NCBI GenBank assembly: GCA_022839445.1
Contig: JALHFC010000006.1
Location: forward strand, 2,029-66,028
Direction: 5' to 3'
Length of the DNA stretch: 64,000 nt
DNA from: Pelotomaculum sp.
GTDB taxonomy: Bacteria > Bacillota > Desulfotomaculia > Desulfotomaculales > Pelotomaculaceae
Positions within the stretch are counted from its first letter, which is position 1; every line of letters starts with the position of its first letter. The notes beneath the pieces are model-generated. The model was not told the origin of the DNA. It worked only from the letters and a program-made list of their open reading frames with translations, and made no database searches. Of this stretch, positions 1 through 64,000 are shown in pieces. The translations under genes were made by a program, and so were the position numbers.

Positions 1-1
1 A

Positions 2-730
2 GCTGGAGAGGGGTTTCCTCATTTTGAGGCGATGAGTGGCTCGTGCAAGTTGGCAAAAAAGTCCCTGTCGCCTGATCTTGTTAGAAAACTAGAAAAAGAC
101 GGCGTTTTGGTGGTAACTTTGCCAAAACATTTGCACAGAAGAGAACACTTGGCCCGCAAGGCTTGCCAGCAATACGCCATCGACGAGTTTGCCGAAAATT
201 TAATCATCCTGGATACCGGGTATGCAAAACTGATGACTCCATTTTTCCCCCTAGATGTCTTGCGCACCCTGGAAGGTTTCCAGGACGCATGTTATGCCGA
301 CCCATATTCCGGTGGCAAGGGGAATTCCGTTCGATTTATGGCCATGGCGCCCTGTGACGACAGTCTAAAGGTTGCCGGGGTCGACAACCTGTTTTGTGCC
401 GGTGAAAAGGCCGGCTTGCTTGTAGGACACACAGAGGCGATAGCGACCGGATTTTTGGCCGGCCACAACGCCGCCAGGCTTATCGCCGGCAAAGGACCGC
501 TACTCCTTCCCGCTGAACTGGCTTGCGGGGACATTATTTCGTATATGCATGAGGAGATGGAACACCCCGGGGGTTTGGGTAAAAAATATACTTTTTCAGG
601 CTCGGTATATTTTCAGCGAATGCAAGAGTTGGGCCTGTACACGTTGGATATTCCGGCAATAAAAAAAAGAGTAAATAAAACGGGGTTAAAAGGTATTTTC
701 AAAAAGCGCCTGTTACACAACAAGTGTTGA
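2..730 (+). CDS. FAD-dependent oxidoreductase, C-terminal part (5' end outside window)
   Basis: The reading frame is open to the window edge. The segment NLFCAGEKAGLLVGHTEAIATGFLAGHNAA resembles the C-terminal FAD-binding segment of GidA/TrmFO-like flavoproteins. Confidence 0.45.
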   Translation, partial: AGEGFPHFEAMSGSCKLAKKSLSPDLVRKLEKDGVLVVTLPKHLHRREHLARKACQQYAIDEFAENLIILDTGYAKLMTPFFPLDVLRTLEGFQDACYADPYSGGKGNSVRFMAMAPCDDSLKVAGVDNLFCAGEKAGLLVGHTEAIATGFLAGHNAARLIAGKGPLLLPAELACGDIISYMHEEMEHPGGLGKKYTFSGSVYFQRMQELGLYTLDIPAIKKRVNKTGLKGIFKKRLLHNKC

Positions 731-767
731 AACATAATCGCCTGTTTTACTTGTCTTCCATAATATG

Positions 768-796
768 TACTATTTGCCAATAGGACTTCATAGAGT
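768..796 (+). promoter_or_regulatory. possible sigma-E-type sporulation promoter upstream of spmA
   Basis: tACTATT (768-774), a 14-nt spacer, then CATAGAGT (789-796), compared with the recalled consensus kmATATT-N14-CATACAnT. In B. subtilis spmA/B are sigma-E dependent. Confidence 0.3.
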
Positions 797-832
797 AAAA
801 GTAGACAAGCATGGGAGGCAGGGGGGACCGGT

Positions 833-1423
833 ATGGTAAATTTTATCTGGCTGGGCATGATTGTTTTCGGAATCATTGTTGCGGGCGCCAACGGCAATAT
901 TGAAGCAGTAACCAGGGCCGCCCTGGATGGCGCCGACAGCGCCGTTAAAATATCTATTAGCCTAATAGCTATTATCACCTTTTGGCTGGGAATCATGAAA
1001 CTGGCTGAAGAGGCGGGGCTGGTGCGGGCGCTGGCCTGGCTAGCGCGCCCGGTGATGCGCTTTCTTTTTCCCAGTGTGCCGAAAGACCACCCGGCCATGG
1101 GGGCGATCGTCATGAACCTGAGCGCCAACATCCTTGGTCTTGGTAACGCGGCGACGCCCATGGGGTTGATCGCCATGCGGGAGTTGCAAAAGTTAAACCG
1201 GGGCCGTGATACGGCGTCGGACGCCATGTGTACATTTTTGGCTTTAAATACATCCTGCATTACTTTGATCCCCACCACGATAATCGGCATCCGCTTGCTT
1301 TACGGTTCGGCCGACCCGACAGAAATCGTGGGACCGACCATTATGGCCACCGCTTTTAGCATGTGTGTGGCAGTTGTGGTGGATCGGATATTGCGCCGTT
1401 TGTATTCCGGCCGGAGGTGGTAG
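833..1423 (+). CDS. spmA: spore maturation protein A (nucleoside-recognition domain membrane protein)
   Basis: 196 aa and polytopic, with typical SpmA length and sequence. It lies directly upstream of spmB. RBS GGGAGGCAGGGGGG. Confidence 0.9.
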   Translation: MVNFIWLGMIVFGIIVAGANGNIEAVTRAALDGADSAVKISISLIAIITFWLGIMKLAEEAGLVRALAWLARPVMRFLFPSVPKDHPAMGAIVMNLSANILGLGNAATPMGLIAMRELQKLNRGRDTASDAMCTFLALNTSCITLIPTTIIGIRLLYGSADPTEIVGPTIMATAFSMCVAVVVDRILRRLYSGRRW

Positions 1424-1426
1424 CGG

Positions 1427-1963
1427 ATGTTTGGTCTGATCACTGAACTGTCCCGCTGGGCCATACCGGTGGTCCTGCTCATGGTGCCCCTCATTGCTGC
1501 CCTACGCGGGGTAAAAGTATATGAAACCTTTGTAGGCGGGGCCGAAGCAGGGTTTGCCACGGCCGTTAAAATTATCCCCTACCTGGTGGCAATGATGGTG
1601 GCCATAAGCATCTTTCGCGCTTCAGGAGCCATGGAAGCCCTAGTAATGTTCCTATCCCCCTTCCTCAATATAATCGGACTGCCGGCCGAGGTGTTGCCCC
1701 ATGCCATTATGCGCCCGCTTTCAGGCGGGGCGGCCCTCGGTATTGCCTCGGATACTATTAAAACCTACGGGCCGGATAGCTTTATCGGGCGCCTGGTATC
1801 CACCATGCAGGGCAGTTGCGACACTACCTTTTACGTGCTCACCCTATATTTCGGTTCCGTCGGCATCTGCAAATACCGTTATTCGATTATCCTGGGCCTG
1901 GTAGCCGACTTGACGACACTCGCAGCTTCAATTTTTATAGTAAGGACCATTTTTGGGATTTGA
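1427..1963 (+). CDS. spmB: spore maturation protein B
   Basis: 178 aa membrane protein located 3 nt after the spmA stop, forming the canonical spmAB pair. Confidence 0.9.
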   Translation: MFGLITELSRWAIPVVLLMVPLIAALRGVKVYETFVGGAEAGFATAVKIIPYLVAMMVAISIFRASGAMEALVMFLSPFLNIIGLPAEVLPHAIMRPLSGGAALGIASDTIKTYGPDSFIGRLVSTMQGSCDTTFYVLTLYFGSVGICKYRYSIILGLVADLTTLAASIFIVRTIFGI

Positions 1964-2183
1964 CCAGCCACGGAAACGCCAACCATGGGGACGGTGGCTT
2001 TGGCTGGTATTGCCTAATGGAAACTAGGCGCTACAGGGAACGCGACCAGGTTTTAGCCCGATCGAAAGGCCATAGAGGAGGTTACCGTTCATCAAGCTGC
2101 CCGTTTGATCAATCCTGGTGGGTAGTGCCTATCCTAGACCAGCCAAATCCACCGTCCCCGTGGCAGGTGCCCGTGGCAGGTGC
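1964..2183 (+). ncRNA. candidate structured RNA: about 217-nt imperfect rod-like hairpin (6S-like; MITE not excluded)
   Basis: Nested helices 1964-1973/2171-2180, 1977-1980/2166-2169, 1983-1997/2149-2163 (15 bp), 1999-2008/2138-2147, 2025-2032/2124-2131 and 2045-2050/2114-2119. An asymmetric internal bubble lies at 2009-2024 versus 2132-2137. Three G.U pairs (G1978.U2168, U1986.G2160, G2030.U2126) work only on the + strand transcript. Confidence 0.4.
2158..2183. repeat. perfect tandem duplication of a 13-mer (CCGTGGCAGGTGC x2) in the 3' arm of the hairpin
   Basis: 2158-2170 and 2171-2183 are identical by direct reading. Confidence 0.9.
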
Positions 2184-2470
2184 AGAATTATAGCGGGATT
2201 TGTCGCAAATTAAATCTATGCGGCTCCAAGGATATTGTTAATCCACGTTGAAACTACTATATGCGATCCTATTACCCGTAAAGATGGAGTGAATATGATG
2301 GCTGATAAGAAGCTGGATCAAGACGGCGTTATTATTACCTATATCGACATTGAGCCTATTAAGAAGTTGGCCCTGACCGAGGAAGCCCGTGAGTAAGACC
2401 GGGCGACACGTAACAAAGCCGGGCTAGTGGCGCGACTGTTTGAATGTGGTTTGTATAAGAGGTGATGTTG

Positions 2471-3718
2471 ATGGCAATTTATGTTAAGGAAACAGGTACT
2501 AAGTTGGTTGAACCGGGCGGGCGCCGGCAGCACGATGGTCCTCAAAAGGGTAGAACCCAAAGCCAATGGGAGGGGTTGGAAACCAGGTACCACTGCTTGA
2601 TGGCGGAATGCCAGGCGCTCCGGGACACCCTTGAAGAATTGGAAGAGTCCCGCAACCGTTATGCAGTCCTCTACGATTATGCTCCGGTAGGTTATGCCAC
2701 TTTAGATAACCAAGGGCGCATTAAGGACATTAACTTAGCGGGAGCTTCAATGTTTGGCATGGAACCATTAAAACTTATCGATATGCCGATGAGCGCTTAC
2801 GTAGTTAAGAGCGATATAAATCTGTTTCTTGAGCACTTGCGCCGTTGTAAACAATCTAATCAAAAAGTGTCAACAGAACTTAGCTTATTGTCCAGAAACG
2901 GCCGTCCTGTCCAGGTGCAACTTCTAAGTGTTCCGTATAGCTGCTCAGGTGGTAGCGCCCTTTGCTACAGGACTATTTTCACAGACATCACGGAAAGCAA
3001 GCTATATAAAAAAGAAATGGCCCGCCTCGACCGGCTTCATCTCGTTGGCGAGATGGCCGCAGGCATCGCCCACGAGATTAGAAACCCGATGACGACAATA
3101 CGTGGTTTCCTGCAATTATTTACAGAAAATAAAGACCTGTCCAATTACAAGGGGCACCTGGATTTGATGATTGAAGAGCTTGACCGGGCAAATTCCATTA
3201 TTAGCGAGTTCCTTTCCTTGGCCAGGAATAGAACCGTGGAATTAAAGGATCAAAACCTGAACACACTGATTAAAAACATTTTCCCGCTGCTACAGGCGGA
3301 CGGCCTGGTTACGGACAAGTCTGTGGAGTTGGACCTGCAGGACGTGCCCGGACTGAAGCTGGATGGAAAAGAGATCCGCCAACTGGTTCATAATCTGGTA
3401 AGAAACGGCATGGAAGCTATGCCTTCTTACGAAACTCTGATAATAAGGACATACATAGAAAATGGTGAAATTGTTTTGGCGATAGTGGACCGGGGCGGCG
3501 GTATCCCCCTAGAAATTGCTGAAAAGATCTGGACGCCGTTTTTCACTACCAAGGATACCGGTACCGGGCTAGGCCTAGCGGTCTGCTATAGCATTGCCAG
3601 GCGGCATAACGCCAGGATAGATTTTGAAACAGGCAAGGGAGGTACAACTTTTTTTGTAAGGTTTGGTATACAAGAAGCACATCAGCGCACTTTCACCTGT
3701 ACTCCGGAAACCGCCTAA
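2471..3718 (+). CDS. orphan PAS-domain sensor histidine kinase (sporulation-kinase-like)
   Basis: Coiled coil, then a PAS domain ([16 protein letters not shown]...TDITESK). H-box [18 protein letters not shown] box LVRNGMEAM and G boxes DRGGGIP / GTGLGLAV are present. No response regulator is adjacent. The start could be 2462 or 2465; ATG 2471 has the best RBS spacing (AGAGGTG). Confidence 0.85.
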
Positions 3719-4120
3719 ACATAGGTACATAAAGAAACCGTGGGTATTTATCCCCGGCGGAACGTCACTGCGCTGAGGGTTTTTTGCTGGACATAGACGT
3801 GGACTGCCTTGGCTACCGCTAGGGTAATATGATGTTGCCTGCAGGATTTCGTGATCCTTCTTTGAATGCCCGTTTTTAAATTAATCATAGCCACCTTTTC
3901 CCCGGCTATGATATTTACCAAACCCCCTATTTGAATTGCAAATTAAAATATATGCAACTTTTATATATAGAATAGTGCTTGAAGTTGAAGGAATCTTTTG
4001 TATAAAACAGAATATAATTATTGTTCCAAATTTGCTTTTAAAAAAACATCCGAATTTGTACAGATCAAAGGTGCGAGCGGGAACAATAACGATTATTAAC
4101 ACTCTTGGAGGTAGTTTATT

Positions 4121-5101
4121 ATGTGGAGAACCAGGGGCATATTCCTGCTGGTCATGTCCGTGTTTCTTTTTGCCGCCGGCTGTGGGCCGGGCGGCAGTAA
4201 AATGCAGGACAGCCCGGCTAAACCGGAAAAAATTGTAGTGCAAGCGCCCGTGGCGCCCCCGACTACGCCGCTCTTTAAATTTGCCAAGGACGGCGACTTA
4301 AACGGGGTAAGACTTGAGCTTATCTTGTACAAATCGGTGGAAGAGGCAACCACCAGGATAGCCAAGGGCGAGGCTGATTTCACGGTGCTGCCCTTAAACG
4401 TTGCCGCCAAGCTATACAACAAGCAGGTGGACATATCCCTGGCTAACGTCAGCACCTGGGGTATTCTGTATCTTTTGACCACGGACGACCGGCTCGCCAC
4501 ATGGCAGGACTTGAAAGGTAAAGAGCTATATGTCGGCGCGCAGGGTTCCAGTCCCGATGTCCTCACCAGGTATTTCATCAGTAAAAACGGGATAAAAGAG
4601 GGAGATATCAAGCTTGCCTACCTTAACTCCCCGGAGATTGCCCAGCTGATGATCAACGGGCTGGTGAGTAACGCCGTATTGCCGGAGCCGCAGGCGACCC
4701 AGGTGTTAATGAACAACAGCCGGGCCCGCCTGGCCAGGGATTTTTATGAAGACTGGCAGGTTTTCGAAGGAAAGGATGCCAGGCTGCCCCAGGCCGGCAT
4801 GGTCGTCCGCAATGAATTTGCCCGCTTGTACCCCGGCGCCGTGGCGGAGTTTCAAAACGCCTATAAGGACGCCGTGGAATGGACCGTGGTAAACCCGGTA
4901 GAAGCTGCCCCGCTAGCGGCATCAAACATGAATATAGCGGCGCCGGTGTTTGTCAAGAGCATGGAAAAAACCCGCATATTTTTCTCCACCGGCGCAAAGG
5001 CCAGGGAAGATGTGAATACATATTTGTCCAGGCTGCTTAATATTTCGCCGGATATGGTGGGGGGAAAACTTCCGGATGAGAAATTTTTCCTCGCTGACTA
5101 G
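4121..5101 (+). CDS. ABC transporter substrate-binding lipoprotein, NMT1/THI5-like (NitT/TauT family)
   Basis: Signal peptide with lipobox LFAAGC. It resembles nitrate/sulfonate/bicarbonate-type binding proteins and is followed by the cognate permease and ATPase. Confidence 0.8.
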   Translation: MWRTRGIFLLVMSVFLFAAGCGPGGSKMQDSPAKPEKIVVQAPVAPPTTPLFKFAKDGDLNGVRLELILYKSVEEATTRIAKGEADFTVLPLNVAAKLYNKQVDISLANVSTWGILYLLTTDDRLATWQDLKGKELYVGAQGSSPDVLTRYFISKNGIKEGDIKLAYLNSPEIAQLMINGLVSNAVLPEPQATQVLMNNSRARLARDFYEDWQVFEGKDARLPQAGMVVRNEFARLYPGAVAEFQNAYKDAVEWTVVNPVEAAPLAASNMNIAAPVFVKSMEKTRIFFSTGAKAREDVNTYLSRLLNISPDMVGGKLPDEKFFLAD

Positions 5102-5828
5102 GGGCCTGGCGCCCCTTTTCGGATTAATACTTTTTATTTTGCTGTGGCAGCTGGCATCAGGTTACTACCACCGGGTTATTTTACCTCCCCCTGTGGAAGT
5201 GGCCCGGTCCGCCGTTAAGCTAGTGGTGAGCGGGCAGCTTTGGGAGCAGGGGGGGCAGACACTGGCCCGCGGTTTGACCGGTTTCGGGCTGGCTGTTATA
5301 GTTGGTCTGCCCCTGGGCCTGTTAATTGGCCTTAGCCCTTTGATATCAAGCCTTTTTAGGCCGCTCGTAGTAGGCCTGCAGGTAACGCCGCTCGTTTCCT
5401 GGCTGCTACTGGCCATGATCTGGCTTGGTTTTAGCAAGGTACCGTCTTTTGTGGTTTTCGTGACGACCATCCCGCTGATTATTATTAACACTGTCCAGGG
5501 AGTAAAAAATATCGACGTCCACCTGCTGCAGATGGCTAAGGTGTTTCAAATTAACCGCTCTCGTCTTTTCCGGGAAATTTACCTGCCCCAGGTCCTGCCC
5601 TACCTGCTGGCCGGTGTTATCACCGCCCTGGGCACTACCTGGAAAGCCGTGGCGATGGCCGAGTTCCTTAGCGTTTCCACGGGAATTGGCGCCAAGATGG
5701 CGGTATCGCGGATAAACCTGGAAACATCGGACCTTTTTGCCTGGACCTTTGTCCTGATCACCCTTGGTTTGCTTACAGACAGGCTTTTGAACTACCTTGT
5801 GAATAAAAGACTGCGCCACTGGATGTGA
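5076..5828 (+). CDS. ABC transporter permease (NitT/TauT family)
   Basis: 250 aa with 6 predicted TM segments and a BPD-transporter EAA-like loop (AKVFQINRSRLFREIYLPQVLP). Confidence 0.85.
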   Translation: MRNFSSLTRGLAPLFGLILFILLWQLASGYYHRVILPPPVEVARSAVKLVVSGQLWEQGGQTLARGLTGFGLAVIVGLPLGLLIGLSPLISSLFRPLVVGLQVTPLVSWLLLAMIWLGFSKVPSFVVFVTTIPLIIINTVQGVKNIDVHLLQMAKVFQINRSRLFREIYLPQVLPYLLAGVITALGTTWKAVAMAEFLSVSTGIGAKMAVSRINLETSDLFAWTFVLITLGLLTDRLLNYLVNKRLRHWM

Positions 5829-5835
5829 TTAATTT

Positions 5836-6603
5836 TTGATTGCTTTAGAACAAGTGCATAAGACATTGGGGCAGACCAAGGTCCTGGATGACTTTTCCCT
5901 GCATGCTGAAAAAAATGAAATTACCTGTATTATAGGCCCTTCGGGATGCGGCAAAACAACAACTCTGCAACTGCTGGCCGGGCTGGAACAGCCTGACGCA
6001 GGAAGGATCGTCGGGACACAAGGCATGCGCGTAAGCTATGTCTTCCAGGACCCAAGGCTATTGCTTTGGAAAACCGTGGCCCAAAACGTCGCGTTTGTTT
6101 TGCAGGACACCGTGCCCCTCGCCCGTCAGCAGGAACTGATCAGGAAGTACCTGACCATGATGGGCCTTAATGAGTACCGTGACAGTTACCCCAAGGCTTT
6201 AAGCGGGGGGATGAAGCAGAGGCTGGCCCTGTGCCGCGCTTTTGCCTACCCGCACGACCTTTTGTTGATGGACGAGCCTTTTAAGTCGCTGGATACCCCC
6301 TTGCGCTTGGGGCTGGTCTGGCAAGTGGCCAGGATGTGGCAGGAAAAATCCGGCACGATCATATTTGTCACTCATGACATTATGGATGCCCTGCTTTTGG
6401 GGCACAGGGTGATAGTCCTGTCCGCCCGCCCCGCCACCGTGCTGGACGACGTGAGGATAGACGCGCCGCCGGCGCAAAGAAACGTTCTGCAGGCGCCGCT
6501 TCCTGCCATACACGCCAGGCTACTCGACCTGCTGGAGGGGGAAAATAAAAAATATTTTCCGGACCTTTATATGACAGGGGGGAGTTCGAAAACGCCGGGA
6601 TAA
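5836..6603 (+). CDS. ABC transporter ATP-binding protein (NitT/TauT family)
   Basis: Walker A GPSGCGKTT, signature LSGGMKQRLAL and Walker B LLLMDEP. The start codon is TTG. Confidence 0.9.
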   Translation: MIALEQVHKTLGQTKVLDDFSLHAEKNEITCIIGPSGCGKTTTLQLLAGLEQPDAGRIVGTQGMRVSYVFQDPRLLLWKTVAQNVAFVLQDTVPLARQQELIRKYLTMMGLNEYRDSYPKALSGGMKQRLALCRAFAYPHDLLLMDEPFKSLDTPLRLGLVWQVARMWQEKSGTIIFVTHDIMDALLLGHRVIVLSARPATVLDDVRIDAPPAQRNVLQAPLPAIHARLLDLLEGENKKYFPDLYMTGGSSKTPG

Positions 6604-6727
6604 AACGGCGTGGAGACGGGGCTCAAAGAGTCCCACATGAAAGGAGTGGTTGCGCCACCGGCCCCGTGCCAGGCGCAGGTAACCGCGAGACCGCCACCTT
6701 ACTATTTTATTTGAAAGGAGCTTTTTC

Positions 6728-7360
6728 ATGGAAGTTGTTATGGAACGGCTTCAGAAGGTTATGGCCCGGGCCGGGGTGGCTTCCAGGCGGCGCTGCGAGG
6801 AGATGATCGCCGCGGGTATGGTCAAAGTTAATGGGAAAGTAGTTGCCGCGCTTGGAACAAAAGTAGACCCTGCCAGAGACAAAATACAGGTAGGGGGTAA
6901 AACTTTATTCCTTACGCCGCGCAAGTATTATATTCTCATGTACAAGCCCCGCGGCTATGTTTCAACGCTATCCGATGAAAAGGGCAGAAAAAAAGTGACC
7001 GACCTAACTCACCCTAAGCACCATGTGCGGAAAACCTACCTTGTGAGGGTGAAGGGCTTGCCAGCTTGGGAAAAATTAGAGCAAATGACCGGGGGACTGG
7101 TCCTAGAAGACGGCCCGACCGCGCCGGCTGCAGTTCGGCTGGCGGGTGAGCGAGAAGGAAACGCGCTCCTGGAAATTACGATAAGCGAGGGGCGCAACCG
7201 GCAGATAAGGCGGATGTGTGAGCATATCGGCCACCCCGTGCTGCGTCTGAAGCGCACTAGATTTGCCAATCTAAGCATAGAAGGCCTCAAGCCGGGACAG
7301 TGCTGTCATCTAACCGGGGAAGAAGTAGATAAGCTAAAAAAGCTGGTTTTGAATGAATAA
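6728..7360 (+). CDS. rluB: RluB/RsuA-family 23S rRNA pseudouridine synthase lacking the catalytic-Asp motif (in-frame deletion)
   Basis: An N-terminal S4 domain (RLQKVMARAGVASRRRCEEMI) and the C-terminal half (HPKHHVRKTYLVRVKG...EGRNRQIRRMCE) are present. The family block around ...YPVGRLDxxSEGLLLLTNDGEL... is missing between D92-L93 and T94 (about nt 7004-7009). Confidence 0.8.
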   Translation: MEVVMERLQKVMARAGVASRRRCEEMIAAGMVKVNGKVVAALGTKVDPARDKIQVGGKTLFLTPRKYYILMYKPRGYVSTLSDEKGRKKVTDLTHPKHHVRKTYLVRVKGLPAWEKLEQMTGGLVLEDGPTAPAAVRLAGEREGNALLEITISEGRNRQIRRMCEHIGHPVLRLKRTRFANLSIEGLKPGQCCHLTGEEVDKLKKLVLNE

Positions 7361-7598
7361 GCGAGCGAACAAATGTAGCAATAAAGCCTCCACACTTCTT
7401 GAATTCTACCTGTAGGGCTTTATTTGCTGGCTTTACCAGAGCCCCGCAAGATGATTCCTTTTCGCTCCTTATAGACAGGCAGGACTTTTCGCGGTGTTTT
7501 TTGTGATATGTAAAATAACTCAAACAAGAAGGGTTTTCCATAAGTCGAATAGAATATCTAAAATTGTTGACACCCAGTGACGGTGGGAGGGAAAGCTT

Positions 7599-8057
7599 TT
7601 GATAAACGACCAGGGTGAGGGTGGAAGGGACGGCATCCTCGTTAAGGTTCGTCTTGATTTTAAAGGTGCAGGCAAGCCGGGACGATTTTTATTCGGGGGC
7701 AAGTCTACGGATAAAGTTGCGGAAGAGTCAAGAGAACAGCAGGTCGCCATATTCCGGAACGTGCCGCTGCAGGGAATACATATTGAAGATATTGATATGA
7801 GCGCCGAGGTGTACACGGTGTTTGACGACATATCCAACAATGAAATTGCCTTTGCCCCGTTGGTCCTTACCATCAAGGCCGACAGTTTGGAAAATGTGAT
7901 CAAGTTTATAACCAGGGATGACTTTAGAAAAATTGAAATCCTTGATCCGGCCCATATCACTCTAAGCCATAGCGGTATTGAAAGACTTCTCTTTAGAGTG
8001 CACGAGGAAACAAAGGAATACAGAATGAGGCTGGAAAAAAGGTACAATTTAAGGTAA
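7599..8057 (+). CDS. hypothetical protein (152 aa)
   Basis: TTG start 7 nt after RBS GGGAGGGA. No family was recognised. Confidence 0.5.
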   Translation: MINDQGEGGRDGILVKVRLDFKGAGKPGRFLFGGKSTDKVAEESREQQVAIFRNVPLQGIHIEDIDMSAEVYTVFDDISNNEIAFAPLVLTIKADSLENVIKFITRDDFRKIEILDPAHITLSHSGIERLLFRVHEETKEYRMRLEKRYNLR

Positions 8058-8224
8058 AAGCCTTTTGCTACACAATCCCTTCGATTGGTGCCGCTCTTTG
8101 GCAAACGCATTCTGGTATTGTCATGCGATCCAAATGGATTACATTTCTTGGCGGGGGAGTAGAAAATGAAAGTGTTTACCCGCCTTGAAGGCTTTTTAAT
8201 GCGCCGGCTCCTGCAAAGGTTTAA

Positions 8225-8253
8225 TTGCTTTTCAAAAGTCTCTCAGCTATAAT
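8225..8253 (+). promoter_or_regulatory. sigma-A-type promoter for the HutP-family gene
   Basis: TTGCTT (8225-8230), a 17-nt spacer, then TATAAT (8248-8253). Confidence 0.55.
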
Positions 8254-8339
8254 ATGTTTTAAGCACTGTTTTATGGAACAAATTTGTCGAACACTCCTAA
8301 TGTGGAGTGTGTTTTGATCTATAACAAGGGGGGAGCGTT

Positions 8340-8759
8340 GTGACCCTTTTTGGGAGTCGTAAAATAGCCCGTGTGGCGGTTGAAATGGCGATGACTGAGA
8401 GCAGGGAACAGGAGCGGGAATACAAGCAGCGATTTTTTAAGGAAGGAATAAGGACAGCGGCTGTTGACTACGGCGGCGATTTTATTTCTTCTGTGAATAA
8501 GATCATAGAAAGGGCTGTTGTGGCGTCCAAGCGGGAGGGAGTGATCAAAGAGATGCACGCCGACGAGGGGGCTGTGGCCGGGGCGACGCGGGAAGCGCTG
8601 TCTCAGGTTATGCCGAAGGCAATTGGTTTTAACGTCGGCGGTAAAATCGGGATCGCCCGGAAGGAAGATCACATCAGCGTGGCAATATTTTTTGGAGTAG
8701 GGTTGCTGCATTTGGACGAGGTGGCCATCGGTTTGGGCCACAGGGCAGTCCGGTCCTAA
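8340..8759 (+). CDS. HutP-family RNA-binding (antiterminator-type) protein
   Basis: 139 aa. By-eye alignment with B. subtilis HutP over the full length: MTL..R.I.R, ASKREGVI vs ASKKSGVI, ATREAL vs ATMEAL, ISVAIFFGVG vs IAVSLYGTIG, and a GLGH C-terminus. GTG start after GGGGGGAG. Confidence 0.75.
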   Translation: MTLFGSRKIARVAVEMAMTESREQEREYKQRFFKEGIRTAAVDYGGDFISSVNKIIERAVVASKREGVIKEMHADEGAVAGATREALSQVMPKAIGFNVGGKIGIARKEDHISVAIFFGVGLLHLDEVAIGLGHRAVRS

Positions 8760-8787
8760 AAGATGCTTTTTGGGGGGTGACGGTAGA

Positions 8788-9162
8788 ATGGGCGCAATAT
8801 TATTAAGAGGCGTTCGCGGCGCTATTACGGTAGAACGGAATGACGCGGGGGAAATATTTTCAGCTACCAGGGAACTTTTAAAGGCCATGATAAAGGAAAA
8901 TGACATTGATCCCGAAGATATCGCAAGCGTTATTTTTACAGTTACACCGGATTTGAACGCAGGGTTTCCGGCGACAGCGGCGCGGGAGATGGGTTGGCGG
9001 TATGTCCCGCTCCTTGGCGCAACAGAAATAAATGTTCCCGGAATGCCCGGCAAATGTATCAGGGCGCTGGTCCATGTAAATACAGGTAAGTCTCAAAGAG
9101 AATTGAAGCATATATACTTGAGGGACGCTGCCCGGCTGAGGGTGGACCTGGTGCCTCAATAG
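8788..9162 (+). CDS. aroH: chorismate mutase, AroH class
   Basis: LRGVRGAITVERN...VIFTVTPDLNAGFPA...YVPLLGATEINVPG...CIRALVHVN matches monofunctional AroH. ATG 8788 is preferred over the upstream TTG 8770. Confidence 0.9.
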   Translation: MGAILLRGVRGAITVERNDAGEIFSATRELLKAMIKENDIDPEDIASVIFTVTPDLNAGFPATAAREMGWRYVPLLGATEINVPGMPGKCIRALVHVNTGKSQRELKHIYLRDAARLRVDLVPQ

Positions 9163-9278
9163 TTTTAAGTACCTTACCAAAAAGGGCTAAATTATTTTAG
9201 TCAGGTATATTTTTAAGCCAAAAAAAGGATCAAGGTAAGAAATATAGAAATCGGTAGTAAAAATTATAAGGTGAAATT

Positions 9279-9758
9279 GTGGAGTTTTTGAACTGGCTAC
9301 AAACAAATGATCAGGGTTTATTTTTATTTATTATAGCGTTTGCCAACGCTATATTTTTACCGTTTGGCCCGGAGATAGCATTTATTCCTATTTTGATGGT
9401 CAGCCATAATAAACTGATACCCTATGCTTCTTATTGTGTGATCGGGAGTGTCCTGGGGCTGGCGGTTACATACACTATGTCCTACTACTACAGTAAAACC
9501 CTGGTTGGTAGATATGTCTCGCCTCAAAAGCTCGAAAAAGGGGAGCGGGTCTTTACCAGGTATGGCCCCTGGGCTTTAGTAATCGCTTCCATGTTCCCGG
9601 TCTTTCCTTATCGAATTCTTGTGATTATCTCCGGTTGCTTAAAGCAAAGGCCGGCAAAAGTTTTCACCTTTTTGACCCTTGGCAAGGGCTTGAGGTTTTT
9701 TGGCTATGGATTTTTAATAGCTAAACTGGGGGAGTCGGTTGTTAAATATTTAATGTAG
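9279..9758 (+). CDS. DedA/YqaA-like (SNARE-associated) small membrane protein
   Basis: 159 aa with 4 TM segments and a pattern typical of the YqaA/DedA family. GTG start. Confidence 0.6.
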   Translation: MEFLNWLQTNDQGLFLFIIAFANAIFLPFGPEIAFIPILMVSHNKLIPYASYCVIGSVLGLAVTYTMSYYYSKTLVGRYVSPQKLEKGERVFTRYGPWALVIASMFPVFPYRILVIISGCLKQRPAKVFTFLTLGKGLRFFGYGFLIAKLGESVVKYLM

Positions 9759-9788
9759 TTGGATGAGCCGTCATGTGGTAAAAAGTAC

Positions 9789-9817
9789 TTGACGGTTGTT
9801 TGTGTAACGTGTAAAAT
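9789..9817 (+). promoter_or_regulatory. sigma-A-type promoter of the trp operon
   Basis: TTGACG (9789-9794), a 17-nt spacer, then TAAAAT (9812-9817). Confidence 0.55.
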
Positions 9818-9819
9818 AA

Positions 9820-9873
9820 AAGTTGAGCAGAGATTAGTTTAGAAGAGCATAAGTTGAGCTTAGCTGAGATGAG
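9820..9873 (+). promoter_or_regulatory. array of 11 phased NAG triplets (TRAP-type RNA-binding-protein site) in the trpE leader
   Basis: Triplet starts: 9820 AAG, 9825 GAG, 9830 GAG, 9835 TAG, 9840 TAG, 9845 GAG, 9851 AAG, 9856 GAG, 9861 TAG, 9866 GAG, 9871 GAG. Spacers are 2,2,2,2,2,3,2,2,2,2 nt. Confidence 0.8.
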
Positions 9874-9900
9874 TTTGCGTATTTTCATTTGGGAAAATGT

Positions 9901-9936
9901 GCCGGCGCTCATTTGAGCGCCGGTTTATTTATTTTT
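9901..9936 (+). terminator. intrinsic terminator (attenuator) immediately upstream of trpE
   Basis: A 9-bp GC-rich stem CCGGCGCTC / GAGCGCCGG (9902-9910 / 9915-9923) with loop ATTT, followed by TTTATTTATTTTT. The trpE start is at 9954. Confidence 0.85.
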
Positions 9937-9953
9937 AAGGGGAGGGATTTCAG

Positions 9954-11456
9954 TTGATTAATCCAGTCAGGGAAGGGTACTTATCCTTAAGTAAAACTTG
10001 CAATTTAATACCGGTTAGTGATGAGATTAACGCCGATCTGGATACGCCGATCAGCATTTATAAAAAGGTAGCGCCGGCAGGTCCGGCCTATCTTTTGGAG
10101 AGCGTAGAGGGTGGTGAAATTTTAGCCCGCTATTCATTTATCGGGTTTGACCCTTTCCTAACTTTTATTTCGCAGGGGGAAGAGTCGCATGTTTACGGCC
10201 CCGGCTCGAAAAAAATAATCCCGGGCCCTCCCTTAGAAGCTTTGGAGCGTGTTATTGGCAGTTATAGTGTTTACCAAGCGCCCGGTTTACCCCGTTTTTT
10301 CGGGGGCGCTGTAGGCTATATCAGCTATGATGTGGCGCGTTTTACCGGGAAAATTGAGACGCCGCAAGGTGGTATGCCCGGCTTGCCTGGCTGTTACTTT
10401 ATTTTTGCCGGTACGGTCCTTATTTTTGACCACGTCAAGCGGGCTTTAACCGTAGTTGTAAACAGCCTGCCCGGGGCAGATCCAGGGGGCGCGTATGATC
10501 TAGCCAGGGAGCGGATAAAAAAGATAGTTTGGGCGATTCAAAGTAATGCGCCAATAAAAAAAGATACCGTCCGCAGTCAAGCTTGCGCTTATGGGAAGTT
10601 GGAAGCGAACATTGACAGTGGTGAATTTATGGCGAAAGTGGCGCAGGCCAAGGAATACATAAAATCCGGCGATGTCCTGCAGGTAGTCTTGTCCCGGCGC
10701 CTGCGCGCGCCCTTTTGCGGTGATCCGTTCGATGTATACAGGAAATTGCGGGCGTTAAACCCGTCCCCTTATCTTTATTACCTCGATTTTGACGAGGTCA
10801 AGGTGGCGGGCTCTTCCCCGGAAATGCTGGTGAGGGTAGAGGGAACTACAGTAAGTACCTGTCCGATTGCGGGCACCCGGCCCCGGGGAGCAGACCGGGA
10901 GTCCGACCTGGCCCTGGCCAAGGAATTGCTTGGAGACGCCAAAGAAAGATCCGAGCACCTGATGCTGGTAGACCTGGGCCAAGATGATCTGGAAAAAGTA
11001 TGTGAAACCGGTAGCGTCGGGCTGGATCGGTTCATGGAAGTGGAAAAATTTTCCCATGTTATGCACCTGGTTTCAAGCTTGTGCGGCAACCTGGCGCCAG
11101 GCAAAAACTGTTTTGACGCTTTAAAAGCATGTTTCCCCGCCGGTACCGTGACAGGCGCTCCAAGGGCGCGTGCAATGGAGATCATCAACGAGCTGGAGCC
11201 TGACGGGCGGGGTATTTATGCCGGGGCAACCGGGTACATCGGGTTTTCGGGGAATATGGACTTTGCCATAACCATCAGGACCATAGTGATGCAGGAGGGG
11301 TACGCGTATGTGCAGGCCGGGGCCGGCATCGTGGCCGGTTCCAACCCTAAAGCGGAGTACGAGGAAACGGTAAACAAGGCTCGCGCGCTTTTAACTACTC
11401 TTTGGGAAGTTGAAGCAGATTGGGTAAGCGCCTATGGGCAGTGTGAGGGGCTTTAG
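9954..11456 (+). CDS. trpE: anthranilate synthase component I
   Basis: 500 aa with chorismate-binding enzyme motifs (GTRPRG, GAPRARAMEII, GIYAGATGY). TTG start after AAGGGGAGGG. Confidence 0.95.
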   Translation: MINPVREGYLSLSKTCNLIPVSDEINADLDTPISIYKKVAPAGPAYLLESVEGGEILARYSFIGFDPFLTFISQGEESHVYGPGSKKIIPGPPLEALERVIGSYSVYQAPGLPRFFGGAVGYISYDVARFTGKIETPQGGMPGLPGCYFIFAGTVLIFDHVKRALTVVVNSLPGADPGGAYDLARERIKKIVWAIQSNAPIKKDTVRSQACAYGKLEANIDSGEFMAKVAQAKEYIKSGDVLQVVLSRRLRAPFCGDPFDVYRKLRALNPSPYLYYLDFDEVKVAGSSPEMLVRVEGTTVSTCPIAGTRPRGADRESDLALAKELLGDAKERSEHLMLVDLGQDDLEKVCETGSVGLDRFMEVEKFSHVMHLVSSLCGNLAPGKNCFDALKACFPAGTVTGAPRARAMEIINELEPDGRGIYAGATGYIGFSGNMDFAITIRTIVMQEGYAYVQAGAGIVAGSNPKAEYEETVNKARALLTTLWEVEADWVSAYGQCEGL

Positions 11457-11516
11457 AAAAGTCAGGCGGGTGTTAAGTTTTTACTAGCTTAGAGCTTAGA
11501 AAAGGAGAGTTCTGAA

Positions 11517-12551
11517 ATGAAAGAGGCTATATTAAGAGTCGTTTCGGGGAGGCATTTAACTGAAATGAAGGCAATGTCTGTAATGGAGCAAATCATGGAG
11601 GGGCGGGCCAGTTCCGCTCAGATTGCCTCCCTGCTGACCGCCATGCGGCTAAAAGGCGAAACTGCCGAAGAAATTACCGGTTTTGCCAGGGTGATGAGAC
11701 GGATGTCGACGCCAATCAAGTCGTCTTACCCCATTCTAGTGGATACTTGTGGCACAGGGGGAGACGGCGCCGGGACCTTTAATATTTCTACAACTGCGGC
11801 TTTTGTAGTGGCCGGGGCCGGGGCGCCTGTAGCCAAGCACGGCAACCGGTCGGTGTCCAGCCGTAGCGGCAGCGCCGATGTTCTGGAGGAACTGGGGGTC
11901 AGGGTTGACCTGGATCGGGACGCTATCGAGGATTGTCTGGAACAGGTGGGGATGGCCTTTCTTTTCGCGCCGATGTTACACCGCGCCACGGGGCACGCTA
12001 CGGGTCCCCGCCGCGAGATCGGGATCAGGACCGTTTTTAATATTCTAGGTCCCTTGACCAACCCGGCCGGCGCTAGGGCGCAGGTACTCGGTGTATACAG
12101 CCCTTCGCTGGCGGAATTGATCGCGCGCGTGCTGGCCAAACTGGGCGCCACCCGAGCGTTTGTGGTCCATGGCGCAGGCGGGCTGGACGAAATTTCCTTG
12201 GCCGGTCCTTCGGTCCTGTGTGAAGTAAAAGGTGGATCGGTGCGCAAGGGTATCCTGGATCCGGCCCGGTTTGGATTTCGGTACACGCCGGTTTCTACCC
12301 TGGCCGGGGGTTCCCCCGGGGAAAACGCCGCGATCACACGCCGGATTCTGGAAGGTGAAAAAGGGCCGCGCCGGGATGTCGTTGTTTTAAACGCTGCTTT
12401 GGGAGTGGTAGCTGCGGGCAAGGCCGGCGGTATAGCCGAAGGTTTGGAAATATCCGCCCGCAGTATCGATGACGGACGGGCTCTGGCTAAACTAAATGAA
12501 CTGGTTACATTTACAAAGCGATACGCGCCTGTAAAAACCGCAGCCCTATGA
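11517..12551 (+). CDS. trpD: anthranilate phosphoribosyltransferase
   Basis: 344 aa; VDTCGTGGDGAGTFNIST and KHGNRSVSS motifs. Confidence 0.95.
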   Translation: MKEAILRVVSGRHLTEMKAMSVMEQIMEGRASSAQIASLLTAMRLKGETAEEITGFARVMRRMSTPIKSSYPILVDTCGTGGDGAGTFNISTTAAFVVAGAGAPVAKHGNRSVSSRSGSADVLEELGVRVDLDRDAIEDCLEQVGMAFLFAPMLHRATGHATGPRREIGIRTVFNILGPLTNPAGARAQVLGVYSPSLAELIARVLAKLGATRAFVVHGAGGLDEISLAGPSVLCEVKGGSVRKGILDPARFGFRYTPVSTLAGGSPGENAAITRRILEGEKGPRRDVVVLNAALGVVAAGKAGGIAEGLEISARSIDDGRALAKLNELVTFTKRYAPVKTAAL

Positions 12552-13360
12552 TTTTAAATAAAATAATTGCCAACAAAAAAGTTGAGCTGCTAAAGCGTAA
12601 GGAAATGCTTCCTTTTAGCGTGCTGAAAGGAACGTTATCGGATGTTGCCCTGCCGCTACCGCTGGCGCCGGCCTTACGCCGGCCGGGCCGGGTGGCAATC
12701 ATCGCCGAAACAAAAAAAGCATCGCCTTCCAAGGGAATAATATGCGACAACTTTGATCCCGTAAAGCTGGCGAGGGAATATGAAACAGCCGGGGCGGCAG
12801 CTATATCGGTGCTCACCGAGGAAAAGTTTTTTCTCGGGCGCCCGTCTCATCTGGCAGGCGTTAAAAGGGCAGTTAAAATACCGGTTGTAAGGAAGGACTT
12901 TATCATCGATCCTTACCAGGTTTACGAGTCCCGCGCGCTGGGCGCCGACGCCATACTTTTGATCGTGGCTGCTCTTTCTTTCGAGCAACTCAAGGAATTA
13001 ATCGAACTTGCCAGGGAATTGGGCCTGTCAGGCCTGGTCGAAGTACACACGGAACCGGAATTGGAACACGCTTGCCGTGCCGGCGCGGACATTATCGGGA
13101 TTAACAACCGTGACTTGAACACTTTTAAAACTGATCTAAACAGGACATTCGAACTAATGAAGTTTATTGACAAGCAAAAATATATTGTGGTTTCCGAAAG
13201 TGGTATTAAAAGCCATACCGACTTAATCGGGCTAAAAGACTGCGGAGTGCATGCGGCGCTGGTAGGTGAAGCCCTAGTAGGAAGCGCCTTTCCGGGTGAA
13301 GCGCTAAAAAGGCTGGGCGGCTGTTCGGGCGAAAGGGGGGCTGGTTTGTGCCGGGCTTAA
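12548..13360 (+). CDS. trpC: indole-3-glycerol-phosphate synthase
   Basis: 270 aa with IIAETKKASPSKG, RKDFIIDPYQ and GINNRDL motifs. There is an ATGA overlap with trpD. Confidence 0.93.
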   Translation: MILNKIIANKKVELLKRKEMLPFSVLKGTLSDVALPLPLAPALRRPGRVAIIAETKKASPSKGIICDNFDPVKLAREYETAGAAAISVLTEEKFFLGRPSHLAGVKRAVKIPVVRKDFIIDPYQVYESRALGADAILLIVAALSFEQLKELIELARELGLSGLVEVHTEPELEHACRAGADIIGINNRDLNTFKTDLNRTFELMKFIDKQKYIVVSESGIKSHTDLIGLKDCGVHAALVGEALVGSAFPGEALKRLGGCSGERGAGLCRA

Positions 13361-13971
13361 AACAGGTAAAGGTTAAAATTTGCGGGATTATGGACTCTGT
13401 TACGGCATTGGCGGCGGTAGAGGCCGGGGCGGACGCCCTGGGGTTTGTTTTTGCTCCCGGCCCGAGGCGTGTGGAGAAAGAAAAAGTAAGATCCATCTGT
13501 GCTTTGTTGCCTCCTTTTGTTTCCCGGGTAGGTGTTTTTGTCAATGCGCCGGCTGAAGTGGTTAAAGAGACCGCTCTCTACTGTGGGTTGGATACACTGC
13601 AGCTGCACGGGGACGAAACACCGGAATACTGTTTGTCACTCCCGTACAAGATCATAAAGGCTTTCCGTGTACGGGACTCGGTTTCGCTTCAGACAATTAA
13701 GCGCTATCGCTGTGCGGCGGTTTTGCTGGATACTTACGTGCAGGAATTGCGTGGAGGTACGGGAAAAAGTTTTGATTGGAGTCTTGCCGTGGCGCCGGTG
13801 CTGTCCGTGCCGGTGATCCTAGCCGGGGGGCTCCACCCGGAAAACGTAGAGGAGGCCGTGGCTACCGCCCGTCCATATGCTGTGGATGTATCCAGCGGGG
13901 TGGAAACCGGCGGTAAAAAGGATATAGAGAAAATAAAGCTGTTTATAGAGCGGGCAAGGGGGTTATGTTAG
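13348..13971 (+). CDS. trpF: phosphoribosylanthranilate isomerase
   Basis: 207 aa; VKICGI...GADALGFVF...LQLHGDE...ILAGGL pattern. Confidence 0.9.
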
Positions 13972-15173
13972 TGGAAATATATGAGGGGGCGCCGGACAGC
14001 AAGGGGTATTACGGGCCATACGGGGGGCGTTTTGTGCCGGAGACTCTGATGCCGGGTTTAGAAGAGCTGGAAAAGGCCTACCGTGCAGCCGTGGATGATC
14101 CGGAATTCCAAAGGGAGCTGGAGCATTACCTGCAACATTATGTCGGAAGGCCTTCACCCCTGTATTTTGCCGAAGGGCTGACGGCGCATTGCGGAGGCGC
14201 CCAGGTTTACCTGAAAAGAGAAGACTTAAACCATACCGGCGCCCACAAGATAAACAATACTATCGGCCAGATTTTACTGGCCCGGCGCATGGGCAAGCGC
14301 AGGGTAATCGCCGAGACCGGCGCAGGCCAGCACGGTGTCGCGACTGCCACGGCGGCGGCCTTATTCGGGTTTGACTGTGCAGTATACATGGGAGAGGAAG
14401 ACATTCGCAGGCAGAGTCCTAACGTCTTCAGGATGCGCCTGCTGGGGGCCGAGGTCATCCCTGTCTCAACCGGCAGCAAAACGTTAAAAGACGCCATGAA
14501 TGAGGCTATCCGTGATTGGGTGACCAACGTGCGGGATACCTACTACTTGATTGGATCGGTGGCAGGGCCCCATCCCTACCCGCTTATGGTCAGGCAATTC
14601 CAATCGGTGATCGGGGTGGAGGCAAAGAGGCAAGTCCTGGAGCAGACCGGGCGTCTGCCCGGCCATATTGTTGCCTGTGTGGGTGGCGGGAGCAACGCCA
14701 TGGGTATTTTCTACCCTTTCTTGAATGAAGCTGGAGTCAATCTAGTGGGGGTTGAAGCAGCGGGGCGCGGGGTAGATACAGGGGAGCACGCCGCCACATT
14801 GGGCCTGGGCAGTCCCGGCGTGCTGCACGGCGCACTTAGTTATGTGCTGCAGAGTGAGGACGGCCAGATCCAGTGCGCTCATTCCATTTCGGCAGGGCTG
14901 GATTACCCGGGGGTTGGGCCCGAGCACTCCTATTTGAAAGACAGCGGAAGGGTGATCTATACGTCCGCTACCGATGCAGAGGCACTGGAGGCGTTTGGCC
15001 TGCTTTGCCGGACGGACGGGATCATCCCTGCCCTGGAAAGCGCCCATGCCCTGGCAGAAGCAATAAAACTGGCGCCTTCCCTGCCGCGAGAAAATATAAT
15101 ATTAGTCAACTTGTCCGGGCGGGGTGACAAGGATATCCCGGCGGTTGCAGGTGATGCGGGGGTGTATGTATGA
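13965..15173 (+). CDS. trpB: tryptophan synthase beta chain
   Basis: 402 aa; [14 protein letters not shown]-lysine motif and GGGSNAMG. Confidence 0.95.
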
Positions 15174-15988
15174 GTAAGATCACGGAATGTCTGGAAAATA
15201 TGCGCCGTACGGGTAAGAAAGGCCTGATCCCGTTTATCACCGCCGGTGACCCTGATTTGGCGGGCACAGTGGAGATCGCGAAACGGTTGGCCTTCGCCGG
15301 CGCCGATCTCGTTGAACTGGGTATACCTTTTTCCGATCCGGTGGCGGACGGTCCGGTAATCCAGCAGGCGTCCGGACGGGCGCTGAAATCAGGGACCACG
15401 CTACAGGGGATCCTTGAAGCAGTGAGGGAAATAAAAAAAGACTGCAGTATGCCGCTGATCTTGATGGGTTACTATAATCAGATTTACAAATATGGGTTGC
15501 GCCGGTTTACTTGTGACGCTGCAAAGGCCGGGGTCAGCGGCCTCATTGTGCCGGACCTGCCCCACGAAGAGTGCGGGCCGTTGCGTGAGGAAGCCATTTT
15601 GGCGGGGCTTGATCTCATTCCTTTAGTAGCGCCTACCACTACCAATCCAAGGTTGGAGAAAATCACCGCCGGCGCGTGCGGTTTTATATATTGCGTTTCC
15701 GTAACCGGTGTCACCGGGACCAGGGAGCAAATGGGTACGGACCTGGAAAACTTTACGGGCCGGGTGCGCCGCTACACTTCCCTGCCCCTGGCCGTTGGTT
15801 TCGGCATTGCCGGGCCGGAGCAAGCGGCGCAAACAGCGAAGCTTTGTGACGCCGTGGTGGTGGGAAGCGCTATTGTTAAAATCATTGCTGAGTATAATGA
15901 TGTTTCGTCTGCCGGGCCGGCGGTGGAGAAACTCGTCTCTCAAATTAGGGGGACGCTGGATGGTTTGCAATATACAAGGCCAAAATAA
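15170..15988 (+). CDS. trpA: tryptophan synthase alpha chain
   Basis: 272 aa; [17 protein letters not shown] motif. There is an ATGA overlap with trpB. Confidence 0.95.
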
Positions 15989-16034
15989 AATATATTGAAA
16001 ATGCGGTGGAATATGATCGTATCCCCAAAAATCG

Positions 16035-16063
16035 TTGCCATCTAATCGCCTGTGTGTTAAGAT
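16035..16063 (+). promoter_or_regulatory. sigma-A-type promoter upstream of aroF
   Basis: TTGCCA (16035-16040), a 17-nt spacer, then TAAGAT (16058-16063). Confidence 0.5.
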
Positions 16064-16179
16064 AAAATATACTTGTAGGATGGTTTTTTGGTTGGGAAGG
16101 CAGCGCCTGCGGGCGCACAGGAGAAGAACGGCAGGATGGCAAGGGAGGCGATGAGATTGTTTGCTTATGGTCCGACTTG

Positions 16180-16210
16180 AGTACTCCTCCGGGAGTGCTT
16201 TTTTGTTTTT
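16180..16210 (+). terminator. intrinsic terminator inside the aroF leader (attenuator of unknown class)
   Basis: An 8-bp stem 16180-16187 / 16192-16199 (AGTACTCC/GGAGTGCT, one G.U) with loop TCCG, then TTTTTGTTTTT. It lies 72 nt upstream of the aroF ATG. Confidence 0.7.
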
Positions 16211-16281
16211 AGTTTTGGAAATGATATTTAAGGTAAGGTTTTTTAAGGCAGGGTTTTTCCGATATGTAAGGGGGTTTAAAA

Positions 16282-17298
16282 ATGATTATAGTCATGGATC
16301 ACCGGGTTGGTGATGATAAGATAGAAGCCGTACTCGTCCGGCTGGAGAGGCTTGGTTTTCAGATCCACTTGTCACGTGGTGTAGAGCGCACGATCATCGG
16401 CGCTATCGGGGAAAGAGGCCACCTGATCGGGGTGGACCTGGAGGTTATGCCGGGTGTGGAAAAAGTTGTCCCCATCCTACAGCCATATAAATTGGCCAGC
16501 AGGACATTCAAAGAGGAAGGAACTGTAATTAGGGTTGGGAACTTGGAGATAGGCGGTGACACCATCCATGTCATGGCCGGTCCGTGCGCTGTGGAAAGCA
16601 GGGAACAACTCCTGTGCGCAGCGCAGATGGTCAAAGATGCCGGCGCTACTATCCTACGGGGTGGGGCTTTTAAACCAAGGACCTCCCCTTATTCATTCCA
16701 CGGGCTGGAAGAAGAGGGTTTGGAACTGCTGGCGGAAGCCCGCGAGGCGACCGGCCTTTTGATCGTGACCGAGGTAATGGACGCCAGGACGCTGCCCCTG
16801 GTTGCCCGGTATACCGACATCCTTCAAATAGGGGCGCGCAATATGCAGAACTTCTTTTTGCTGAGGGAAATAGCCAAAGTAGACAAACCCGTTGTGTTGA
16901 AGAGGGGTCCGTCGGCTACCATTGAAGAATGGCTGATGGCGGCGGAATATATCATGTCCGGCGGTAATTATAACGTAATTCTGTGTGAGCGGGGCATACG
17001 CAGCTTTGAAAGCTATACCAGGAACACCCTCGATCTCACCTCGGTGCCGGTGGTGAAGTACCTTTCCCACCTGCCTGTAATTGTCGATCCCAGTCACGCT
17101 ATCGGTAAGTGGCGTTTTGTGCCGCCGATGGCAAAAGCCGCCCTAGCGGCAGGCGCCGATGGGTTGATTGTAGAAGTACACCCGAATCCCGTTGAAGCTT
17201 TGTGCGACGGTCCCCAATCCTTGATGCCGGAGAAATTTGCCGCGATGATGAACGATTTGAGGCAAGTTGCCGCAGTGATGGGCAGGAGGATGCCTTGA
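16282..17298 (+). CDS. aroF: 3-deoxy-7-phosphoheptulonate (DAHP) synthase, type I-beta with N-terminal ferredoxin-like regulatory domain
   Basis: 338 aa; [20 protein letters not shown] and DPSH motifs, plus an N-terminal extension of about 75 aa as in Thermotoga-type DAHPS. Confidence 0.92.
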
Positions 17299-18398
17299 AG
17301 CCGCAATTGGGCCGGGTGGCGATAGTAGGTGTTGGGCTTATCGGTGGTTCCCTTGGTATGTCTCTCTGTGCCCGGGGTCTGGCTACGGAAGTGGTCGGTT
17401 TGGGATCCCGTCCGGAAAATTTGCGCCTGGCTTTGGAGTTGGGCGCGATTAACCGGATTGCGGTCACACCTGCTACAGGTGTGACCGGGGCGGACTTGGT
17501 GATTATCGCTACCCCGGTTAGCGCCGTGATACCGGCGTTGGACAACGTTTTGCCTTACCTTTCCCGGGGGGCCGTGGTCACTGATGTGGGTAGCGTTAAA
17601 GCTGAAATTGTGCGCAGGGCGGAAAACATGTTGCCGCCCGGCGTATCTTTTGTGGGCGGCCATCCCATGGCCGGGTCGGAGCAAGCTGGTGTCAGGGGCG
17701 CTGATCCCTACTTGTTTGAAAACGCTTTTTATCTAGTTACACCTACGCCTAAAACACCCGTGGAAGCATTGAAGGCTGTAAGGAAACTGGCTGCCGGGGT
17801 TGGCGCGAAGGTTATCGAGATAGAGCCGGAACGGCATGACCAAGCCGTGGCTGCGGTTAGCCATTTTCCCCACTTGCTGGCGGTCACCCTGGTCAATATG
17901 GTAGCGAAAATGGATGAAAGTGACGAAATACTGCCGCTGGCGGCGGGGGGATTCCGGGATACGACCCGGATTGCCGCGGGGAGCCCGGTGATGTGGCGAG
18001 ATATATTTATGTCTAACCGGGAGCAGGCGCTGAAAATGATCCGGCGTTTTAGGACGGAGCTTGATACTTTTCAAAAAACTTTGGAGCAGGCAGACGCCGA
18101 TGCCATTTGGGACAGCCTGGAAAACGCCAAAGCGGTGCGTTCGGGGTTGCCGGCTAAAACAAAGGGCTACCTGCCGTACCTTTATGAAGTGGTTGTAAAC
18201 GTTCCCGACCAGCCGGGGGTTATCGCCGGTTTTACAAGCATACTGGCCGCAGCCGGTATAAATGTTGTTGATATCGAAATTTTGAGGGTGCGTGAGGGTG
18301 AAGGTGGAACCATCAGGGTCGGTTTCGCCACCCTTGAAGAGCAGGACGGCGCAGTGCAACTCCTCAACGAAAAAGGGTACGCGACCAGAAAAAGGTGA
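17295..18398 (+). CDS. tyrA: prephenate dehydrogenase with C-terminal ACT domain
   Basis: [14 protein letters not shown] Rossmann motif and a GGHPMAG motif. TTG start overlaps the aroF stop (TTGA), 5 nt after AGGAGGA. Confidence 0.9.
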
Positions 18399-18505
18399 GC
18401 TAATAAATAGCGAATCCATGAATTTTAGCGGCTCATTCATAGCGCAAGTGAGCTAAAGGATATGTAGATGTGTGACGACTTTTTAGTAGTTAGTCTTTTA
18501 TGCGA

Positions 18506-18537
18506 TTATAAGGGCACGGCATACCGTGCCCTTATAA
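18506..18537. repeat. perfect 14-bp inverted repeat (TTATAAGGGCACGG cata CCGTGCCCTTATAA)
   Basis: Direct reading. It lies in the tyrA-aroA spacer and has no adjoining T-tract on either strand. Confidence 0.85.
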
Positions 18538-18596
18538 ATAGATATGACCTTCTATGAGGTTGTTGCTTAAAATGTTATATAAAGGATGTATAATCA

Positions 18597-19833
18597 TTGG
18601 ATCTGTATATTAAACCGGTCTGCGGGTTGCGGGGTACAGTAGCTATACCGGGGGACAAATCCATCTCTCACCGGGCGGTAATGCTGGGTGCCCTCCATTG
18701 CCTGCTTTAGAAAATTGGGAGTGGAGATTACAGGACCGGAGGATGGGGTTGTTACCGTATCCGGCCGGGGATTGGATGGCCTGAGAGAGCCGTGCGACAT
18801 CCTTGACGCCGGCAATTCCGGCACTACCATGCGGCTGATCCTGGGTGTTTTGGCCGGGCAACCATTCTTTAGTGTAATCACCGGCGATGATTCCTTGCGC
18901 CGGCGTCCTATGGCCAGGGTAACTCACCCGTTGGGACTGATGGGGGCGCGGATTTCCGGCAGGCAGGACGGCGCTCTGGCGCCCCTGGCCATACAGGGCG
19001 GCAGGCTGGACCCGATCCACTATTATTCCCCGGTGGCAAGCGCCCAGGTTAAGTCGGCGGTTTTGCTGGCCGGTCTTTTTGCGGCAGGGGAGACTGCGGT
19101 AACCGAACCATACCTCTCTAGGGACCATACCGAGCGGATGCTCAGGTATTTTGGGGCGGAAGTGGATGTGTCGGGCGGCGCCATACGGCTAAAAGGCCGC
19201 CCACGCCTTTCGGGCCGGGTACTTAAAGTGCCCGGGGATATATCGTCTGCCGCCTTTTTGATGGTAGCGGCTTCGGCGATACCGGGTTCGGACCTTATCT
19301 TGGCCGGGGTAGGGGTGAATCCCACCAGGGCCGGCATTGTCGACGCGCTTGCAGAAATGGGCGCACATATTGAAATGCTAAATACCCGCCAGGAGGGCGG
19401 TGAACCTGTGGCTGATATCCGGGTGCGCTATAATGGAAGGCTATGTGGCGTATCGCTTGGAGGGGAAATAATCCCCCGCCTTATTGATGAGATACCTGCC
19501 CTAGCTGTGGCGGCTGCGCTGGCCGAGGGTGAAACGGAAATTCGTGACGCCGCCGAGCTAAAGGTAAAGGAGAGCGACCGGATAGCTGCTGTAGTCCGGC
19601 TGCTAACCGGTTTTGGGGCCGCTGTGGAAGAAAGGCCGGACGGCCTGATGGTGAGGGGGAAGCGCACGATAAACGCCTGTATTTGTGAAAGCCACGGGGA
19701 CCACCGTATTGCCATGGCGGCAGCTGTAGCCGGGATGCTGGCCGGAGGGGAAACAGTAGTGCGGGGGGCCGAATGTATTGCTGTGTCCTTTCCTGGATTT
19801 AATGATGTATTAAAAAAAATCAAGGTAGAATAA
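18597..19833 (+). pseudogene. aroA: 3-phosphoshikimate 1-carboxyvinyltransferase (EPSP synthase), disrupted by a ~50-nt deletion/frameshift near codon 33
   Basis: Frame 1 (18597-18710) encodes [33 protein letters not shown], then stops. Frame 2 from 18694 continues [12 protein letters not shown]...LDAGNSGTTMRL... to 19833. The family segment between GAL and the (S/T)I.CFRK motif, about 17 aa, is absent. Confidence 0.8.
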
Positions 19834-19944
19834 TACAATCGGAAGGGTTTTCCTAATTTGAGCTTTTATTTCGCTGCAAAAAAGGAAAAGTAGTAACTAT
19901 GTCGAAATTAGCAAATGAATTAAATGAAGCTTCCAGGAGGGGCT

Positions 19945-20628
19945 ATGAAATCACGTCCCAATATTGCTATAGATGGACCAGCCGGGGCAGGTAAAAGTAC
20001 CGTTGCAAAGCTGGTGGCGAAAGAACTCGGTTTTCTATACATAGATACGGGGGCGATGTACAGGGCGGTGACATTAAAGGCGCTTCGCGAGGAAGTAAAT
20101 TTTAGTGATTATAACGGCCTTGACCAGCTGGCCGCTGCGGCGCGGGTAAAACTTGTGGCGGGTGCGGATGCGGATCTAAAGGTGTTTTTAAATAACGAAG
20201 AAGTTACGGAAGCAATTCGCGACCCGGAAGTATCAAGAAACGTTTCCCTGCTTGCCAGGGTTCCGTCGGTGCGCAAGCGCATGGTTGAACTGCAGAAAGC
20301 TATGGCCGTGGGAGGCGGGGTGGTAATGGAAGGGCGGGATATCGGTACCGCAGTCTTGCCGGACGCGCCCGTTAAGATCTTTCTGACTGCGTCCATTGAA
20401 GAAAGGGCCAGGAGGCGCAGGGAGGAACTAGCTGCAAAAGGAGATATTATAGGGCAGCGCCAGATGGAAGAAGAAATAATTTTGCGTGACCAGGTCGACA
20501 CATCGAGGGAAAAGGACCCTCTTGCCCCGGCCCGGGATGCTGAAATAATCGACAGCACATGCCATTCGGTAGAACATGTGGTGGCGATGATTGTTGCCCG
20601 CGTTAAAACCTGGAGGTATAAAACTTGA
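19945..20628 (+). CDS. cmk: cytidylate kinase
   Basis: IAIDGPAGAGKST P-loop. ATG 19945 follows AGGAGGGG. Confidence 0.93.
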   Translation: MKSRPNIAIDGPAGAGKSTVAKLVAKELGFLYIDTGAMYRAVTLKALREEVNFSDYNGLDQLAAAARVKLVAGADADLKVFLNNEEVTEAIRDPEVSRNVSLLARVPSVRKRMVELQKAMAVGGGVVMEGRDIGTAVLPDAPVKIFLTASIEERARRRREELAAKGDIIGQRQMEEEIILRDQVDTSREKDPLAPARDAEIIDSTCHSVEHVVAMIVARVKTWRYKT

Positions 20629-21200
20629 TTTACCGTTCACTCAAACTTTTTGTGCGAATCATCCTGTTCGTATTAAGGAGATGGGAAATACGAGGGGTCG
20701 AGAACCTCCCTGCAAGCGGCGGTATGATGTTGGTGGCCAACCATACCAGCTACTGGGACCCGGTGGTAATAATTTGTGCTTTTAACCGGAGGGTCCATTT
20801 TATGGCCAAATCTGAGCTTTTTAATATTCCTGTTGTTGGCTACGTAATGCGTATTTCCGGCGCGTTTCCGGTGCGGCGGGACAAGTCTGACCGGAATGCC
20901 ATCAGGACAGCCGTTAGGCTTCTGGAAGACGGACATGTTGTAGGAGTTTTTCCGGAGGGAACCAGGAGTCACACGGGGGAATTGTTAAAGCCTCACCTTG
21001 GGGCCGCTATGCTTGCGTTTAAAGCGGGAGTCCCCATGCTTCCTATTGCGGTCAAAGGCGCAAGGGGGGTGTTTGGCAAGATAACAGTCAACGTGGGCAG
21101 GCCTGTTTCCAGCCCGGGCGGAACAAAAGTCAATAAGGCAGGCCTGGAAAAAGCCAGCGATATGATCATGGAACAAATATCTGCCCTGCTTGATATATAG
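20625..21200 (+). CDS. plsC: 1-acyl-sn-glycerol-3-phosphate acyltransferase
   Basis: NHTSYWDP (HX4D) and FPEGTRS motifs. The TTG start overlaps the cmk stop. Confidence 0.88.
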   Translation: MIYRSLKLFVRIILFVLRRWEIRGVENLPASGGMMLVANHTSYWDPVVIICAFNRRVHFMAKSELFNIPVVGYVMRISGAFPVRRDKSDRNAIRTAVRLLEDGHVVGVFPEGTRSHTGELLKPHLGAAMLAFKAGVPMLPIAVKGARGVFGKITVNVGRPVSSPGGTKVNKAGLEKASDMIMEQISALLDI

Positions 21201-21275
21201 ATATTTATTAAATAAAGAAGGAAATTATAAGTTTAAAGGCGAATGGTATAAGGATGTGCAAGAAGCGGTGATGTT

Positions 21276-23315
21276 ATGGAAGTGCTGGTAGCCTGCAAGG
21301 CTGGTTTTTGCTTTGGCGTGAATAGGGCAATTGAAACGGCTCTGGCTACTGTGCGTAATAGGGACGGTCCCATTTACACCCTTGGCCCGCTGATTCACAA
21401 TCCCCAGGTGGTAGCTTACCTTGAAGAGATGGGTATAAAAGAAATTGGGGATATTGAAGATATTCATGAGGGCACGCTGGTTATCAGGTCACACGGTGTA
21501 GATCCGGCCTTGCTGGATATCGCCGCCAATAAAGGTTTAAATATTGTGGACGCTACCTGTCCATATGTCCGGCGGGCGCAAGTCCTTGCCCGTGATCTGA
21601 CGGAGGAAGGTTACCAGGTGGTGGTTGTCGGTGACAATAACCACCCGGAGGTGCAGGGAATTGTTGGCTGGACTGGTGGCAAGGCGCTGGTTGTGGAATG
21701 TCCCGAAGAAGTTTCCCGGCTCGAAATAAAGGGAGCGGTAGGGGTGGTGGCCCAAACCACACAACCCCTGAAAAACTTCGAGGCGGTTGTCATGGCCATG
21801 CGGGGCGTGTTCCTTGAAATTAAGGTATGCAATACCATTTGCAAGGCGACAGCCGAGCGGCAGTTAGCTGCCCAGAAACTAGCCCGGCAGGTTGATGTCA
21901 TGGTTGTGGTTGGGGGCGCCAACAGCGCTAACACCAGAAAGCTTGCCGGTATTTGCCGGGCGATGGGGACGCCATCCTACCATGTCGAGACGGCTAAGGA
22001 GCTGGATGCGGTATGGTTTAGGGGATTAAAGGTAGCGGGGTTGACAGCGGGTGCGTCCACACCTGACTGGATTATAGAGGAGGTAAGGAAACGAATGAGC
22101 GAGTTTGAAGAAAAGATCGACCAGGAAGAAGAAATGCAAGACGCGATGGAAGTAAAGGCCGTACGCCATGGTGAAATTGTGACAGGTACGGTGGTCCACG
22201 TTGGTCCGGATGAGGTGATGGTCGATGTTGGCGCCAAGTCGGAGGGAATTATCCCTATTAGGGAACTGTCCTGCTGTGATGTAAGTTCCCCCCAGGATAT
22301 TGTAAAAGTGGGGGATGAGATAGAGGTATACGTGTTGAAAGCAGAGGACAACGAAGGAAAACTAATACTGTCCAAGGAAAAAGCTGAAGCGGAAAAAGCC
22401 TGGGTTAGGGTGGAAGAAGCGCTGGATTCCGAGGAGCCTGTGGAGGGAATTGTCAGGGATGTGGTCAAGGGCGGCCTCTTGGTGGATGTGGGAGTGCGGT
22501 CGTTTTTGCCGGCTTCCCTGGTGGAAAGAGGCTATGTGGAAGACCTTTCAAAATACCTCGGCCAGACGATTTCAGCCCGTGTGATTGAGATGAACCGTGG
22601 AAGAAAAAAGGTAATATTATCACGCAAGGCGGTACTGGAGGAAGAATATGCCCGGCTACGCCAGGAGATGCTTGATACTCTACAGGAAAACCAGGTTGTT
22701 AAAGGGGTTGTGCGACGGCTGACCCAATTTGGCGCTTTTGTGGACATTGGTGGTGTGGACGGCCTGTTGCATATTTCAGAAATGTCCTGGTACCGGATCA
22801 ACCACCCCTCGGAAGTGGTCAAGGTGGGCGATGAGATTGAAGTGATGGTGCTAAGGGTGGATCGGGAAAATGAAAAAATCTCCCTGGGATTAAAGCAGGT
22901 GCTGCCGAATCCTTGGGATACGGTTGAAGAAAAGTATACCGTGGGCAGTATTATCAAAGCCAAAGTAGTCCGGTTGGCGCCTTTTGGCGCATTTGTGCAA
23001 CTGGAACCCGGCGTTGAAGGGCTGGTCCATATCTCCCACCTGGCCGATAGGCATGTAGCCAAACCTGATGAGGTTGTGACTGAAGGTGAAGAGGTTAACG
23101 TTAAAGTGCTGAGTGTTGACCCCACTGAAAAGCGTATCCGTCTTTCCATACGGGAAGTGGCCAAGGAAAAGCAGGACAAGGAATATCGCGACTATAGCGG
23201 GGATAAAACGCAGGAATCATCAAACGGGGTTACAATCGGAGACGTGGTGGGTAACTTGTTTGATAAGCAGGAAGAAGAACAAGAACAAGATGTGGAAAAC
23301 CAGCAGGAACAATAA
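21276..23315 (+). CDS. ispH: bifunctional IspH (HMBPP reductase) fused to four S1 RNA-binding domains
   Basis: The N-terminal ~280 aa carry the IspH cysteines (GFCFGV, ATCPYV, NTICKAT). The C-terminal ~390 aa carry four S1 repeats (GxVxxVxxxGxxVDVG pattern) and an acidic tail. Confidence 0.92.
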   Translation: MEVLVACKAGFCFGVNRAIETALATVRNRDGPIYTLGPLIHNPQVVAYLEEMGIKEIGDIEDIHEGTLVIRSHGVDPALLDIAANKGLNIVDATCPYVRRAQVLARDLTEEGYQVVVVGDNNHPEVQGIVGWTGGKALVVECPEEVSRLEIKGAVGVVAQTTQPLKNFEAVVMAMRGVFLEIKVCNTICKATAERQLAAQKLARQVDVMVVVGGANSANTRKLAGICRAMGTPSYHVETAKELDAVWFRGLKVAGLTAGASTPDWIIEEVRKRMSEFEEKIDQEEEMQDAMEVKAVRHGEIVTGTVVHVGPDEVMVDVGAKSEGIIPIRELSCCDVSSPQDIVKVGDEIEVYVLKAEDNEGKLILSKEKAEAEKAWVRVEEALDSEEPVEGIVRDVVKGGLLVDVGVRSFLPASLVERGYVEDLSKYLGQTISARVIEMNRGRKKVILSRKAVLEEEYARLRQEMLDTLQENQVVKGVVRRLTQFGAFVDIGGVDGLLHISEMSWYRINHPSEVVKVGDEIEVMVLRVDRENEKISLGLKQVLPNPWDTVEEKYTVGSIIKAKVVRLAPFGAFVQLEPGVEGLVHISHLADRHVAKPDEVVTEGEEVNVKVLSVDPTEKRIRLSIREVAKEKQDKEYRDYSGDKTQESSNGVTIGDVVGNLFDKQEEEQEQDVENQQEQ

Positions 23316-23366
23316 AAAGGACTAGAAACCGGCATTAAACTATATAAGTTTTATAATTTTTTAGCA

Positions 23367-23398
23367 ATTAGTGCGGTGTATAACCGCACTAATTTTTT
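23367..23398 (+). terminator. intrinsic terminator after ispH::S1
   Basis: An 11-bp stem ATTAGTGCGGT / ACCGCACTAAT with loop GTATA, followed by TTTTT. Confidence 0.85.
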
Positions 23399-23416
23399 CA
23401 TAGGATAAAAAAGACA

Positions 23417-23441
23417 CCGCCTATAAACAGGCGGCTTTTTT
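23417..23441 (+). terminator. second tandem terminator
   Basis: CCGCCT ataaac AGGCGG followed by CTTTTTT. Confidence 0.6.
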
Positions 23442-23458
23442 GCATAATTTGAGACTAA

Positions 23459-24304
23459 ATGGACAGCCTAATCTTGAAATTTCCAACAATGAGGAGGCTG
23501 GAGCGTTTGGAGCAATTTCCCATCAGTATAATTATCTTAATTGTTGTGTCAATACTTATTTACCTTGGCCTGGCTCACCGTGTCCTGGACAGGATGAGGC
23601 TTTCCGACCGGGGAGCGCTGGTGATCATAGGCGCTATCATTGTCGGTAGTTTTATCAATGTCCCGCTGCCTTTTCTGCCTTTCAACACTTCCGTAAATGT
23701 CGGAGGCGCTCTGGTCCCTCTCGGTCTCGCGATCTATCTCCTGGTCAGGGCCGGTAGCTCTAAAGAAAGGACCCGCGCGTCTGTAGGAGCAGTCGCTACG
23801 GCAGTCGTTGTCTATATTGTCGGTTCCCTGATCAACGCCGGGTCTACGGCGGAACCGGCGGGACGCTTTGCCGTACTGGACGCCATTTACCTTTATCCCC
23901 TAGTGGGCGGTATAGTGGCCTACATCTTCGGCAGGTCCAGAAGAGGCGCTTTTGTTGCGGCTACTTTAGGTGTCTTATTAGTGGACATTTTTCATTATGG
24001 ATGGCTTTTAAACCAAGGCGCTCCTGCCGGATATGCCGTTAGCGTCGGTGGCGCCGGTGCTTTTGACGCTATTGTCCTGGCAGGCATCATAGCGGTACTG
24101 CTGGCCGAACTTGTCGGGGAATCCCTGGAACGACTATCGGGTGGACCGGCTACAAAAGGTCGCCCGCCGGAACTTTTAAAGGGTTTGAAAAAACCGGAGT
24201 TGGAAGCGCCGGGTCCGGAGGGCGAGGCTAAGGGTGGGGATATACCCGTATCGCAAAAAGATCGGGGAAAGGTGGTTGAAATAAGTGATGAGCAAAATAA
24301 CTAG
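23459..24304 (+). CDS. polytopic membrane protein, DUF1614-like
   Basis: LGLAHRVLDRMRLSDRGALVIIGAIIVGSF and GRSRRGAFVAATLGVLLVD resemble DUF1614 as recalled. The start is ambiguous (ATG 23459, ATG 23489, or TTG 23507 nine nt after AGGAGG). Confidence 0.6.
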   Translation: MDSLILKFPTMRRLERLEQFPISIIILIVVSILIYLGLAHRVLDRMRLSDRGALVIIGAIIVGSFINVPLPFLPFNTSVNVGGALVPLGLAIYLLVRAGSSKERTRASVGAVATAVVVYIVGSLINAGSTAEPAGRFAVLDAIYLYPLVGGIVAYIFGRSRRGAFVAATLGVLLVDIFHYGWLLNQGAPAGYAVSVGGAGAFDAIVLAGIIAVLLAELVGESLERLSGGPATKGRPPELLKGLKKPELEAPGPEGEAKGGDIPVSQKDRGKVVEISDEQNN

Positions 24305-25514
24305 AATTAAAAATGCAGCCGTTGTTTTTTTAATCATAGCGACGGTTGCCGTGGTTCTTTTTAGCGCTACGAAAAACTCCCGTTTCCAGGCGGCCCTAAC
24401 CACAGCGGGATTTTTCAACAAGGAAACCCCCGATCACCTGACCGGCATGTTTACAACAATTGTTGACGAAGAGGGAAACATGCTGAGTATGATGTCCCGG
24501 ACAATATTCGTGGGTGATGAGCTTTACACTTCCGAGGGGCGCAGCTACCGGATCGGAAAGGTCCAGGGAGAAAGGGCGGAAGCCAAATTTCTAGGTATGG
24601 ACCCCCAAATAGTCTCTTATAATGAGCTTTACGCCGGGCAGGTAGCGCCGGTGGCAAAGAGTACGGCGGAACAAAGAAAGGGGAACATAGCTGTTTACCA
24701 TTCTCACACCGATGAATCCTATGTGCCTACAGACGGAACAGAATCCATTCCCTTTAAGGGCGGTATCTATAGGGTAGGTAAGGTCATGGTGGATGTACTC
24801 CAGGGCAAGGGGATCCAGGTAAACTATGACCAGACTCCACACGACCCGCATGACAACAACGCTTACGTGCGCTCCCGCCGGACGGCGGCAAACCTGTTAA
24901 AAAGCGGCCCGGCGGCGATTTTTGACATACACCGCGATGGTGTGCCCGACCCCACTTATTATAGAGCGGAAATTGACGGGAAAAAAGTAGCAAAGCTCCG
25001 GTTGGTTGTGGGTAGGGAAAATCCTAAGATGGAGGCCAACATGGATTTTGCCAAGCGGATGATGTCGGCGGCAAATAACATGCATCCGAAAGTAGTAAAA
25101 GAAATCTTTGTGGGAAAAGGGGATTACAACCAGGACTTGATGCACACAGCCCTCTTGATTGAGGCCGGCACCCATACCAACAGCGGAGAGGAAGCCGAGC
25201 GGGGTGTTTCTATGTTTTCTGAATCTGTTCCGACCGTCCTTGGGATTACCGGCGGGACCCCCGTTGCGCCTCCGTCGGCGCCCGCCGCTAAACCAACCAC
25301 CGGTGCCGGGGGGGCATGGAAGGCGCTAGGTTGGGTTTTGGGGCTGACTGTTGTTGGCGGAGTAGGCTACCTCCTGATTATTTCCGGTAACTGGGATAAC
25401 GTTAAGAAAAACATATCCAGCTTTGGTAGGGAGATTACCATGCTCGGAGGCCGCAGGGCCGCGCGCAAACCCGGCGCCCGGGACGAAAGTCCCGATCGGG
25501 GCGACGATACCTAA
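24285..25514 (+). CDS. spoIIP: stage II sporulation protein P
   Basis: VAVYHSHTDESY...FDIHRDG...LIEAGTHTN SpoIIP core with an N-terminal TM segment, plus an unusual C-terminal Pro/Ala linker, TM segment and basic tail. Confidence 0.9.
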   Translation: MMSKITRIKNAAVVFLIIATVAVVLFSATKNSRFQAALTTAGFFNKETPDHLTGMFTTIVDEEGNMLSMMSRTIFVGDELYTSEGRSYRIGKVQGERAEAKFLGMDPQIVSYNELYAGQVAPVAKSTAEQRKGNIAVYHSHTDESYVPTDGTESIPFKGGIYRVGKVMVDVLQGKGIQVNYDQTPHDPHDNNAYVRSRRTAANLLKSGPAAIFDIHRDGVPDPTYYRAEIDGKKVAKLRLVVGRENPKMEANMDFAKRMMSAANNMHPKVVKEIFVGKGDYNQDLMHTALLIEAGTHTNSGEEAERGVSMFSESVPTVLGITGGTPVAPPSAPAAKPTTGAGGAWKALGWVLGLTVVGGVGYLLIISGNWDNVKKNISSFGREITMLGGRRAARKPGARDESPDRGDDT

Positions 25515-25515
25515 C

Positions 25516-26433
25516 ATGCCGGGCTATATGCCGGAACACCTCATGGTTATCCTGGCCGGGGTTTTATCCGGCACCGCTACACGCGTTGTCTTGCTCAGGA
25601 TAGACTACCGGCAATATCCGGGTTACCCGCACGGCTACCTGGCGCACGCCTTCCTGGGATTTATTGCCTCAGCGCTGGGGGCCGTAGCGGTTCCGGCAAT
25701 CTTAAAACCCGACTTCACGGCAGTTACTTTTTTAGCCTTGGCGGCGCAACAATTCCGGGAAATCCGCAACATGGAGCGTAAAACCTTGGAAAGCCTTGAG
25801 GAAAGTGAACTTGTCAGCCGGGGCCTGGATTATATAGAAGGTATTGCCCGCACGTTCGAGGCTAGAAATTACCTGGTGATGGGGACATCTTTTTTAACCA
25901 GCCTGGCCGCCCAGTTTTGGGGTTTGCCTATCGCCGTCGTTACGGCGTTTTTCGCTTTTTTAACCAGCCTTTACTTTATGTCCGGTGAGGTTATCGGTGA
26001 CATGTGCACAGTCGTACCGGCGCGAATAAGTTTTGACGGCCCAATTCTCATGGTGGATGAAATAAGTATTGTAAACATAGGTTTAAAGCCCATGCGGGAG
26101 AAAATAATTAGAGACGGGCTGGCTGTGAAAATCATACCAAAGGATGGTAACGCCAGGGCTACTATCCATGATATCGGCCAGCGCAGGGCTATTGCTTTTA
26201 CCGCCGCCGCCATCCTAGGGACAAAAAAGGACGTCGACATACCGGAGTTTACCCCTCTAGCCAGGAAAAATCCGGACACCGGGGAGGTTGGTCTCTTCAT
26301 TGTGCCGATGGTAAAAGATATGGAGCGGTTCATAGCGGCAGTTAAGCTAACCCCCGTGCTGGAAAGCGCCAGGAGTAAACCGCTAAACGCCGGTTCAAGT
26401 ATAGATGTAGCAAAAAAAATGGATAAGGGCTGA
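25516..26433 (+). CDS. YIEGIA-family membrane protein
   Basis: The literal LDYIEGIARTFEARNY motif is present, with an N-terminal TM region. ATG lies 1 nt after the spoIIP stop. Confidence 0.8.
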   Translation: MPGYMPEHLMVILAGVLSGTATRVVLLRIDYRQYPGYPHGYLAHAFLGFIASALGAVAVPAILKPDFTAVTFLALAAQQFREIRNMERKTLESLEESELVSRGLDYIEGIARTFEARNYLVMGTSFLTSLAAQFWGLPIAVVTAFFAFLTSLYFMSGEVIGDMCTVVPARISFDGPILMVDEISIVNIGLKPMREKIIRDGLAVKIIPKDGNARATIHDIGQRRAIAFTAAAILGTKKDVDIPEFTPLARKNPDTGEVGLFIVPMVKDMERFIAAVKLTPVLESARSKPLNAGSSIDVAKKMDKG

Positions 26434-26438
26434 TAGAA

Positions 26439-26621
26439 TTGTCCACAGAACAAATACTGGCTGTCGTTACCCTCGATAAAAGCCAAGTGTATTATGGCGC
26501 GCCTGTCTTTTTGACGCATAATGAGGATGAGCAAGAAAGGATGGCCGTTAGTTTATCGGGAATACTGAATGCTATGGTACACGACCTAGGGAATGGGACC
26601 TATGTTCTAGTGAAGCATTAG
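26439..26621 (+). CDS. small conserved partner ORF of YIEGIA (60 aa)
   Basis: TTG start 5 nt after the YIEGIA stop, tightly coupled. I recall such partners being annotated as a capping subunit for YIEGIA; this was not verified here. Confidence 0.5.
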   Translation: MSTEQILAVVTLDKSQVYYGAPVFLTHNEDEQERMAVSLSGILNAMVHDLGNGTYVLVKH

Positions 26622-26688
26622 CGCGGGTATAATTATCAGGGTTTGTGCTGCCGGTAGTAAATGTAAGAGCTGGCCGGGCAAATCCTCC

Positions 26689-26717
26689 TTGACTGCATTA
26701 TGGAAATTATAGATAAT
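26689..26717 (+). promoter_or_regulatory. sigma-A-type promoter upstream of the DUF512-der-plsY-gpsA block
   Basis: TTGACT (26689-26694), a 17-nt spacer, then GATAAT (26712-26717). Confidence 0.55.
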
Positions 26718-26810
26718 GATTAAAGATAATAATATTAGTAATTTAACCGGGCTAATGCTATTTTTATTTGTAGTGGCATTTGTAAGGAAAAGGCAGGGGG
26801 GGGTACCCCA

Positions 26811-28121
26811 ATGATAACGGGGCTGGAAATATTCCGGGTAGAGCCGGATAGTATCGCCGGTGAATTAGGGTTGGCGCCGGGCGACCGGGTGGTGGCGATT
26901 AACGGGGAACCGGTACGCGACTTGCTAGATTTTCGTTTTTTGGAGGCAGAAGAAAATCTTAGCATTGACATAAAAAAAGCCGGCGGCGAGGAATGGATCT
27001 TGGATGTGGAAAAGGATTACGACGAGATCCTGGGCATCGACTTTGGCGCCGGGGGGTTCGGGCGTACCCGCTGTTGTGCTAATAAGTGCCTCTTTTGTTT
27101 TGTGGACCAGATGCCTGCGGGCATGCGGGAAACCCTTTACATCAAGGACGACGACTACAGGCTTTCTTTTTGGAGCGGTAATTTTATCACCCTTACCAAC
27201 CTTAGTGACAATGACTTGCAAAGGATTATCGGGCAGCGAATGAGCCCGTTATATATATCGGTCCACACCACCAGCCCAAAGCTGAGGACAAGGATGCTGG
27301 GCAATGATAGGGCCGGTCTGATTTTGAAGCAATTAAGCTACCTGGCAAAAGCAGGTATCGAGATGCACACCCAGGTGGTATTGTGTCCGGGATTAAATGG
27401 TGGTGGAGAGTTAGAAAGGACAGTCGCCGACCTGGCAGGCCTGTGGCCGGCTGTTAGCTCCCTGGCCGTGGTACCGGTCGGGTTGACTAGATTTAGGCGG
27501 GGCCGTTATCCCTTGCGCGCTGTTACCGGTGATGAAGCCTGCGAATTGGTGCGGTGGGTACATTTAAAGCAGGAAGAATTTATGGCGAAAATGAAATATC
27601 CGTTTATTTTTGCCTCAGATGAGTTTTACCTACAGTCGGGCGAGCCGGTTCCCCCGGCAAGAAGATATGTCGGCTTTCCCCAGGTGGAGAATGGAGTAGG
27701 GCTCACTCGCCTTTTTTTAGACGAGTGGCAGGAGATCGAAAAGACTTTGCCTAAGGAGGTCCTTAATTTAAAAGCCACTCTCATAACCGGTCAACTTGGG
27801 GAAAAAATTCTGGGCCCGGTGGCAGCAAGGCTAAACGGCGTTAAGGGACTGGAAGTAAATGTGAAGGCAATTGAAAATCATTTTTTCGGGAAACAGGTAA
27901 CAGTTGCCGGTTTGGTTACCGGCACGGATATATTAAATCAGGTTGTTCCATGGGAAATAGGTGATTTGCTCGTGCTCCCATCCGTTATGTTAAAGAAAGA
28001 CGCAACTGTTTTTCTGGATAACCTAACCCCTGGGGACCTGACCAACCGCTTAAAAACAAGGGTTGCAACAGTGGCGGGACCTCGCCAACTGGTTGAGGTC
28101 CTGCTTGGCAGATGCGGCTAA
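26811..28121 (+). CDS. PDZ domain / DUF512 Fe-S (radical-SAM-like) protein
   Basis: An N-terminal PDZ domain ([22 protein letters not shown]), a cysteine cluster [13 protein letters not shown] and the DUF512 C-terminal region. The position upstream of der is conserved. Confidence 0.8.
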
Positions 28122-28194
28122 TAATCCAGGCCGAAAAGCCTTTCGGGGCCGGTCCGTTAACAATAAAATTGTTTTGTTACGTTGTGAGGTGAAA

Positions 28195-29523
28195 ATGGTG
28201 ACCAAACCGGTGGTGGCAATCGTAGGGCGGCCCAATGTGGGCAAGTCAACGCTCTTTAACCGTATCGTGGGTAGCAGGACAGCTATTGTCGAGAGCGAAC
28301 CGGGCATTACCAGGGACCGTCTTTACCAGGATGCAGAATGGTCGGGGCGCGTCTTTACCCTGGTGGATACCGGCGGCCTAGATTTCCAGGAGAGCGGTGA
28401 GATCAGCCTGGGTGTCCGGCGCCAGGCCGAGCTTGCAGTCGGGCAGGCCGACGCCGTCCTTTTTGTGGTGGATGCCAGGGCAGGTTTGAACCCGGGTGAT
28501 CATGAAGTATCCTCCATGATCCGGTCTTCTAATAAACCATGTATACTGGTTGCCAATAAAGTTGAGAATTTTGAATCCCCTGCGCATATCTATGATTTTT
28601 ACAGGCTGGGCCTGGGCGATCCGGTCCCTATTTCCGCTGCGGAGGGTCTGAATACAGGTGATCTTTTAGACGAGCTGATCGAGCTGCTGCCGCCGGTTAC
28701 GGAAGAAAGCAATGACCCGGATGTGATTAAAATAGCTGTGATCGGGCGGCCTAACGTGGGCAAGTCTTCCCTGGTTAATATTATTCTGGGGGAGGAGCGG
28801 GTTATTGTCAGCGATATTCCAGGCACTACTAGGGATGCTATCGACACTCCTTTCGATCTGGACGGCAAGCACTATGTTATAATTGACACGGCCGGTATGC
28901 GCCGCAGGGGCAAGATCGGCCAGAAGGCTGAAAAATACAGCGTGATCCGCGCCTTAAGGGCGGTTGACCGCAGCGATGTCGTTTTGGTAATGTTGGATGC
29001 CCTGGAAGGGGTAACGGAACAGGACCAGCGTATAGCCGGTTATGCGCATGAATCAGGCAAAGCTTCAATAGTGGTTGTGAATAAGTGGGATCTAGTGGAA
29101 AAAGACGGGCGGACTATGGATCGCTACACGGAAAGGATTCGGCAGGAGTTGGGGTTTATGCAGTATGTTCCCCTCATTTTCACCTCCGCGCTAACGGGAA
29201 AACGTGTTTCCAAAGTGCTGGAATTGGTGGACTTTGTCGCAGAACAGCACACGTTGCGAATTTCCACTGCCGACCTAAATATTTTAATCAAGGAAGCGGC
29301 TCTACGGAATCCCCCCCCGGCGGACAAGGCCAGGCGGTTGAAAATCCTTTACGCTACCCAGGGCGGGGTCAAGCCGCCACGGTTTATTTTATTTGTTAAT
29401 GACCCGGAGTTGATGCACTTTTCTTACCTGCGCTACCTGGAAAATCAAATTCGAGCGGCCTATGGTTTCGAGGGGACCCCGGTCCGTTTTACCCTGCGCA
29501 AAAGGAGAGGCATAAATGATTGA
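28195..29523 (+). CDS. der: ribosome-biogenesis GTPase Der (EngA)
   Basis: Two GTPase domains (GRPNVGKST at aa 8 and GRPNVGKSS at aa ~180; DTGG / DTAG; NKVE / NKWD) and a KH-like C-terminus. Confidence 0.95.
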
Positions 29524-30112
29524 TTTTTTCGTTGTAGCAGCTTGTTACCTGATTGGTTCCATACCAGTCAGTTACCTTGTTGCCCGTTATTGGAAGGGGA
29601 TTGACATTCGCCGGTGCGGCAGCGGCAATGTAGGCGCTACAAATGTATGGCGAAGCGCCGGTCCGGCGCCCGGGCTTGTCGCCTTGGCCGGGGACATGGG
29701 AAAAGGGGCGCTGGCGGTAATACTGGCCCGGCACTTCGGCGGCCCCTCGCTGGTAGTCTTTTCAGGTATGGCGGTGTTGGCCGGGCATAGCTGGTCGTTA
29801 TTTCTAGGGTTTCGGGGCGGCAAGGTAATTGCCACCGGGGCTGGTGTTTTTGCCGCTATTTCCCTTCCGGTGGTAGCCTTTGCAGGAGTAGTCTGGTTTG
29901 CCGTGGTAGGCATTACCAAATATGTATCCGCAGGCTCAATTACCGGTATTATTTCAATTCCTTTATTAATGCTGGCCTTTCACCTGGAGACGGCTTACCT
30001 GGTATTGGGTGTTTTTGCAGCTGCATTTGCCATATATAAACACATTCCAAATATTAAACGGCTGGCGGCAGGGACTGAGCCAAAAATCGAAATCGGTAGA
30101 AAAAACCGTTAA
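29516..30112 (+). CDS. plsY: glycerol-3-phosphate acyltransferase PlsY
   Basis: [10 protein letters not shown] motif; 198 aa polytopic. Confidence 0.93.
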
Positions 30113-30211
30113 CGGCAAAAAGCAAATTGAAAGGGATATATTCGTTGAAGATAACGCCATGGCGTTTGCAAGTTTGTCTGGCCGTTGCCGGAAAGGGGGA
30201 TCTTTTTAACA

Positions 30212-31261
30212 GTGCATAAGAAAATAGGTGTTTTAGGCGCGGGAAGCTGGGCTACCGCCCTGTCCGTGCTCCTGGCAAAAAAGGGTTATTCCGTAAGCAT
30301 GTGGTCTATTGTACCTGAATTGATTGGACAGATTAATGAGATGCGGGAAAACCAAATATTTCTACCGGATGTGACGCTCCCGATCGGTATAGAAGCATAT
30401 GGCGATCTGCAACAAGTGCTGCATGGGGCGGAGGCGGTGGTTTTCGGTGTTCCTTCTCATGCTTTCCGGGAAGTCTTGCGTAAAGCCGGGCCTTTTCTTC
30501 CCGCAGGAGCAATATTGATTAACGTGGCTAAGGGTATTGAGGAAGAAAGCCTGTGCCGCTTGTCACAGGCCTTTGCCCAGGAGGCCGGCGTGGATATGCT
30601 CCGCAGGTATGTTGTCCTTTCCGGTCCCAGCCATGCTGAGGAAGTGGGCAGGGGAGTCCCTACCGCTGTGGTGGTAGCGTCATCTTGTATGGAAAGTGCG
30701 GAATATGTCCAGGAGTTGTTTATGTGTGAGTATTTCCGGGTTTATACGAACCCCGACGTCACCGGTGTGGAACTGGGGGGGGCTTTGAAAAATATTATTG
30801 CCCTGGGAACAGGTATAGCTGATGGCCTCGGTTACGGTGACAACAGCAAGGCGGCCCTTATGACCCGCGGATTAGCGGAAATTACTCGTTTGGGATTTGC
30901 TGTAGGCGCCAATCCACTCACCTTTGCCGGGCTGGCCGGTGTGGGCGACCTGATTGTGACCTGTACCAGTATGCATAGCCGCAACCGGCGGGCCGGCATT
31001 GCTATTGGCAGGGGTAAACCGGTGGAGGAAGCCCTAGAGGAAGTAAGGATGGTGGTAGAGGGAGTGCGCACTACCCGCGCAGCCAGGCGGCTTTCCAGGG
31101 ACCTTAACGTTGAAATGCCCATCACCGACCAGACTTACCGGGTGCTCTTTGAAGGCTTATCCCCCGGTATTGCGGTAAAGAACCTGATGACCAGGGGCAA
31201 AACCCATGAGATGGAGGAAGTGGCCTTGGCTGCGGCGGCAATTCGTAGGATAAAACATTAG
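30212..31261 (+). CDS. gpsA: NAD(P)H-dependent glycerol-3-phosphate dehydrogenase
   Basis: [13 protein letters not shown] Rossmann motif and a [10 protein letters not shown] motif. GTG 30212 is preferred over the upstream ORF start 30185. Confidence 0.92.
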
Positions 31262-31292
31262 TTATAAACGCAATACTGATTAATCTTTTGGC

Positions 31293-31322
31293 AAGTGCGA
31301 ATTCTTTCGCACTTTTTTTTGT
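31293..31322 (+). terminator. intrinsic terminator after gpsA
   Basis: A 9-bp stem AAGTGCGAA / TTCGCACTT followed by a T-run. Confidence 0.85.
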
Positions 31323-31577
31323 GGATTAAAGTAATAACTTCTTTTCGGGGATGCGCTACACGGGGAATAGCGGATCTTTTTAGGGTTTTTAATTTGCCGG
31401 GGAATAATCGACCAACAAGCTCATATATATATATTGTTATTGTATGCCATTGGAAAATTATAGACGTGGACTAGGTTTCACGGGAGGTATTCGATATTTG
31501 ATTTTTACGGACGTGGGGAGGGATGCATTTTTTAACATAGATATGCCTTTATAATTCTTAAGGAAGGGAGTGTGTAC

Positions 31578-33056
31578 ATGGAAATGAACGATATTTTCCG
31601 CGATATTGCGGAACGTACCGGGGGTGATTTATACCTTGGTGTTGTCGGGGGCGTTCGTACCGGAAAATCAACGTTTATCAAACGCTTTATGGAATTGATG
31701 GTGCTTCCCAAAATGCAAAATATATATGACAGGGAAAGGGCTAAAGATGAGTTGCCCCAGAGCGCTGCCGGACGGACGATAATGACAACCGAACCCAAGT
31801 TTATCCCCAACGAGGCCGTTGATGTTCAAGTAACACCAAACTTGGATATTAAAATTCGCATGGTGGATTGCGTAGGATATCGTGTGGAAGGCGCCCTTGG
31901 CTACGAGGAGGAAGAAGGACCGCGGATGGTTTCCACACCATGGTTTGAGGAACCCATCCCCTTTCAGGAAGCCGCTGAAATAGGGACCAGGAAGGTTATT
32001 TCCGAGCATTCCACAATGGGGCTGGTTATTACCACCGACGGATCTATTACAGACATCCCCAGGGAAAATTATGTTGAGGCCGAGGAAAGGGTTGTTGAAG
32101 AATTAAAAAACATCAACCGGCCTTTTCTTGTGCTGCTTAACAGTACCGCTGCCGCAAGCGAGGAAAACGTCAATCTTTCCGCTGAATTAAGCGAAAAATA
32201 TGACGTGCCGGTTATTCCTGTTGACTGCGCCCAGATGAATAATGCCGATATTCTAAATATTCTAGAGAAGCTATTGTATGAATTTCCGGTTAACGAGGTT
32301 AATATCAGCCTCCCGGCCTGGGTGGAGGAACTGGAGCTCAAGCATTGGCTACGCCAAAAGTTTGAGGAATCAATCCAGGATACTGTTAAGAATGTCCACC
32401 GTTTGAGAGATGTAAACGGGGCGGTTGAATCTCTAGCTGATTATGATTTTGTTGATCAGGTCAGGCTAAGCAGCATGGATATGGGCACAGGGTCGGCGGC
32501 AATCGCTATTACGTCTAGTCCGTCGCTATTCTACCAGGTACTGAGTGAGCAGTCCGGCTTTGGCATTGAAGGCGAAAAAGATCTGTTCCGCTTGGTCAGG
32601 GACCTCAGCGTCGCCAAGCGGGAATATGACAAGGTGGCCGGCGCCCTGGATGAAGTTAGAGGAGACGGCTACGGTGTGGTTACACCAAGCCTGGACGACC
32701 TAGTCCTGGAAGAACCGGAACTTATCCGCCAGGGCAACCGCTTTGGGATCAAACTAAAAGCCAGCGCCCCGTCCATCCACATGATCAAGGCCGATATCAC
32801 CACTGAGATCACCCCGATTATCGGTACCGAAAGACAATGTGAGGAACTGGTGCAGTACATGCTCAGGGAGTTTGAGGATGACCCGCAGAAAATTTGGAAG
32901 TCTGAGATATTTGGTAAATCAGTGCACGACCTGGTGAGGGAGGGCATTCAAAACAAACTCCACCGCATGCCGGAAAATGCCCAGGTCAAGTTGCGGGAAA
33001 CTCTCCAGCGCATCGTCAACGAGGGTTCCGGTGGCCTGATCTGTATCATAATCTAA
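31578..33056 (+). CDS. spoIVA: stage IV sporulation protein A
   Basis: MEMNDIFRDIAERTGGDLYLGVVGGVRTGKSTFIKRFME is near-identical in pattern to the B. subtilis SpoIVA N-terminus. 492 aa. Confidence 0.95.
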   Translation: MEMNDIFRDIAERTGGDLYLGVVGGVRTGKSTFIKRFMELMVLPKMQNIYDRERAKDELPQSAAGRTIMTTEPKFIPNEAVDVQVTPNLDIKIRMVDCVGYRVEGALGYEEEEGPRMVSTPWFEEPIPFQEAAEIGTRKVISEHSTMGLVITTDGSITDIPRENYVEAEERVVEELKNINRPFLVLLNSTAAASEENVNLSAELSEKYDVPVIPVDCAQMNNADILNILEKLLYEFPVNEVNISLPAWVEELELKHWLRQKFEESIQDTVKNVHRLRDVNGAVESLADYDFVDQVRLSSMDMGTGSAAIAITSSPSLFYQVLSEQSGFGIEGEKDLFRLVRDLSVAKREYDKVAGALDEVRGDGYGVVTPSLDDLVLEEPELIRQGNRFGIKLKASAPSIHMIKADITTEITPIIGTERQCEELVQYMLREFEDDPQKIWKSEIFGKSVHDLVREGIQNKLHRMPENAQVKLRETLQRIVNEGSGGLICIII

Positions 33057-33062
33057 TAGATT

Positions 33063-33088
33063 AAACCGGTCACCAGGCCGGTTTTTTT
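33063..33088 (+). terminator. intrinsic terminator after spoIVA
   Basis: AAACCGG tcaccagg CCGGTTT followed by TTTT. Confidence 0.7.
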
Positions 33089-33396
33089 ATTTAAAAACGG
33101 GTAAGTTAACTTAATGCAATAATACACAGATCAGCATTAGTCCTTTGTATCGAACCGGTTCAATTTCGAGCCCGGTCAAACTTGGCGCGTTGTGCCTTAA
33201 AAAGTCTCCCCCGCTATCTCTTAAATCTCCCCCGTTTTTTGAACAAGGGCTCAAAAATCGCTGCTAACGATATAACACATGTTACCTGTCATTGTCATCA
33301 ATAAATAGTATGACTTGGCGGTATATTTATCTAAATTCATGAGAATTGCTGTGCTCTCTAGACAAAGTAAGGTTTTTAAGACGGCTGTTTTTTTCG

Positions 33397-33425
33397 TTGC
33401 CTGCGTCAAGCGCCAATGCTATAAT
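33397..33425 (+). promoter_or_regulatory. sigma-A-type promoter upstream of hom
   Basis: TTGCCT (33397-33402), a 17-nt spacer, then TATAAT (33420-33425). Confidence 0.6.
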
Positions 33426-33509
33426 GACTACCAGAGGCCATAGATTATGTCAATTCGAAGACAAACGGGCTTGTAGGTTTTGACGTGTTTACAAAAGGGG
33501 GAGTGTAAA

Positions 33510-34817
33510 TTGTCCGAAAGAACAATCAGTGTCGGCCTGCTGGGCATGGGTACCGTTGGCCGGGGCGTTTACCGTATACTAAAGGATAACCAAGCCGGTA
33601 TAAAACAAAAAATAGGGGCGACCCTGGCGGTTAAAAAGATCCTGGTGAGAGATATCACAAAGGACCGGGGGGTTGAATTGGAAGAAGGGCTTTTGACTTC
33701 CGATGCCGGTGAAGTTATTGACAATCCCGGCATCGATATTGTGGTGGAAGTGTTGGGTGGGATAGATCCCGCTTTAAAATACTCCCTGCGGGCGTTGGAA
33801 CAGGGCAAAAGCCTGGTCACTGCCAACAAAGACATGATTGCCGCGCACGGCAAGGAACTCTTCGCGACCGCCCGGATCGCCAATCGTGATTTGCTGTTTG
33901 AGGCCAGTGTAGCCGGCGGAATACCTATCATCAGGCCATTGAAAGTGTGCCTTGCGGGCAACCGGATCCGGCAGGTGGTAGGGATTATAAACGGTACTAC
34001 CAACTATATGTTGACCAGGATGAGCAAGGAAGGACTTGATTTTCAGCAGGCGCTCAGTGAAGCGCAGTCTCTGGGATACGCCGAAGCGGACCCCAGCGCC
34101 GATGTGGAGGGCCATGACGCGGCACGCAAGCTGGCAATTCTCGCTTCTATCGCTTTTAATACCAGGGTTTCTTTGGACCAGGTGTTTGTTGAAGGGATCA
34201 CCGGGGTTGCGGCGAGAGATATCGCGCATGCTTCTAATTTGAATTATATTGTAAAACTTCTCGGTATCGCCAGGGAGGGCAAGGAAGGTGTCGAGGCGCG
34301 GGTGCACCCGGCCCTGCTGCCAAAAAATCATCCCCTGACTTCTGTGAATGATGTTTACAATGCTATTTTCATCAGCGGAGATGCTGTCGGGGACGTTATG
34401 TTTTATGGCCGCGGGGCAGGAGAGATGCCCACCGCTAGCGCAGTAGTGGGCGATGTTATGGACGCCGCCCGCAATATTCTTAATAATGTGTCAGGGATGA
34501 TCAGCTGCACCTGTTTTGAAGAAAAACAAGTAAAACCAATGGGCTTAACTAAAACTAAATATTATATCCGTTTAAGTGTTGCCGACAGGCCGGGGGTGCT
34601 GGCAGGCATAGCTTTTATTTTCGGCAATAATGATGTCAGCCTGGCTTCGGTGATCCAGCATACCGCAGGGCAATTCGCTGAACTGGTGCTTGTTACACAT
34701 GAAGTGTTTGAAAAAAATTTACAAAAAGCGCTCCAATCAATTCGGGAATTGTCTTCTGTAAATGAAATTTGTAGTGTAATCAGGGTAGAGGAATTAGATG
34801 AAGGCGCCGCGCCTTAA
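33510..34817 (+). CDS. hom: homoserine dehydrogenase (with C-terminal ACT domain)
   Basis: VGLLGMGTVG Rossmann motif and GYAEADPSADVEG. TTG start after AAGGGGGAG. Confidence 0.92.
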   Translation: MSERTISVGLLGMGTVGRGVYRILKDNQAGIKQKIGATLAVKKILVRDITKDRGVELEEGLLTSDAGEVIDNPGIDIVVEVLGGIDPALKYSLRALEQGKSLVTANKDMIAAHGKELFATARIANRDLLFEASVAGGIPIIRPLKVCLAGNRIRQVVGIINGTTNYMLTRMSKEGLDFQQALSEAQSLGYAEADPSADVEGHDAARKLAILASIAFNTRVSLDQVFVEGITGVAARDIAHASNLNYIVKLLGIAREGKEGVEARVHPALLPKNHPLTSVNDVYNAIFISGDAVGDVMFYGRGAGEMPTASAVVGDVMDAARNILNNVSGMISCTCFEEKQVKPMGLTKTKYYIRLSVADRPGVLAGIAFIFGNNDVSLASVIQHTAGQFAELVLVTHEVFEKNLQKALQSIRELSSVNEICSVIRVEELDEGAAP

Positions 34818-34913
34818 ATCGACCGGTAACGTTTTTCTACCAAGGGCAATATGCATGGGCGAGTAGCCCATGATAATTACCATACCTTGTTTTTTGCTGG
34901 AGGAATGTCTCTA

Positions 34914-35816
34914 ATGATCCGAGTTCAGGTACCTGCCACCACGGCAAATATGGGTCCTGGTTTCGATTGCCTGGGTATGGCGCTGGAACTTTATAATACT
35001 GTTGAGATGGTTACCGCCTCCCGTGGACTTTCCATTGAAATATCAGGAGAAGGCGCGGCGGATATTCCAAGGGATGAGAGCAACCTGGTTTATCAGGCTG
35101 CCCGGTGCGTGTTTAACCAGGTTGGTTATTCCATGGCTGGTTTAAGGCTTCGCCTTTTAAACCAGATCCCACTGGCGCGTGGGCTTGGCAGTAGCGCTGC
35201 GGCCATTGTCGGAGGGATTATCGCCGCCAACCTGCTTACCGGAGGGAAGCTCTCTACAAAAGAAATTATTACCCTAGCCGGATCTATTGAAGGGCATCCG
35301 GATAATGTAGCGCCAGCCGTGTTGGGTGGAATAGTCGTCGCGGTTGGGGCGGACGGCGAAATTAAATGTTTAAAAATTAAGCCCCCTCACGGTTTGAAAT
35401 GCGTGGTGGCATCGCCGGATTTTACTCTATTTACCAAGACTTCCAGGGATGCTGTTCCCAATCAGGTATCATTTCAAGATGCGGTTTTTAACATAGGGCG
35501 TGTGGCCATGTTGGTGGCGGCGTTACAGCAGGGTGATTTAAGTTTTTTGGGCGTGGCGATGGAAGACCGGCTCCACCAGTCTTTTCGCTCACCCATGATT
35601 CCGGGATTGAAAAAAGTACTGGCTGCGGCAAAGTTGGCCGGGGCGAGGGGTGTTACCTTAAGCGGGGCGGGGCCTTCGCTGGTTGCCTTTGCAGACTCCA
35701 ACCTGGAATTGATTGCCCGTGTCATGGGCGACACCTTCCGTGCCAACGGTGTAAAATCAAGGGTGATGATCCTAAAACCTAGCCCCGTCGGGGCTAGGGC
35801 GTTGGAAGTAAAGTAA
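34914..35816 (+). CDS. thrB: homoserine kinase
   Basis: VPATTANMGPGFD and the GHMP motif PLARGLGSSAAA. Confidence 0.92.
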   Translation: MIRVQVPATTANMGPGFDCLGMALELYNTVEMVTASRGLSIEISGEGAADIPRDESNLVYQAARCVFNQVGYSMAGLRLRLLNQIPLARGLGSSAAAIVGGIIAANLLTGGKLSTKEIITLAGSIEGHPDNVAPAVLGGIVVAVGADGEIKCLKIKPPHGLKCVVASPDFTLFTKTSRDAVPNQVSFQDAVFNIGRVAMLVAALQQGDLSFLGVAMEDRLHQSFRSPMIPGLKKVLAAAKLAGARGVTLSGAGPSLVAFADSNLELIARVMGDTFRANGVKSRVMILKPSPVGARALEVK

Positions 35817-35834
35817 AGGAAGGCGGTTTACTTA

Positions 35835-37049
35835 ATGATTGTAGTTCAAAAATACGGTGGCAGTTCAGTCGCCGACGCCGAACGCATTCGCCGGGTAGCC
35901 CGGCGGGTTGCCGCTACCCGTGCCGAGGGCCACGAAGTTGTGGTAGTTGTGTCGGCAATGGGGGACACAACCGACGAGATAATTCAACTTGTAAAGGAAA
36001 TAACCGGGTGTCCCCCGGAAAGGGAAATGGATGTCGCCCTATCCACCGGGGAACAGGTTTCCATAGCGCTCCTGGCTATGGCCTTAAATGAGATGGGGGA
36101 ACCGGTAACCTGTTTAACCGGCGCCCAGGCGGGAATATTAACGGACAGTTCGCATACCAGGGCAAAGATATTAAATGTCAATACCGGTCGCCTTCGGGTA
36201 GAATTGAAGCGGAAAAATATTATAGTGGTAGCCGGTTTTCAGGGGGTTGACCGTTTAGGCGACATTACTACACTGGGCAGGGGCGGTTCCGATACTACTG
36301 CGGTTGCCCTCGCGGTAGCGCTAAAAGCTGATTTGTGCGAGATTTATACCGATGTTGACGGTGTTTATACCACCGACCCGCGCCTTGTTCCCGAAGCCCG
36401 CAAACTGGAGGCGGTTTCCTACGAAGAAATGCTTGAGTTGGCCAACCTGGGGGCAGTCGTGCTTCATCACCGCGCAGTGGAATTGGCTATGGAGTATGGC
36501 GTGCCGCTGCATGTGCGTTCAAGCTTTAACTATAATAACGGAACGGTAGTAAAGGAGGCGGATTACTTGGAAAAGTCGCATGTGGTAACAGGGGTGGCGT
36601 GCGATATGAATGCTGCTAAGATCGGTATTTTTAATGTTTTTGACAAGCCGGGTATTGCTTTTACCTTATTTAAGGCCCTTGCGGATAAAAACATCAACGT
36701 CGACATGATCATTCAAAGCGCCATGCGCGATGAAAGGAATGACATTTCTTTTACCTGCTCGCAAGCGGACCTGAAAAAAGCGCTATCGGTTGTGGAAAGC
36801 CTAAAAATGAATTTGGGCGCCGACGGCTATACACACGACGAAGGTGTGGCCAAGGTTTCTATTGTAGGCGCCGGTATGGCCAGCAATCCCGGTGTCGCGG
36901 CCACGATGTTCGAGGCGCTTTATAGAGAAGGGATTAACCTGGAAATGATCAGCACCTCCGAGATAAAGGTTTCTTGTATAGTAAAAGATGAACAAGCCGC
37001 GAATGCTGTCCGTGCCTTGCACAAAGTATTTGAACTGGATCAAGGGTAG
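35835..37049 (+). CDS. aspartate kinase (two C-terminal ACT domains)
   Basis: VQKYGGSSV, VVVVSAMGDTTD and TLGRGGSD motifs. 404 aa. Confidence 0.93.
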   Translation: MIVVQKYGGSSVADAERIRRVARRVAATRAEGHEVVVVVSAMGDTTDEIIQLVKEITGCPPEREMDVALSTGEQVSIALLAMALNEMGEPVTCLTGAQAGILTDSSHTRAKILNVNTGRLRVELKRKNIIVVAGFQGVDRLGDITTLGRGGSDTTAVALAVALKADLCEIYTDVDGVYTTDPRLVPEARKLEAVSYEEMLELANLGAVVLHHRAVELAMEYGVPLHVRSSFNYNNGTVVKEADYLEKSHVVTGVACDMNAAKIGIFNVFDKPGIAFTLFKALADKNINVDMIIQSAMRDERNDISFTCSQADLKKALSVVESLKMNLGADGYTHDEGVAKVSIVGAGMASNPGVAATMFEALYREGINLEMISTSEIKVSCIVKDEQAANAVRALHKVFELDQG

Positions 37050-37090
37050 ATCTTTTCTTATGCAACAGTTTGCCGGTATTTATTACTATT

Positions 37091-37124
37091 TAGCCCCTCA
37101 GTGAATGTGGGGCTATGTTTTTTA
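37091..37124 (+). terminator. intrinsic terminator after aspartate kinase
   Basis: TAGCCCC ... GGGGCTA followed by TGTTTTTTA. Confidence 0.7.
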
Positions 37125-37321
37125 TTTAATTCAGGTCATTAAGAGTGTTGCCCAAACCAGTCAGCCAAAACCGCCAGTGGTTCAATTGGCGGGGGGGGGC
37201 TATGACGGCTGCGGTGATTTCCCTGCTTGGCACGGCTATCTGTATGCTCGTTGGACCGGCGCCCCGCAGGGATGAGTATAAAATCCCCCAATAAAACCTT
37301 GAGAGACGCCAAAATGTTAGT

Positions 37322-38914
37322 TTAGTTTGCGGCATTCCCTGCCGCTATATTACCGTTTTTAGACAGGCCTGGCGACGGGGCCGGTTTTTTAGCCTTTTTT
37401 CCGGGTTTGCCGAGAAAGAACCCGCACGGTATGGCTATTAGGATAAAGATTGTGGCTAGAATAAAAGTGTCGTCTATGGCACGGACCATAGATTCCCGGG
37501 CGACAGCTGCGCTGATGACGGACAACGCGGCGCTACCGGCGCCCGATCCTACCCCGGCACCCGCAAGGTAGCCTTGTAACTGGCTGACTATAGAGGCGGC
37601 GTGGGAGTCTATGGATATGGATTCCGATAGGCGGGCATAGTGGAAGACCTGCCTGTTTTGCATTGTAGCGGTAAGTATGGCTATACCAAAGGAGCCTGCT
37701 ACCTGGCGAATAACATTATTTAAGGCGGAAGCCCTTGCGATTTGGTTCATGGGGACGGTGTTCATGCCGGCGGTAGTGACCGGCATCATGGCCAGGCCCA
37801 TGCCGATGGACCTGAATACCGTGTCAAAGATTATTTTGGCGTTACTTGTATTAATATTGATGTGGTGCAAATTCCACGTTCCCCAAGCTGTAATGATCAG
37901 TCCTACTACAACCAGGGTTTTAGCTCCGAAGCGGTCGAACAGGAAACCACTGATTGGCATCATTACAGCTGTTGCCAGGGCGGCCGGCATCAGTAGCAGG
38001 CCGGTGTCAAAAGGTGTAAGCAACATCAGGTTCTGAGTGAAAAGGGGTATTAAAAACACCCCGCCAAAAAGCCCGATTGTGATCATGCTGCCGGCAAAGA
38101 CACTTATGGAAAACACAGTATTTTTAAACAGCCTTAAGTTTAGCATCGGGTTTTCTTGGGTGAGTTCAACAATAATAAACAGGAGCAGGGCAAAGAATGA
38201 GAAGACGAAAAGGGTAACAATATAAAACGATGTCCAGCCTTCCTTGTGGCCTTGACTCAACGCCAGGAGTAGGGTAAAACAACCTGCCGTGGACAGGAGA
38301 AAACCCGGGACGTCTAGTTTTGAGCCCTTTTGTAGCGGGCTTTCAGGTAGCAAAAGGTGGACCAGGACTACGCCGATAATTCCTACGGGAACGTTGATCG
38401 TGAAAAGAAACCGCCAGTTGAAATGATCGACGATATAACCGCCCAGGGTGGGGCCTATGGCCGGTGCGCATACTGCCGCCATACCCCAGACGCCCAGAGC
38501 AAGTCCTATTTTTTCCCTGGGCACGATCCTGTATACGATGGCCATGCTGATGGGCATCATCGCCCCGCCACCGATCCCCTGGATCACCCTGGCCGCCACC
38601 ATCGATCCGTTGTTCCAGGCTAGGCTGCACAGCACGGAGCCTGCTGTGAAAATTAACATAGAAACCAGGTAAACCCGCTTCGTGCCAAGCCTGTCGCCGA
38701 GATAACCGGAAACCGGGATAACCATTCCTGAAACAAGCATATATGCAGTTAAAATCCACTGGATTTTGTCAGCCTGTACACCAAAAATGGCCATCAATTT
38801 GGGGAGCGCTACGTTTATGGAGCTATTATTTAGTATAGCAGCGAAAGCGCCGATTACTACTACCATTAGCGGTACCCAGAACGAATCCCGGTTGGCTGTA
38901 CTTTGTTGTTCCAC
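37322..38914 (-). CDS. MFS transporter, DHA2 (EmrB/QacA-like, 14 TM) drug/H+ antiporter
   Basis: 530 aa; N-terminal LNNSSINVALPKL, motif GYLGDRLGTKRV and a 14-TM profile. Confidence 0.88.
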   Translation of the reverse strand: MEQQSTANRDSFWVPLMVVVIGAFAAILNNSSINVALPKLMAIFGVQADKIQWILTAYMLVSGMVIPVSGYLGDRLGTKRVYLVSMLIFTAGSVLCSLAWNNGSMVAARVIQGIGGGAMMPISMAIVYRIVPREKIGLALGVWGMAAVCAPAIGPTLGGYIVDHFNWRFLFTINVPVGIIGVVLVHLLLPESPLQKGSKLDVPGFLLSTAGCFTLLLALSQGHKEGWTSFYIVTLFVFSFFALLLFIIVELTQENPMLNLRLFKNTVFSISVFAGSMITIGLFGGVFLIPLFTQNLMLLTPFDTGLLLMPAALATAVMMPISGFLFDRFGAKTLVVVGLIITAWGTWNLHHININTSNAKIIFDTVFRSIGMGLAMMPVTTAGMNTVPMNQIARASALNNVIRQVAGSFGIAILTATMQNRQVFHYARLSESISIDSHAASIVSQLQGYLAGAGVGSGAGSAALSVISAAVARESMVRAIDDTFILATIFILIAIPCGFFLGKPGKKAKKPAPSPGLSKNGNIAAGNAAN

Positions 38915-39071
38915 AAGGGCACCCCTTGCCGTTACTATTTAAGATACTAAACAACCGGCGCATTTAATTATTAACAAACTAAATAATACCACCTTACTTA
39001 GGCGTTGTCTATCTATTAGATTAATAACCGGCAAAGCAGGCTGTTATCTTGCAGTACCGGCTTTTTTTAAA

Positions 39072-40180
39072 TTAACCCCGGATGAAGTAGTCCATCAATT
39101 CATGCCCGGGGATTACTAAGCCGCTACTTGCCGCGGCATCTTCGCTAAAGGTCTGGATTTCGTTTTTGTTGTCTTGCCCTTTGGTGTAGATGGCAAACGG
39201 CACCGGATCGTTTGAATGAGTTAAGGTGCTGATTGGGGTTGGATGGTCAGGCAGCAGCGCTATTTTATAGGTATCGTATTGATTAAGTCCTTCTAAAATC
39301 ATGCCCAGCACCGAATCCACCATTTCAATGGCCTTAATCTTGGTTTCGACCTCTCCCCTGTGTGACGCCGCGTCCGGCGCCTCAATGTGGACATAAATGA
39401 AATCCTTGCCCTTTGCCAGTTCATTCATGGCGGCCAGCACATCCAGGCCGGCGCAGGCACCGATACCTTTGATCAGGTCGACTGCCGATATTACGGATCC
39501 GGTAAGGCGGTACTTGTCATAAAACTTTGGCAGCGCGGGTTTTTTCCCCTGGCCCCAGAACCAAATGGCATTAGCCGGTCTTAATCCCGTCGCGATCCTT
39601 TTCTGGTTGACCGGATGGCCGGATAAAAATGTATTGCTTTCCTTCATTAAACGTAAAAGTGTTTCGCTGCCCTCGGCTTTGGGCAGGTGAGGCGCGATAA
39701 CCCGTCCTGATATGTCATGGGGCGGTGTGAGGTCCGTGCCGGTGGTCCCGCCTTTCCACACCAGGAGGTGCCTGAATCCAAATCCGGCGTGAAAACACAA
39801 TTCCTCGTTGCCGAGGCGTATATTGACTTCCCTGATTAATTCCCCGGACTCGCGGGTTGTGATTTCGTCGGCGCTATAATCCACCATTATTTTATCTTCA
39901 TAGATGTCCTCTCCGGAAAGCGTAACCAGGTCGCTTCCAGGGGAGAACGTCCGGTATAGTATTTTTGCGGGTCATACCCCATCACCGAAAGGTTGGCAAC
40001 GTCACTCCCCGGGGGAAATCCTTCCGGTACAGTCACGGCCATTCCGATTTTTCCTTTGGATGCCAGGAAGTCCATGTTAGGTGTGCGGGCATACTGAAGG
40101 GGTGTTTTCCCGTCCAGACCGGCTATTTCCTTGTCGGCCATACCGTCGCCCAGTAAAACCACATATTTCATAGCAGTCAC
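39072..40180 (-). pseudogene. apgM: cofactor-independent phosphoglycerate mutase (ApgM type), disrupted by a ~50-nt deletion/frameshift
   Basis: ORF 40180-39887 ends ...[14 protein letters not shown] then goes out of frame. The other frame resumes [25 protein letters not shown]... (39887-39072). The family segment between PLEA and (C)NLVTLS, about 17 aa, is missing. The junction is at about 39926-39937. Confidence 0.8.
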
Positions 40181-40308
40181 CTTCTATTATAGTTTATAGC
40201 GAAAATACTCCTATTTATTTTACCCGGAAACGCTGTTTAATCGTGGTTTTTATAGTGTTGATTTTCCCTCCGGCAGTGATAAAATGATCAGGAAAGGAGG
40301 GTGCTGCG

Positions 40309-41605
40309 ATGACTGCGATGAAAGAGATGCTAATTTTATCCCCAACGGCTATCCTTGGGTATGGATTTCCGCTTGATTCGTTCTATGAGGGTTTAAAAGA
40401 GCGACCTCATGCCATAGCCGTAGATGCGGGTTCTACCGACCCGGGCCCGTATTACCTGGGCGCCGGGGAATCTTTTACAAACCGGAATGCTGTAAAGCGG
40501 GATCTGGAATTAATTATGGAAGCTGCGGTTAGCCGTAAAATACCGAGAACCCCACTTGAAAAGAGATTATGATCTCATAATGGAGGTATCGCGGCGGAAG
40601 AACCTGCATTTCAGGCTGGCCTTGATTCACGCCGAAGTAGGCAGGGAAAGGGTCAGGAGATCCCTGAGAGAAGGTAAAGTCGTGCCTTTGGGTCCCGCGC
40701 CGCCCCTGCAAGAGGAAGATTTGGACAACACGGTCAGGATTGTAGGGCAGATGGGCGTTGAGCCACTGACAGGCGCGCTGGAGGCCGGAGCGGATGTGGT
40801 TGTGGCCGGCCGGGCATACGATCCGTCAGTTTTTGCCGCCCCCCATATGGGCAAGATTTTGGAATGCGGCGCCATTGCCGCCATACCTGGCAGCGGCAGC
40901 GACTGCCTCATGGGATGTCTGGGGGAGGAGTATTTCGAGGTTTGGCCGTTGAACCCGGTCAGGTGCTGTACGGTTACCTCTGTGGCCGCCCATACCTTGT
41001 ATGAAAAAACCAACCCGCTTTTACTGCCTGGTCCCGGGGGTTATCTGGACCTGAAAGAGGCAAAGTTTACGCAGGTGAGTGAAAACCGGGTAAGGGTGAC
41101 GGGGAGCAAGTTTATCCCTTCGGACAGGTATACTGTCAAACTGGAAGGTGTGAAGAAGGCCGGTTACAGGACAGTTAGCATCGCCGGTTGCCGCGACCCG
41201 GTCATGGTAAGGGAAATCGACCGGGTGACCGGGTTGGTAAAAGAAAGGACACGGGATAATTTCGCCGCTGCAGGTTATGAATATACCCTCGATTTTAAGC
41301 TATATGGCATAAACGGTGTGATGGGGAAGCTGGAGCCGGAGCAGGCTCCTCACCCTCGTGAACTTGGTGTCGTAATTGAGGCTGTGGCCCAAACTCAGGA
41401 AGTTGCCGACACTATCTGCAGCTTTGCCCGGTCAACTATGCTCCACTGCAGTTATCCCGGCCGTATTGCCACGGCCGGCAACCTGGCTTTCCCGTTCTCA
41501 CCGTCGGATTTCAGGGGTGGGGAGGTATACCGGTTCAGTGTCTACCACCTAATGGAAGTGGACGATCCTTTTGAGCTTTTTCCGATGGAAATGATAGATG
41601 TTTAA
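40309..41605 (+). pseudogene. AtuA-like (DUF1446) protein, disrupted by a short deletion/frameshift
   Basis: ORF1 (40309-40572) reaches ...EAAVSRKIP. ORF2's frame reads EPHLKRDYDLIMEVSRRKNLHFRLALIHAE... to 41605. The expected Gly-rich block (about 10 aa, ...IIGSAGG...) is missing. The junction is at about 40546. Confidence 0.65.
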
Positions 41606-41628
41606 TTAAATATTAAGGATGAATAATA

Positions 41629-41955
41629 ATGAGATACATAAAAATTACAGATCTGGCCAGTGTAATCCGCAGTAAAAATGCCGGTCCCTATGAACTGACT
41701 CTCGATATTATCTTTAATAGCAAGGAATCTTTTGAGCTGGCCCGGCGGTCGGGGATGTTTAAACATGAGCTGTTTGCAAAACTGTACGGTATCGATATTG
41801 AAAATGTAATAGGTGTGGTGGAGTTCGAGCCGGCCAACGCTATCAAGGCGACGATCAAACGCCCGGTCGTTTCCGGTGCGCTAGGTGAGACCGATGTTTA
41901 CGGCTCACAGCAGCACGCCCCGCTTCTCGGACTGGAGGTGCCGGTAGGAAATTAA
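41629..41955 (+). CDS. DUF4387 protein (usual partner of AtuA-like proteins)
   Basis: 108 aa; IRSKNAGPYELTLDIIF and TDVYGSQQH patterns. It lies immediately downstream of the AtuA-like gene. Confidence 0.75.
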   Translation: MRYIKITDLASVIRSKNAGPYELTLDIIFNSKESFELARRSGMFKHELFAKLYGIDIENVIGVVEFEPANAIKATIKRPVVSGALGETDVYGSQQHAPLLGLEVPVGN

Positions 41956-42190
41956 AGTGCCGGATTAAGTAAAACGCCCGAGGGGTTACGATGAACCACA
42001 CGGTGAATAAACTTAAATACACATGAAATAAACTAAAGAGGTGATTGCTTCGGGCCGGCGTATTGGTTAATTTGCCCGGTGGGTTTCCATGCGCTGGGGT
42101 TGGCAATATAGAGACCGTATAAATATGTAATATAGTGCTGACCCCCCAGGTTGCAGGAAACGAATTTGTTTTTGCCTTAGGTGAATGTTA

Positions 42191-43354
42191 TCAAGCCGTA
42201 GTATGAGCGTATTGTTTTAACCGTTTCCTTGCAGCCGTCAGGGTGACCGTTAACACAACGGCGCCCAGTAGGTAGGGCATATTTGCGCTCAAGTCAAAGA
42301 ACGCGCCCCCGGTTATTGGACCGAGAATGCGGCCCAGGCTGTCGAAAGACTGCATTATTCCTACCGAAGCGCCCTGCCCGTCGCCGGCAGTTTTTGTTAC
42401 AAGTGACGAAACGCTGGGGCGTAACAGGGAGTTCCCGGCGCTGAACACACAGGCGAAGGCAACCAGCGCGGCCACGCTGGGCGCCGCCAGGAGCAGCAAA
42501 AAGCCTAATATGGAAATGGCAATGCCGGAAATAATCACCCTGGCGTCACCGAAACTCTTGACCAGCCTGCCAATCAGCCCGGCCTGAATAGCAACGCTCA
42601 GCACACCAAGAATGGTAAAAAATATTCCCATTTCCCTGGGGCCAAACCCTACCCGCGCTGCTGCAAAGAGAGCAAAGGTGCTTTCAAACATGGCCATGGT
42701 AAAGCTAACTATAAAGGCCAGGGCGAAAAGGGGAAACTGTGGGTTTTTAAAAACATCCAGGCTTAGTTTGCGCCCTGTGCTACGGGGTTGGCCGCCGGGT
42801 GACAGAGATTCCGGCAGCAGGAAGTAAGCAAAGGGGAGAGTAAGTAGAGCCAGCCCCCCGGCGACAAAAAAAGGCATGGAAAAACCGTAGTGGCCCAGCC
42901 ACCCTCCCATGGCAGGCCCGAAGATCATGCCCAGTCCCATTGCCGCCCCCATTATGCCCATGCCCCCGGCCCTGTTTTCGCTGTCGGTAATATCAGCGAT
43001 ATAGGCCATCGCCGTAGGTAGGGTGGCCGAGGAGATCATACCTGACAGCAATCGTGCCGCAAACAGCATCCATAAGTGGGTGGAAAGGCCGAACATTATA
43101 AAGGTAATGCCGTACCCGCTCAAGCCGATCAATAGCACCGGGCGTCGACCGATCCGGTCGGAAAGCCTTCCCCACATGGGCGCAAAAAAGAATTGCATCA
43201 GAGAGTATGATGCCATCAGAAAACCCAGCGCCGTAGGACTGCCGTTTAAGTGCACTACGAAAAAAGGCAGGAGCGGGATAATAATCCCGAAGCCGACCAT
43301 AACCAGAAACAGGCTGGTGAACAGGACGGCTATCTCCTTGCTGTGGTTTTTCAT
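42191..43354 (-). CDS. MFS transporter, DHA1 (12 TM) family
   Basis: Motif A GRLSDRIGRRPVLL and a 12-TM profile. ATG 43354 follows GAGGAGG; the ORF extends to 43375. Confidence 0.85.
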   Translation of the reverse strand: MKNHSKEIAVLFTSLFLVMVGFGIIIPLLPFFVVHLNGSPTALGFLMASYSLMQFFFAPMWGRLSDRIGRRPVLLIGLSGYGITFIMFGLSTHLWMLFAARLLSGMISSATLPTAMAYIADITDSENRAGGMGIMGAAMGLGMIFGPAMGGWLGHYGFSMPFFVAGGLALLTLPFAYFLLPESLSPGGQPRSTGRKLSLDVFKNPQFPLFALAFIVSFTMAMFESTFALFAAARVGFGPREMGIFFTILGVLSVAIQAGLIGRLVKSFGDARVIISGIAISILGFLLLLAAPSVAALVAFACVFSAGNSLLRPSVSSLVTKTAGDGQGASVGIMQSFDSLGRILGPITGGAFFDLSANMPYLLGAVVLTVTLTAARKRLKQYAHTTA

Positions 43355-43388
43355 GTAACCGGGCGACCTCCTCACATCAGAGTTAAAT

Positions 43389-45074
43389 TTACACGGGACT
43401 ATTTAAGGTGCGCTCCCTTAAAAAATTCGCCAGTTCCCCGTCCCGTATTAGCCTGGGTATTTTTAGTTGGTTTGCTGAAGCTCCCTTTTCCATAAGTATC
43501 TTTGCCAAGCGATCAAAAGTTCCTGCCTTAACAAATATTAATTTGAGAGGCGCGATGCGTCCCGCCCGGCGGGCGGCCAGATAACGTGGATTGGCCCGGC
43601 CAATAGTCTCCTCCAGGATACCGGGGCAGCGGGTTGCGCCGGACAGCCCTGCCGGATTATTCACTTCTACAAAAAAGATATACCTTCCCGGGGAGATATC
43701 GTAATCCGCCATAGTGGTAAAATCAACAAGTTCGTGTCCCCATTGCTTAACGGCTTGTGACAGGGCGCGGCAGACAGCCTGCTCGGACGTTTTTTCACCG
43801 GCTAGGTTGATCAACTGGCCTCGCCGGTACAAAAACTCGATCACCGGGCTTTGGTGATAGTAGCCGGTCATTTTTACAATGTCCCCGAGCCGGTAGCGGT
43901 AGAGGCCTGCCAAATTGGTAACTACCACTTCGTATTTTTTCCCTGCGGACAACTGATCCAGGTCCAGTGCGACGGGGTTGGGGCTATCCATCTCATTAAA
44001 AGGTATAAACTCGTGGTAGGCCGTTCGGGGTGTGACAACATAGCTGGGCTCTCCCGGCTTCAGACTGACGCCGATGATGGCCTCCGTCGAGGCGTATACC
44101 GCAGAGTGGATAGGCAAATCAAGAATATAAAAACGTAATTTATCAACATAAATGCTAAAATCGCCGCCGGCCACACAATTCAGATAAAGCAGGCCGGGCC
44201 AGACTCGTTTGGCAATCCCCTCAAAGCCGCGCTCAAATTCCTTGTCTATGGCATCAGCCCTGGCCGGATTAGGGTGCAATTTCTTTTCCAGGCAACTTCT
44301 TATTTGCGGGTCTAAATCCATGCCTTTGGAAATCGTTCCCCTGGCAATGTCTTCAACCAGGTTTTCGCCGGTTTTTTCCATATGTTTAAAAAGATTAAGA
44401 ACATGGGCGGTAAAAGTTGAACCGATATACATTAGATTTTTTTCCTTTAAGGCAAATAAAAGGTGCAGGTAATTGGCGTCCGGTTGATTGGTTATCTGTA
44501 AAATTTCCGGTGGCGAGGTCCAAAGATAAGGTATGACCCGCTTCATTGACATCATTCCCCCGGATGTGCCTGCTCCCGTGGGTATGCCGCCCCTGGTTAA
44601 GCCCGACGTAACCGTGTTCATCAGGATCAGTCCCTTGTCGAAGCGGCGTGAATCTGGGATGGTATTGAACAAGACGCCTTGGATTAACAGGCCCATGTGC
44701 CCAGATACTACCCGGCGGGCGCGGGAAGTAATGGGTATCAGTTTTTGGCTGCCCGTGGTTCCGGAAGTAAGTCCGAAATATTTAACCGGTTCGGAGGTTA
44801 GTATATTGCACTTGCCTTCAGCCATTTTGTCAATATATTCTTTATAATCTTCATAAGTGGCCAGGGGGACGGCAGCTTTGTATTCTTGTTTCGTTAATAT
44901 TTGAGCAAAATTGTAACGGCGGCCGTATTCGGTGTCTTTATTTATATCCAGGATATTTTTTAAGACACTTTCATTCACTGCCATGGCCCGGCGGGTATCC
45001 CCGTCAAATCTCTTCCAGTAAGCGCCGGCGGCAGTATTCATGGCAAAACCAACTGCTTTTTGTAAGATGCCCAT
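43389..45074 (-). CDS. GH3-family acyl-acid amido synthetase homologue
   Basis: 561 aa with the three GH3/ANL motifs: LTSGTTGSQKLIP, VYASTEAIIG and YRYRLGDIV. Confidence 0.85.
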   Translation of the reverse strand: MGILQKAVGFAMNTAAGAYWKRFDGDTRRAMAVNESVLKNILDINKDTEYGRRYNFAQILTKQEYKAAVPLATYEDYKEYIDKMAEGKCNILTSEPVKYFGLTSGTTGSQKLIPITSRARRVVSGHMGLLIQGVLFNTIPDSRRFDKGLILMNTVTSGLTRGGIPTGAGTSGGMMSMKRVIPYLWTSPPEILQITNQPDANYLHLLFALKEKNLMYIGSTFTAHVLNLFKHMEKTGENLVEDIARGTISKGMDLDPQIRSCLEKKLHPNPARADAIDKEFERGFEGIAKRVWPGLLYLNCVAGGDFSIYVDKLRFYILDLPIHSAVYASTEAIIGVSLKPGEPSYVVTPRTAYHEFIPFNEMDSPNPVALDLDQLSAGKKYEVVVTNLAGLYRYRLGDIVKMTGYYHQSPVIEFLYRRGQLINLAGEKTSEQAVCRALSQAVKQWGHELVDFTTMADYDISPGRYIFFVEVNNPAGLSGATRCPGILEETIGRANPRYLAARRAGRIAPLKLIFVKAGTFDRLAKILMEKGASANQLKIPRLIRDGELANFLRERTLNSPV

Positions 45075-45393
45075 AATGTGTTAACTCCTAGCCGGGGAGA
45101 GTACATCTACAGCCATATACTTCACCCCATTAATAGTTTATTAGGTAAACTATATACCAATAAATCAGATGTGTAAATAAAAATTTGCCAGGATAATGAT
45201 TCCAATAAGATCGGCTGCCGGGCTTTCAAATGATTGACCGGCAGTTTATAGTAAACTTTCTCCAGTGTTTTATCCGTTCAGCTATTTCACAACGGGCTTA
45301 TTTATGGTAACGTATTGTGAAAGGGTAGATTTGGGAGGTGATTAAAAATCAGTAACGTGCGCCAAATGAAAACATTTTAAGGAGGAAAGCTTG

Positions 45394-47019
45394 ATGAGAA
45401 AAAGTAAATATGCGCTTATGCTGGTCTGCCTGGTTCTGTGTGTCGGTATTGTCGCTTATGCTGCAAACGCCCAGACTCCAGTTTCGGCAAAACAGCTGCT
45501 GCTTGAAAAGCTACAAAGCACTGATTTCGGCGCGGGAAGCGACCTTGCCCAAACTGCTTCGGGCAAGGCCAGTTACCGAATTACAGCGATTAGCGGTGAT
45601 CTGGTTTCAAGCATCGAGCCTTTTATTAAATTAACGGGAACAGAGCTGGTATTGGATTATAAGATTAATTCCCCTCAAAAGAAGCTTGAAGCGAATTACA
45701 ACCTGGCGCTGGATAAGGACAACTATAAGGGCAGCATGTTTTTGGATAACGATAAGGTGATATTTTCAACTGAAATACTGCCTTTTATAAAGAAATTCGA
45801 CCCCAGCTTAGATTTTGGGGAGAGGGGGATTCCCCAATACGCATATATTGCGGACAAGAATATGGCCAGGTCCTGGGACAACGCGATCAAGGGTCAGTAC
45901 TTCCCGCCGGAAATTAAAGATCTTCTGATATTTGTATTTGAAGCCGTGCCCGATAAATATTTCACCATTTCATTAGTCAACCAAAAAGTTAGCTTTAGTA
46001 TAGATCAGAAAGGATTCGAAGATACCCTTCTGTCTGTGTTGCAAAAAATAAAAAACGATAGAGAAAGATTTGCGGCTCTGGTGGCAGGATGCGCTGTAGC
46101 GCTGGATTCAACCCAGAATTACGATCATATTAAATTTGAAATCATGGATAGCCTTGAGGAAAGTATCAGTAGAGGCGATTATCCCGACAGTCTTGATCAA
46201 ATACAAAAAATTCTGACCGGCGCATTTGTTTTAGAGGAACTAAAATATGAAGCTTCATTATTACCTTCGGGTCAAAATAGCCTGCTCATGGCGGCAAATT
46301 TCGGCGGCGATTCGGAATTAAAAGGAATAGTTAACTTGAAAGCTGATTTTACCGGCTCTAAAGATAATTTGACCGGAACGTATACTTTGGATTTAACGGC
46401 AAGGGAGAACGAGGAAAAGATTAGAGTTGACGGCCAGATAAGCGGCGAGTTTAAACAAACCTCTTCCGATGCCACTTCAAGCGGCTTAATTAAAGCCAAT
46501 GTAACAGACTTTAGCGGCAATACAACGCTTTTAAATTTTGAGTTGAAGTCCAACTCCGATTCCAAAGCCGACCGGAACGTCAAAATTAATACACCGGTAT
46601 TAACTGAATCGAACAGTATAAACTTGGGCGAGACTTTTAATGACAATCCTTTTAATGACAATCTTAAAATTTTAGTTGACGGCAAGCGTCTAAATTTTGA
46701 CGTTGAACCGTGTATCCAAAACGGCAGGACAATGGTACCCATAAGACAACTGGCTGAAACACTGGGCTGTGCGGTAGAGTGGGTGGAACCGGATCAGATC
46801 AATATAAACCGTGGTGATACGTCCATCGTCATGTATATCGACAGGCAAGCGTATACGGTCAACGGTGTCGAGAAACTGCTGGACGCGCCCCCGTTTATCA
46901 TGGACGGCAAAAGGACCATGGTGCCGCTGAGATTTATCGCGGAAGAATTGGGTTGTAAAGTTGAGTACGATGCAGCCACAAAAACGGTTTTTATCTTTTC
47001 GGAAAAAGCAGGGTTATAG
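45394..47019 (+). CDS. secreted protein with C-terminal copper-amine-oxidase N-terminal (stalk) domain repeats
   Basis: A signal peptide is present. The C-terminus carries GRTMVPIRQLAETLGCAVEW and KRTMVPLRFIAEELGCKVEY repeats typical of Cu_amine_oxidN1. Confidence 0.8.
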   Translation: MRKSKYALMLVCLVLCVGIVAYAANAQTPVSAKQLLLEKLQSTDFGAGSDLAQTASGKASYRITAISGDLVSSIEPFIKLTGTELVLDYKINSPQKKLEANYNLALDKDNYKGSMFLDNDKVIFSTEILPFIKKFDPSLDFGERGIPQYAYIADKNMARSWDNAIKGQYFPPEIKDLLIFVFEAVPDKYFTISLVNQKVSFSIDQKGFEDTLLSVLQKIKNDRERFAALVAGCAVALDSTQNYDHIKFEIMDSLEESISRGDYPDSLDQIQKILTGAFVLEELKYEASLLPSGQNSLLMAANFGGDSELKGIVNLKADFTGSKDNLTGTYTLDLTARENEEKIRVDGQISGEFKQTSSDATSSGLIKANVTDFSGNTTLLNFELKSNSDSKADRNVKINTPVLTESNSINLGETFNDNPFNDNLKILVDGKRLNFDVEPCIQNGRTMVPIRQLAETLGCAVEWVEPDQININRGDTSIVMYIDRQAYTVNGVEKLLDAPPFIMDGKRTMVPLRFIAEELGCKVEYDAATKTVFIFSEKAGL

Positions 47020-47234
47020 AAACACCTTAATATTTAAGTTTTGTGCGGGGGAAACCGTGAAGACGGCTCCCCTTTTTTTGTATTCATGGAAAGGCGGTGT
47101 ATCATTATATAATCCGGCGTTACATTCTGTGCAGTGCGTCGTCTATAATTTATAGAGTCTTAAAAATGTACGGGTTTTTATATTCAGGTGTGTACCGCCT
47201 GGCTAAAAAGTGGTTTTCCAGGAGAGTGTTTTGG

Positions 47235-47786
47235 GTGGATGCAAAAACAGAACACAATATCAGATCGGGCGCTACCTTTGAGGAGCTATACGACATGCAT
47301 TTTGACGCCGTAAACAGGTATTTGCGCTATCGAATAAGCAACTCCTGGGACGCTGACGACATCACTGCGGTGGTTTTTTTGAAGGCGTTGGAGAATTTTC
47401 ACAAGTACCGGTGGGACGCCCCCTTTGCAGTATGGCTTTTTCGCATCGCCCATAACGCTTACGTTGACTACCTGCGAGGACGCAGGGAAAGGGTTTTTTC
47501 AGAGGATGAGATAGCGCGTCTGTGTGTTGAACCGTCTGCGCCGGAGGAGGAACTACTGCGCAATGAAGAGGTAAGGCAGCTAAGAGAGGTTTTATGGCGG
47601 CTTACCCCGGAACAACGGGACGTGGTTTCTTTGAGATATGCCGGGGAACTGAAATTCGACGAGATTGCCCTTGTGCTGGGAAAAACAAGTTCAGCGGTCC
47701 GGATGGTTCACTACAGGGCGCTAAAAACGCTGCGAGATTATTATTTTAGCGAAGGAGAAGGGGGTGAAAGGATTGCTCACGGGTGA
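47235..47786 (+). CDS. ECF-type RNA polymerase sigma factor
   Basis: Region 2 (FLKALENFHKYR...WLFRIAHNAYVDYLR) and region 4 (LTPEQRDVVSLRYAGELKFDEIALVLGKTSSAVRMVHYRALKTLR). GTG 47235 lies 8 nt after GGAGAG; the ORF is open from 47097. Confidence 0.85.
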   Translation: MDAKTEHNIRSGATFEELYDMHFDAVNRYLRYRISNSWDADDITAVVFLKALENFHKYRWDAPFAVWLFRIAHNAYVDYLRGRRERVFSEDEIARLCVEPSAPEEELLRNEEVRQLREVLWRLTPEQRDVVSLRYAGELKFDEIALVLGKTSSAVRMVHYRALKTLRDYYFSEGEGGERIAHG

Positions 47787-49084
47787 AACAAACAATGACA
47801 CAAGTCATGTTACCTCACTGGAAGCCCGCCGGAATAATGGGTTCAATCAGGGGAAGGACATTTTACCTGAAGAAGACTCTCTGGGTGAACTTTTAATCCA
47901 TATGCGCAGGGTGCGGGAGGCGGTCCCGGTTAACGAGCGCCTCAAGTCGGAGTTGAAGGCGCGGCTGCGCGGCTGGCCGCATTTCAGGCGGAGAGTGCCG
48001 CAAGCCGGCCCCAATTAGAAAGCGCAGCGGCCGGGAATAACGGGTGGTTTTCTGTTTTGTTGCGGCCGTGGCTTTTGTGGCTGCTGCCGGCGGCCTTGCT
48101 GATGGCTCTTTTAGGGATATGGTGGGCAAATGCAGCGCCGAAAACGATAGAAGCCGGTCAAACCAGGGAAATATGCCGCTTTTGGTCTGAAGAAAGCCCC
48201 CTGCAGTTTGCCTGCTTTCCACAGGCAAAGGGATTTCTGGTGGTAAGGGACGGGCGCCTGTACCTGCTGGATCAATACGGCAACGGGTCCGGTGTGGTCA
48301 AACCTCCCGCAGGGCAATCCTACGCTTATCCCGCCCTGACCCGTTCCGGCGACATGTTGGCGCTGGTGCGGCGGCATGACACGGGCGTCAGGGCATGCGC
48401 CTGTCCGGCCTGGCCTGGTCTCCCGACGGGCAAACTCTGGCGTATTCTCTAGGTGAACCAGGCAAAGAGAATATAATCTTCATTATGGCAAAAGGCGGAA
48501 CTCCTGAATCCTTGGGCGCCGGGGGAAGCCCCGCCTGGTCTCCGGACGGCGCCCGTCTGGTGGTGGAACGCGCCGGAGAAGGCGGGCGGCCGGAGCTGTG
48601 GCTGACAGGTCCGCAAACTGTTGAATTCCGCCTTGCGGAGGGCGGGTTGCCGGCTTGGAGCCCCAAAGGGTATCTGGCTTTTGTCAGGGTTAATATCACT
48701 GAGCGGGTGCTCGCTTTCAGGCCAGACGGGTCGCCGCTGTTTACCGTGCGGCAGCCTCAGGGGGAAATCAGGGTTCTCTGTCTCGGGCGCAAGGGCGAAC
48801 TAGGACCTGCAAGCCGGAATGGACAACCGGTTTCGGGCGACCGTCTGCTGCTGGCCCCGGATACCGGGCCCGGGAAAGATGAGCTGAACTGGCTGCGCAG
48901 GCTTGAACTGGAAGGTGCAAGGGAGCCCCGGACGTTATTGTTAAGCCAGATCAACAATTATCAGGGTTTAAGTTTTAGCCAGGATGGCAAAACCTTGCTG
49001 GTAGCCCGCCGGGAGGGGGAAGCGGCGGTTCTGGTACAGCTGAATCTGAGCGAAAAGTTGGTTAAAGGGGGTGACCGGCTATGA
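47764..49084 (+). pseudogene. anti-sigma factor with single TM and TolB-like (PD40 repeat) extracytoplasmic domain, split over three frames
   Basis: 47764-48018 is the cytoplasmic part, overlapping the sigma stop. 48057-48452 carries the TM segment LLRPWLLWLLPAALLMALLGIWW, and that frame is open upstream back to about 47945. 48395-49084 carries repeated AWSPDG motifs. Frame switches occur near 47965-47975 and 48385-48395. Confidence 0.65.
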
Positions 49085-51339
49085 GGAATAAAAACGGATT
49101 AAGTTCTTGCAATATTTTTCTATGGGCGGTCCTGGCAGCAATTATGATTACGGCGTCCCTGCCTTCTTATGCCGCAGCCGCAGTGGAGATGAGAGTAAAG
49201 CCCGGTTTAGGCGGCATGTACAAAACGGGACAGCCCGTGGAGTTGTTGATAACGGTGGAAAACAACGGGCCGGCGCTCGCTGGAATGATCCGGGTGAGGC
49301 CTGACGTGGAGCGTAAGCTCACGGAACTGGTCCGGTTTGAGAAGGAAGTCCAAATCCCTGCGGATACGACTGAGCAATTGCGCATGGTGATACCCGGCGA
49401 TATGGCCGCTCAGGCGCCGGTGGTCGAACTCGTTTCGGGTGAGACGTTGCTGGCTAAATCGCGGGTCGACGGCGCGGTAGTGAGAGGTGGCCGGTTTATC
49501 CTGGTCCTGGGCGAAAACATAATGAGCGGCGGCCTGCAAGAGTGGTTGTCCGGCAGCAGCGACTCCCAGTGGAACGTCAAGTTCCTGCCCCCTGGGGAAG
49601 TGCCTGCGGACAGCCTGCTGCTGGGTGCGGCAGACGTGATTATGATTGACCCTACCGTCTTGCCGGCCCTGGACGGTCCCCGGGTACGGGCCATAAAGGA
49701 ATGGGCGCATTTGGGCGGTTTGCTGGCGCTGTTTGGAGATTATGGGGTGTTTGAGGGGGAAAACGGTTTTTCAGATATTATTCCGGCGCCGCTTGCTTTG
49801 GAAAACGGCATACCCGGGCCGGCCAGGCGGGATCTGGGCAGGGGGCAGGTGTTTTATTGCGGGGTAGCGCCGCAGGGTTCCGGCGATGAGGCGAAAGTTG
49901 TTTGGTCTGCTTTGTTCGGCGACGGACCGGTCCTGGATGAAAATATCCCGGCGATTAAAGGCCATTCCTTATTTTATGTATACGGTGATAGTTTTCTCTC
50001 ACAGGCAAGTTCTTACATACCGCAGCTGGCCGGGCCCACGGCGCCGGTTCTGTTTATGCTGTGGCTGATCTACGTGGCGGCTGTGGGACCGGTGCTTTAT
50101 TTTCTCCTGCGCCGCGTGGACAGAAGGGACTACGCCTGGGCGCTGGCGCCCGCGCTGGCGCTGCTGGCCGGTGTCTTCTTTTATCTCCTTGCGCCCGCGG
50201 GCAGGCTGCATAACGATCTTTCTCATACCGTCGCTGTTGTCGACATACTTAACCCGGCGCTGGCTGAAGTCCGGGCGGGCGCCAGCGTTGTAGCTCCACG
50301 CGGCGGTGACGTCACCGTCCTGGCGGGGGGAAATATGTATGCCGCGCCGGCAGGCGCCATTGGCAGGGACATTCCGGTTACCGTTCACAGCAAAGGTGAA
50401 AAAGTCGCCGTCAATTTTACGGGCGTTGAATACAGGTCCCTGCGGAAAGCTCACGCTTGCGGAATTAACTGGAATATTGGCGGTATTGAAACCCGGCTAT
50501 ATCTAGAAGGGGGCAGTTTGAAAGGGGACCTGGTTAACAAAACCAACTTTGATCTGCGAAACTGCAGATTGCTCCTGGGTGACCGGGCTGTCGAGATAGG
50601 TGAACTTCCTGCCGGGGAAGCGGCTTTTATAGAGGAAAATTTGGATGTGTGGAAAGGTCCGGCCGGCCCGCGGGAGCTATTATTTGAATTACGGAACGTG
50701 GCAAGGCAAGGTCCTTATTTGCGCGAGAAACAAATTTTGATGGGATTAGGGAACTGGGAAAGCAGCAGCCGCGCGAGCATTCAATTTTTAGGATGGCATG
50801 ACGGGGCGCCGGGTGTTTTCGAGGTGGCCGGCAAGCGTGCCGGGACGGAAGACTATGGACTGGTTCTGGTCAAACAGGACATTAAAGTGGAGTTGGCCAA
50901 AGGTAAAACCAGGATTCCGCCTAGTTTAATCATCCCCTACCCGGCGGGGAATGAAACAGTTTATATGGATAAAAGTATGCCTGCGCGCGAGCGCGGCACG
51001 GCGATGATATACAACATCGGCGGGGCTGTGTCAACAGGCAATATCAGAGCAGAGGCCCTGCAGTTTCAGAGCGTGCAGTCAAAGTCCGCGCTTCCCATTG
51101 AATACACCCTGAAAGAACAGCCGCAAACGGTACTTGGTTCGCAGTTACAGGCTGCATTTCCTATTGAAATATACGACAGGCAAACAGACAAATGGGAACC
51201 TCTGCCCGGCGGGGGCGAAATATCCGGGGCGGCCGAGTTGGCCCGGTATGTTAAAGATAATAAAGTTCTGGTAAGGCCTTCCCAAGAGGGGAACATTGAA
51301 TTCTGGCCGGGCCTGGCAGTGGAAGGGGAGGTGTCCTGA
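49081..51339 (+). CDS. large membrane protein, possible GldG-like ABC-transporter auxiliary component
   Basis: 752 aa with a signal/anchor and central TM segments (PVLFMLWLIYVAAVGPVLYFLL...). The segment AADVIMIDPTVLPALDGPRVRAIKEWAHLGGLLALFGD resembles the GATase1-like ABC_transp_aux/GldG fold. ATGA overlaps with both neighbours. Confidence 0.55.
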   Translation: MRNKNGLSSCNIFLWAVLAAIMITASLPSYAAAAVEMRVKPGLGGMYKTGQPVELLITVENNGPALAGMIRVRPDVERKLTELVRFEKEVQIPADTTEQLRMVIPGDMAAQAPVVELVSGETLLAKSRVDGAVVRGGRFILVLGENIMSGGLQEWLSGSSDSQWNVKFLPPGEVPADSLLLGAADVIMIDPTVLPALDGPRVRAIKEWAHLGGLLALFGDYGVFEGENGFSDIIPAPLALENGIPGPARRDLGRGQVFYCGVAPQGSGDEAKVVWSALFGDGPVLDENIPAIKGHSLFYVYGDSFLSQASSYIPQLAGPTAPVLFMLWLIYVAAVGPVLYFLLRRVDRRDYAWALAPALALLAGVFFYLLAPAGRLHNDLSHTVAVVDILNPALAEVRAGASVVAPRGGDVTVLAGGNMYAAPAGAIGRDIPVTVHSKGEKVAVNFTGVEYRSLRKAHACGINWNIGGIETRLYLEGGSLKGDLVNKTNFDLRNCRLLLGDRAVEIGELPAGEAAFIEENLDVWKGPAGPRELLFELRNVARQGPYLREKQILMGLGNWESSSRASIQFLGWHDGAPGVFEVAGKRAGTEDYGLVLVKQDIKVELAKGKTRIPPSLIIPYPAGNETVYMDKSMPARERGTAMIYNIGGAVSTGNIRAEALQFQSVQSKSALPIEYTLKEQPQTVLGSQLQAAFPIEIYDRQTDKWEPLPGGGEISGAAELARYVKDNKVLVRPSQEGNIEFWPGLAVEGEVS

Positions 51340-52280
51340 TGATCGTTTTTGACGGGGTGAGCAAGAGCTTCGGCGCCGTTAGGGCATTGGATAATTTTAG
51401 CCTTGAGGTTAAGGAGGGCATGGTTTACGGCCTGATCGGCCCGAACGGCGCCGGTAAAACCACGGCTATGAGCATCCTGGCCACCCTCCAGTTGCCGGAC
51501 AGCGGCGCCGCTTCAGTCGGCGGGCTGGATGTGGTCAGGAAGGCGGGGGAAGTGCGGGGCATAATCGGGTATATGCCGGATTTCTTCGGTGTGTACGACG
51601 GGCTGCGGGCCGGTGAGTACCTCGAGTTTTTCGCCGCCGCATACCATATCCCTGCGGAAAAGCGAACCAACCTGGCCAATGCGCTGCTGGAACTGGTGAA
51701 CTTGCCGGATAAGGGTGACGTGTACGTGGACTCTTTGTCCAGGGGTATGAAACAGCGGCTGGCGTTGGCCCGCTGTCTGGTGCACGATCCCAAAGCGCTG
51801 ATCCTGGACGAGCCGGCCTCGGGTCTGGATCCCAGGGCGCGGGCGGAGATGAAGGAAATTATCCGGCATTTGAAAAAGCTTAACAAGACGGTTCTAATCA
51901 GTTCTCACATCCTGCCGGAGCTTGCCGAAACTTGCGACGAGGTTGCCTTTATGGATAACGGAAGGCTGGTGGCCTGCGGTACAGTGGCGGAAATCACCGC
52001 CGCGTCGCGCGGCGCCAGGCAGGTGCGGGTGGAAGTGCTGGAAAGGGCGGAAGAACTGGCCGGCTACTTGAAATCCCGGCCAGGTGTCACGGAGATGTTT
52101 GTGGACGGAACAGCGGTTCAGTTCTTTTTGGCCGGAGAGCGGGCGGAACAGGCGGGGCTGCTGCAGGAAATAATCTCGGCCGGCTGGTCCGTGGTCGGGT
52201 TTGGCGAAATAAAACGCAATCTGGAAGAGGCCTTCATGGCCGTGACCGGCGAGGAGGTTGAGAGTTTTGGCGGAAATTAA
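51339..52280 (+). CDS. ABC-2-type exporter ATP-binding protein
   Basis: Walker A GPNGAGKTT, signature LSRGMKQRLALA and Walker B LILDEP. Confidence 0.92.
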   Translation: MIVFDGVSKSFGAVRALDNFSLEVKEGMVYGLIGPNGAGKTTAMSILATLQLPDSGAASVGGLDVVRKAGEVRGIIGYMPDFFGVYDGLRAGEYLEFFAAAYHIPAEKRTNLANALLELVNLPDKGDVYVDSLSRGMKQRLALARCLVHDPKALILDEPASGLDPRARAEMKEIIRHLKKLNKTVLISSHILPELAETCDEVAFMDNGRLVACGTVAEITAASRGARQVRVEVLERAEELAGYLKSRPGVTEMFVDGTAVQFFLAGERAEQAGLLQEIISAGWSVVGFGEIKRNLEEAFMAVTGEEVESFGGN

Positions 52281-53121
52281 CCCGGTTTTGTCGAAAGAGC
52301 TGCGCCTGCGGTTCCGTACAGCGAAAACGGCCTGGCTGATCGCGCTTTACCTGTTTGTAATCGGTTCTTTTGTCCTCGGTTTCATGTATTTGAACTGGCG
52401 TCACAATCCCGAATATTTCCAGCCTAACCTCAACCAGGAGCTTTTTGCCGTCCTCAGCGTCGCTCAACTGGTCCTGCTGGCCTTTGTCACGCCGGGTTTG
52501 ACCGCAGGCGCCATCAGTGGGGAGCGGGAGCGGCAGACGCTTGACGTGCTGCTTACTACCAGGCTTAGCGCCGGGCAGATCGTCTGGAGCAAGCTGGCCT
52601 CCTCCAGCGCTTTTACGACCCTGCTGGTAATAGCAACACTGCCTCTTTACAGCATAGTGTTTATTTACGGCGGGATATCTCCGTGGCAGGTGTTGGGAGT
52701 ATTCGGTTTTTACCTGGTGACCATGTTTCTTTTTGGTTGCATCGGGATGGCCTGCTCCACGTTTTTCAGAAAAACGGGCGTCAGCACTGTCGCCGCCTAC
52801 GGCATTGCCTTCGTCCTGTCGGCGGGTACAGGCTTCCTGGCTGTTTTTCTGAATGAACTCGACCGTTTTTATCACAATGAAATGTGGCCTACGGCGAGCT
52901 GGCCGCATGGGTTTGTCTCGGGTGTGATTCAATTTTTACAGGACATCAACCCCGTATTTGTGCTTATGAAAATTCTTGGAGTTGACGGAATAGAAACGGG
53001 CGTGAGTTTCGGCCTGCCCTACTGGGGAGATTATGCTGTCTTTTACCTGGTCGCCGGGATCATACTTCTGTGCTGGAGCGCCCGCATGCTTTCCCCCAGG
53101 AAGAGAATCTATACTGATTAA
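52267..53121 (+). CDS. ABC-2-type exporter permease
   Basis: Six TM segments, beginning INPVLSKELRLRFRT as is typical of ABC-2 permeases. TTG 52267 lies 9 nt after GAGGAGG; the ORF is open from 52258. Confidence 0.8.
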   Translation: MAEINPVLSKELRLRFRTAKTAWLIALYLFVIGSFVLGFMYLNWRHNPEYFQPNLNQELFAVLSVAQLVLLAFVTPGLTAGAISGERERQTLDVLLTTRLSAGQIVWSKLASSSAFTTLLVIATLPLYSIVFIYGGISPWQVLGVFGFYLVTMFLFGCIGMACSTFFRKTGVSTVAAYGIAFVLSAGTGFLAVFLNELDRFYHNEMWPTASWPHGFVSGVIQFLQDINPVFVLMKILGVDGIETGVSFGLPYWGDYAVFYLVAGIILLCWSARMLSPRKRIYTD

Positions 53122-53198
53122 TCCCGGTGCATCCGTTACCTTATAACATTTCAAACGTCTAAATTTGTAAATGAAAATAAAAAAGGAGGAGATATATA

Positions 53199-54965
53199 AT
53201 GAAAGTCGTGAAGGCAGCCGCTGCCGCGCTGGTGGCAGTGATGTTGCTCACTACGCCTGTATGGGCCGCGGAAAAGGAGGCGTCAAACGTCCAGGTTAAC
53301 AGCGGTCCGGAGGTGATTGTGCAAGACGAGACCGCCGGACAACTGCTGTCAAAGAAGGTAGAATTGAGCCAGGCGCAGCAGAAGGTTCTGGAAAAAATTT
53401 ATGAATGTGTGCCTGAATTAAAGGAACTGGCACTAGAAAGCGTGCATGACGAGGGGGATATTACCTGGGGGGTAACTTTTAGCGACCGCAATGGCGCCGT
53501 GGAGCCGGGCATCCATTATGCTCATGCCTACCTGCATTTCGACAAGGATACAGGCCAGTTGATGAGTATGAATATCCATAACCCGGAATGGGCTTCCGAG
53601 CAATTACCGGCGACTGATCTGGCAAAAGAAAAGGCAGCCGCGTTTGCCCAAAAGCTTCTGGGGGACAAAATGAATAATTACCGGATGGGCTCTGTAGGTT
53701 ACGGCGGTGGGGGCACAGCGGACGAAAAGGGAAACATGATCTATTGGGCAAATGCAAATGTGCAGTTTAAACGCCTGATCAACGGCGTACCCTTTATGAA
53801 TAGCGGATTCCAAGTGAGTGTCGACGTTGCCGGCCATATTACCATGTATTATTCGCAAGGCTTTCATAAAAACATTGACGGTGTAAGGGATGTTGAACCG
53901 GAACTAGGTGTGTTCCCCGATCCTTGCCTGGCCGTGACGAAGGAAGAGGCGGAAAAGGCTTTTGCCGAACAGTTGGAAATGAAGCTGAGCTACGTCGGGC
54001 AGCAGCCCCTGAAGGACTCAATGTTTAATAGGGAGAAAGTCGAAACCAGGCCGGTTTTAATGTACAGTCCTTCTTATCCTTCTTGTTCTGTGCCTATAGA
54101 TGCCATGACGGGGAAACCGCTGGACGGGTTGCGGGGGCGTCTGCCGCTGACCAGCCCGGTAAAACTAGCCGGAGAGGGCAAGAAACTGGCCGCCGGGACT
54201 CCCGAAGAAGTGGCCTCCTTGCTTGCCGCTGAAACCGGCATTGATATGTCCGGCATGAAATCTGGGAGTGTGGAAGAACGGGAAGATCGTTTCGATCCCG
54301 GGGTTAAAGTAAAAGAGTACAACTGGATGTCCGAACCGCAAACAGGACCGGACGGCAAACCGGATTTCAGCACGATGCGTTATTTGCATGTTACGACACT
54401 GGCGGACACCGGTCAGGTTGTCAACTTCAACCTCCAGGATCAGTCCGGACGCGGCGAGCAGGCGGCAATATCACTGGAAGCAGCCCGTAAAACAGCGCTC
54501 CGGTTTATGCAAAAGCACCTGAAGAAAGGCGCTTGTGAGCTGGAAATGAGTATTTATTCGACTTATGAAGAGAACATTCCCGACTGGGTGGACCGGAGCA
54601 AGCTGGAAGGCTATGAGCAGCGGCCGGAATTTCATTTTTATTTCACGCGCACCCACCAGGGCATCCCGGTTTCGGATAGTTCGTACTCTGTTACGGTAGA
54701 CGGCCTGACCGGCAAGATTACAAGTTTTGTTGACGTGAACAGTGCCTCGTCCGTCACCCTGCCGGACAGCAAGAACATTGTGACGGCCGAAGCAGCCAAG
54801 GCCGAATATCTAAAGAGTAAAACCTTAAACCTGGTTTACCTCTGGCCGGAGTATTACAACCAGAAAGCGCCCAAACCTTACCTGATCTACATTCCCGAAA
54901 ACGCTGCAAGCTTGGAGTACATCGACGCCTTTACCGGCAAGATGGTGATTGTTGAAAGAGATTAA
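53199..54965 (+). CDS. secreted repeat protein (possibly PepSY/YcdB-like)
   Basis: 588 aa with signal peptide AVMLLTTPVWAAEK and strong RBS AAAGGAGGAG. The domain assignment is tentative. Confidence 0.6.
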   Translation: MKVVKAAAAALVAVMLLTTPVWAAEKEASNVQVNSGPEVIVQDETAGQLLSKKVELSQAQQKVLEKIYECVPELKELALESVHDEGDITWGVTFSDRNGAVEPGIHYAHAYLHFDKDTGQLMSMNIHNPEWASEQLPATDLAKEKAAAFAQKLLGDKMNNYRMGSVGYGGGGTADEKGNMIYWANANVQFKRLINGVPFMNSGFQVSVDVAGHITMYYSQGFHKNIDGVRDVEPELGVFPDPCLAVTKEEAEKAFAEQLEMKLSYVGQQPLKDSMFNREKVETRPVLMYSPSYPSCSVPIDAMTGKPLDGLRGRLPLTSPVKLAGEGKKLAAGTPEEVASLLAAETGIDMSGMKSGSVEEREDRFDPGVKVKEYNWMSEPQTGPDGKPDFSTMRYLHVTTLADTGQVVNFNLQDQSGRGEQAAISLEAARKTALRFMQKHLKKGACELEMSIYSTYEENIPDWVDRSKLEGYEQRPEFHFYFTRTHQGIPVSDSSYSVTVDGLTGKITSFVDVNSASSVTLPDSKNIVTAEAAKAEYLKSKTLNLVYLWPEYYNQKAPKPYLIYIPENAASLEYIDAFTGKMVIVERD

Positions 54966-55131
54966 AAGCCGGGGACATGTCCCCCTGTCCCTGAAAATAA
55001 AATTTAGGGGGTCGATCTTTAAACTTGAGCCGGTAAGAGGCACGTGCCATTATAATTGATGGATGACGCTGAAGTTTTCTAAGGGTTGTAACAATGTTAC
55101 CGGGCTATCTTATGTCGTCCAACATTAAAAA

Positions 55132-55160
55132 CGGCCACCTTAAAAGGCGGCTGTTTTTTT
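55132..55160 (+). terminator. intrinsic terminator in the spacer upstream of aspA
   Basis: CGGCCACCTT / AAGGCGGCTG imperfect stem followed by T7. Confidence 0.6.
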
Positions 55161-55303
55161 ATCAGGAAGACTATTGTTTAATTATTCGAATAGTGGGGCG
55201 GTACGGTTTTATCCGGTATTGTTGTTCAACAACAAAGGGTATCGACACCGCCAAACCCTTGAAAATATTTGCCCGGCGCCGGGTACACAATATAAAAAAA
55301 ATA

Positions 55304-55331
55304 TTGATATTTGGTTCATGTCCGTTATAAT
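55304..55331 (+). promoter_or_regulatory. sigma-A-type promoter of aspA
   Basis: TTGATA (55304-55309), a 16-nt spacer, then TATAAT (55326-55331). Confidence 0.55.
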
Positions 55332-55374
55332 AATTTATGTCGCATATTCTAAACCGACGAAGGAGATGGGTTCC

Positions 55375-56835
55375 ATGGAAAAGCGCGGAGAAGAACAGGT
55401 GCAAGGGTACAGAGTCGAACAAGATTTTATCGGAAAAATGGAAGTTCCCAGCGGAGTCTACTATGGTGTTCAAACTGCCAGGGCGTTGGAAAATTTCCCG
55501 ATCACCGGCTATCGCTTGGACGGGGCGTTGATCAGCGCTATGGGAATGGTGAAAAAAGCGACTGCTCTGGCCAACGTAAAAGCCGGCCTGCTGGATGAGC
55601 GGCGCGGGAAGGCCATCGCCGATGCTGCACAGGAAGTGATGGAAGGGAAGTTTAACGACCAGTTTGTTGTGGATCCTATCCAGGGTGGCGCCGGGACCTC
55701 TGTTAACATGAATGCCAACGAAGTCATCGCCAACCGGGCGATCGAGATCCTTGGCGGAAAGCTAGGCGACTACAGCCTGATTTCAGCCAACAACCATGTC
55801 AATATGTCACAGTCAACCAACGATGCTTTCCCGACTGCCCTGCGCATTGCCCTCCTTAACAAAGCCAAAGCCCTGTTGCAGGCGACAGGGGAGGTGGAAA
55901 AGGAGCTAAGGCTAAAATCAGTTGAGTTTGACGATGTCTTGAAAATAGGGCGCTCGCACCTACAGGACGCCGTGCCGGTTCGGATGGGGCAGGAGTTCGG
56001 AGCCTACGCCGATGTGGTGGCCCGTTCCATACAGCGGTTGAAGCAATCCTGCAAAGGATTGCTGGCAGTCAACATGGGGGCAACAGCTATCGGTACTTCC
56101 CTTAACGCCGATGCTACCTACATTGATCAGGTAATCAAGAGCCTGCGTGAGATCTCCGGGATAGACTTGTGCTTAGCCGATAACCTGATCGATGCCACGC
56201 AAAACACCGACGCCTTTGTCGAATTTTCCGCTTCGATGAAAACCCTGGCCGTGGTGTTGTCCAAGATTGCCAACGACTTGCGGCTGTTAGCATCCGGACC
56301 TTACTGCGGACTGAAAGAAATCAACCTGCCCCAAATGCAGCCCGGTTCTTCCATAATGCCCGGCAAAGTAAACCCGGTGATTGCTGAAGTGGTAAACCAG
56401 GTGGCCTTTCAAGTTATAGGCAATGACTTAGTGGTGACACTAGCTTCGGAAGCCGGCCAGTTTGAGTTAAACGTCATGGAACCGGTCATGGCCTTTAACC
56501 TTTTGCACTCCGCCAACATCTTAACCAATGCGCAGCGCGTTTTTGCCAGTCGTCTAATCCGGGGAATCACAGCCAACCGGGAACGTTGCCGTGAGATGGT
56601 GGAAAATAGCGTTTGTATTGTGACTGCGCTGAACCCGCACCTGGGATACGGGATGACCTGCGCTATTGCCAAGGAAGCTATGCAAGAAGGGCGCAAGGTC
56701 CGTGACATTGTGCTGGAAAAAGGGCTTATGTCTGAAGAAAAGTTGGATAAGGTGCTTGATGCCTATGAAATGACCAAGGTGGGAATCGCCGGCAAAGAGT
56801 TCCTGGCAGGGCCTGCCGAATCGCCAGGGGAATGA
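55375..56835 (+). CDS. aspA: aspartate ammonia-lyase
   Basis: YRVEQDFIGKMEVPSGVYYGVQTARALENFPITG N-terminus, TNDAFPTA, and the signature GSSIMPGKVNP. ATG 55375 lies after GAAGGAGA. Confidence 0.88.
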   Translation: MEKRGEEQVQGYRVEQDFIGKMEVPSGVYYGVQTARALENFPITGYRLDGALISAMGMVKKATALANVKAGLLDERRGKAIADAAQEVMEGKFNDQFVVDPIQGGAGTSVNMNANEVIANRAIEILGGKLGDYSLISANNHVNMSQSTNDAFPTALRIALLNKAKALLQATGEVEKELRLKSVEFDDVLKIGRSHLQDAVPVRMGQEFGAYADVVARSIQRLKQSCKGLLAVNMGATAIGTSLNADATYIDQVIKSLREISGIDLCLADNLIDATQNTDAFVEFSASMKTLAVVLSKIANDLRLLASGPYCGLKEINLPQMQPGSSIMPGKVNPVIAEVVNQVAFQVIGNDLVVTLASEAGQFELNVMEPVMAFNLLHSANILTNAQRVFASRLIRGITANRERCREMVENSVCIVTALNPHLGYGMTCAIAKEAMQEGRKVRDIVLEKGLMSEEKLDKVLDAYEMTKVGIAGKEFLAGPAESPGE

Positions 56836-56876
56836 CCGTCTCTCACGTAAGGGGCACGAACTATAAAAGTTTATTA

Positions 56877-56915
56877 AACATAAGGACCGGCTATTTTAGT
56901 GGTCCTTATGTTTTA
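56877..56915 (+). terminator. intrinsic terminator after aspA
   Basis: A 12-bp stem AACATAAGGACC / GGTCCTTATGTT followed by TT(A)AT. Confidence 0.7.
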
Positions 56916-57289
56916 ATCCAGTATTATACCAATATTGCCAACCTTTGTAGTATTTTGGGGGTGCATGTTTTAGTGTCTAGCAATGATACTTGTTTTTGAG
57001 GTAGCCGTAGAAGGCACAAAAAATGTCACCCGGATGTAGCCGCGAACTGATTAAATGGGACACGAAGAAAATCTTAGTTCTCAAACAAGTGGAATGTTAT
57101 AAACGAAAATAGCGAAGAGAGGTGAATAGCCTAGTTTGCTGGCAGCATTCTAGGGAACAACTTTTTAGGCGCAAGCATAGGTTGATTTCTTGCTTGTAAA
57201 GAAAAGTTGTAGCCCGGCGTGGAACCTGTGAAACTGCTACCCGTTAGTCGGACGGGTGATAAACCTATTTTTTAAACCTGCTGGCCGGA

Positions 57290-57562
57290 GTGGACAGGGC
57301 GGTGAGAAACCAATTTGGCGGTCTCTACCCGGCGGAAATAATAGCCCAAGCGCTAAGGATTTTAGGCCAAGGTCTTAAAGTGTGTGTAGAAATTTCAACA
57401 ATGTCCCTGGACGCGGGTCTAATACCTTACGGGGAAGAGGTAGTTGCCGTGGCAGGTACCGGGTCCGGTGCGGACACTGCTGTGGTAATTGCGCCGGCTC
57501 ATTCCAACAGGTTTTTTGACACAAAGGTTAAAGAAATAATCTGTAAACCAAGGGAAATTTAA
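57290..57562 (+). pseudogene. C-terminal remnant of a pyruvate-kinase-alpha/beta-domain-like (PK_C) protein
   Basis: The 90 aa (FGGLYPAEIIAQALRILGQGLKVCVEISTMSLDAGLIP...GTGSGADTAVVIAPAHSN.FFDTKVKEIICKP) match only the C-terminal half of the roughly 190-aa family. In-frame stops lie just upstream. Confidence 0.6.
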
Positions 57563-57593
57563 TAATTAATAAGGTACCACAGTGTTAACAAAG

Positions 57594-57615
57594 GCCGTCC
57601 AAACGGGCGGCTTTT
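57594..57615 (+). terminator. intrinsic terminator
   Basis: GCCGTCC aaac GGGCGGC followed by TTTT. Confidence 0.65.
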
Positions 57616-57704
57616 GCTGTTAAAAGTGTTATGCTAGGGTAAAGGTAGGACTTTTGTTGTTTCCAGTGGAAGAAATAACATATTGCAGGGGGAAGGGGAA
57701 AACC

Positions 57705-57758
57705 ATGAATATTGCACATGCTATACTTGTGCTTGTCCAACCCGGTCAACTATTGTAA
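57705..57758 (+). promoter_or_regulatory. candidate 17-codon leader ORF (MNIAHAILVLVQPGQLL) upstream of the ABC-F gene
   Basis: RBS GGGGAAGGGGA lies 5 nt upstream. The stop codon sits inside a 7-bp hairpin CAACTAT/ATAGTTG (57748-57771), just before the ABC-F RBS. Confidence 0.3.
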
Positions 57759-57786
57759 ACTGGATAGTTGAAAGGAGAGGGCAGTT

Positions 57787-59697
57787 TTGATCCTGGTACA
57801 GGCGGCGCAAATAGCAAAATCTTTCGGCTCTCACAGAGTTTTTACCAACCTCAGTCTTATTATTCAAGAGGGGCAGAAGGTTGGTATTGTTGGCGTTAAC
57901 GGGGTGGGCAAATCCACTTTTTTGAAAATATTGACCGGCGAACTAGCGCCTGACGCCGGTGAGGTAATAAAAGCCAGGGAGTTGTCGTTGTCCTACCTGG
58001 CCCAGGATGGCGGTCTAGAATCGGGACACAGTATTTGGGACGAGATGCTTACGGTGTTTACCCCGCTTATTGATATGGAAAAAAAACTGCGGGCAATGGA
58101 AAGGCAGATGTCTAAAACCTCCATGGGTGAGTGCGCTAGTAAGCAATTACTGGAGAGCTATGATAACCTTTATGCTTTGTTTAAAAGCCAAGGCGGTTTC
58201 GACTATGAGACCAGCACCCGTATGGTGCTGAGCGGGCTGAAATTTGCCGGTACCGACCTTTCCACTCCGGTCAATACCTTGAGCGGAGGTCAGAAAACAC
58301 GCCTGGCCCTGGCCCGCTGCCTGCTTGGCGAACCGGACCTGCTAATTTTGGACGAACCAACAAATTATTTGGATATGGACAACCTGGCTTGGCTGGAGCA
58401 GTACCTTAAATCATACCGCGGGGCTGTGCTGGTGGTTTCACATGACAGGTATTTCCTTGATTCCCTGGTTAGAATCATATATGAATTAACACCTTCCGGC
58501 CTTACCCGTTACACCGGCAATTACAGCTCATATATCCAACAAAAAGCTGTCCTAATCGCTCAACAGTTGAAAGACTATAACCGGCAGCAGGCCGAAATCG
58601 TCCGCCAGGAGGAATTTGTGCGGCGCAATATCGCCGCCAAAGACACCACCAGGCGGGCGCAAAGCCGTCTCAAGGCGCTGGGAAAAATGGATCGCCTGGA
58701 ACGCCCGGGCAGGGAGCGGCGGGTGGCCCTATCCTTTAACCTTACACGTCCAAGTGGTATGGAGGCGTTGCAGACATTCGGCCTGGATATCGGTTACGCT
58801 GGTCAACCCTTGGCCGGTGGCTTGGATTTGCAAATAAACAGGGGCGAGCGGGTAGCTCTAGTTGGTGCAAATGGCGCCGGCAAGTCTACCCTCCTAAAGA
58901 CCATTGCCGACAAGCTTGCGCCCCTGGCCGGGCGAGTAACGCTAGGCAGTCATGTCCGGCTAGGCTATTACGACCAGGAACAACACGGGCTACACGGTGA
59001 CAAGCCGGTCCTGCACGAGCTTTGGGACCGTTACCCCAACCTGGACGAGGTGGATGTACGTACTGTGCTGGGCAGGTTTTTATTTTCAGGTGATGATGTG
59101 AAAAAACGTGTGGCCAACCTAAGCGGTGGTGAAAAATCCCGGCTAGCGCTGGCCGCGTTAATGCTACGGAAGGCTAATTTTTTACTCCTGGATGAACCCA
59201 CCAACCACCTGGACTTGCCTGGCAGGGAGGCGCTGGAGGAAGCCCTAGACGGCTATCCGGGTACTATCCTATTTGTATCGCACGATCGCTACTTTATTAA
59301 TAAAGTAGCGACTAGGGTGCTGGAACTCTCAAACAGTGAGATCTCCAGCTACCTTGGGAACTATGATTACTATTTTTTGAAAAAGGTAGAACGGGAGCAG
59401 CAGGCGGTTAAAGCTATTAACACCGGGCCGGTCCGGGTGGAAAGCGCGGAAAAGAGGAATTATCTGCTAAGGAAAGAAGAAGAACGGCAAAAACGTATGC
59501 GACGCCACCGGGTGGAAGAACTGGAACGGGTTATTGCTGAGCTGGAGGATACTATTTCCCGTCTTGAGGCGGAGCTTTTGTTGCCCGAAGTTTACCGGGA
59601 TTATGTAGCCTGCCAGGTACGGCAGGGCGAACTGGAGGAGGCCCGCTCTAATCTGCACGACCATATGGAAAAGTGGCTGGGTCTGGTAGAGGATTGA
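57787..59697 (+). CDS. ABC-F family ATPase (translation factor / possible ribosome-protection type)
   Basis: 636 aa with two ABC cassettes (GVNGVGKST ... LSGGQKTRLAL; GANGAGKST ... LSGGEKSRLAL), no TM domain, an inter-domain linker and a coiled-coil C-terminal extension. Confidence 0.92.
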   Translation: MILVQAAQIAKSFGSHRVFTNLSLIIQEGQKVGIVGVNGVGKSTFLKILTGELAPDAGEVIKARELSLSYLAQDGGLESGHSIWDEMLTVFTPLIDMEKKLRAMERQMSKTSMGECASKQLLESYDNLYALFKSQGGFDYETSTRMVLSGLKFAGTDLSTPVNTLSGGQKTRLALARCLLGEPDLLILDEPTNYLDMDNLAWLEQYLKSYRGAVLVVSHDRYFLDSLVRIIYELTPSGLTRYTGNYSSYIQQKAVLIAQQLKDYNRQQAEIVRQEEFVRRNIAAKDTTRRAQSRLKALGKMDRLERPGRERRVALSFNLTRPSGMEALQTFGLDIGYAGQPLAGGLDLQINRGERVALVGANGAGKSTLLKTIADKLAPLAGRVTLGSHVRLGYYDQEQHGLHGDKPVLHELWDRYPNLDEVDVRTVLGRFLFSGDDVKKRVANLSGGEKSRLALAALMLRKANFLLLDEPTNHLDLPGREALEEALDGYPGTILFVSHDRYFINKVATRVLELSNSEISSYLGNYDYYFLKKVEREQQAVKAINTGPVRVESAEKRNYLLRKEEERQKRMRRHRVEELERVIAELEDTISRLEAELLLPEVYRDYVACQVRQGELEEARSNLHDHMEKWLGLVED

Positions 59698-59774
59698 ATT
59701 AATAAAAAAGATTTAATTTATCGACATATTGATATATTTATGTGCACAGAAAAGAACAGAAAAATAACAAGCTT

Positions 59775-59806
59775 AAACGTCCGATGGGTTTGGACGTTTT
59801 TGTTTT
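59775..59806 (+). terminator. intrinsic terminator after the ABC-F gene
   Basis: AAACGTCC / GGACGTTT 8-bp stem followed by TTGTTTT. Confidence 0.75.
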
Positions 59807-60173
59807 CCGGCAGCATCCTCTCATAAGAGGACGGTTGGATGTCGTAAAGCCTGGCCAGTGTTTTTTCCAGCCGGTTGGCCTTGGGAACAGGGTGGGTAGG
59901 TGGCAGGACAACGCCAAATCGTTGGCCGCAATGCTACCGACTTTCCCATATGTACAGGATGAAGATTGGGTGGGCAGGAAAACAATTCAACCAAATGTTA
60001 ATGATAATAATTAATATCCGGTTAATACTCTGCTTCTCAACTTAAATAGATATAAAGGTTACCTTAATGAAGTAAAAATATTAAAAAATTCGCAAACGCG
60101 GGCTATGACAACGGCAAGAATTACACAAGCCTGAAAGCAAAGGGAATAATGTGAGGGAAAAGGTAGTGTTAAA

Positions 60174-60422
60174 ATGCCGCATCCGATATATAATAACCTT
60201 GAGGTGATTAATGTGGCAGTCGAGAGGAAGCATGTTAAAGCTCTTATAGACCAGTTGAACGATGAACAAGTACGGGCATTATGGGTCATACTTAATTCTA
60301 TGGCCTGGCCGACCGAAAAGATCTCAGCGAAAGAAGCAGTAGAAATAGAAGAATCTTTTACCGAGATAGATGCCGGAAAAGGCGTAAAAGCCGAAGACGT
60401 CTGGAGGGAACTCGGTGTTTGA
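60174..60422 (+). CDS. putative type II antitoxin
   Basis: 82 aa and acidic. It overlaps the downstream RelE-like gene by 8 nt. Confidence 0.6.
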   Translation: MPHPIYNNLEVINVAVERKHVKALIDQLNDEQVRALWVILNSMAWPTEKISAKEAVEIEESFTEIDAGKGVKAEDVWRELGV

Positions 60423-60672
60423 GATAACATTTTCCCCGCAGGCTATACGGCAGCTAAAATCTTTAGAAAGAAACTTGCAAGAACGGATTAAAGCGGCTTT
60501 AGAAAGAAACCTACGCATGTTTCCACCCAAGGGAGATGTTGTTAAGCTGGAATACGCTGATAATCGCTTCAGGTTACGAGTAGGTGACTGGCGAGTAACT
60601 TACAGATACGTGTTTGAAAATCAGGAAGTTCACATAGCTGAAGTCATACACCGGAGTAAAGCGTATCGATAA
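60415..60672 (+). CDS. RelE/ParE-family type II toxin
   Basis: 85 aa; FRLRVGDWRVTYRY....V.IAEVIHRSKAY matches the RelE/StbE core pattern. Confidence 0.8.
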   Translation: MFEITFSPQAIRQLKSLERNLQERIKAALERNLRMFPPKGDVVKLEYADNRFRLRVGDWRVTYRYVFENQEVHIAEVIHRSKAYR

Positions 60673-60914
60673 TACTGAAGTTAAATAAAGTTATGGCCCG
60701 AACGGCCAAGAAGAGGACGGAAAACAGGACAAATGATCCTAACCGTCCTTTATTATTCTAACTTAAATGGGTTCTGGAAGGCACTGGCTCCTCCGACGAG
60801 TCGGGCTTGCCACCTCGGGCCGGTGATGGCGCCGTTAATACAAAAAATTAAAATGTTAACCCAAGCCAAGGCTAAAGACGTGGTAAAATATAGTTAGCTA
60901 TAAAGACAGAGGTG

Positions 60915-61159
60915 ATGCTCTTGTACCATTCCAGAAATATAGATAATGATGTAACACAATATATTCCATTGTTAGTCGAAGTTCTAAACGGAAGAGGGTT
61001 TGCTGCCTAAAGACCTGGCTGATACCATGAAGCAGATTGCAGGCTTTACGAAATATTTTGGTCCATGATTATCTGGAGATTGATCCAAAGATCGTATACG
61101 AAAGTTTAAAAAAGCTTAGTGATTTTAAAAGATTTGCCGAACATGTTATAACCTGGTAG
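60915..61159 (+). pseudogene. HepT/DUF86-type toxin remnant with two frameshifts
   Basis: Three frames together read ...LLVEVLNGRG / LLPKDLADTMKQIAGF / RNILVHDYLEIDPKIVYESLKKLSDFKRFAEHVITW*. The RNxLVHxY motif is the DUF86 signature. The N-terminal third and the cognate MntA gene are absent. Confidence 0.6.
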
Positions 61160-61307
61160 AATTATAGCAGACAGCACGGTAGAAAAAAATAATTGTGTCA
61201 GAATTTGTGTTAAATATATCTGTTGGGGGGGGGACTAATTCGATTACTTATGTTGTGGTTTTATTATTCTAGGGCTAAGCGCCTGGAAATTCAAGGAGTG
61301 ATTTTAC

Positions 61308-61523
61308 ATGTTAGAATTTAACGCAACCCTTATAGCACAAGCTGTTGACCTTTTAATTCTTATTATTGTTTTTGGTGGCATTATCGCTATTATTTTTAAA
61401 ACCCGTTCTTTTGTTAAAAATGTTCATAATAAAATTGAAAGGATGGATAACGAGATAAAAGAAATAAAAAATATTTTGAAAACAAACTCTGCTTTTTTTA
61501 ATGAAAGGAATGTGCAAGATTGA
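61308..61523 (+). CDS. small membrane-anchored coiled-coil protein (71 aa), hypothetical
   Basis: RBS AAGGAG, one TM segment, AT-rich context. Confidence 0.4.
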   Translation: MLEFNATLIAQAVDLLILIIVFGGIIAIIFKTRSFVKNVHNKIERMDNEIKEIKNILKTNSAFFNERNVQD

Positions 61524-61534
61524 AGCAATAATTC

Positions 61535-62531
61535 ATGCCTATTAAAGTATTTATTGAAAGTGAGAGAGACAAGTTGAAGTTAAAAAACATTATAATAATA
61601 ACAATTGCCGGTGTTTTTGCGGTTTGTGCAATTTGGAGTTGGTTCTCATTAAGTCCGACTATTAAACCGAAAGACATTGAAATGATTGGGGTTTTGAAAG
61701 ATAGGGGAAATGATTCTTGTGTTACCACACCATATTACTTAAATATTCAGTTAATGAATTAATCCGGAAGACCCCTTTGCAATAAGGAAAGCTACTTTCA
61801 TTTTGTGTATCCATATACAGATGGGGCCGGAATTGGTATTTACGACTTCAATAAAGGCTGGTCGGAAGGCAGACCCGTGGGCCAGGAGGAGTTCGTGATT
61901 GGTTCGGACAGCAGAATAGAGCGCTTTGCAGGCGGGAAGCTTGAGCAAATTGGAATACAGCTTCCCGGCGATTCATCATACGGATTTAAGCAGTATTTGC
62001 CGGATGGATTGCAATTTAGAGGAGAGCAGTATCCGGCGGTAGCAAGGATGTATGTTAATTATTTTGGTAAGCCATTTAGAAAAGAAAACTTGGTTTTAAT
62101 TTATGCTCATTACGAAAAGAGATGTTTCTCCAGATGGCGGGGAGGTGGCCATAGCCTACCATGATGGCGGGCGGCATGAGGGACCGCACCTGCTATCAAC
62201 TAACGGGGATGGAAAGGACCGCTTTTTGAAGATGCATATTTCTCCTCGCGGATTTGCCTGGTCCGATGACGGAAAAAAAGTGGCCTATTGGGGCGGACAA
62301 GGGAGTTCAGCCGAATGTTTTACCGTCGATATTTTTGATCGTGAGAGCGGGCAAAATATAACCCGTCTACAAGGCGTGCAAAACTGCGTTTTCCTGGACA
62401 ATAAAAACCTGCTTTTCGTAAGGTTGGAAGGTGAGGCCTTTTCCTCCTCTTATCCCGCCCTGGTAAACCTGGAGGGCAAATCTATCGAAATAGTACCGGG
62501 CATTGAAAGGGTATCCAGGGTGGCGAAATAG
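61535..62531 (+). pseudogene. membrane-anchored PD40/beta-propeller-like protein split over three frames
   Basis: 61535-61762 carries the TM anchor; 61805-62164 and 62103-62531 carry DVSPDGGEVAIAY and FAWSDDGKKVAYW repeats. The consecutive fragments overlap. Confidence 0.5.
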
Positions 62532-62712
62532 GTTAACAGCTTGGCTGCAGTCCGTTGGAATGCTAGCGGCAGGGATTATCATCATTTCTTCCGGTTACTT
62601 AAGTTATCCAAATAAGTGCTTTTAGTTTTTTAAAAAATGGGTGACAAAAAAGCCCCGGTGTTATATTATAATATTCAAGCAAGTGTTTTAACGTTGGCAA
62701 GGTGGTGGCTTT

Positions 62713-63072
62713 GTGTTGAACGGCAAAGAGCGGGATGTTTGTGATATCTTTTGTTTTAATGAGGAAAAGGTAACCCGCCTGCGTAAAGAAGTTGAAGACA
62801 TTAGTGGTTTGGCGCCTATTTTTAAGGCCCTGGCCGATGAAACCAGGCTAAGAATAATCTACGCTCTCTTCTTGGATGAGCTTTGTGTGTGCGATGTGGC
62901 CAGTATAGTCGGTTCCACCGTGGCCGCGGCCTCCCACCACCTGCGTTTACTGAAAAGCGCCGGCCTGGCCAAATACCGCAGGCAGGGGAAGCTGGTTTTT
63001 TATTCCCTGAATGACGACTGCATTGCTACCATTATTGAAACCGCTCTGAAGCATAGGAAGCACAACGGCTGA
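62713..63072 (+). CDS. ArsR/SmtB-family metal-responsive repressor (CadC-like)
   Basis: ELCVCD metal-site motif and HTH VAAASHHLRLLKSAGL. GTG start. Confidence 0.88.
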   Translation: MLNGKERDVCDIFCFNEEKVTRLRKEVEDISGLAPIFKALADETRLRIIYALFLDELCVCDVASIVGSTVAAASHHLRLLKSAGLAKYRRQGKLVFYSLNDDCIATIIETALKHRKHNG

Positions 63073-63143
63073 TCCATAATATATAGCAAGGCCACTCTAA
63101 ACTGAGCAAACATTATATTTATTTAAAACCGGAGGCTCTGCAC

Positions 63144-64000
63144 ATGTCACAATTAAAACCGGCGCCGGATGGCTTCCGCACTAAGACAAGCTCTCTCAGG
63201 CTTCGTGGTCTGGATTGCGCCGACTGTGCGGCCAAACTGGAAAGCAAAATTTCCCTGCTGCCGGGGGTAGAATCCGCCAGCGTCAACTTTGGCGCATCCA
63301 GCCTGACATTGCATCACACCTGCCCGGCAGGGGATATTATCAGCGCGGTGAAAGAATCCGGGTATGACGTTGATACGGCGGAGGGCGGGAAGGTACATTA
63401 CTATAAAGATGTAAAAACGATACTTACGGCGCTATCCGGGGCCTTTCTCGGCTCAGGAATAATACTGTCTTTCCTTGGCGCCCCGGATTTCCGGATCATG
63501 GCCGCTTATTTGCTATCCATGCTAACCGGGGGTTTTTACATAGTGTTAAGCGCCATTTATTCTTTGCGCTCTTTGAACCTGGATATAAACATCCTGATGG
63601 TAGTAGCTGTAGCCGGCGCAGTAACCATTGGCCAGTGGTCCGAAGGGGCCGCCGTGGTCTTTCTTTTTTCTCTCGGTAATGCGCTCCAGTCCTATACTAT
63701 GGATAAGACCAGGTACTCGATCCGGTTTCTGATGGATCTTTCCCCGCAAGAAGCTACGGTCAGGCGGAACAAAACCGAGATTAGACTTCCCACCGCTGAA
63801 ATAGTTCCCGGTGATATCCTCCTGGTCCGTCCGGGGGAAAGGATCGCCATGGACGGGGAAGTCTTACTCGGATCTTCCGGCGTGGACCAGTCCCCTGTTA
63901 CCGGTGAGTCCATTCCGGTGGAGAAAAATAAGGGTGATAAGGTTTATGCCGGTACCGTCAACGGGCGTGGCTACTTGGAAGTTGTAGTAACACGGGCGGC
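63144..64000 (+). CDS. cadA: heavy-metal (Cd/Zn/Co-type) P1B-ATPase, N-terminal part (3' end outside window)
   Basis: ATG lies 8 nt after GGAGG. There is an HMA domain with CADC, TM helices and the actuator motif PVTGESIPVEK. The frame is open to the window end, so it is absent from the ORF track. Confidence 0.88.
   Translation, partial: MSQLKPAPDGFRTKTSSLRLRGLDCADCAAKLESKISLLPGVESASVNFGASSLTLHHTCPAGDIISAVKESGYDVDTAEGGKVHYYKDVKTILTALSGAFLGSGIILSFLGAPDFRIMAAYLLSMLTGGFYIVLSAIYSLRSLNLDINILMVVAVAGAVTIGQWSEGAAVVFLFSLGNALQSYTMDKTRYSIRFLMDLSPQEATVRRNKTEIRLPTAEIVPGDILLVRPGERIAMDGEVLLGSSGVDQSPVTGESIPVEKNKGDKVYAGTVNGRGYLEVVVTRA

Follow-up and report, generated by a model that had tools for sequence, protein, structure and literature searches.

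The 64,000-nt stretch of Pelotomaculum sp. DNA analysed here (the window; contig JALHFC010000006.1 of assembly GCA_022839445.1) raises a question that bears on every gene call made within it: do the short internal deletions and frameshifts that run through at least eight of its genes record a genome in the process of losing them, or did they arise when the sequence was put together? The first-pass annotation, made from the sequence alone, had left two alternatives standing, ongoing pseudogenisation and a systematic assembly artefact. For the lesions in rluB, aroA, apgM, the AtuA-like gene and the anti-sigma gene, the second is supported: independent assemblies restore the full-length genes, and on the sequence evidence the lesions almost certainly mark places where short-read contigs were wrongly joined, gene decay being a very unlikely origin. 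The same annotation had placed a PK_C stub, a HepT remnant and a set of split open reading frames in the same group, which is not supported, as these three lesions are common to all assemblies of the species.

Lesions private to one assembly

All of the lesions that had been noted are physically present in the deposited sequence of GCA_022839445.1. We compared the window with the corresponding loci of its species in Logan, ENA and NCBI, drawn from 15 or more runs or assemblies (including Logan SRR18493543/45/46/47, SRR11702760/66/67 and SRR30309658, ENA ERZ3460579 and NCBI GCA_028684745.1), and the lesions split into two classes. Class A consists of nine events private to this assembly, namely eight deletions and one 8-nt tandem duplication, while class B consists of three that are found species-wide. 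The class-A events, which we read as probable hidden joins, that is, contig joins written without Ns, are as follows.

7004..7005, rluB (+ strand): 102 nt (34 codons) missing, in frame; 2-nt microhomology
18694..18695, aroA (+ strand): 56 nt missing, frame shifted; no microhomology
39439..39440, apgM (- strand): 54 nt missing, in frame; the 54 nt are carried by 7 of 7 spanning loci
39931..39932, apgM (- strand): 49 nt missing, frame shifted; the 49 nt are carried by 8 of 8 spanning loci
40197..40198, spacer between the divergent apgM and AtuA-like genes: 46 nt missing, carried by 8 of 8 spanning loci
40545, AtuA-like gene (+ strand): 32 nt missing, frame shifted; the 32 nt are carried by 9 of 9 spanning loci
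40842..40843, AtuA-like gene (+ strand): 36 nt (12 codons) missing, in frame
47959..47974, anti-sigma/PD40 gene: 8-nt tandem duplication, GCGCGGCT twice; single copy in 6 of 6 spanning loci
48388, anti-sigma/PD40 gene (+ strand): 112 nt missing, frame shifted; the 112 nt are carried by 7 of 7 spanning loci

The flanks of these lesions are 99.6-100% identical to the independent assemblies on both sides, and at eight of the nine sites the intact form is found in all 6 to 10 spanning loci. Every assembly that spans a site carries the missing bases in full, with the sole exception of the sibling MAG GCA_022840665.1 (locus L030), which at aroA has 47 of the 56 nt and is without the other 9. The 8-nt duplication occurs in none of the assemblies that span 47959-47974. 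Thus about twenty independent assemblies carry the genes intact, an outcome that had been named beforehand as speaking against pseudogenisation. Nor do the lesions look like gene decay in other respects: the class-A flanks have accumulated no substitutions relative to the intact copies, as the damage spectrum of a decaying gene would entail, and none of the nine lesions is common to conspecific genomes in the way expected of a pseudogene, as the three class-B lesions are.

The consequences for the encoded proteins are clearest in rluB, where a loss of about 100 nt in frame had been noticed at 7004 and where the exact figure is 102 nt at 7004/7005. The missing segment, present in ten loci of independent assemblies, covers the GRLD catalytic block. 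In a BLASTP alignment the window's RluB matches the intact protein, which we found on 21 contigs, at 210 of 210 residues apart from a 34-aa gap, and its coverage of the PF00849 profile falls to positions 63-152 from the 1-152 of intact RluB. At aroA the estimated loss of about 50 nt at 18695 proves to be 56 nt at 18694/18695; the 56 extra nt are present in loci L029 and L078-L083 (six runs), intact AroA (430 aa) is encoded on 19 contigs, and the aroA genes of family-level relatives (~70% identity) are likewise about 56 nt longer at the site of the join.

Five of the joins fall within 1.4 kb, between 39.4 and 40.8 kb, and the pieces between them measure 266-493 nt, as small contigs do. The losses already noticed here were about 50 nt in apgM at 39930 and about 30 nt in the AtuA-like gene at 40546, which resolve to 49 nt at 39931/39932 and 32 nt at 40545, the latter removing a Gly-rich block of the AtuA-like protein. 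At the 40842 junction the 36 extra nt are found in all nine spanning loci, eight of which have an identical 36-nt segment. In the other assemblies apgM encodes 400 aa and the AtuA-like gene 454 aa. The losses of 54 nt in apgM (39440), 46 nt in the intergenic spacer (40197) and 36 nt in the AtuA-like gene (40842) had been overlooked earlier. Further downstream, both of the frame switches placed in the anti-sigma gene at about 47970 and 48390 are present, the first being the 8-nt duplication, with no deletion, and the second the 112-nt deletion; this gene encodes 474 aa in other assemblies.

The neighbouring core genes (the trp genes, der, spoIVA, hom and the rest), described at the outset as being of normal length, are indeed so, showing only scattered single-base substitutions and no length differences relative to the other assemblies. 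Because the sequence away from the nine joins is 99.6-100% identical to those assemblies, calls made there can be trusted. As a separate observation, cmk is a 227-aa gene in other assemblies, compared with a 234-aa open reading frame here, the start codon being different.

A probable scaffolding origin for the private lesions

GCA_022839445.1 is a scaffolded MAG of 367 contigs, with an N50 of 10 kb and 84% completeness, and it contains 89 N-runs of 1-126 nt. The five N-runs that we checked against other assemblies fall 39-108 nt short of the true gap (25 Ns standing for 133 nt, 60 for 139, 85 for 169, 19 for 125 and 26 for 65). N-runs therefore understate the true gaps, such that a gap shorter than about 100 nt would receive no N at all. 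In keeping with such a threshold, true sizes at hidden joins range from -8 to 133 nt (median 56) and those at N-marked gaps from 65 to 169 nt (Mann-Whitney p = 0.006). The model in which the number of Ns equals the true gap minus about 80 is nevertheless a noisy one, as a 133-nt gap in contig C203 was written without any N.

Contig C203, chosen at random, contains four more hidden deletions, of 93, 133, 108 and 74 nt, the last of them in alaS. The window's contig holds nine hidden joins and no N-run, compared with one hidden join and four N-runs over ~52 kb in three other contigs, which indicates that the rate of hidden joins is uneven; hidden joins and N-runs occur in the same contig in C203 and C264. 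Extrapolating from the sampled contigs gives roughly 120-370 hidden joins genome-wide. A second extrapolation, from the length distribution of the N-runs (exponential, mean 40 nt), gave ~870, and was dropped for being far above the rate observed in the sample.

The errors extend to related assemblies. Of the sibling MAGs, GCA_022840665.1 has 4 private deletions and GCA_022841065.1 has 7, all of 31-107 nt, and there is one 64-nt tandem duplication besides; in 28 kb of GCA_028684745.1, a MAG from another accession series, there is no such lesion. Some break points recur between the sibling MAGs, for which random low coverage alone is an insufficient explanation. Strain polymorphisms were rejected as a general cause of the breaks, since six of the eight missing segments are invariant between assemblies, the exceptions being an A/G site in rluB and the 9-nt difference in aroA. 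The missing segments also show no clear GC bias, their GC contents (0.32-0.78) being scattered around the genome mean. When we looked for short direct repeats at the junctions, as had been proposed for intact orthologues, none flanked the class-A lesions: the 13 deletions examined all have microhomology of just 0-2 nt, and slippage between direct repeats was rejected on this ground.

We therefore put the probability that the nine class-A lesions are faulty joins from the scaffolding of a short-read metagenome assembly at about 0.95, an estimate drawn from sequence comparison. Several features that mark such an artefact are found together here: private lesions, a scaffolded assembly, junctions without repeats, loss alongside overlap duplication, and errors that occur across the genome and follow the pipeline rather than gene function. 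Under the mechanism that we propose, the genome would first have been assembled into short contigs, some of only 266-493 nt in the region between 39.4 and 40.8 kb, and these would then have been ordered by paired reads. Wherever the estimated distance came out at or below zero, neighbours would be abutted without any N. A real gap of 32-112 nt beneath such a zero-length join would leave its bases absent and resemble a deletion, and contigs that truly overlap by 8 nt would have those bases doubled, so that a butt join of this kind would give exactly the duplication at 47959-47974. Positive distance estimates would lead to Ns, accounting for the 89 N-runs elsewhere. Reads supporting the class-A junctions would, we infer, be absent.

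Could the deletions instead be real and strain-specific, the product of recent pseudogenisation by end joining? End joining could also yield junctions with 0-2 nt of microhomology. However, it would require fourteen lesions to have arisen recently within 131 kb, between flanks 100% identical to those of intact conspecifics and without further signs of decay; these would have struck alaS, aroA and the catalytic block of RluB, and five of them would lie within 1.4 kb. One of the lesions is a duplication of the overlap type, the sizes are continuous with those of the N-gaps of the same assembly, and the pattern repeats, in some cases at identical positions, in two sibling MAGs, while being absent from the MAG of the other series. 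We consider this account very unlikely, and no more credit is due to a population lineage that had very recently undergone 30-130 nt microhomology-free deletions (for example, by error-prone end joining) and was assembled faithfully, which we regard as an outside chance. The converse proposal, that the window is correct and the extra bases elsewhere are insertions, has in its favour the bare length difference and nothing more. The extra segments restore conserved positions (the GRLD block of RluB and positions 1-152 of PF00849), AroA, ApgM and the AtuA-like protein reach full length only with them, the aroA segment is also present in family-level relatives at ~70% identity, and about twenty independent assemblies agree. 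We take the relatives' aroA segment, the RluB alignment and the PF00849 coverage to refute the insertion reading, and its probability is negligible.

A less distant alternative retains an artefact and moves it to another step, with the scaffolder making no zero-length gaps and either Ns having been written and later removed or a gap-closing program having erred. The coexistence of hidden joins and N-runs in C203 and C264 is compatible with this, as is the finding that a 133-nt gap has no Ns and a 65-nt gap has 26, for which a single threshold on the estimate is inadequate. However, the survival of 89 N-runs, down to 1 nt, argues against wholesale stripping of Ns, and the size separation between hidden and N-marked gaps fits a threshold applied to a noisy estimate. 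We judge this alternative unlikely, while giving it appreciable weight. With faulty joining in scaffolding as our preferred reading, the software step responsible could be the scaffolder's treatment of non-positive gap estimates, or gap closing.

Remnants shared across the species

The class-B lesions lie between 57 and 62.5 kb and comprise the following.

57290..57562 (+ strand): short open reading frame whose resemblance to a PK_C-type domain is confined to the C-terminal half; weak match to PF02887
60894..61156 (+ strand): HepT (DUF86) toxin remnant spread over frames, beside a ParE-type pair in a low-GC stretch
61535..62531 (+ strand): three consecutive open reading frames (75, 119 and 142 aa), a genuine feature of the species, either a split gene or a remnant

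All three match five other assemblies at 100% DNA identity, and class B accordingly consists of real features of the species. The PK_C-like open reading frame is also called in other assemblies, and its match to PF02887 covers profile positions 56-113 of 114 at an E-value of 2.9e-4, below the Pfam cut-off. The earlier suggestion that a PK_C gene had lost its N-terminal half thus stands to the extent that only a C-terminal half matches, at sub-threshold strength, and falls as an assembly lesion, since the DNA is the same elsewhere. The HepT remnant is borne out by a match of 61031-61156 to PF01934 (positions 82-120 of 120, E 3.4e-10) and by its reading in three frames. The last region had been described as a PD40-like gene split into three frames. 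Split it is, and the open reading frames are called likewise in other assemblies; the first two share a frame with a stop between them and the third lies in another, making two frames separated by one in-frame stop and one frameshift, and the PD40-like label is not upheld, as no significant family match was found in this region (Pfam E 0.82). Mixed damage of the kind expected in decaying genes (stops, 1-nt shifts, dead-frame substitutions) is confined to the HepT and split-frame region, and GC is 0.384 over 60-62 kb. Taken together, the three lesions are genuine gene remnants in or adjoining a low-GC stretch with toxin-antitoxin genes.

Consequences for users and known parallels

The class-A lesions have no biological significance; their weight is practical and falls on users of the databases. 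GCA_022839445.1 is the species representative and the only one of its genus among the genomes searched, and by our extrapolation it would contain some 120-370 unmarked joins that shorten genes or shift their frames, aroA, alaS and rluB among them. At that rate it is an unreliable source of protein entries, gene-length statistics, pathway calls ("no EPSP synthase") and pseudogene counts, and at least two sibling MAGs have the same defect.

Two known situations offer comparisons. As in pseudogenisation during reductive evolution, conserved genes here are broken by frameshifts and internal losses, and the PK_C stub, the HepT remnant and the split open reading frames belong in that company. The nine class-A lesions do not, being private, having flanks without accumulated substitutions and striking essential genes. 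Their closer parallel is the class of faulty-join errors described for IDBA-UD and CLC assemblies (Chen et al. 2020, Genome Res 30:315, PMC7111523). In common with those MAG errors, the lesions would lie at contig joins inside scaffolds, with a consensus that the true sequence does not support; N gaps accompany mis-joined or overlapping ends, and incomplete or wrong protein-coding sequences reach public databases. The two differ in form. The published errors involve unsupported consensus and Ns written despite an overlap, whereas here there are mainly no Ns though 32-133 nt are missing, and overlapping bases appear in duplicate, again with no Ns (8 nt in the window and 64 nt in a sibling MAG).

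Broken genes in the window and their intact counterparts

Three-frame translation and Pfam searches recovered the lesions that the first-pass annotation had reported in rluB, aroA, apgM, an AtuA-like gene and an anti-sigma factor gene. RluB is read as an open 210-aa frame in which ...KKVTDL is joined directly to THPKHH..., with its PF00849 match beginning at profile position 63, while AroA has codons 1 to 30-odd in one frame and the other 381 aa in another, the PF00275 match starting at position 49. ApgM is in two pieces (97 and 271 aa), as is the AtuA-like gene (87 and 349 aa), and the anti-sigma/PD40 gene downstream of the sigma factor is in three. The broken frames and partial matches therefore place the lesions truly in the window's sequence.

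A protein search with the window's 210 aa found a 244-aa RluB, identical at 210/210 residues and carrying 34 more, including VYPVGRLDYDSEGLLLLTNDG. Twenty-one contigs, drawn from many public runs and assemblies, encode exactly this protein, and 19 encode an intact 430-aa AroA; other assemblies give 400 aa for apgM, 454 aa for AtuA and 474 aa for the anti-sigma/PD40 protein. Loci around rluB and three other window genes were fetched from other assemblies of the species and all compared with the window by BLASTN. They cover the entire window at 99.6-100% identity, one (L029) being 100.000% identical across 19,427 nt and four (L036 to L039) across 14-15.6 kb. Exactly nine differences from the window are common to all spanning loci, with 6-10 loci behind each and L030 at aroA as sole dissenter. 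The earlier observation was thereby largely upheld, except that it counted too few lesions.

Differences common to all spanning loci (minus, missing from the window; plus, extra in the window)
7004/5: -102 nt, rluB, in frame
18694/5: -56 nt, aroA, frameshift
39440: -54 nt, apgM, in frame
39931/2: -49 nt, apgM, frameshift
40197/8: -46 nt, spacer between apgM and AtuA, intergenic
40545: -32 nt, AtuA, frameshift
40842/3: -36 nt, AtuA, in frame
47959-47974: +8 nt, anti-sigma/PD40 gene, frameshift
48388: -112 nt, anti-sigma/PD40 gene, frameshift

The other assemblies also differ among themselves. L030, a locus of the sibling MAG GCA_022840665.1, lacks 9 nt of aroA in frame, GGCGGAAGG, at L030:391 (window 18694), its left edge exactly that of the 56 nt missing from the window; this may be a real three-codon polymorphism or another join error. 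The 102-nt rluB segment missing at window 7004 has one A/G site, divided 5 vs 5 among ten other assemblies (L009-L018). ENA contig NODE_689 (L040:5129-5363) is 184 nt longer than window 53099-53149, unalignably, at the end of an ABC-2 permease gene; all other assemblies match the window there, and the longer segment is probably strain variation. L026 (ENA ERZ3460576 NODE_10381, coverage 4) has 14 single-base indels relative to the window in 7.6 kb, with its spoIVA and MFS genes split, an assembly error of a different kind in another deposit.

Deletion, insertion or hidden join

Insertion in the other assemblies is excluded by the intact lengths in conspecifics together with the aroA site, where family-level relatives (~70% DNA identity) also carry ~56 nt more; the window has therefore lost sequence, without a gain elsewhere. 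Ongoing pseudogenisation, one of two explanations offered by the first-pass annotation, is refuted for five of its eight genes, which independent sequencing restores to full length. Slippage between direct repeats is likewise excluded, because microhomology at the eight window deletions (0, 0, 0, 0, 1, 1, 2 and 2 nt) is at chance level. The missing segments share no common composition (GC 0.43-0.78), and two of the eight vary among other assemblies. The other explanation offered, a systematic assembly artefact, is supported by lesions that are private to this MAG (G000) and intact in independent assemblies, and from these comparisons we would assign it a probability of about 0.95 for all nine lesions; we infer that read support is absent at the junctions. 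At 47959-47974 the 8 extra nt make a perfect tandem duplication, GCGCGGCT GCGCGGCT, as would be written if two contigs overlapping by 8 nt were abutted end to end. Five joins inside 1.4 kb bound pieces of 493, 266, 348 and 298 nt, and this 266-493 nt range matches small contigs from a thinly covered stretch. Some scaffolders trim or abut contigs at a negative estimated distance, which would yield exactly such joins.

The 64-kb window comes from C344, the largest contig of G000 (70.7 kb of a 2.08-Mb genome in 367 contigs; N50 10.4 kb, 84% completeness, 0.3% contamination); no other species representative searched belongs to the same genus, and near-identical proteins carry names that put G000 in the Desulfotomaculaceae. 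N-runs number zero in the window and 89 in the rest of G000 (1-126 nt, median 30); such variable lengths point to scaffolding by paired ends in which gap sizes were estimated. When four other G000 contigs were compared with independent assemblies, runs of 25, 60, 85, 19 and 26 N stood for true gaps of 133, 139, 169, 125 and 65 nt, falling short by 39-108 nt (mean 83). On that scale, estimates for true gaps shorter than about 100 nt would come out at or below zero, and the contigs would be written without N. True sizes differ accordingly between such hidden joins (-8 to 133 nt, median 56) and N-marked gaps (65-169 nt; Mann-Whitney p = 0.006), with a noisy fit in which one 133-nt gap carries no N.

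Contig C203, picked by random draw, has four hidden deletions and one N gap in the 15 kb compared (-93 nt in a NifU-type gene, -133 nt, -108 nt in a molybdopterin dehydrogenase gene and -74 nt in alaS), and C264 has one further hidden deletion (-56 nt, with one sibling-MAG locus as the only reference). The 131 kb compared yielded 14 hidden joins in all, besides 5 N gaps, and at face value the joins extrapolate to ~220 genome-wide (Poisson range ~120-370) from a small sample partly chosen for N gaps; the rate is uneven, with nine in the window against a single one across the 52 kb compared on C68, C87 and C264. Differences of 12 nt at C87:17251 (relative to only two of the reference assemblies covering it) and C68:21077 (relative to the sole ENA/Logan locus there, the sibling-MAG locus L054 having the G000 form) are probably real in-frame polymorphisms, not join errors.

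Remnants between 57 and 62.5 kb

A PK_C-like ORF, a HepT remnant and split ORFs at 61535-62531 are features of the organism: over 48388-64000 the window matches five assemblies at 100.000% identity, and gene callers give the same short ORFs. The ORF at 57290-57562 (90 aa), described earlier as a PK_C gene without its N-terminal half, does match only the second half of the profile and has stops directly upstream, but the match is weak and below the cut-off (E 2.9e-4); a truncated remnant is plausible, not proven. The HepT call was confirmed at PF01934 positions 82-120 of 120 (E 3.4e-10) and by NCBIfam HepT_toxin (E 4e-9), with upstream pieces in other frames. For the supposed PD40-like gene at 61535-62531 the split holds, as one in-frame stop and one frameshift, but no significant family match was found in Pfam or NCBIfam. 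GC is lowest at window 60000-62000 (0.384), where the HepT remnant and split ORFs lie beside an antitoxin/ParE pair, and the stretch resembles an accessory island in genuine decay; together with the PK_C stub ~3 kb upstream, these remnants look like ordinary decay in accessory DNA.

Sibling MAGs and known assembly errors

NCBI loci were compared with Logan and ENA loci to check other MAGs. GCA_022840665.1 has four hidden deletions (43-105 nt) and two N gaps 114-121 nt too short in 76 kb, and GCA_022841065.1 seven hidden deletions (31-107 nt) and one 64-nt tandem duplication in 48 kb; GCA_028684745.1, from another accession series, had no such lesions in the 28 kb compared. Gaps or joins at C68:18710-18796, C87:11212-11232, C203:19115-19142, C203:20146 and window 18694 coincide with lesions in the siblings, the written lengths differing (e.g. 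a true 169 nt is given as 85 N or as 48 N). The defect therefore tracks the deposit series, and breaks recur systematically at some positions, perhaps through within-sample variants or coverage dips.

Some 1.7 kb past the window's 3' end, after a heavy-metal ATPase, lies an 1832-aa gene call with Flagellin_N and Flagellin_C ends (L036:17926-21911, L038:16966-20951, L041:8201-12186), a giant flagellin-type protein that GCA_022841065.1, with two private deletions there, calls as 954 aa plus a fragment.

The window's nine private lesions should not be taken as biological, and they are a warning on the species-representative G000 and its sibling MAGs. Local assembly errors and scaffold-gap errors are described in IDBA-UD and CLC assemblies by Chen et al. 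(2020, PMC7111523), who warn that such errors pass wrong gene sequences into databases; the joins in G000 are of the same general kind.

Follow-up and report, generated by a model that had tools for sequence, protein, structure and literature searches.

A diverged HutP-family protein next to chorismate mutase as a candidate regulator of aromatic biosynthesis genes in Clostridia

Searching a contig of Pelotomaculum sp. allowed us to identify a small gene encoding a diverged relative of the Bacillus RNA-binding protein HutP, which sits next to the chorismate mutase gene aroH in many Clostridia. Conserved triplet repeats in nearby leaders suggest that it controls entry into aromatic amino-acid synthesis, a role not yet described for this family. 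The sequence analysed, hereafter the window, is a stretch of 64,000 nucleotides (GenBank assembly GCA_022839445.1, contig JALHFC010000006.1, positions 2,029 to 66,028 of the forward strand). A sequence-only reading of the window had pointed to a HutP-family gene at the head of an aromatic supraoperon with no hut genes nearby, and this observation is confirmed. Its interpretation, that the protein is an aromatic amino-acid (perhaps Trp) sensing attenuation protein for the trp/aro leaders and hence a functional analogue of TRAP, is supported only in part. The features of the HutP-like/aroH region are as follows.

8225..8253 (+), promoter of the HutP-like/aroH unit, TTGCTT, 17 nt, TATAAT
8291..8316 (+), terminator-like leader hairpin with stem ACACUCC and GGAGUGU and loop UAAUGU (8291-8310) plus U tract, 24 nt upstream of the GTG start
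8340..8759 (+), HutP-family protein of 139 aa (aroH-linked clade)
8782..8791 (+), one repeat unit, GGUAGAAUGG, whose AUG (8788-8790) is the aroH start codon
8788..9162 (+), aroH, monofunctional type I chorismate mutase
8829..8838 (+), second repeat unit, GGUAGAACGG, inside aroH codons T-V-E-R, 47 nt after the first and of uncertain function

The ORF at 8340-8759 starts with GTG behind a G-rich ribosome-binding site and matches Pfam HutP (PF09021) at E 1.1e-52, with 178 bits against a cut-off of 25 and coverage of model positions 1-128 of 128, while no NCBIfam model matches it meaningfully. The protein is 100% identical to a 'HutP family protein' of a Desulfotomaculaceae MAG, 86% identical to the Pelotomaculum thermopropionicum protein, and 80-95% identical to proteins of Pelotomaculum, Desulfotomaculum and Desulforamulus. 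Identity to B. subtilis HutP is about 26% over the full length, and a profile that includes the protein finds the HutP crystal structures. An AlphaFold model of the monomer (pLDDT 85, pTM 0.84) is predicted to share the HutP fold of four antiparallel strands flanked by helices. Foldseek gave TM 0.71-0.77 to HutP, and the top 11 PDB matches are all HutP structures, with TM 0.66-0.77, whereas the next-best fold has TM 0.37 or less.

The residues reported to form the L-His/Mg2+ site of HutP (Kumarevel et al. 2005) are His73, His77 and His138, which coordinate Mg2+, together with Arg88 and Arg98. In the profile alignment all three histidine columns are replaced, by Gly77, Gly81 and Leu125, while Arg88 aligns to Pro92 and Arg98 falls in a deletion. 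An invariant His124 sits one column before the His138 column. The sequence-only reading had counted two of the three histidines as replaced and had aligned LEHE to LDEV; LEHET instead aligns to LHLDE. It had also been assumed that aroH starts at 8770, but the start is ATG 8788.

The promoter was read directly from the sequence. It was not listed by a promoter scan because the -35 hexamer matches only 3 of 6 positions, but the same TTGC(T/A)-N17-TATAAT arrangement recurs at the same position in relatives (loci L001, L005, L006, L007, L034 and L041; L numbers denote the related loci collected for comparison). Downstream, aroH (Pfam CM_1 E 5.6e-46; NCBIfam TIGR01796) is followed by a VTT/DedA gene, trpE, D, C, F, B, A, aroF, tyrA, aroA and cmk, all confirmed by Pfam. 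None of the ORFs of 300 aa or more in the window belongs to the histidase, urocanase, amidohydrolase or arginase families. The leader hairpin is real and conserved in relatives, as an ACUCC-loop-GGAGU plus a U run recurs upstream of the HutP-like gene in 12 loci and in aroF leaders in 10. Autoregulation through this hairpin, as the sequence-only reading allowed, is plausible in some relatives that carry repeats in this leader, but in this window no NAG units precede the hairpin.

In order to establish what the gene travels with, we scanned one genome per species with a motif from a 9-sequence alignment. This returned at least 571 confirmed relatives, of which the 80 best loci were kept and the window's proteins mapped onto them. 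The gene is followed directly by aroH in 73 of 79 evaluable loci, at a median distance of about 20 nt and often with an overlap, and these span Desulfotomaculales, Moorella, Syntrophomonadaceae, Syntrophaceticus, Thermincola, Desulfosporosinus, Ruminiclostridium and Acetivibrio. In contrast, trp genes follow in only 15 of 80, and 20 loci read simply HutP-like, aroH, cmk, plsC, ispH-rpsA. Complete genomes show the same picture. The conserved unit is therefore HutP-like plus aroH, and not HutP-like plus trp. The protein is more conserved than AroH in all 74 comparable loci, with median identity of 73% against 55%. More distant family members (35-41% identity) gave two informative contexts that differ from the aroH context, one in a tyrosine decarboxylase/tyrS cluster and one between a malic enzyme gene and an ABC transporter. 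Three other contigs were too short to be useful, and the L087 intergenic region showed only an ordinary terminator.

The stem of the leader hairpin (ACUCC/GGAGU) is shared with the terminator in the window's aroF leader, and across 1.15 Mb of loci this terminator type occurs almost only in those two leader classes. Upstream of the aroF terminators the leaders carry repeats of consensus GGYAGNAYGG, with NAG triplets every 8 nt. The elements of the window's aroF leader are as follows.

16035..16063 (+), aroF promoter, TTGCCA, 17 nt, (TG)TAAGAT
16074..16083 (+), aroF leader site I, UGUAGGAUGG, about 5-10 nt from the predicted transcript start
16124..16148 (+), aroF leader site II, AAG-N5-CAG-N5-CAA in register, running into the G-rich GGGAGG
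16179..16210 (+), aroF leader intrinsic terminator, GAGUACUCC-UCCG-GGAGUGCUU plus U tract (hairpin about -14 kcal/mol)
16282..17298 (+), aroF, DAHP synthase with N-terminal ferredoxin-like domain (Pfam DAHP_synth_1 and DAHP_snth_FXD), first gene of aroF-tyrA-aroA

The repeat is strand-specific, with 115 hits of GGYAGNAYGG on the gene strand, 24 on the opposite strand and about 22 in shuffles. Of the gene-strand hits, 49 are within 400 nt upstream of aroF, 14 are upstream of the HutP-like gene and 23 are at the aroH start. YAG-to-YAG spacing peaks sharply at 8 nt (YAG-N5), at 4.65 per kb in aroF leaders against 0.69 per kb in background. Two or more units in register are found in 26 of 30 aroF leaders and three or more in 16 of 30, compared with 1.1% and 0.4% of background 200-nt windows. 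A profile trained only on aroF site II returned 62 hits at E <= 10 in 1.13 Mb, of which 36 are in aroF leaders (several not in the training set), 8 in leaders of the HutP-like gene and 14 at or just inside aroH; only one of the 62 is on the opposite strand. In the full window the three best hits of this profile are, in order, 16124-16146, 8824-8840 and 8779-8794. No Rfam family matches these leaders at gathering or permissive thresholds, even at E <= 5. A metagenome scan with the three-unit pattern GYAGNAYGGYAGNAYGGYAGG gave only 1 aroF leader among 80 loci (L115), the rest being chance hits or simple octamer tandem arrays, and so says nothing about the regulon.

A typical aroF leader consists of a promoter, site I with 1-3 units near the 5′ end, a linker of 30-70 nt, site II with usually three units, the last running into a G-rich tract (YAGGGGRGG), and, after 20-35 nt, a terminator with a pyrimidine-rich 5′ arm. 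Site I is at the same place in L004, L005, L011, L014, L023, L024 and others, and site II of the window is the positional homologue of three-unit sites in relatives. In other genomes the clusters sit directly on ribosome-binding sites. Units overlap the aroH SD/AUG in 23 of 74 loci, with two or more in register in 14. Moorella has two clusters between the HutP-like gene and aroH, the second covering the SD and AUG, while L085 has four units ending in the aroH SD, L062 and L076 also have sites overlapping the aroH SD/AUG, and L040 and L051 have units over the aroF SD. In this window the elements are recognisable but weak, with single units at the aroH start and at aroF site I and a degenerate site II. 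The second unit within aroH occurs at the same position in L004, L005, L013 and L014, but could be a by-product of the conserved TVER peptide. Many Clostridium-type loci (HutP-like, aroH, cmk) show no units nearby; aroF lies elsewhere in those genomes.

The trpE leader appears to be a separate, TRAP-type element. The region 9789-9934 has a promoter, 11 NAG triplets with 2-3 nt spacers (9820-9873) and a strong terminator. Equivalent arrays of 7-12 triplets precede trpE in 12 other loci and, among the loci compared, occur nowhere else. This is the geometry of TRAP (MtrB, PF02081), an 11- or 12-subunit ring reading 11 triplets with 2-3 nt spacers, and not that of the period-8 clusters. No TRAP gene is present in the window or in any of 85 related loci, as tblastn and a profile of 120 TRAPs found nothing in any frame of the window or of the related loci L001-L091. 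Two database searches for TRAP, one with a flattened query, listed only Bacillaceae among the top 120. A TRAP encoded elsewhere, which the sequence-only reading had itself raised as a counter-argument, remains the simpler explanation for trpE.

We favor, with moderate confidence, the hypothesis that the gene encodes a HutP-fold RNA-binding protein, presumably a hexamer, that has lost the histidine/Mg2+ site and serves as the attenuation and translation regulator of the common aromatic pathway. In this view, when loaded with an aromatic end product or branch-point metabolite (Phe/Tyr, prephenate or chorismate), it would bind clusters of NAG triplets spaced 8 nt apart, usually three per cluster and often in two clusters, as in (GGUAGGAU)3-type RNA. 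In aroF leaders, where the clusters lie 20-35 nt upstream of an intrinsic terminator, binding would favor termination, whereas at aroH, and in some genomes at aroF, the clusters overlap the Shine-Dalgarno sequence and start codon and binding would block translation. Sites over the SD/AUG could only repress, and the targets are biosynthetic, for which reasons we prefer a TRAP-like logic. The analysis itself establishes family membership, the predicted fold, the replaced ligand columns, the synteny, and the position, strand bias and periodicity of the repeat; that this protein binds the repeat, the identity of the ligand, the oligomer state and the sign of control are all inferred. The link between protein and motif is guilt by association, and every locus was selected for carrying the gene. 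Support for the antiterminator needed by a TRAP-like model is thin: RNAalifold finds only a conserved potential for pairing between the G-run and CUCC, a 4-bp helix of -0.3 kcal/mol with no compensatory changes, and neither duplex energies against shuffles nor pairing probabilities against shuffled sites discriminate. Equilibrium folding of the window's aroF leader always forms the terminator, with or without the sites blocked, although an alternative hairpin of -19.5 kcal/mol (16129-16191) can form before the 3′ arm is made.

Of the sequence-only interpretation, therefore, a HutP-family paralogue without a link to hut genes, with a replaced His/Mg2+ site, tied to aromatic amino-acid biosynthesis and probably working with TRAP-like logic is supported, while the proposed target (the trpE leader) and ligand (tryptophan) are not.

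There are other possible explanations for these data. First, the same parts could act with opposite sign, the protein being a HutP-style antiterminator that, on sensing a starvation or precursor signal, binds the repeats and opens the terminator of the aroF leader and of its own. All characterised HutP proteins are positive regulators that defeat a terminator, the default formation of the terminator in equilibrium folds is as expected for a system that needs an activator, and the antiterminator has no covariation support. However, the repeats lie 20-35 nt upstream of the terminator rather than inside its 5′ arm, clusters overlapping the SD/AUG of aroH and aroF in several genomes could only repress, and biosynthetic operons are usually repressed by end products. 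We consider this a live but unlikely rival. Second, and slightly less likely still, the protein could be a partner or regulatory subunit of AroH, with the period-8 repeats read by some other factor or folding into an RNA switch of their own. The very tight, often overlapping coupling with aroH, the unusually strong sequence constraint and the many loci without repeats nearby would be in agreement with this, and AroH is trimeric while HutP has three-fold faces. Against it, the family's only known activity is binding NAG-repeat RNA, and NAG repeats in clusters of three are exactly what accompanies the gene. No HutP-AroH fusion was found among the longer family members, which are chimeric assemblies with unrelated partial domains, and the leaders show no stable conserved fold or Rfam match.

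The hypothesis of the sequence-only reading, that the protein senses tryptophan and binds the trpE array as a TRAP substitute, is unlikely but not excluded. The HutP family reads NAG triplets, the array lies 1.1 kb downstream, and the searches described above found no TRAP gene near these loci. However, trp genes follow the gene in only 15 of 80 genomes, the arrays match the TRAP ring and not clusters of three, the repeats that track with the gene have a sharply defined 8-nt period, and mtrB orthologues may occur in some Clostridia. Finally, an ordinary histidine-responsive HutP acting on hut genes elsewhere, as suggested by the annotation 'hut operon positive regulatory protein' in some records, is effectively refuted by the context, with no hut genes among the ORFs of 300 aa or more in the 64 kb or in 80 related loci; the replaced ligand columns and the identity of only about 26% to B. 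subtilis HutP also speak against it.

Among known systems, B. subtilis HutP (PDB 1WMQ, 1VEA, 4OK9) is the closest imaginable analogue. It is a hexamer activated by L-His and Mg2+ that reads UAG-N4-UAG-N4-UAG in two clusters of three NAG triplets, one on each face, at the terminator between hutP and hutH, and it prevents termination. The present protein shares its Pfam family and predicted fold, is encoded by a promoter-proximal gene of the operon it is proposed to regulate, and has candidate operators of about three NAG triplets, often in two clusters separated by a linker and next to an intrinsic terminator, an arrangement consistent with a hexamer. It differs in the replaced ligand columns, which fit a different ligand, in a triplet period of 8 nt rather than 7 nt, in linkage to aroH and aroF rather than to hut genes, in sites that lie upstream of the terminator or over the SD/AUG rather than within the terminator, and in a predicted role of repressing biosynthetic genes rather than activating a catabolic operon. 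TRAP offers the same proposed logic, in that a small ligand-activated oligomer reads tandem NAG triplets and represses amino-acid biosynthetic genes both by transcription attenuation in a leader and by blocking SD/start codons, in the same aro/trp supraoperon neighbourhood. Its fold and family are unrelated, since the present protein matches only HutP and has no TrpBP domain (a beta-sandwich ring subunit in TRAP), and the repeats here have 5-nt spacers in clusters of about three, with aroF and aroH rather than trpE as proposed targets. PyrR is likewise a protein-mediated attenuator of a biosynthetic operon that also regulates the operon encoding it, and its binding upstream of a terminator shifts the choice between terminator and antiterminator, but it has a phosphoribosyltransferase fold and binds a structured hairpin, not single-stranded triplet repeats.

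In the literature searched, HutP is linked only to Bacillus hut operons, including in a 2025 review, no paper links HutP with chorismate mutase, and searches combining HutP with the aromatic pathway or with Clostridia found nothing relevant. The family and the type of candidate operator are the same as for HutP, while the ligand site, spacing and proposed regulon are new and the sign of control is probably the opposite. A bolder reading, which we consider unlikely, is that Clostridia carry a widespread, undescribed attenuation system built on the HutP fold, in which a hexamer reads period-8 NAG repeats and shuts down both entry into the shikimate pathway (aroF) and chorismate mutase (aroH) in response to prephenate or chorismate, the product and substrate of the co-translated AroH, rather than to an amino acid. 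In genomes without mtrB it could be the only NAG-reading protein and also serve the trpE array.

HutP and TRAP are textbook examples of proteins that read tandem RNA triplets, and each is known essentially from one operon type in Bacilli. If the present reading is right, the larger, unstudied part of the HutP family, with several thousand sequences in Clostridia, gets a function. It would also show how one fold was re-tuned to a new ligand, a new triplet spacing and the opposite regulatory sign, and would give anaerobic Firmicutes, including syntrophs and acetogens of biotechnological interest, a defined regulator and operator for DAHP synthase and chorismate mutase.

The leader of trpE, at window positions 9789-9934, is a complete TRAP-type attenuator, and consists of the following elements:

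9789-9817, promoter
9820-9873, 11 NAG triplets with 2-3 nt spacers
9901-9924, strong terminator, followed by a U tract

Similar arrays precede trpE in 12 related loci. No TRAP gene lies in the window or in any locus. The trp operon that follows (9954-13971) goes from trpE straight to trpD with no trpG, and it contains trpF. In contrast, the operon of P. thermopropionicum (locus L001) has trpG and no trpF.

Two terminator-like hairpins, located 8 kb apart in the window (8291-8316 and 16179-16210), share the stem ACUCC/GGAGU, and the same is true across genera. The hairpin in front of the HutP-like gene has no repeat units upstream of it in this window. Long simple tandem arrays of the same octamer, (GGCAGGAT)n or (GGTAGGAC)n, are carried by metagenome contigs that look GC-rich and non-Firmicute (L097 at 12690-12750, L117, L148 at 286-360, L151, and L140 at 800-1420). 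The arrays examined contain roughly 7 to more than 70 copies, and some end right at a Shine-Dalgarno sequence. No HutP-like gene was detected on these contigs.

Four other genes or ORFs of the window were noted:

6728-7360, rluB ORF of 210 aa
7599-8057, conserved ORF of 152 aa
18600-18700, region of the apparent aroA frameshift
43389-45074 (- strand), GH3-family protein

The rluB ORF is shorter than its counterparts of 240-309 aa in relatives and lacks the central part of the pseudouridine synthase domain, which looks like an in-frame deletion. The 152-aa ORF has no Pfam, NCBIfam or PDB match and lies between rluB and the HutP-like gene in most Desulfotomaculales and Syntrophomonadaceae loci, where it is often followed by a second ORF of about 155 aa with no Pfam hit. 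In the case of aroA, the gene appears frameshifted, as the N-terminal PGDKSISHR segment is in a different frame from ORF 18688-19833, which matches the EPSP synthase profile only from position 49. This is either an assembly error or a pseudogene. The GH3-family protein belongs to the plant auxin/jasmonate amido-synthetase family and is encoded next to an MFS transporter, which is unusual for a Firmicute.

A distant HutP-family member (35% identity) was found at locus L087 (positions 1-7954), where it sits in a cluster of tyrosine decarboxylase, amino-acid permease, Na+/H+ antiporter and tyrS, ahead of an aminotransferase. This context hints that other HutP paralogues serve other amino-acid systems.

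Follow-up and report, generated by a model that had tools for sequence, protein, structure and literature searches.

The question raised by this locus is what reads the row of phased NAG triplets that lies between a promoter and the first gene of a trp operon. To our knowledge, attenuation by TRAP (MtrB, PF02081) is a textbook mechanism that has been studied almost only in Bacillus and Geobacillus. We propose, with a probability of roughly 85%, that the leader acts as a protein-operated transcription attenuator of trpEDCFBA, which is built like the trp leader of B. subtilis. Within the window, by which we mean the whole stretch of 64,000 nucleotides that was analysed, the leader and its operon consist of the following elements:

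Positions 9789 to 9817, plus strand: sigma-70-type promoter of the trp leader, with TTGACG at 9789-9794, a 17-nt spacer and TAAAAT at 9812-9817.
Positions 9820 to 9873, plus strand: array of 11 phased NAG triplets, the presumed platform for a multimeric RNA-binding protein.
Positions 9867 to 9914, plus strand: predicted antiterminator, a pairing of the last two triplets (AGAUGAGU, 9867-9874) with GCUCAUUU (9907-9914).
Positions 9901 to 9936, plus strand: intrinsic terminator (attenuator), with a stem at 9901-9924, the loop AUUU and a U-rich tract at 9924-9936.
Positions 9938 to 9956, plus strand: RBS AAGGGGAGG (9938-9946) and the TTG start codon of trpE (9954-9956).
Positions 9954 to 15988, plus strand: the regulated operon, with trpE (9954-11456), trpD (11517-12551), trpC (12548-13360), trpF (13348-13971), trpB (13965-15173) and trpA (15170-15988), named from the Pfam families of the called genes.

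An earlier note on this DNA had described a TTGACG-17-TAAAAT promoter, the coordinates of which hold; it agrees with the consensus at 10 of 12 positions. All triplet starts of that note were reproduced as well (9820, 9825, 9830, 9835, 9840, 9845, 9851, 9856, 9861, 9866 and 9871), with nine spacers of 2 nt and one of 3 nt (9848-9850). The triplets follow each other in the order AAG GAG GAG UAG UAG GAG AAG GAG UAG GAG GAG, that is 6 GAG, 3 UAG and 2 AAG, and have the make-up that characterises TRAP sites, namely 9-11 (G/U)AG triplets that lie 2-3 nt apart in a 5' leader. From the position of TAAAAT, transcription is predicted to start near 9824-9825. Because the -10 box puts the start there, AAG 9820 lies upstream of it and is probably not transcribed from the trp-leader promoter, so that 10 triplets remain; the caveat of the earlier note, that the start falls near 9824 and leading triplets are perhaps untranscribed, stands at least for this triplet. 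The GC hairpin that had been seen ahead of the trpE RBS is present, with a stem of 10 pairs at 9901-9924, eight of them G-C, and TTTATTTATTTTT follows directly 3' of it. Likewise, the order trpEDCFBA without trpG is seen in the Pfam assignments. The 11-triplet array is real and far beyond chance: it is the sole NAG chain of at least six units on either strand of the window, and the longest chance chain in 200 simulated 64-kb sequences (first-order Markov) had 4-7 units. The leader as a whole folds 3.95 sd better than its own shuffles. Further arrays of the same regulon (at least six triplets) were sought across the window and none was found.

For comparison with related genomes, 80 loci were gathered by a scan with a HutP-like protein that is encoded upstream of the leader (HutPL, see below), using one genome per species; the set covers Pelotomaculum, Desulforamulus, Desulfofundulus, Desulfoscipio, Thermincola, Syntrophomonadaceae, Desulfitispora and others. 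Nearly all of them share the order of rluB, a gene for a 152-aa protein, the HutP-like gene and aroH, after which comes the trp operon, as in 16 loci, or else aroF-tyrA-aroA. All 16 related trpE leaders carry a phased array of 6-12 triplets. Leaders of this type are present, for example, in Desulfofundulus thermosubterraneus DSM 16057, D. australicus DSM 11792, Desulfitispora alkaliphila DSM 22410 and Pelotomaculum terephthalicicum JT. Together with the window, the 17 arrays comprise 118 GAG, 24 UAG, 12 AAG and 6 CAG triplets, with spacers of 2 nt in 130 cases and of 3 nt in 13. Triplet identity and the 5-nt phase are kept over the 17 leaders, which come from several classes, while the bases of the spacers drift, and the leader alignment that had been suggested as a check gave a conserved triplet phase in every one of the 16 orthologous leaders found. 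The array end GAGCUGAGAUGAG is conserved across all related trpE leaders, the arrays are preceded by equivalent promoters of the form TTGAC(A/G)...TAxAxT, and a terminator with the core (a/c)CCGGUGCUCAUUUGAGUGCCGG, followed by U's, lies 20-45 nt past the array end. The terminator covaries: 96.5% of the cells of its stem are paired across the 17 leaders, compared with 31-44% in slid controls, and three pairs show compensatory changes, in 16 cells.

To follow the RNA as polymerase meets it, folds were made on leaders ending at the terminator loop, before the 3' arm. In these shortened leaders, AGAUGAG at the array end pairs with CUCAUUU in nearly all of the 17 sequences, and an inner helix between the spacer and the CCGG arm is usual. 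In the window, the inner hairpin is predicted to join 9877-9886 with 9893-9902, and the predicted antiterminator overlaps the 5' arm and the loop of the terminator. The helix at its base is 91.6% paired across the 17 sequences and mostly invariant, and it therefore offers little covariation. The antiterminator pairing, as seen in predicted folds, is thus consistent with the attenuator model. Folding for mutually exclusive helices, which the earlier note had called for, recovered an antiterminator that is predicted to compete with the terminator.

The layout of the leader, the conservation of this layout and the pairings that compete within it are what the data show, whereas the binding protein and its ligand are inferred. 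The switch would probably work as follows. Transcription would begin near 9824, and about 10 NAG triplets at 5-nt phase would emerge first. As long as the array is unbound, AGAUGAG (9867-9873) could pair with CUCAUUU (9908-9914) and form, together with the inner hairpin, the antiterminator, which would hold the 5' arm and the loop of the terminator and let the polymerase read into trpE. The binding of a tryptophan-activated multimeric protein to the triplets would block the antiterminator, resulting in the formation of the 9901-9924 hairpin, which together with the U tract would halt transcription. As the triplets belong to the 5' side of the antiterminator rather than to the terminator, a protein bound to them is expected to favour termination.

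This arrangement is similar to the trp leader of B. subtilis, which also has about 11 (G/U)AG triplets with 2-3-nt spacers, an array that overlaps the 5' strand of an antiterminator competing with an intrinsic terminator, and a position between aroH (chorismate mutase) and trpE in an aromatic supraoperon; the absence of trpG from the trp operon is a further likeness. The TRAP-type architecture that had been claimed for the window agrees with these leaders in triplet identity, 5-nt phase, triplet number and the placement of an antiterminator-overlapping array ahead of a terminator. In contrast to the B. subtilis leader, the terminator core CUCAUUUGAG and the array end are lineage-specific here, and the window leader reaches 16 bits with the model of the B. 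subtilis leader, RF02370, against a gathering score of 100. This failure is uninformative, because six leaders of other classes that lie beside mtrB fail the model too.

The mtrB-adjacent leaders allow a closer comparison. In at least six loci, mtrB directly precedes a NAG array and trp genes: Acetohalobium arabaticum CP002105 (L090) and the metagenome loci L106, L111, L140, L151 and L165. The array end of A. arabaticum, GAGAUGAG, and its terminator core, GCUCAAUUGAGC, resemble those of the window, whereas the terminators of the mtrB-adjacent leaders otherwise differ from it in sequence. All share the order of regulator gene, array, terminator and biosynthetic genes, but it is mtrB that precedes the array there, and a HutP-family gene followed by aroH here. 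The array statistics are the same. Beside mtrB, the triplets are 30 GAG, 18 UAG, 6 AAG and 3 CAG; spacers of 2 nt make up 92% there and 91% in the 17 arrays here, about two thirds of the triplets follow a U in both sets, and the arrays have 7-12 triplets there and 6-12 here. The arrays described here are indistinguishable from those adjacent to mtrB, and the RNA therefore belongs to the class of TRAP sites. The identity of TrpE does not separate the two groups, being 46-51% for TRAP-adjacent and 41-63% for HutP-adjacent operons. In a comparison of all ORFs between TRAP loci and HutP-like loci, no gene pair exceeded 69% identity, and no shared organism could be inferred.

If the RNA is a TRAP site, one would look for TRAP itself. 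Neither tblastn, which gave nothing above noise, nor a TRAP profile HMM run on the six-frame translation, in which positive controls scored 119 bits, found mtrB in the window, and both searches agree with the earlier statement that the 64 kb hold no mtrB-like ORF. TRAP was also not found in the 80 related loci, which amount to about 0.83 Mb or about 0.3% of each genome, and this sets them apart from the B. subtilis system. The phrase 'no TRAP in sight' therefore holds for the window, but not as a sign of genome-wide absence, as mtrB is often unlinked to trp. In lineages other than Bacillus, the usual place of mtrB is between dnaE and pfkA or accD, well away from trp; no mtrB in a trp-centred window is thus to be expected, and the dnaE-pfkA region was sought in the window and is absent from it. 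The argument from the neighbourhood of spoIVA, where mtrB had been looked for, does not apply: the trp operon is followed by aroF, tyrA, aroA and cmk, spoIVA comes much farther on, and the genes after it are hom, thrB and lysC, so that there is no folE/mtrB synteny to test. In a related MAG (L073), folE is not followed by mtrB. The TRAP family is compact and highly conserved, with 127 clusters at 50% identity, and outside Bacilli its members are named from Halanaerobiales, Limnochordales and Clostridia MAGs, including Acetohalobium, Sporohalobacter and Ca. Frackibacter. The roughly 220 TRAP clusters listed (the best 120 and 102) include none with a name from Desulfotomaculia, Pelotomaculum, Thermincola or Syntrophomonadaceae; for the HutP-like protein, more than 20 species of such lineages are named. 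A search of the literature for TRAP in Desulfotomaculia found no report.

The survey of the locus in the earlier note was incomplete in one respect, as it had overlooked a full-length HutP-family gene in front of the leader. The genes upstream of the trp promoter, and a second leader downstream of the trp operon, are:

Positions 7599 to 8057: gene for a 152-aa protein, a conserved neighbour of HutPL.
Positions 8340 to 8759, plus strand: HutPL, a HutP-family gene of 139 aa, candidate cis-encoded NAG-binding regulator, co-oriented with the aro and trp genes.
Positions 8788 to 9162, plus strand: aroH, type I chorismate mutase, which begins 29 nt past HutPL.
Positions 9279 to 9758, plus strand: gene for a VTT/DedA-type membrane protein, which ends 30 nt short of the promoter.
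Positions 16076 to 16212, plus strand: second leader, before aroF-tyrA-aroA, with two clusters of GUAG/GGCAG-type units, followed by GGGAGGCGAU and by the terminator GAGUACUCCUCCGGGAGUGCUUUUUU.

HutPL and aroH are probably co-transcribed. HutPL, which lies 1.2 kb upstream on the same strand and 1.0 kb from the promoter, matches PF09021 over its full length with 178 bits. Its AlphaFold model (pLDDT 82.8) aligns in Foldseek with the HutP structures 1VEA, 1WPV and 4OK9 at TM values of 0.70-0.75, and the structural alignment with solved HutP gives 21-25% identity. By sequence, the similarity to solved HutP is marginal: phmmer found no match, and a profile search gave E = 0.2 over residues 1-92 only. 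This weak alignment places Gly of HutPL opposite His73 and His77 of the B. subtilis protein. We take His73, His77 and His138 of B. subtilis HutP to form the site for L-histidine and the divalent metal, with His73 and His77 presumably binding the metal. The subfamily of HutPL comprises more than 5,800 sequence clusters, and its members are 70-90% identical across several classes. In NCBI, a protein identical to HutPL is annotated from a Desulfotomaculaceae MAG. In 68 of the 80 loci, aroH comes next after HutPL, and in all 80, which had been fetched by means of HutPL, the gene adjoins aro or trp genes. No report tying HutP to tryptophan or aromatic biosynthesis was found in the literature searched.

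Apart from TRAP, HutP is the one protein family known to recognise NAG triplets. The canonical protein takes up 3+3 triplets spaced at a 7-nt period, the spacers being fully extended, and spacers of 2-4 nt are given in one review. Similar to the hut terminator of B. subtilis and its regulator (PF09021; 1WMQ, 3BOY), the window has a HutP-fold protein gene (8340-8759) just upstream on the same strand as a NAG-rich leader with a terminator, and in both cases the binding of single-stranded NAG repeats would decide between alternative hairpins. The layouts differ, however. HutP sites consist of two groups of three triplets (7-nt period, spacers of about 4 nt), which are separated by a linker of 12-20 nt and flank the terminator stem, whereas the window has one continuous array with 2-nt spacers and a 5-nt period upstream of the terminator, and no NAG chain of at least four units at a period of 7 was found near the trp leader. 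The sign and the pathway differ as well: HutP prevents termination and serves histidine breakdown, whereas a protein bound to the window array should, in the model, cause termination and would serve the biosynthesis of aromatic amino acids.

The leader before aroF-tyrA-aroA suits such a protein far better. Leaders of this type contain GGYAG-N3-GGYAG clusters, a conserved GGGRGGCGAU and a terminator core CACUCC...GGAGUG. The strict GGYAG-N3-GGYAG motif occurs 55 times in 42 of the 80 HutP-like loci, upstream of aroF and in 49 of the 55 cases on the coding strand, as compared with three times in 85 TRAP loci. The HutP-like gene itself is preceded by a similar leader with the CACUCC...GGAGUG hairpin in L059 and L064, and by GGYAG units immediately ahead of the start codon in L026. 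Rfam gave nothing at the gathering score for the aroF leader of the window, and noise in permissive mode. The two clusters of 2-3 units in this leader match the HutP layout well, and the aroF leader is likely to be a target of HutPL. The GGYAG leaders thus fit the HutP-like protein better than the trp array does, and the presence of two RNA motifs in one supraoperon suggests two proteins.

Who, then, reads the trp array? Our leading candidate, to which we give slightly less than an even chance, is a TRAP (MtrB) orthologue encoded outside the 64-kb window and operating the attenuator as described. The possibility that HutPL, activated by an aromatic amino acid, is the reader and blocks the antiterminator is a tentative one, and we consider it unlikely. 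According to this proposal, a relative of HutP has taken the role of TRAP in Desulfotomaculia, Thermincola and allied classes, with a sign opposite to that of HutP, causing termination where HutP prevents it. It draws on the membership of HutPL, as a full-length PF09021 protein with the HutP fold, in a family of known NAG readers, on its high identity across several classes, and on its position upstream of the array-bearing leader on the same strand in 17 of 17 cases, an association with a built-in bias, since having a HutP-like gene was the criterion by which loci were fetched. In three loci (L030, L043 and L066), HutPL stands immediately before the array, with no aroH between. The two regulators also exclude each other at the level of loci, as TRAP occurs in none of the 80 HutP-like loci and a HutP-like gene in none of the 85 TRAP loci (696 kb), which include the six with mtrB beside array and trpE, and Gly at the positions of His73 and His77, as far as the weak alignment and the presumed metal role go, would fit a ligand other than histidine. 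On the other hand, a continuous array of 10-12 units at a 5-nt period is unsuited to a HutP hexamer, for whose 3+3 two-site layout the GGYAG-N3-GGYAG clusters with their terminator are far better suited, and the likeness of the arrays to those beside real mtrB genes speaks for TRAP. Syntrophomonas wolfei controls trp with T-boxes, but Syntrophomonadaceae MAGs nevertheless carry the HutP-like gene, which suggests that its core role is other than trp control. One might still speculate that a deeply divergent member of the HutP family has taken the place of TRAP in Desulfotomaculia, Thermincola, Syntrophomonadaceae and allied Bacillota and reads the trp array as well as the GGYAG leaders of aroF and HutPL, which we regard as doubtful; with such a replacement, and with the same reserve, HutPL would shut off whole aromatic amino-acid operons by blocking antiterminators.

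If both HutPL and TRAP are set aside, the attenuator might be read by a protein of a family that has so far not been linked to NAG arrays, and we hold this to be improbable. The 152-aa gene at 7599-8057, a conserved companion of the HutP-like gene that is syntenic in most of the 80 loci, would be the candidate, and the poor fit of HutP geometry to the array, together with the finding of TRAP in none of the sequence searched from array-carrying lineages (the window and 80 loci), leaves room for it. However, no positive support emerged for any such protein: that of 152 aa has no relative in Pfam, NCBIfam or the PDB, and its single-sequence model (pLDDT 36) is unusable. As the array agrees with real TRAP sites in all statistics measured, a protein of unrelated geometry is less likely. 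We give hardly any credit to the idea that no protein reads the array, with control residing in a T-box, a riboswitch or a leader peptide with Trp codons, or with the terminator being the end of the upstream unit. The gene at 9279-9758 does end only 30 nt before the promoter, but the terminator sits 3' of a dedicated promoter, and conservation of the triplet phase amid drifting spacers in 17 leaders of several classes speaks for a protein-bound array. The one short ORF within the leader, 15 codons at 9870-9917, has a single Trp codon (UGG) and is not conserved in related leaders, having no Trp codon in L059 and L063 and no AUG in L026; attenuation by a leader peptide was rejected, in line with the earlier observation that no Trp-rich leader peptide is present. 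An Rfam scan of the window found no family at the gathering score, T-box included. In permissive mode, the best match of the trp leader had 18 bits against a cut-off of 58.7, and the six sub-threshold matches within 9700-10000 do not include the T-box. The absence of a T-box reported for this leader is thereby confirmed, and no riboswitch or T-box model, the score of which would have spoken against a TRAP-type leader, scores on it.

Taken together, the trp leader is most likely a conserved protein-type attenuator of the TRAP kind, which lies outside the Bacillales in which this kind has been studied, and several classes of anaerobic spore-formers keep the same RNA design as that of the TRAP leader. 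With TRAP present in trans, the leader would extend a known system and provide a set of natural leader variants, which would be an ordinary outcome. If TRAP is absent, a well-understood RNA-protein switch would have a second, unrelated reader, and the lineage would offer a clean case in which the regulator has been replaced on an unchanged RNA site. Should HutPL turn out to be that reader, a fold known only as a histidine-activated catabolic antiterminator would serve biosynthesis as an attenuator that senses the end product, and would do so on RNA indistinguishable from a TRAP site. More novel is the large HutP subfamily in aro/trp supraoperons with its own conserved GGYAG leader, for which we found no description in the literature searched. 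With this, the function of the 'HutP family proteins' in hundreds of genomes of anaerobes becomes directly testable.

The HutP-family gene of the window stands in a gene order that is shared by most of the 80 species in which a HutP-like gene was found, namely rluB, an unknown gene of 152 aa, the HutP-like gene and aroH. These species belong to the Desulfotomaculia, Thermincola and the Syntrophomonadaceae, among others. The relevant features of the window are:

7599-8057, + strand: conserved unknown gene coding for 152 aa
8286-8318, + strand: promoter and hairpin AACACUCCUAAUGUGGAGUGUGUUUUG ahead of the HutP-like gene
8340-8759, + strand: HutP-family gene, full-length
8788-9162, + strand: aroH, coding for chorismate mutase
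9870-9917, + strand: 15-codon ORF MSLRIFIWENVPALI within the trp leader
16076-16212, + strand: conserved leader upstream of aroF-tyrA-aroA

In the window, the HutP-family gene is separated from the chorismate mutase gene by 29 nt. The HutP-like proteins are 70-90% identical among these species, whereas their similarity to the sequence of the solved HutP is marginal, and a literature search returned no published connection between HutP and aromatic amino-acid biosynthesis. The protein encoded at 7599-8057 is likewise conserved, with a length of about 135-150 aa, and in most of the 80 loci the HutP-like gene directly follows its gene. It has no relatives in Pfam, NCBIfam or the PDB, and modelling its structure from the single sequence gave an unusable result (pLDDT 36).

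The leader upstream of aroF, which is also present 5' of aroF in the related loci L012-L056, consists of two clusters of (A/C)CGGYAG-NAY-GGYAG units, followed by GGGRGGCGAUA, then by a small hairpin, and finally by a terminator whose core, CACUCC...GGAGUG, precedes a series of U's. The CUCC in the 5' arm of this terminator can pair with the GGG located 3' of the last unit. The strict GGYAG motif was found in 42 of the 80 loci retrieved with the HutP-like protein and in essentially none of the 85 loci retrieved with TRAP (mtrB), and the leader had no match in Rfam. The leader resembles a two-site target of the HutP type and may represent an undescribed attenuator for the common aromatic pathway. 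The hairpin ahead of the HutP-like gene in the window is similar to the terminator of the aroF leader. Upstream of the HutP-like genes of L059 and L064, such a hairpin is preceded by GGYAG pairs, and in L026 GGYAG units immediately precede the HutP-like start codon. This suggests that the HutP-like gene is autoregulated.

The ORF within the trp leader begins in the last triplets, stops in the terminator loop and contains a single Trp codon. Related leaders do not conserve this ORF, so it is probably incidental. Further, shorter NAG arrays were seen in L090 (10420-10447), L066 (~6600-6640), L106 (6713-6751) and L071 (9090-9127). In L090, L066 and L106, the second array overlaps the first gene's start codon or ribosome-binding site, with the L066 array just 5' of trpE; the L071 array is located within the operon, 5' of trpD. 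They would add a layer of translational control comparable to that of pabA and trpE in B. subtilis. No second array of this kind occurs in the window. In L057, the main array, which has the normal 5-nt phase, is preceded by an extended series of UAG triplets (~1215-1260; UUAGUUUAGUUAGUUUAG...) whose spacers alternate between 1 nt and 2 nt.

Outside the Bacilli, mtrB occupies a conserved site 3' of dnaE and 5' of pfkA or accD (L087, L090, L091, L172-L181). In the L172 group, it is followed after 15 nt by a conserved 61-aa ORF without Pfam matches, and in Acetohalobium the entire aroF-trpEDCFBA operon is inserted directly after mtrB. In the mtrB-adjacent operon of L111, the NAG array is separated from trpE by an ORF (~10500-10840) that by eye looks like an AroQ-type chorismate mutase and would be a counterpart of the aroH that adjoins the array in lineages with the HutP-like gene. 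If this assignment is correct, the enzyme accompanies the trp leader in mtrB-adjacent and HutP-like cases alike.
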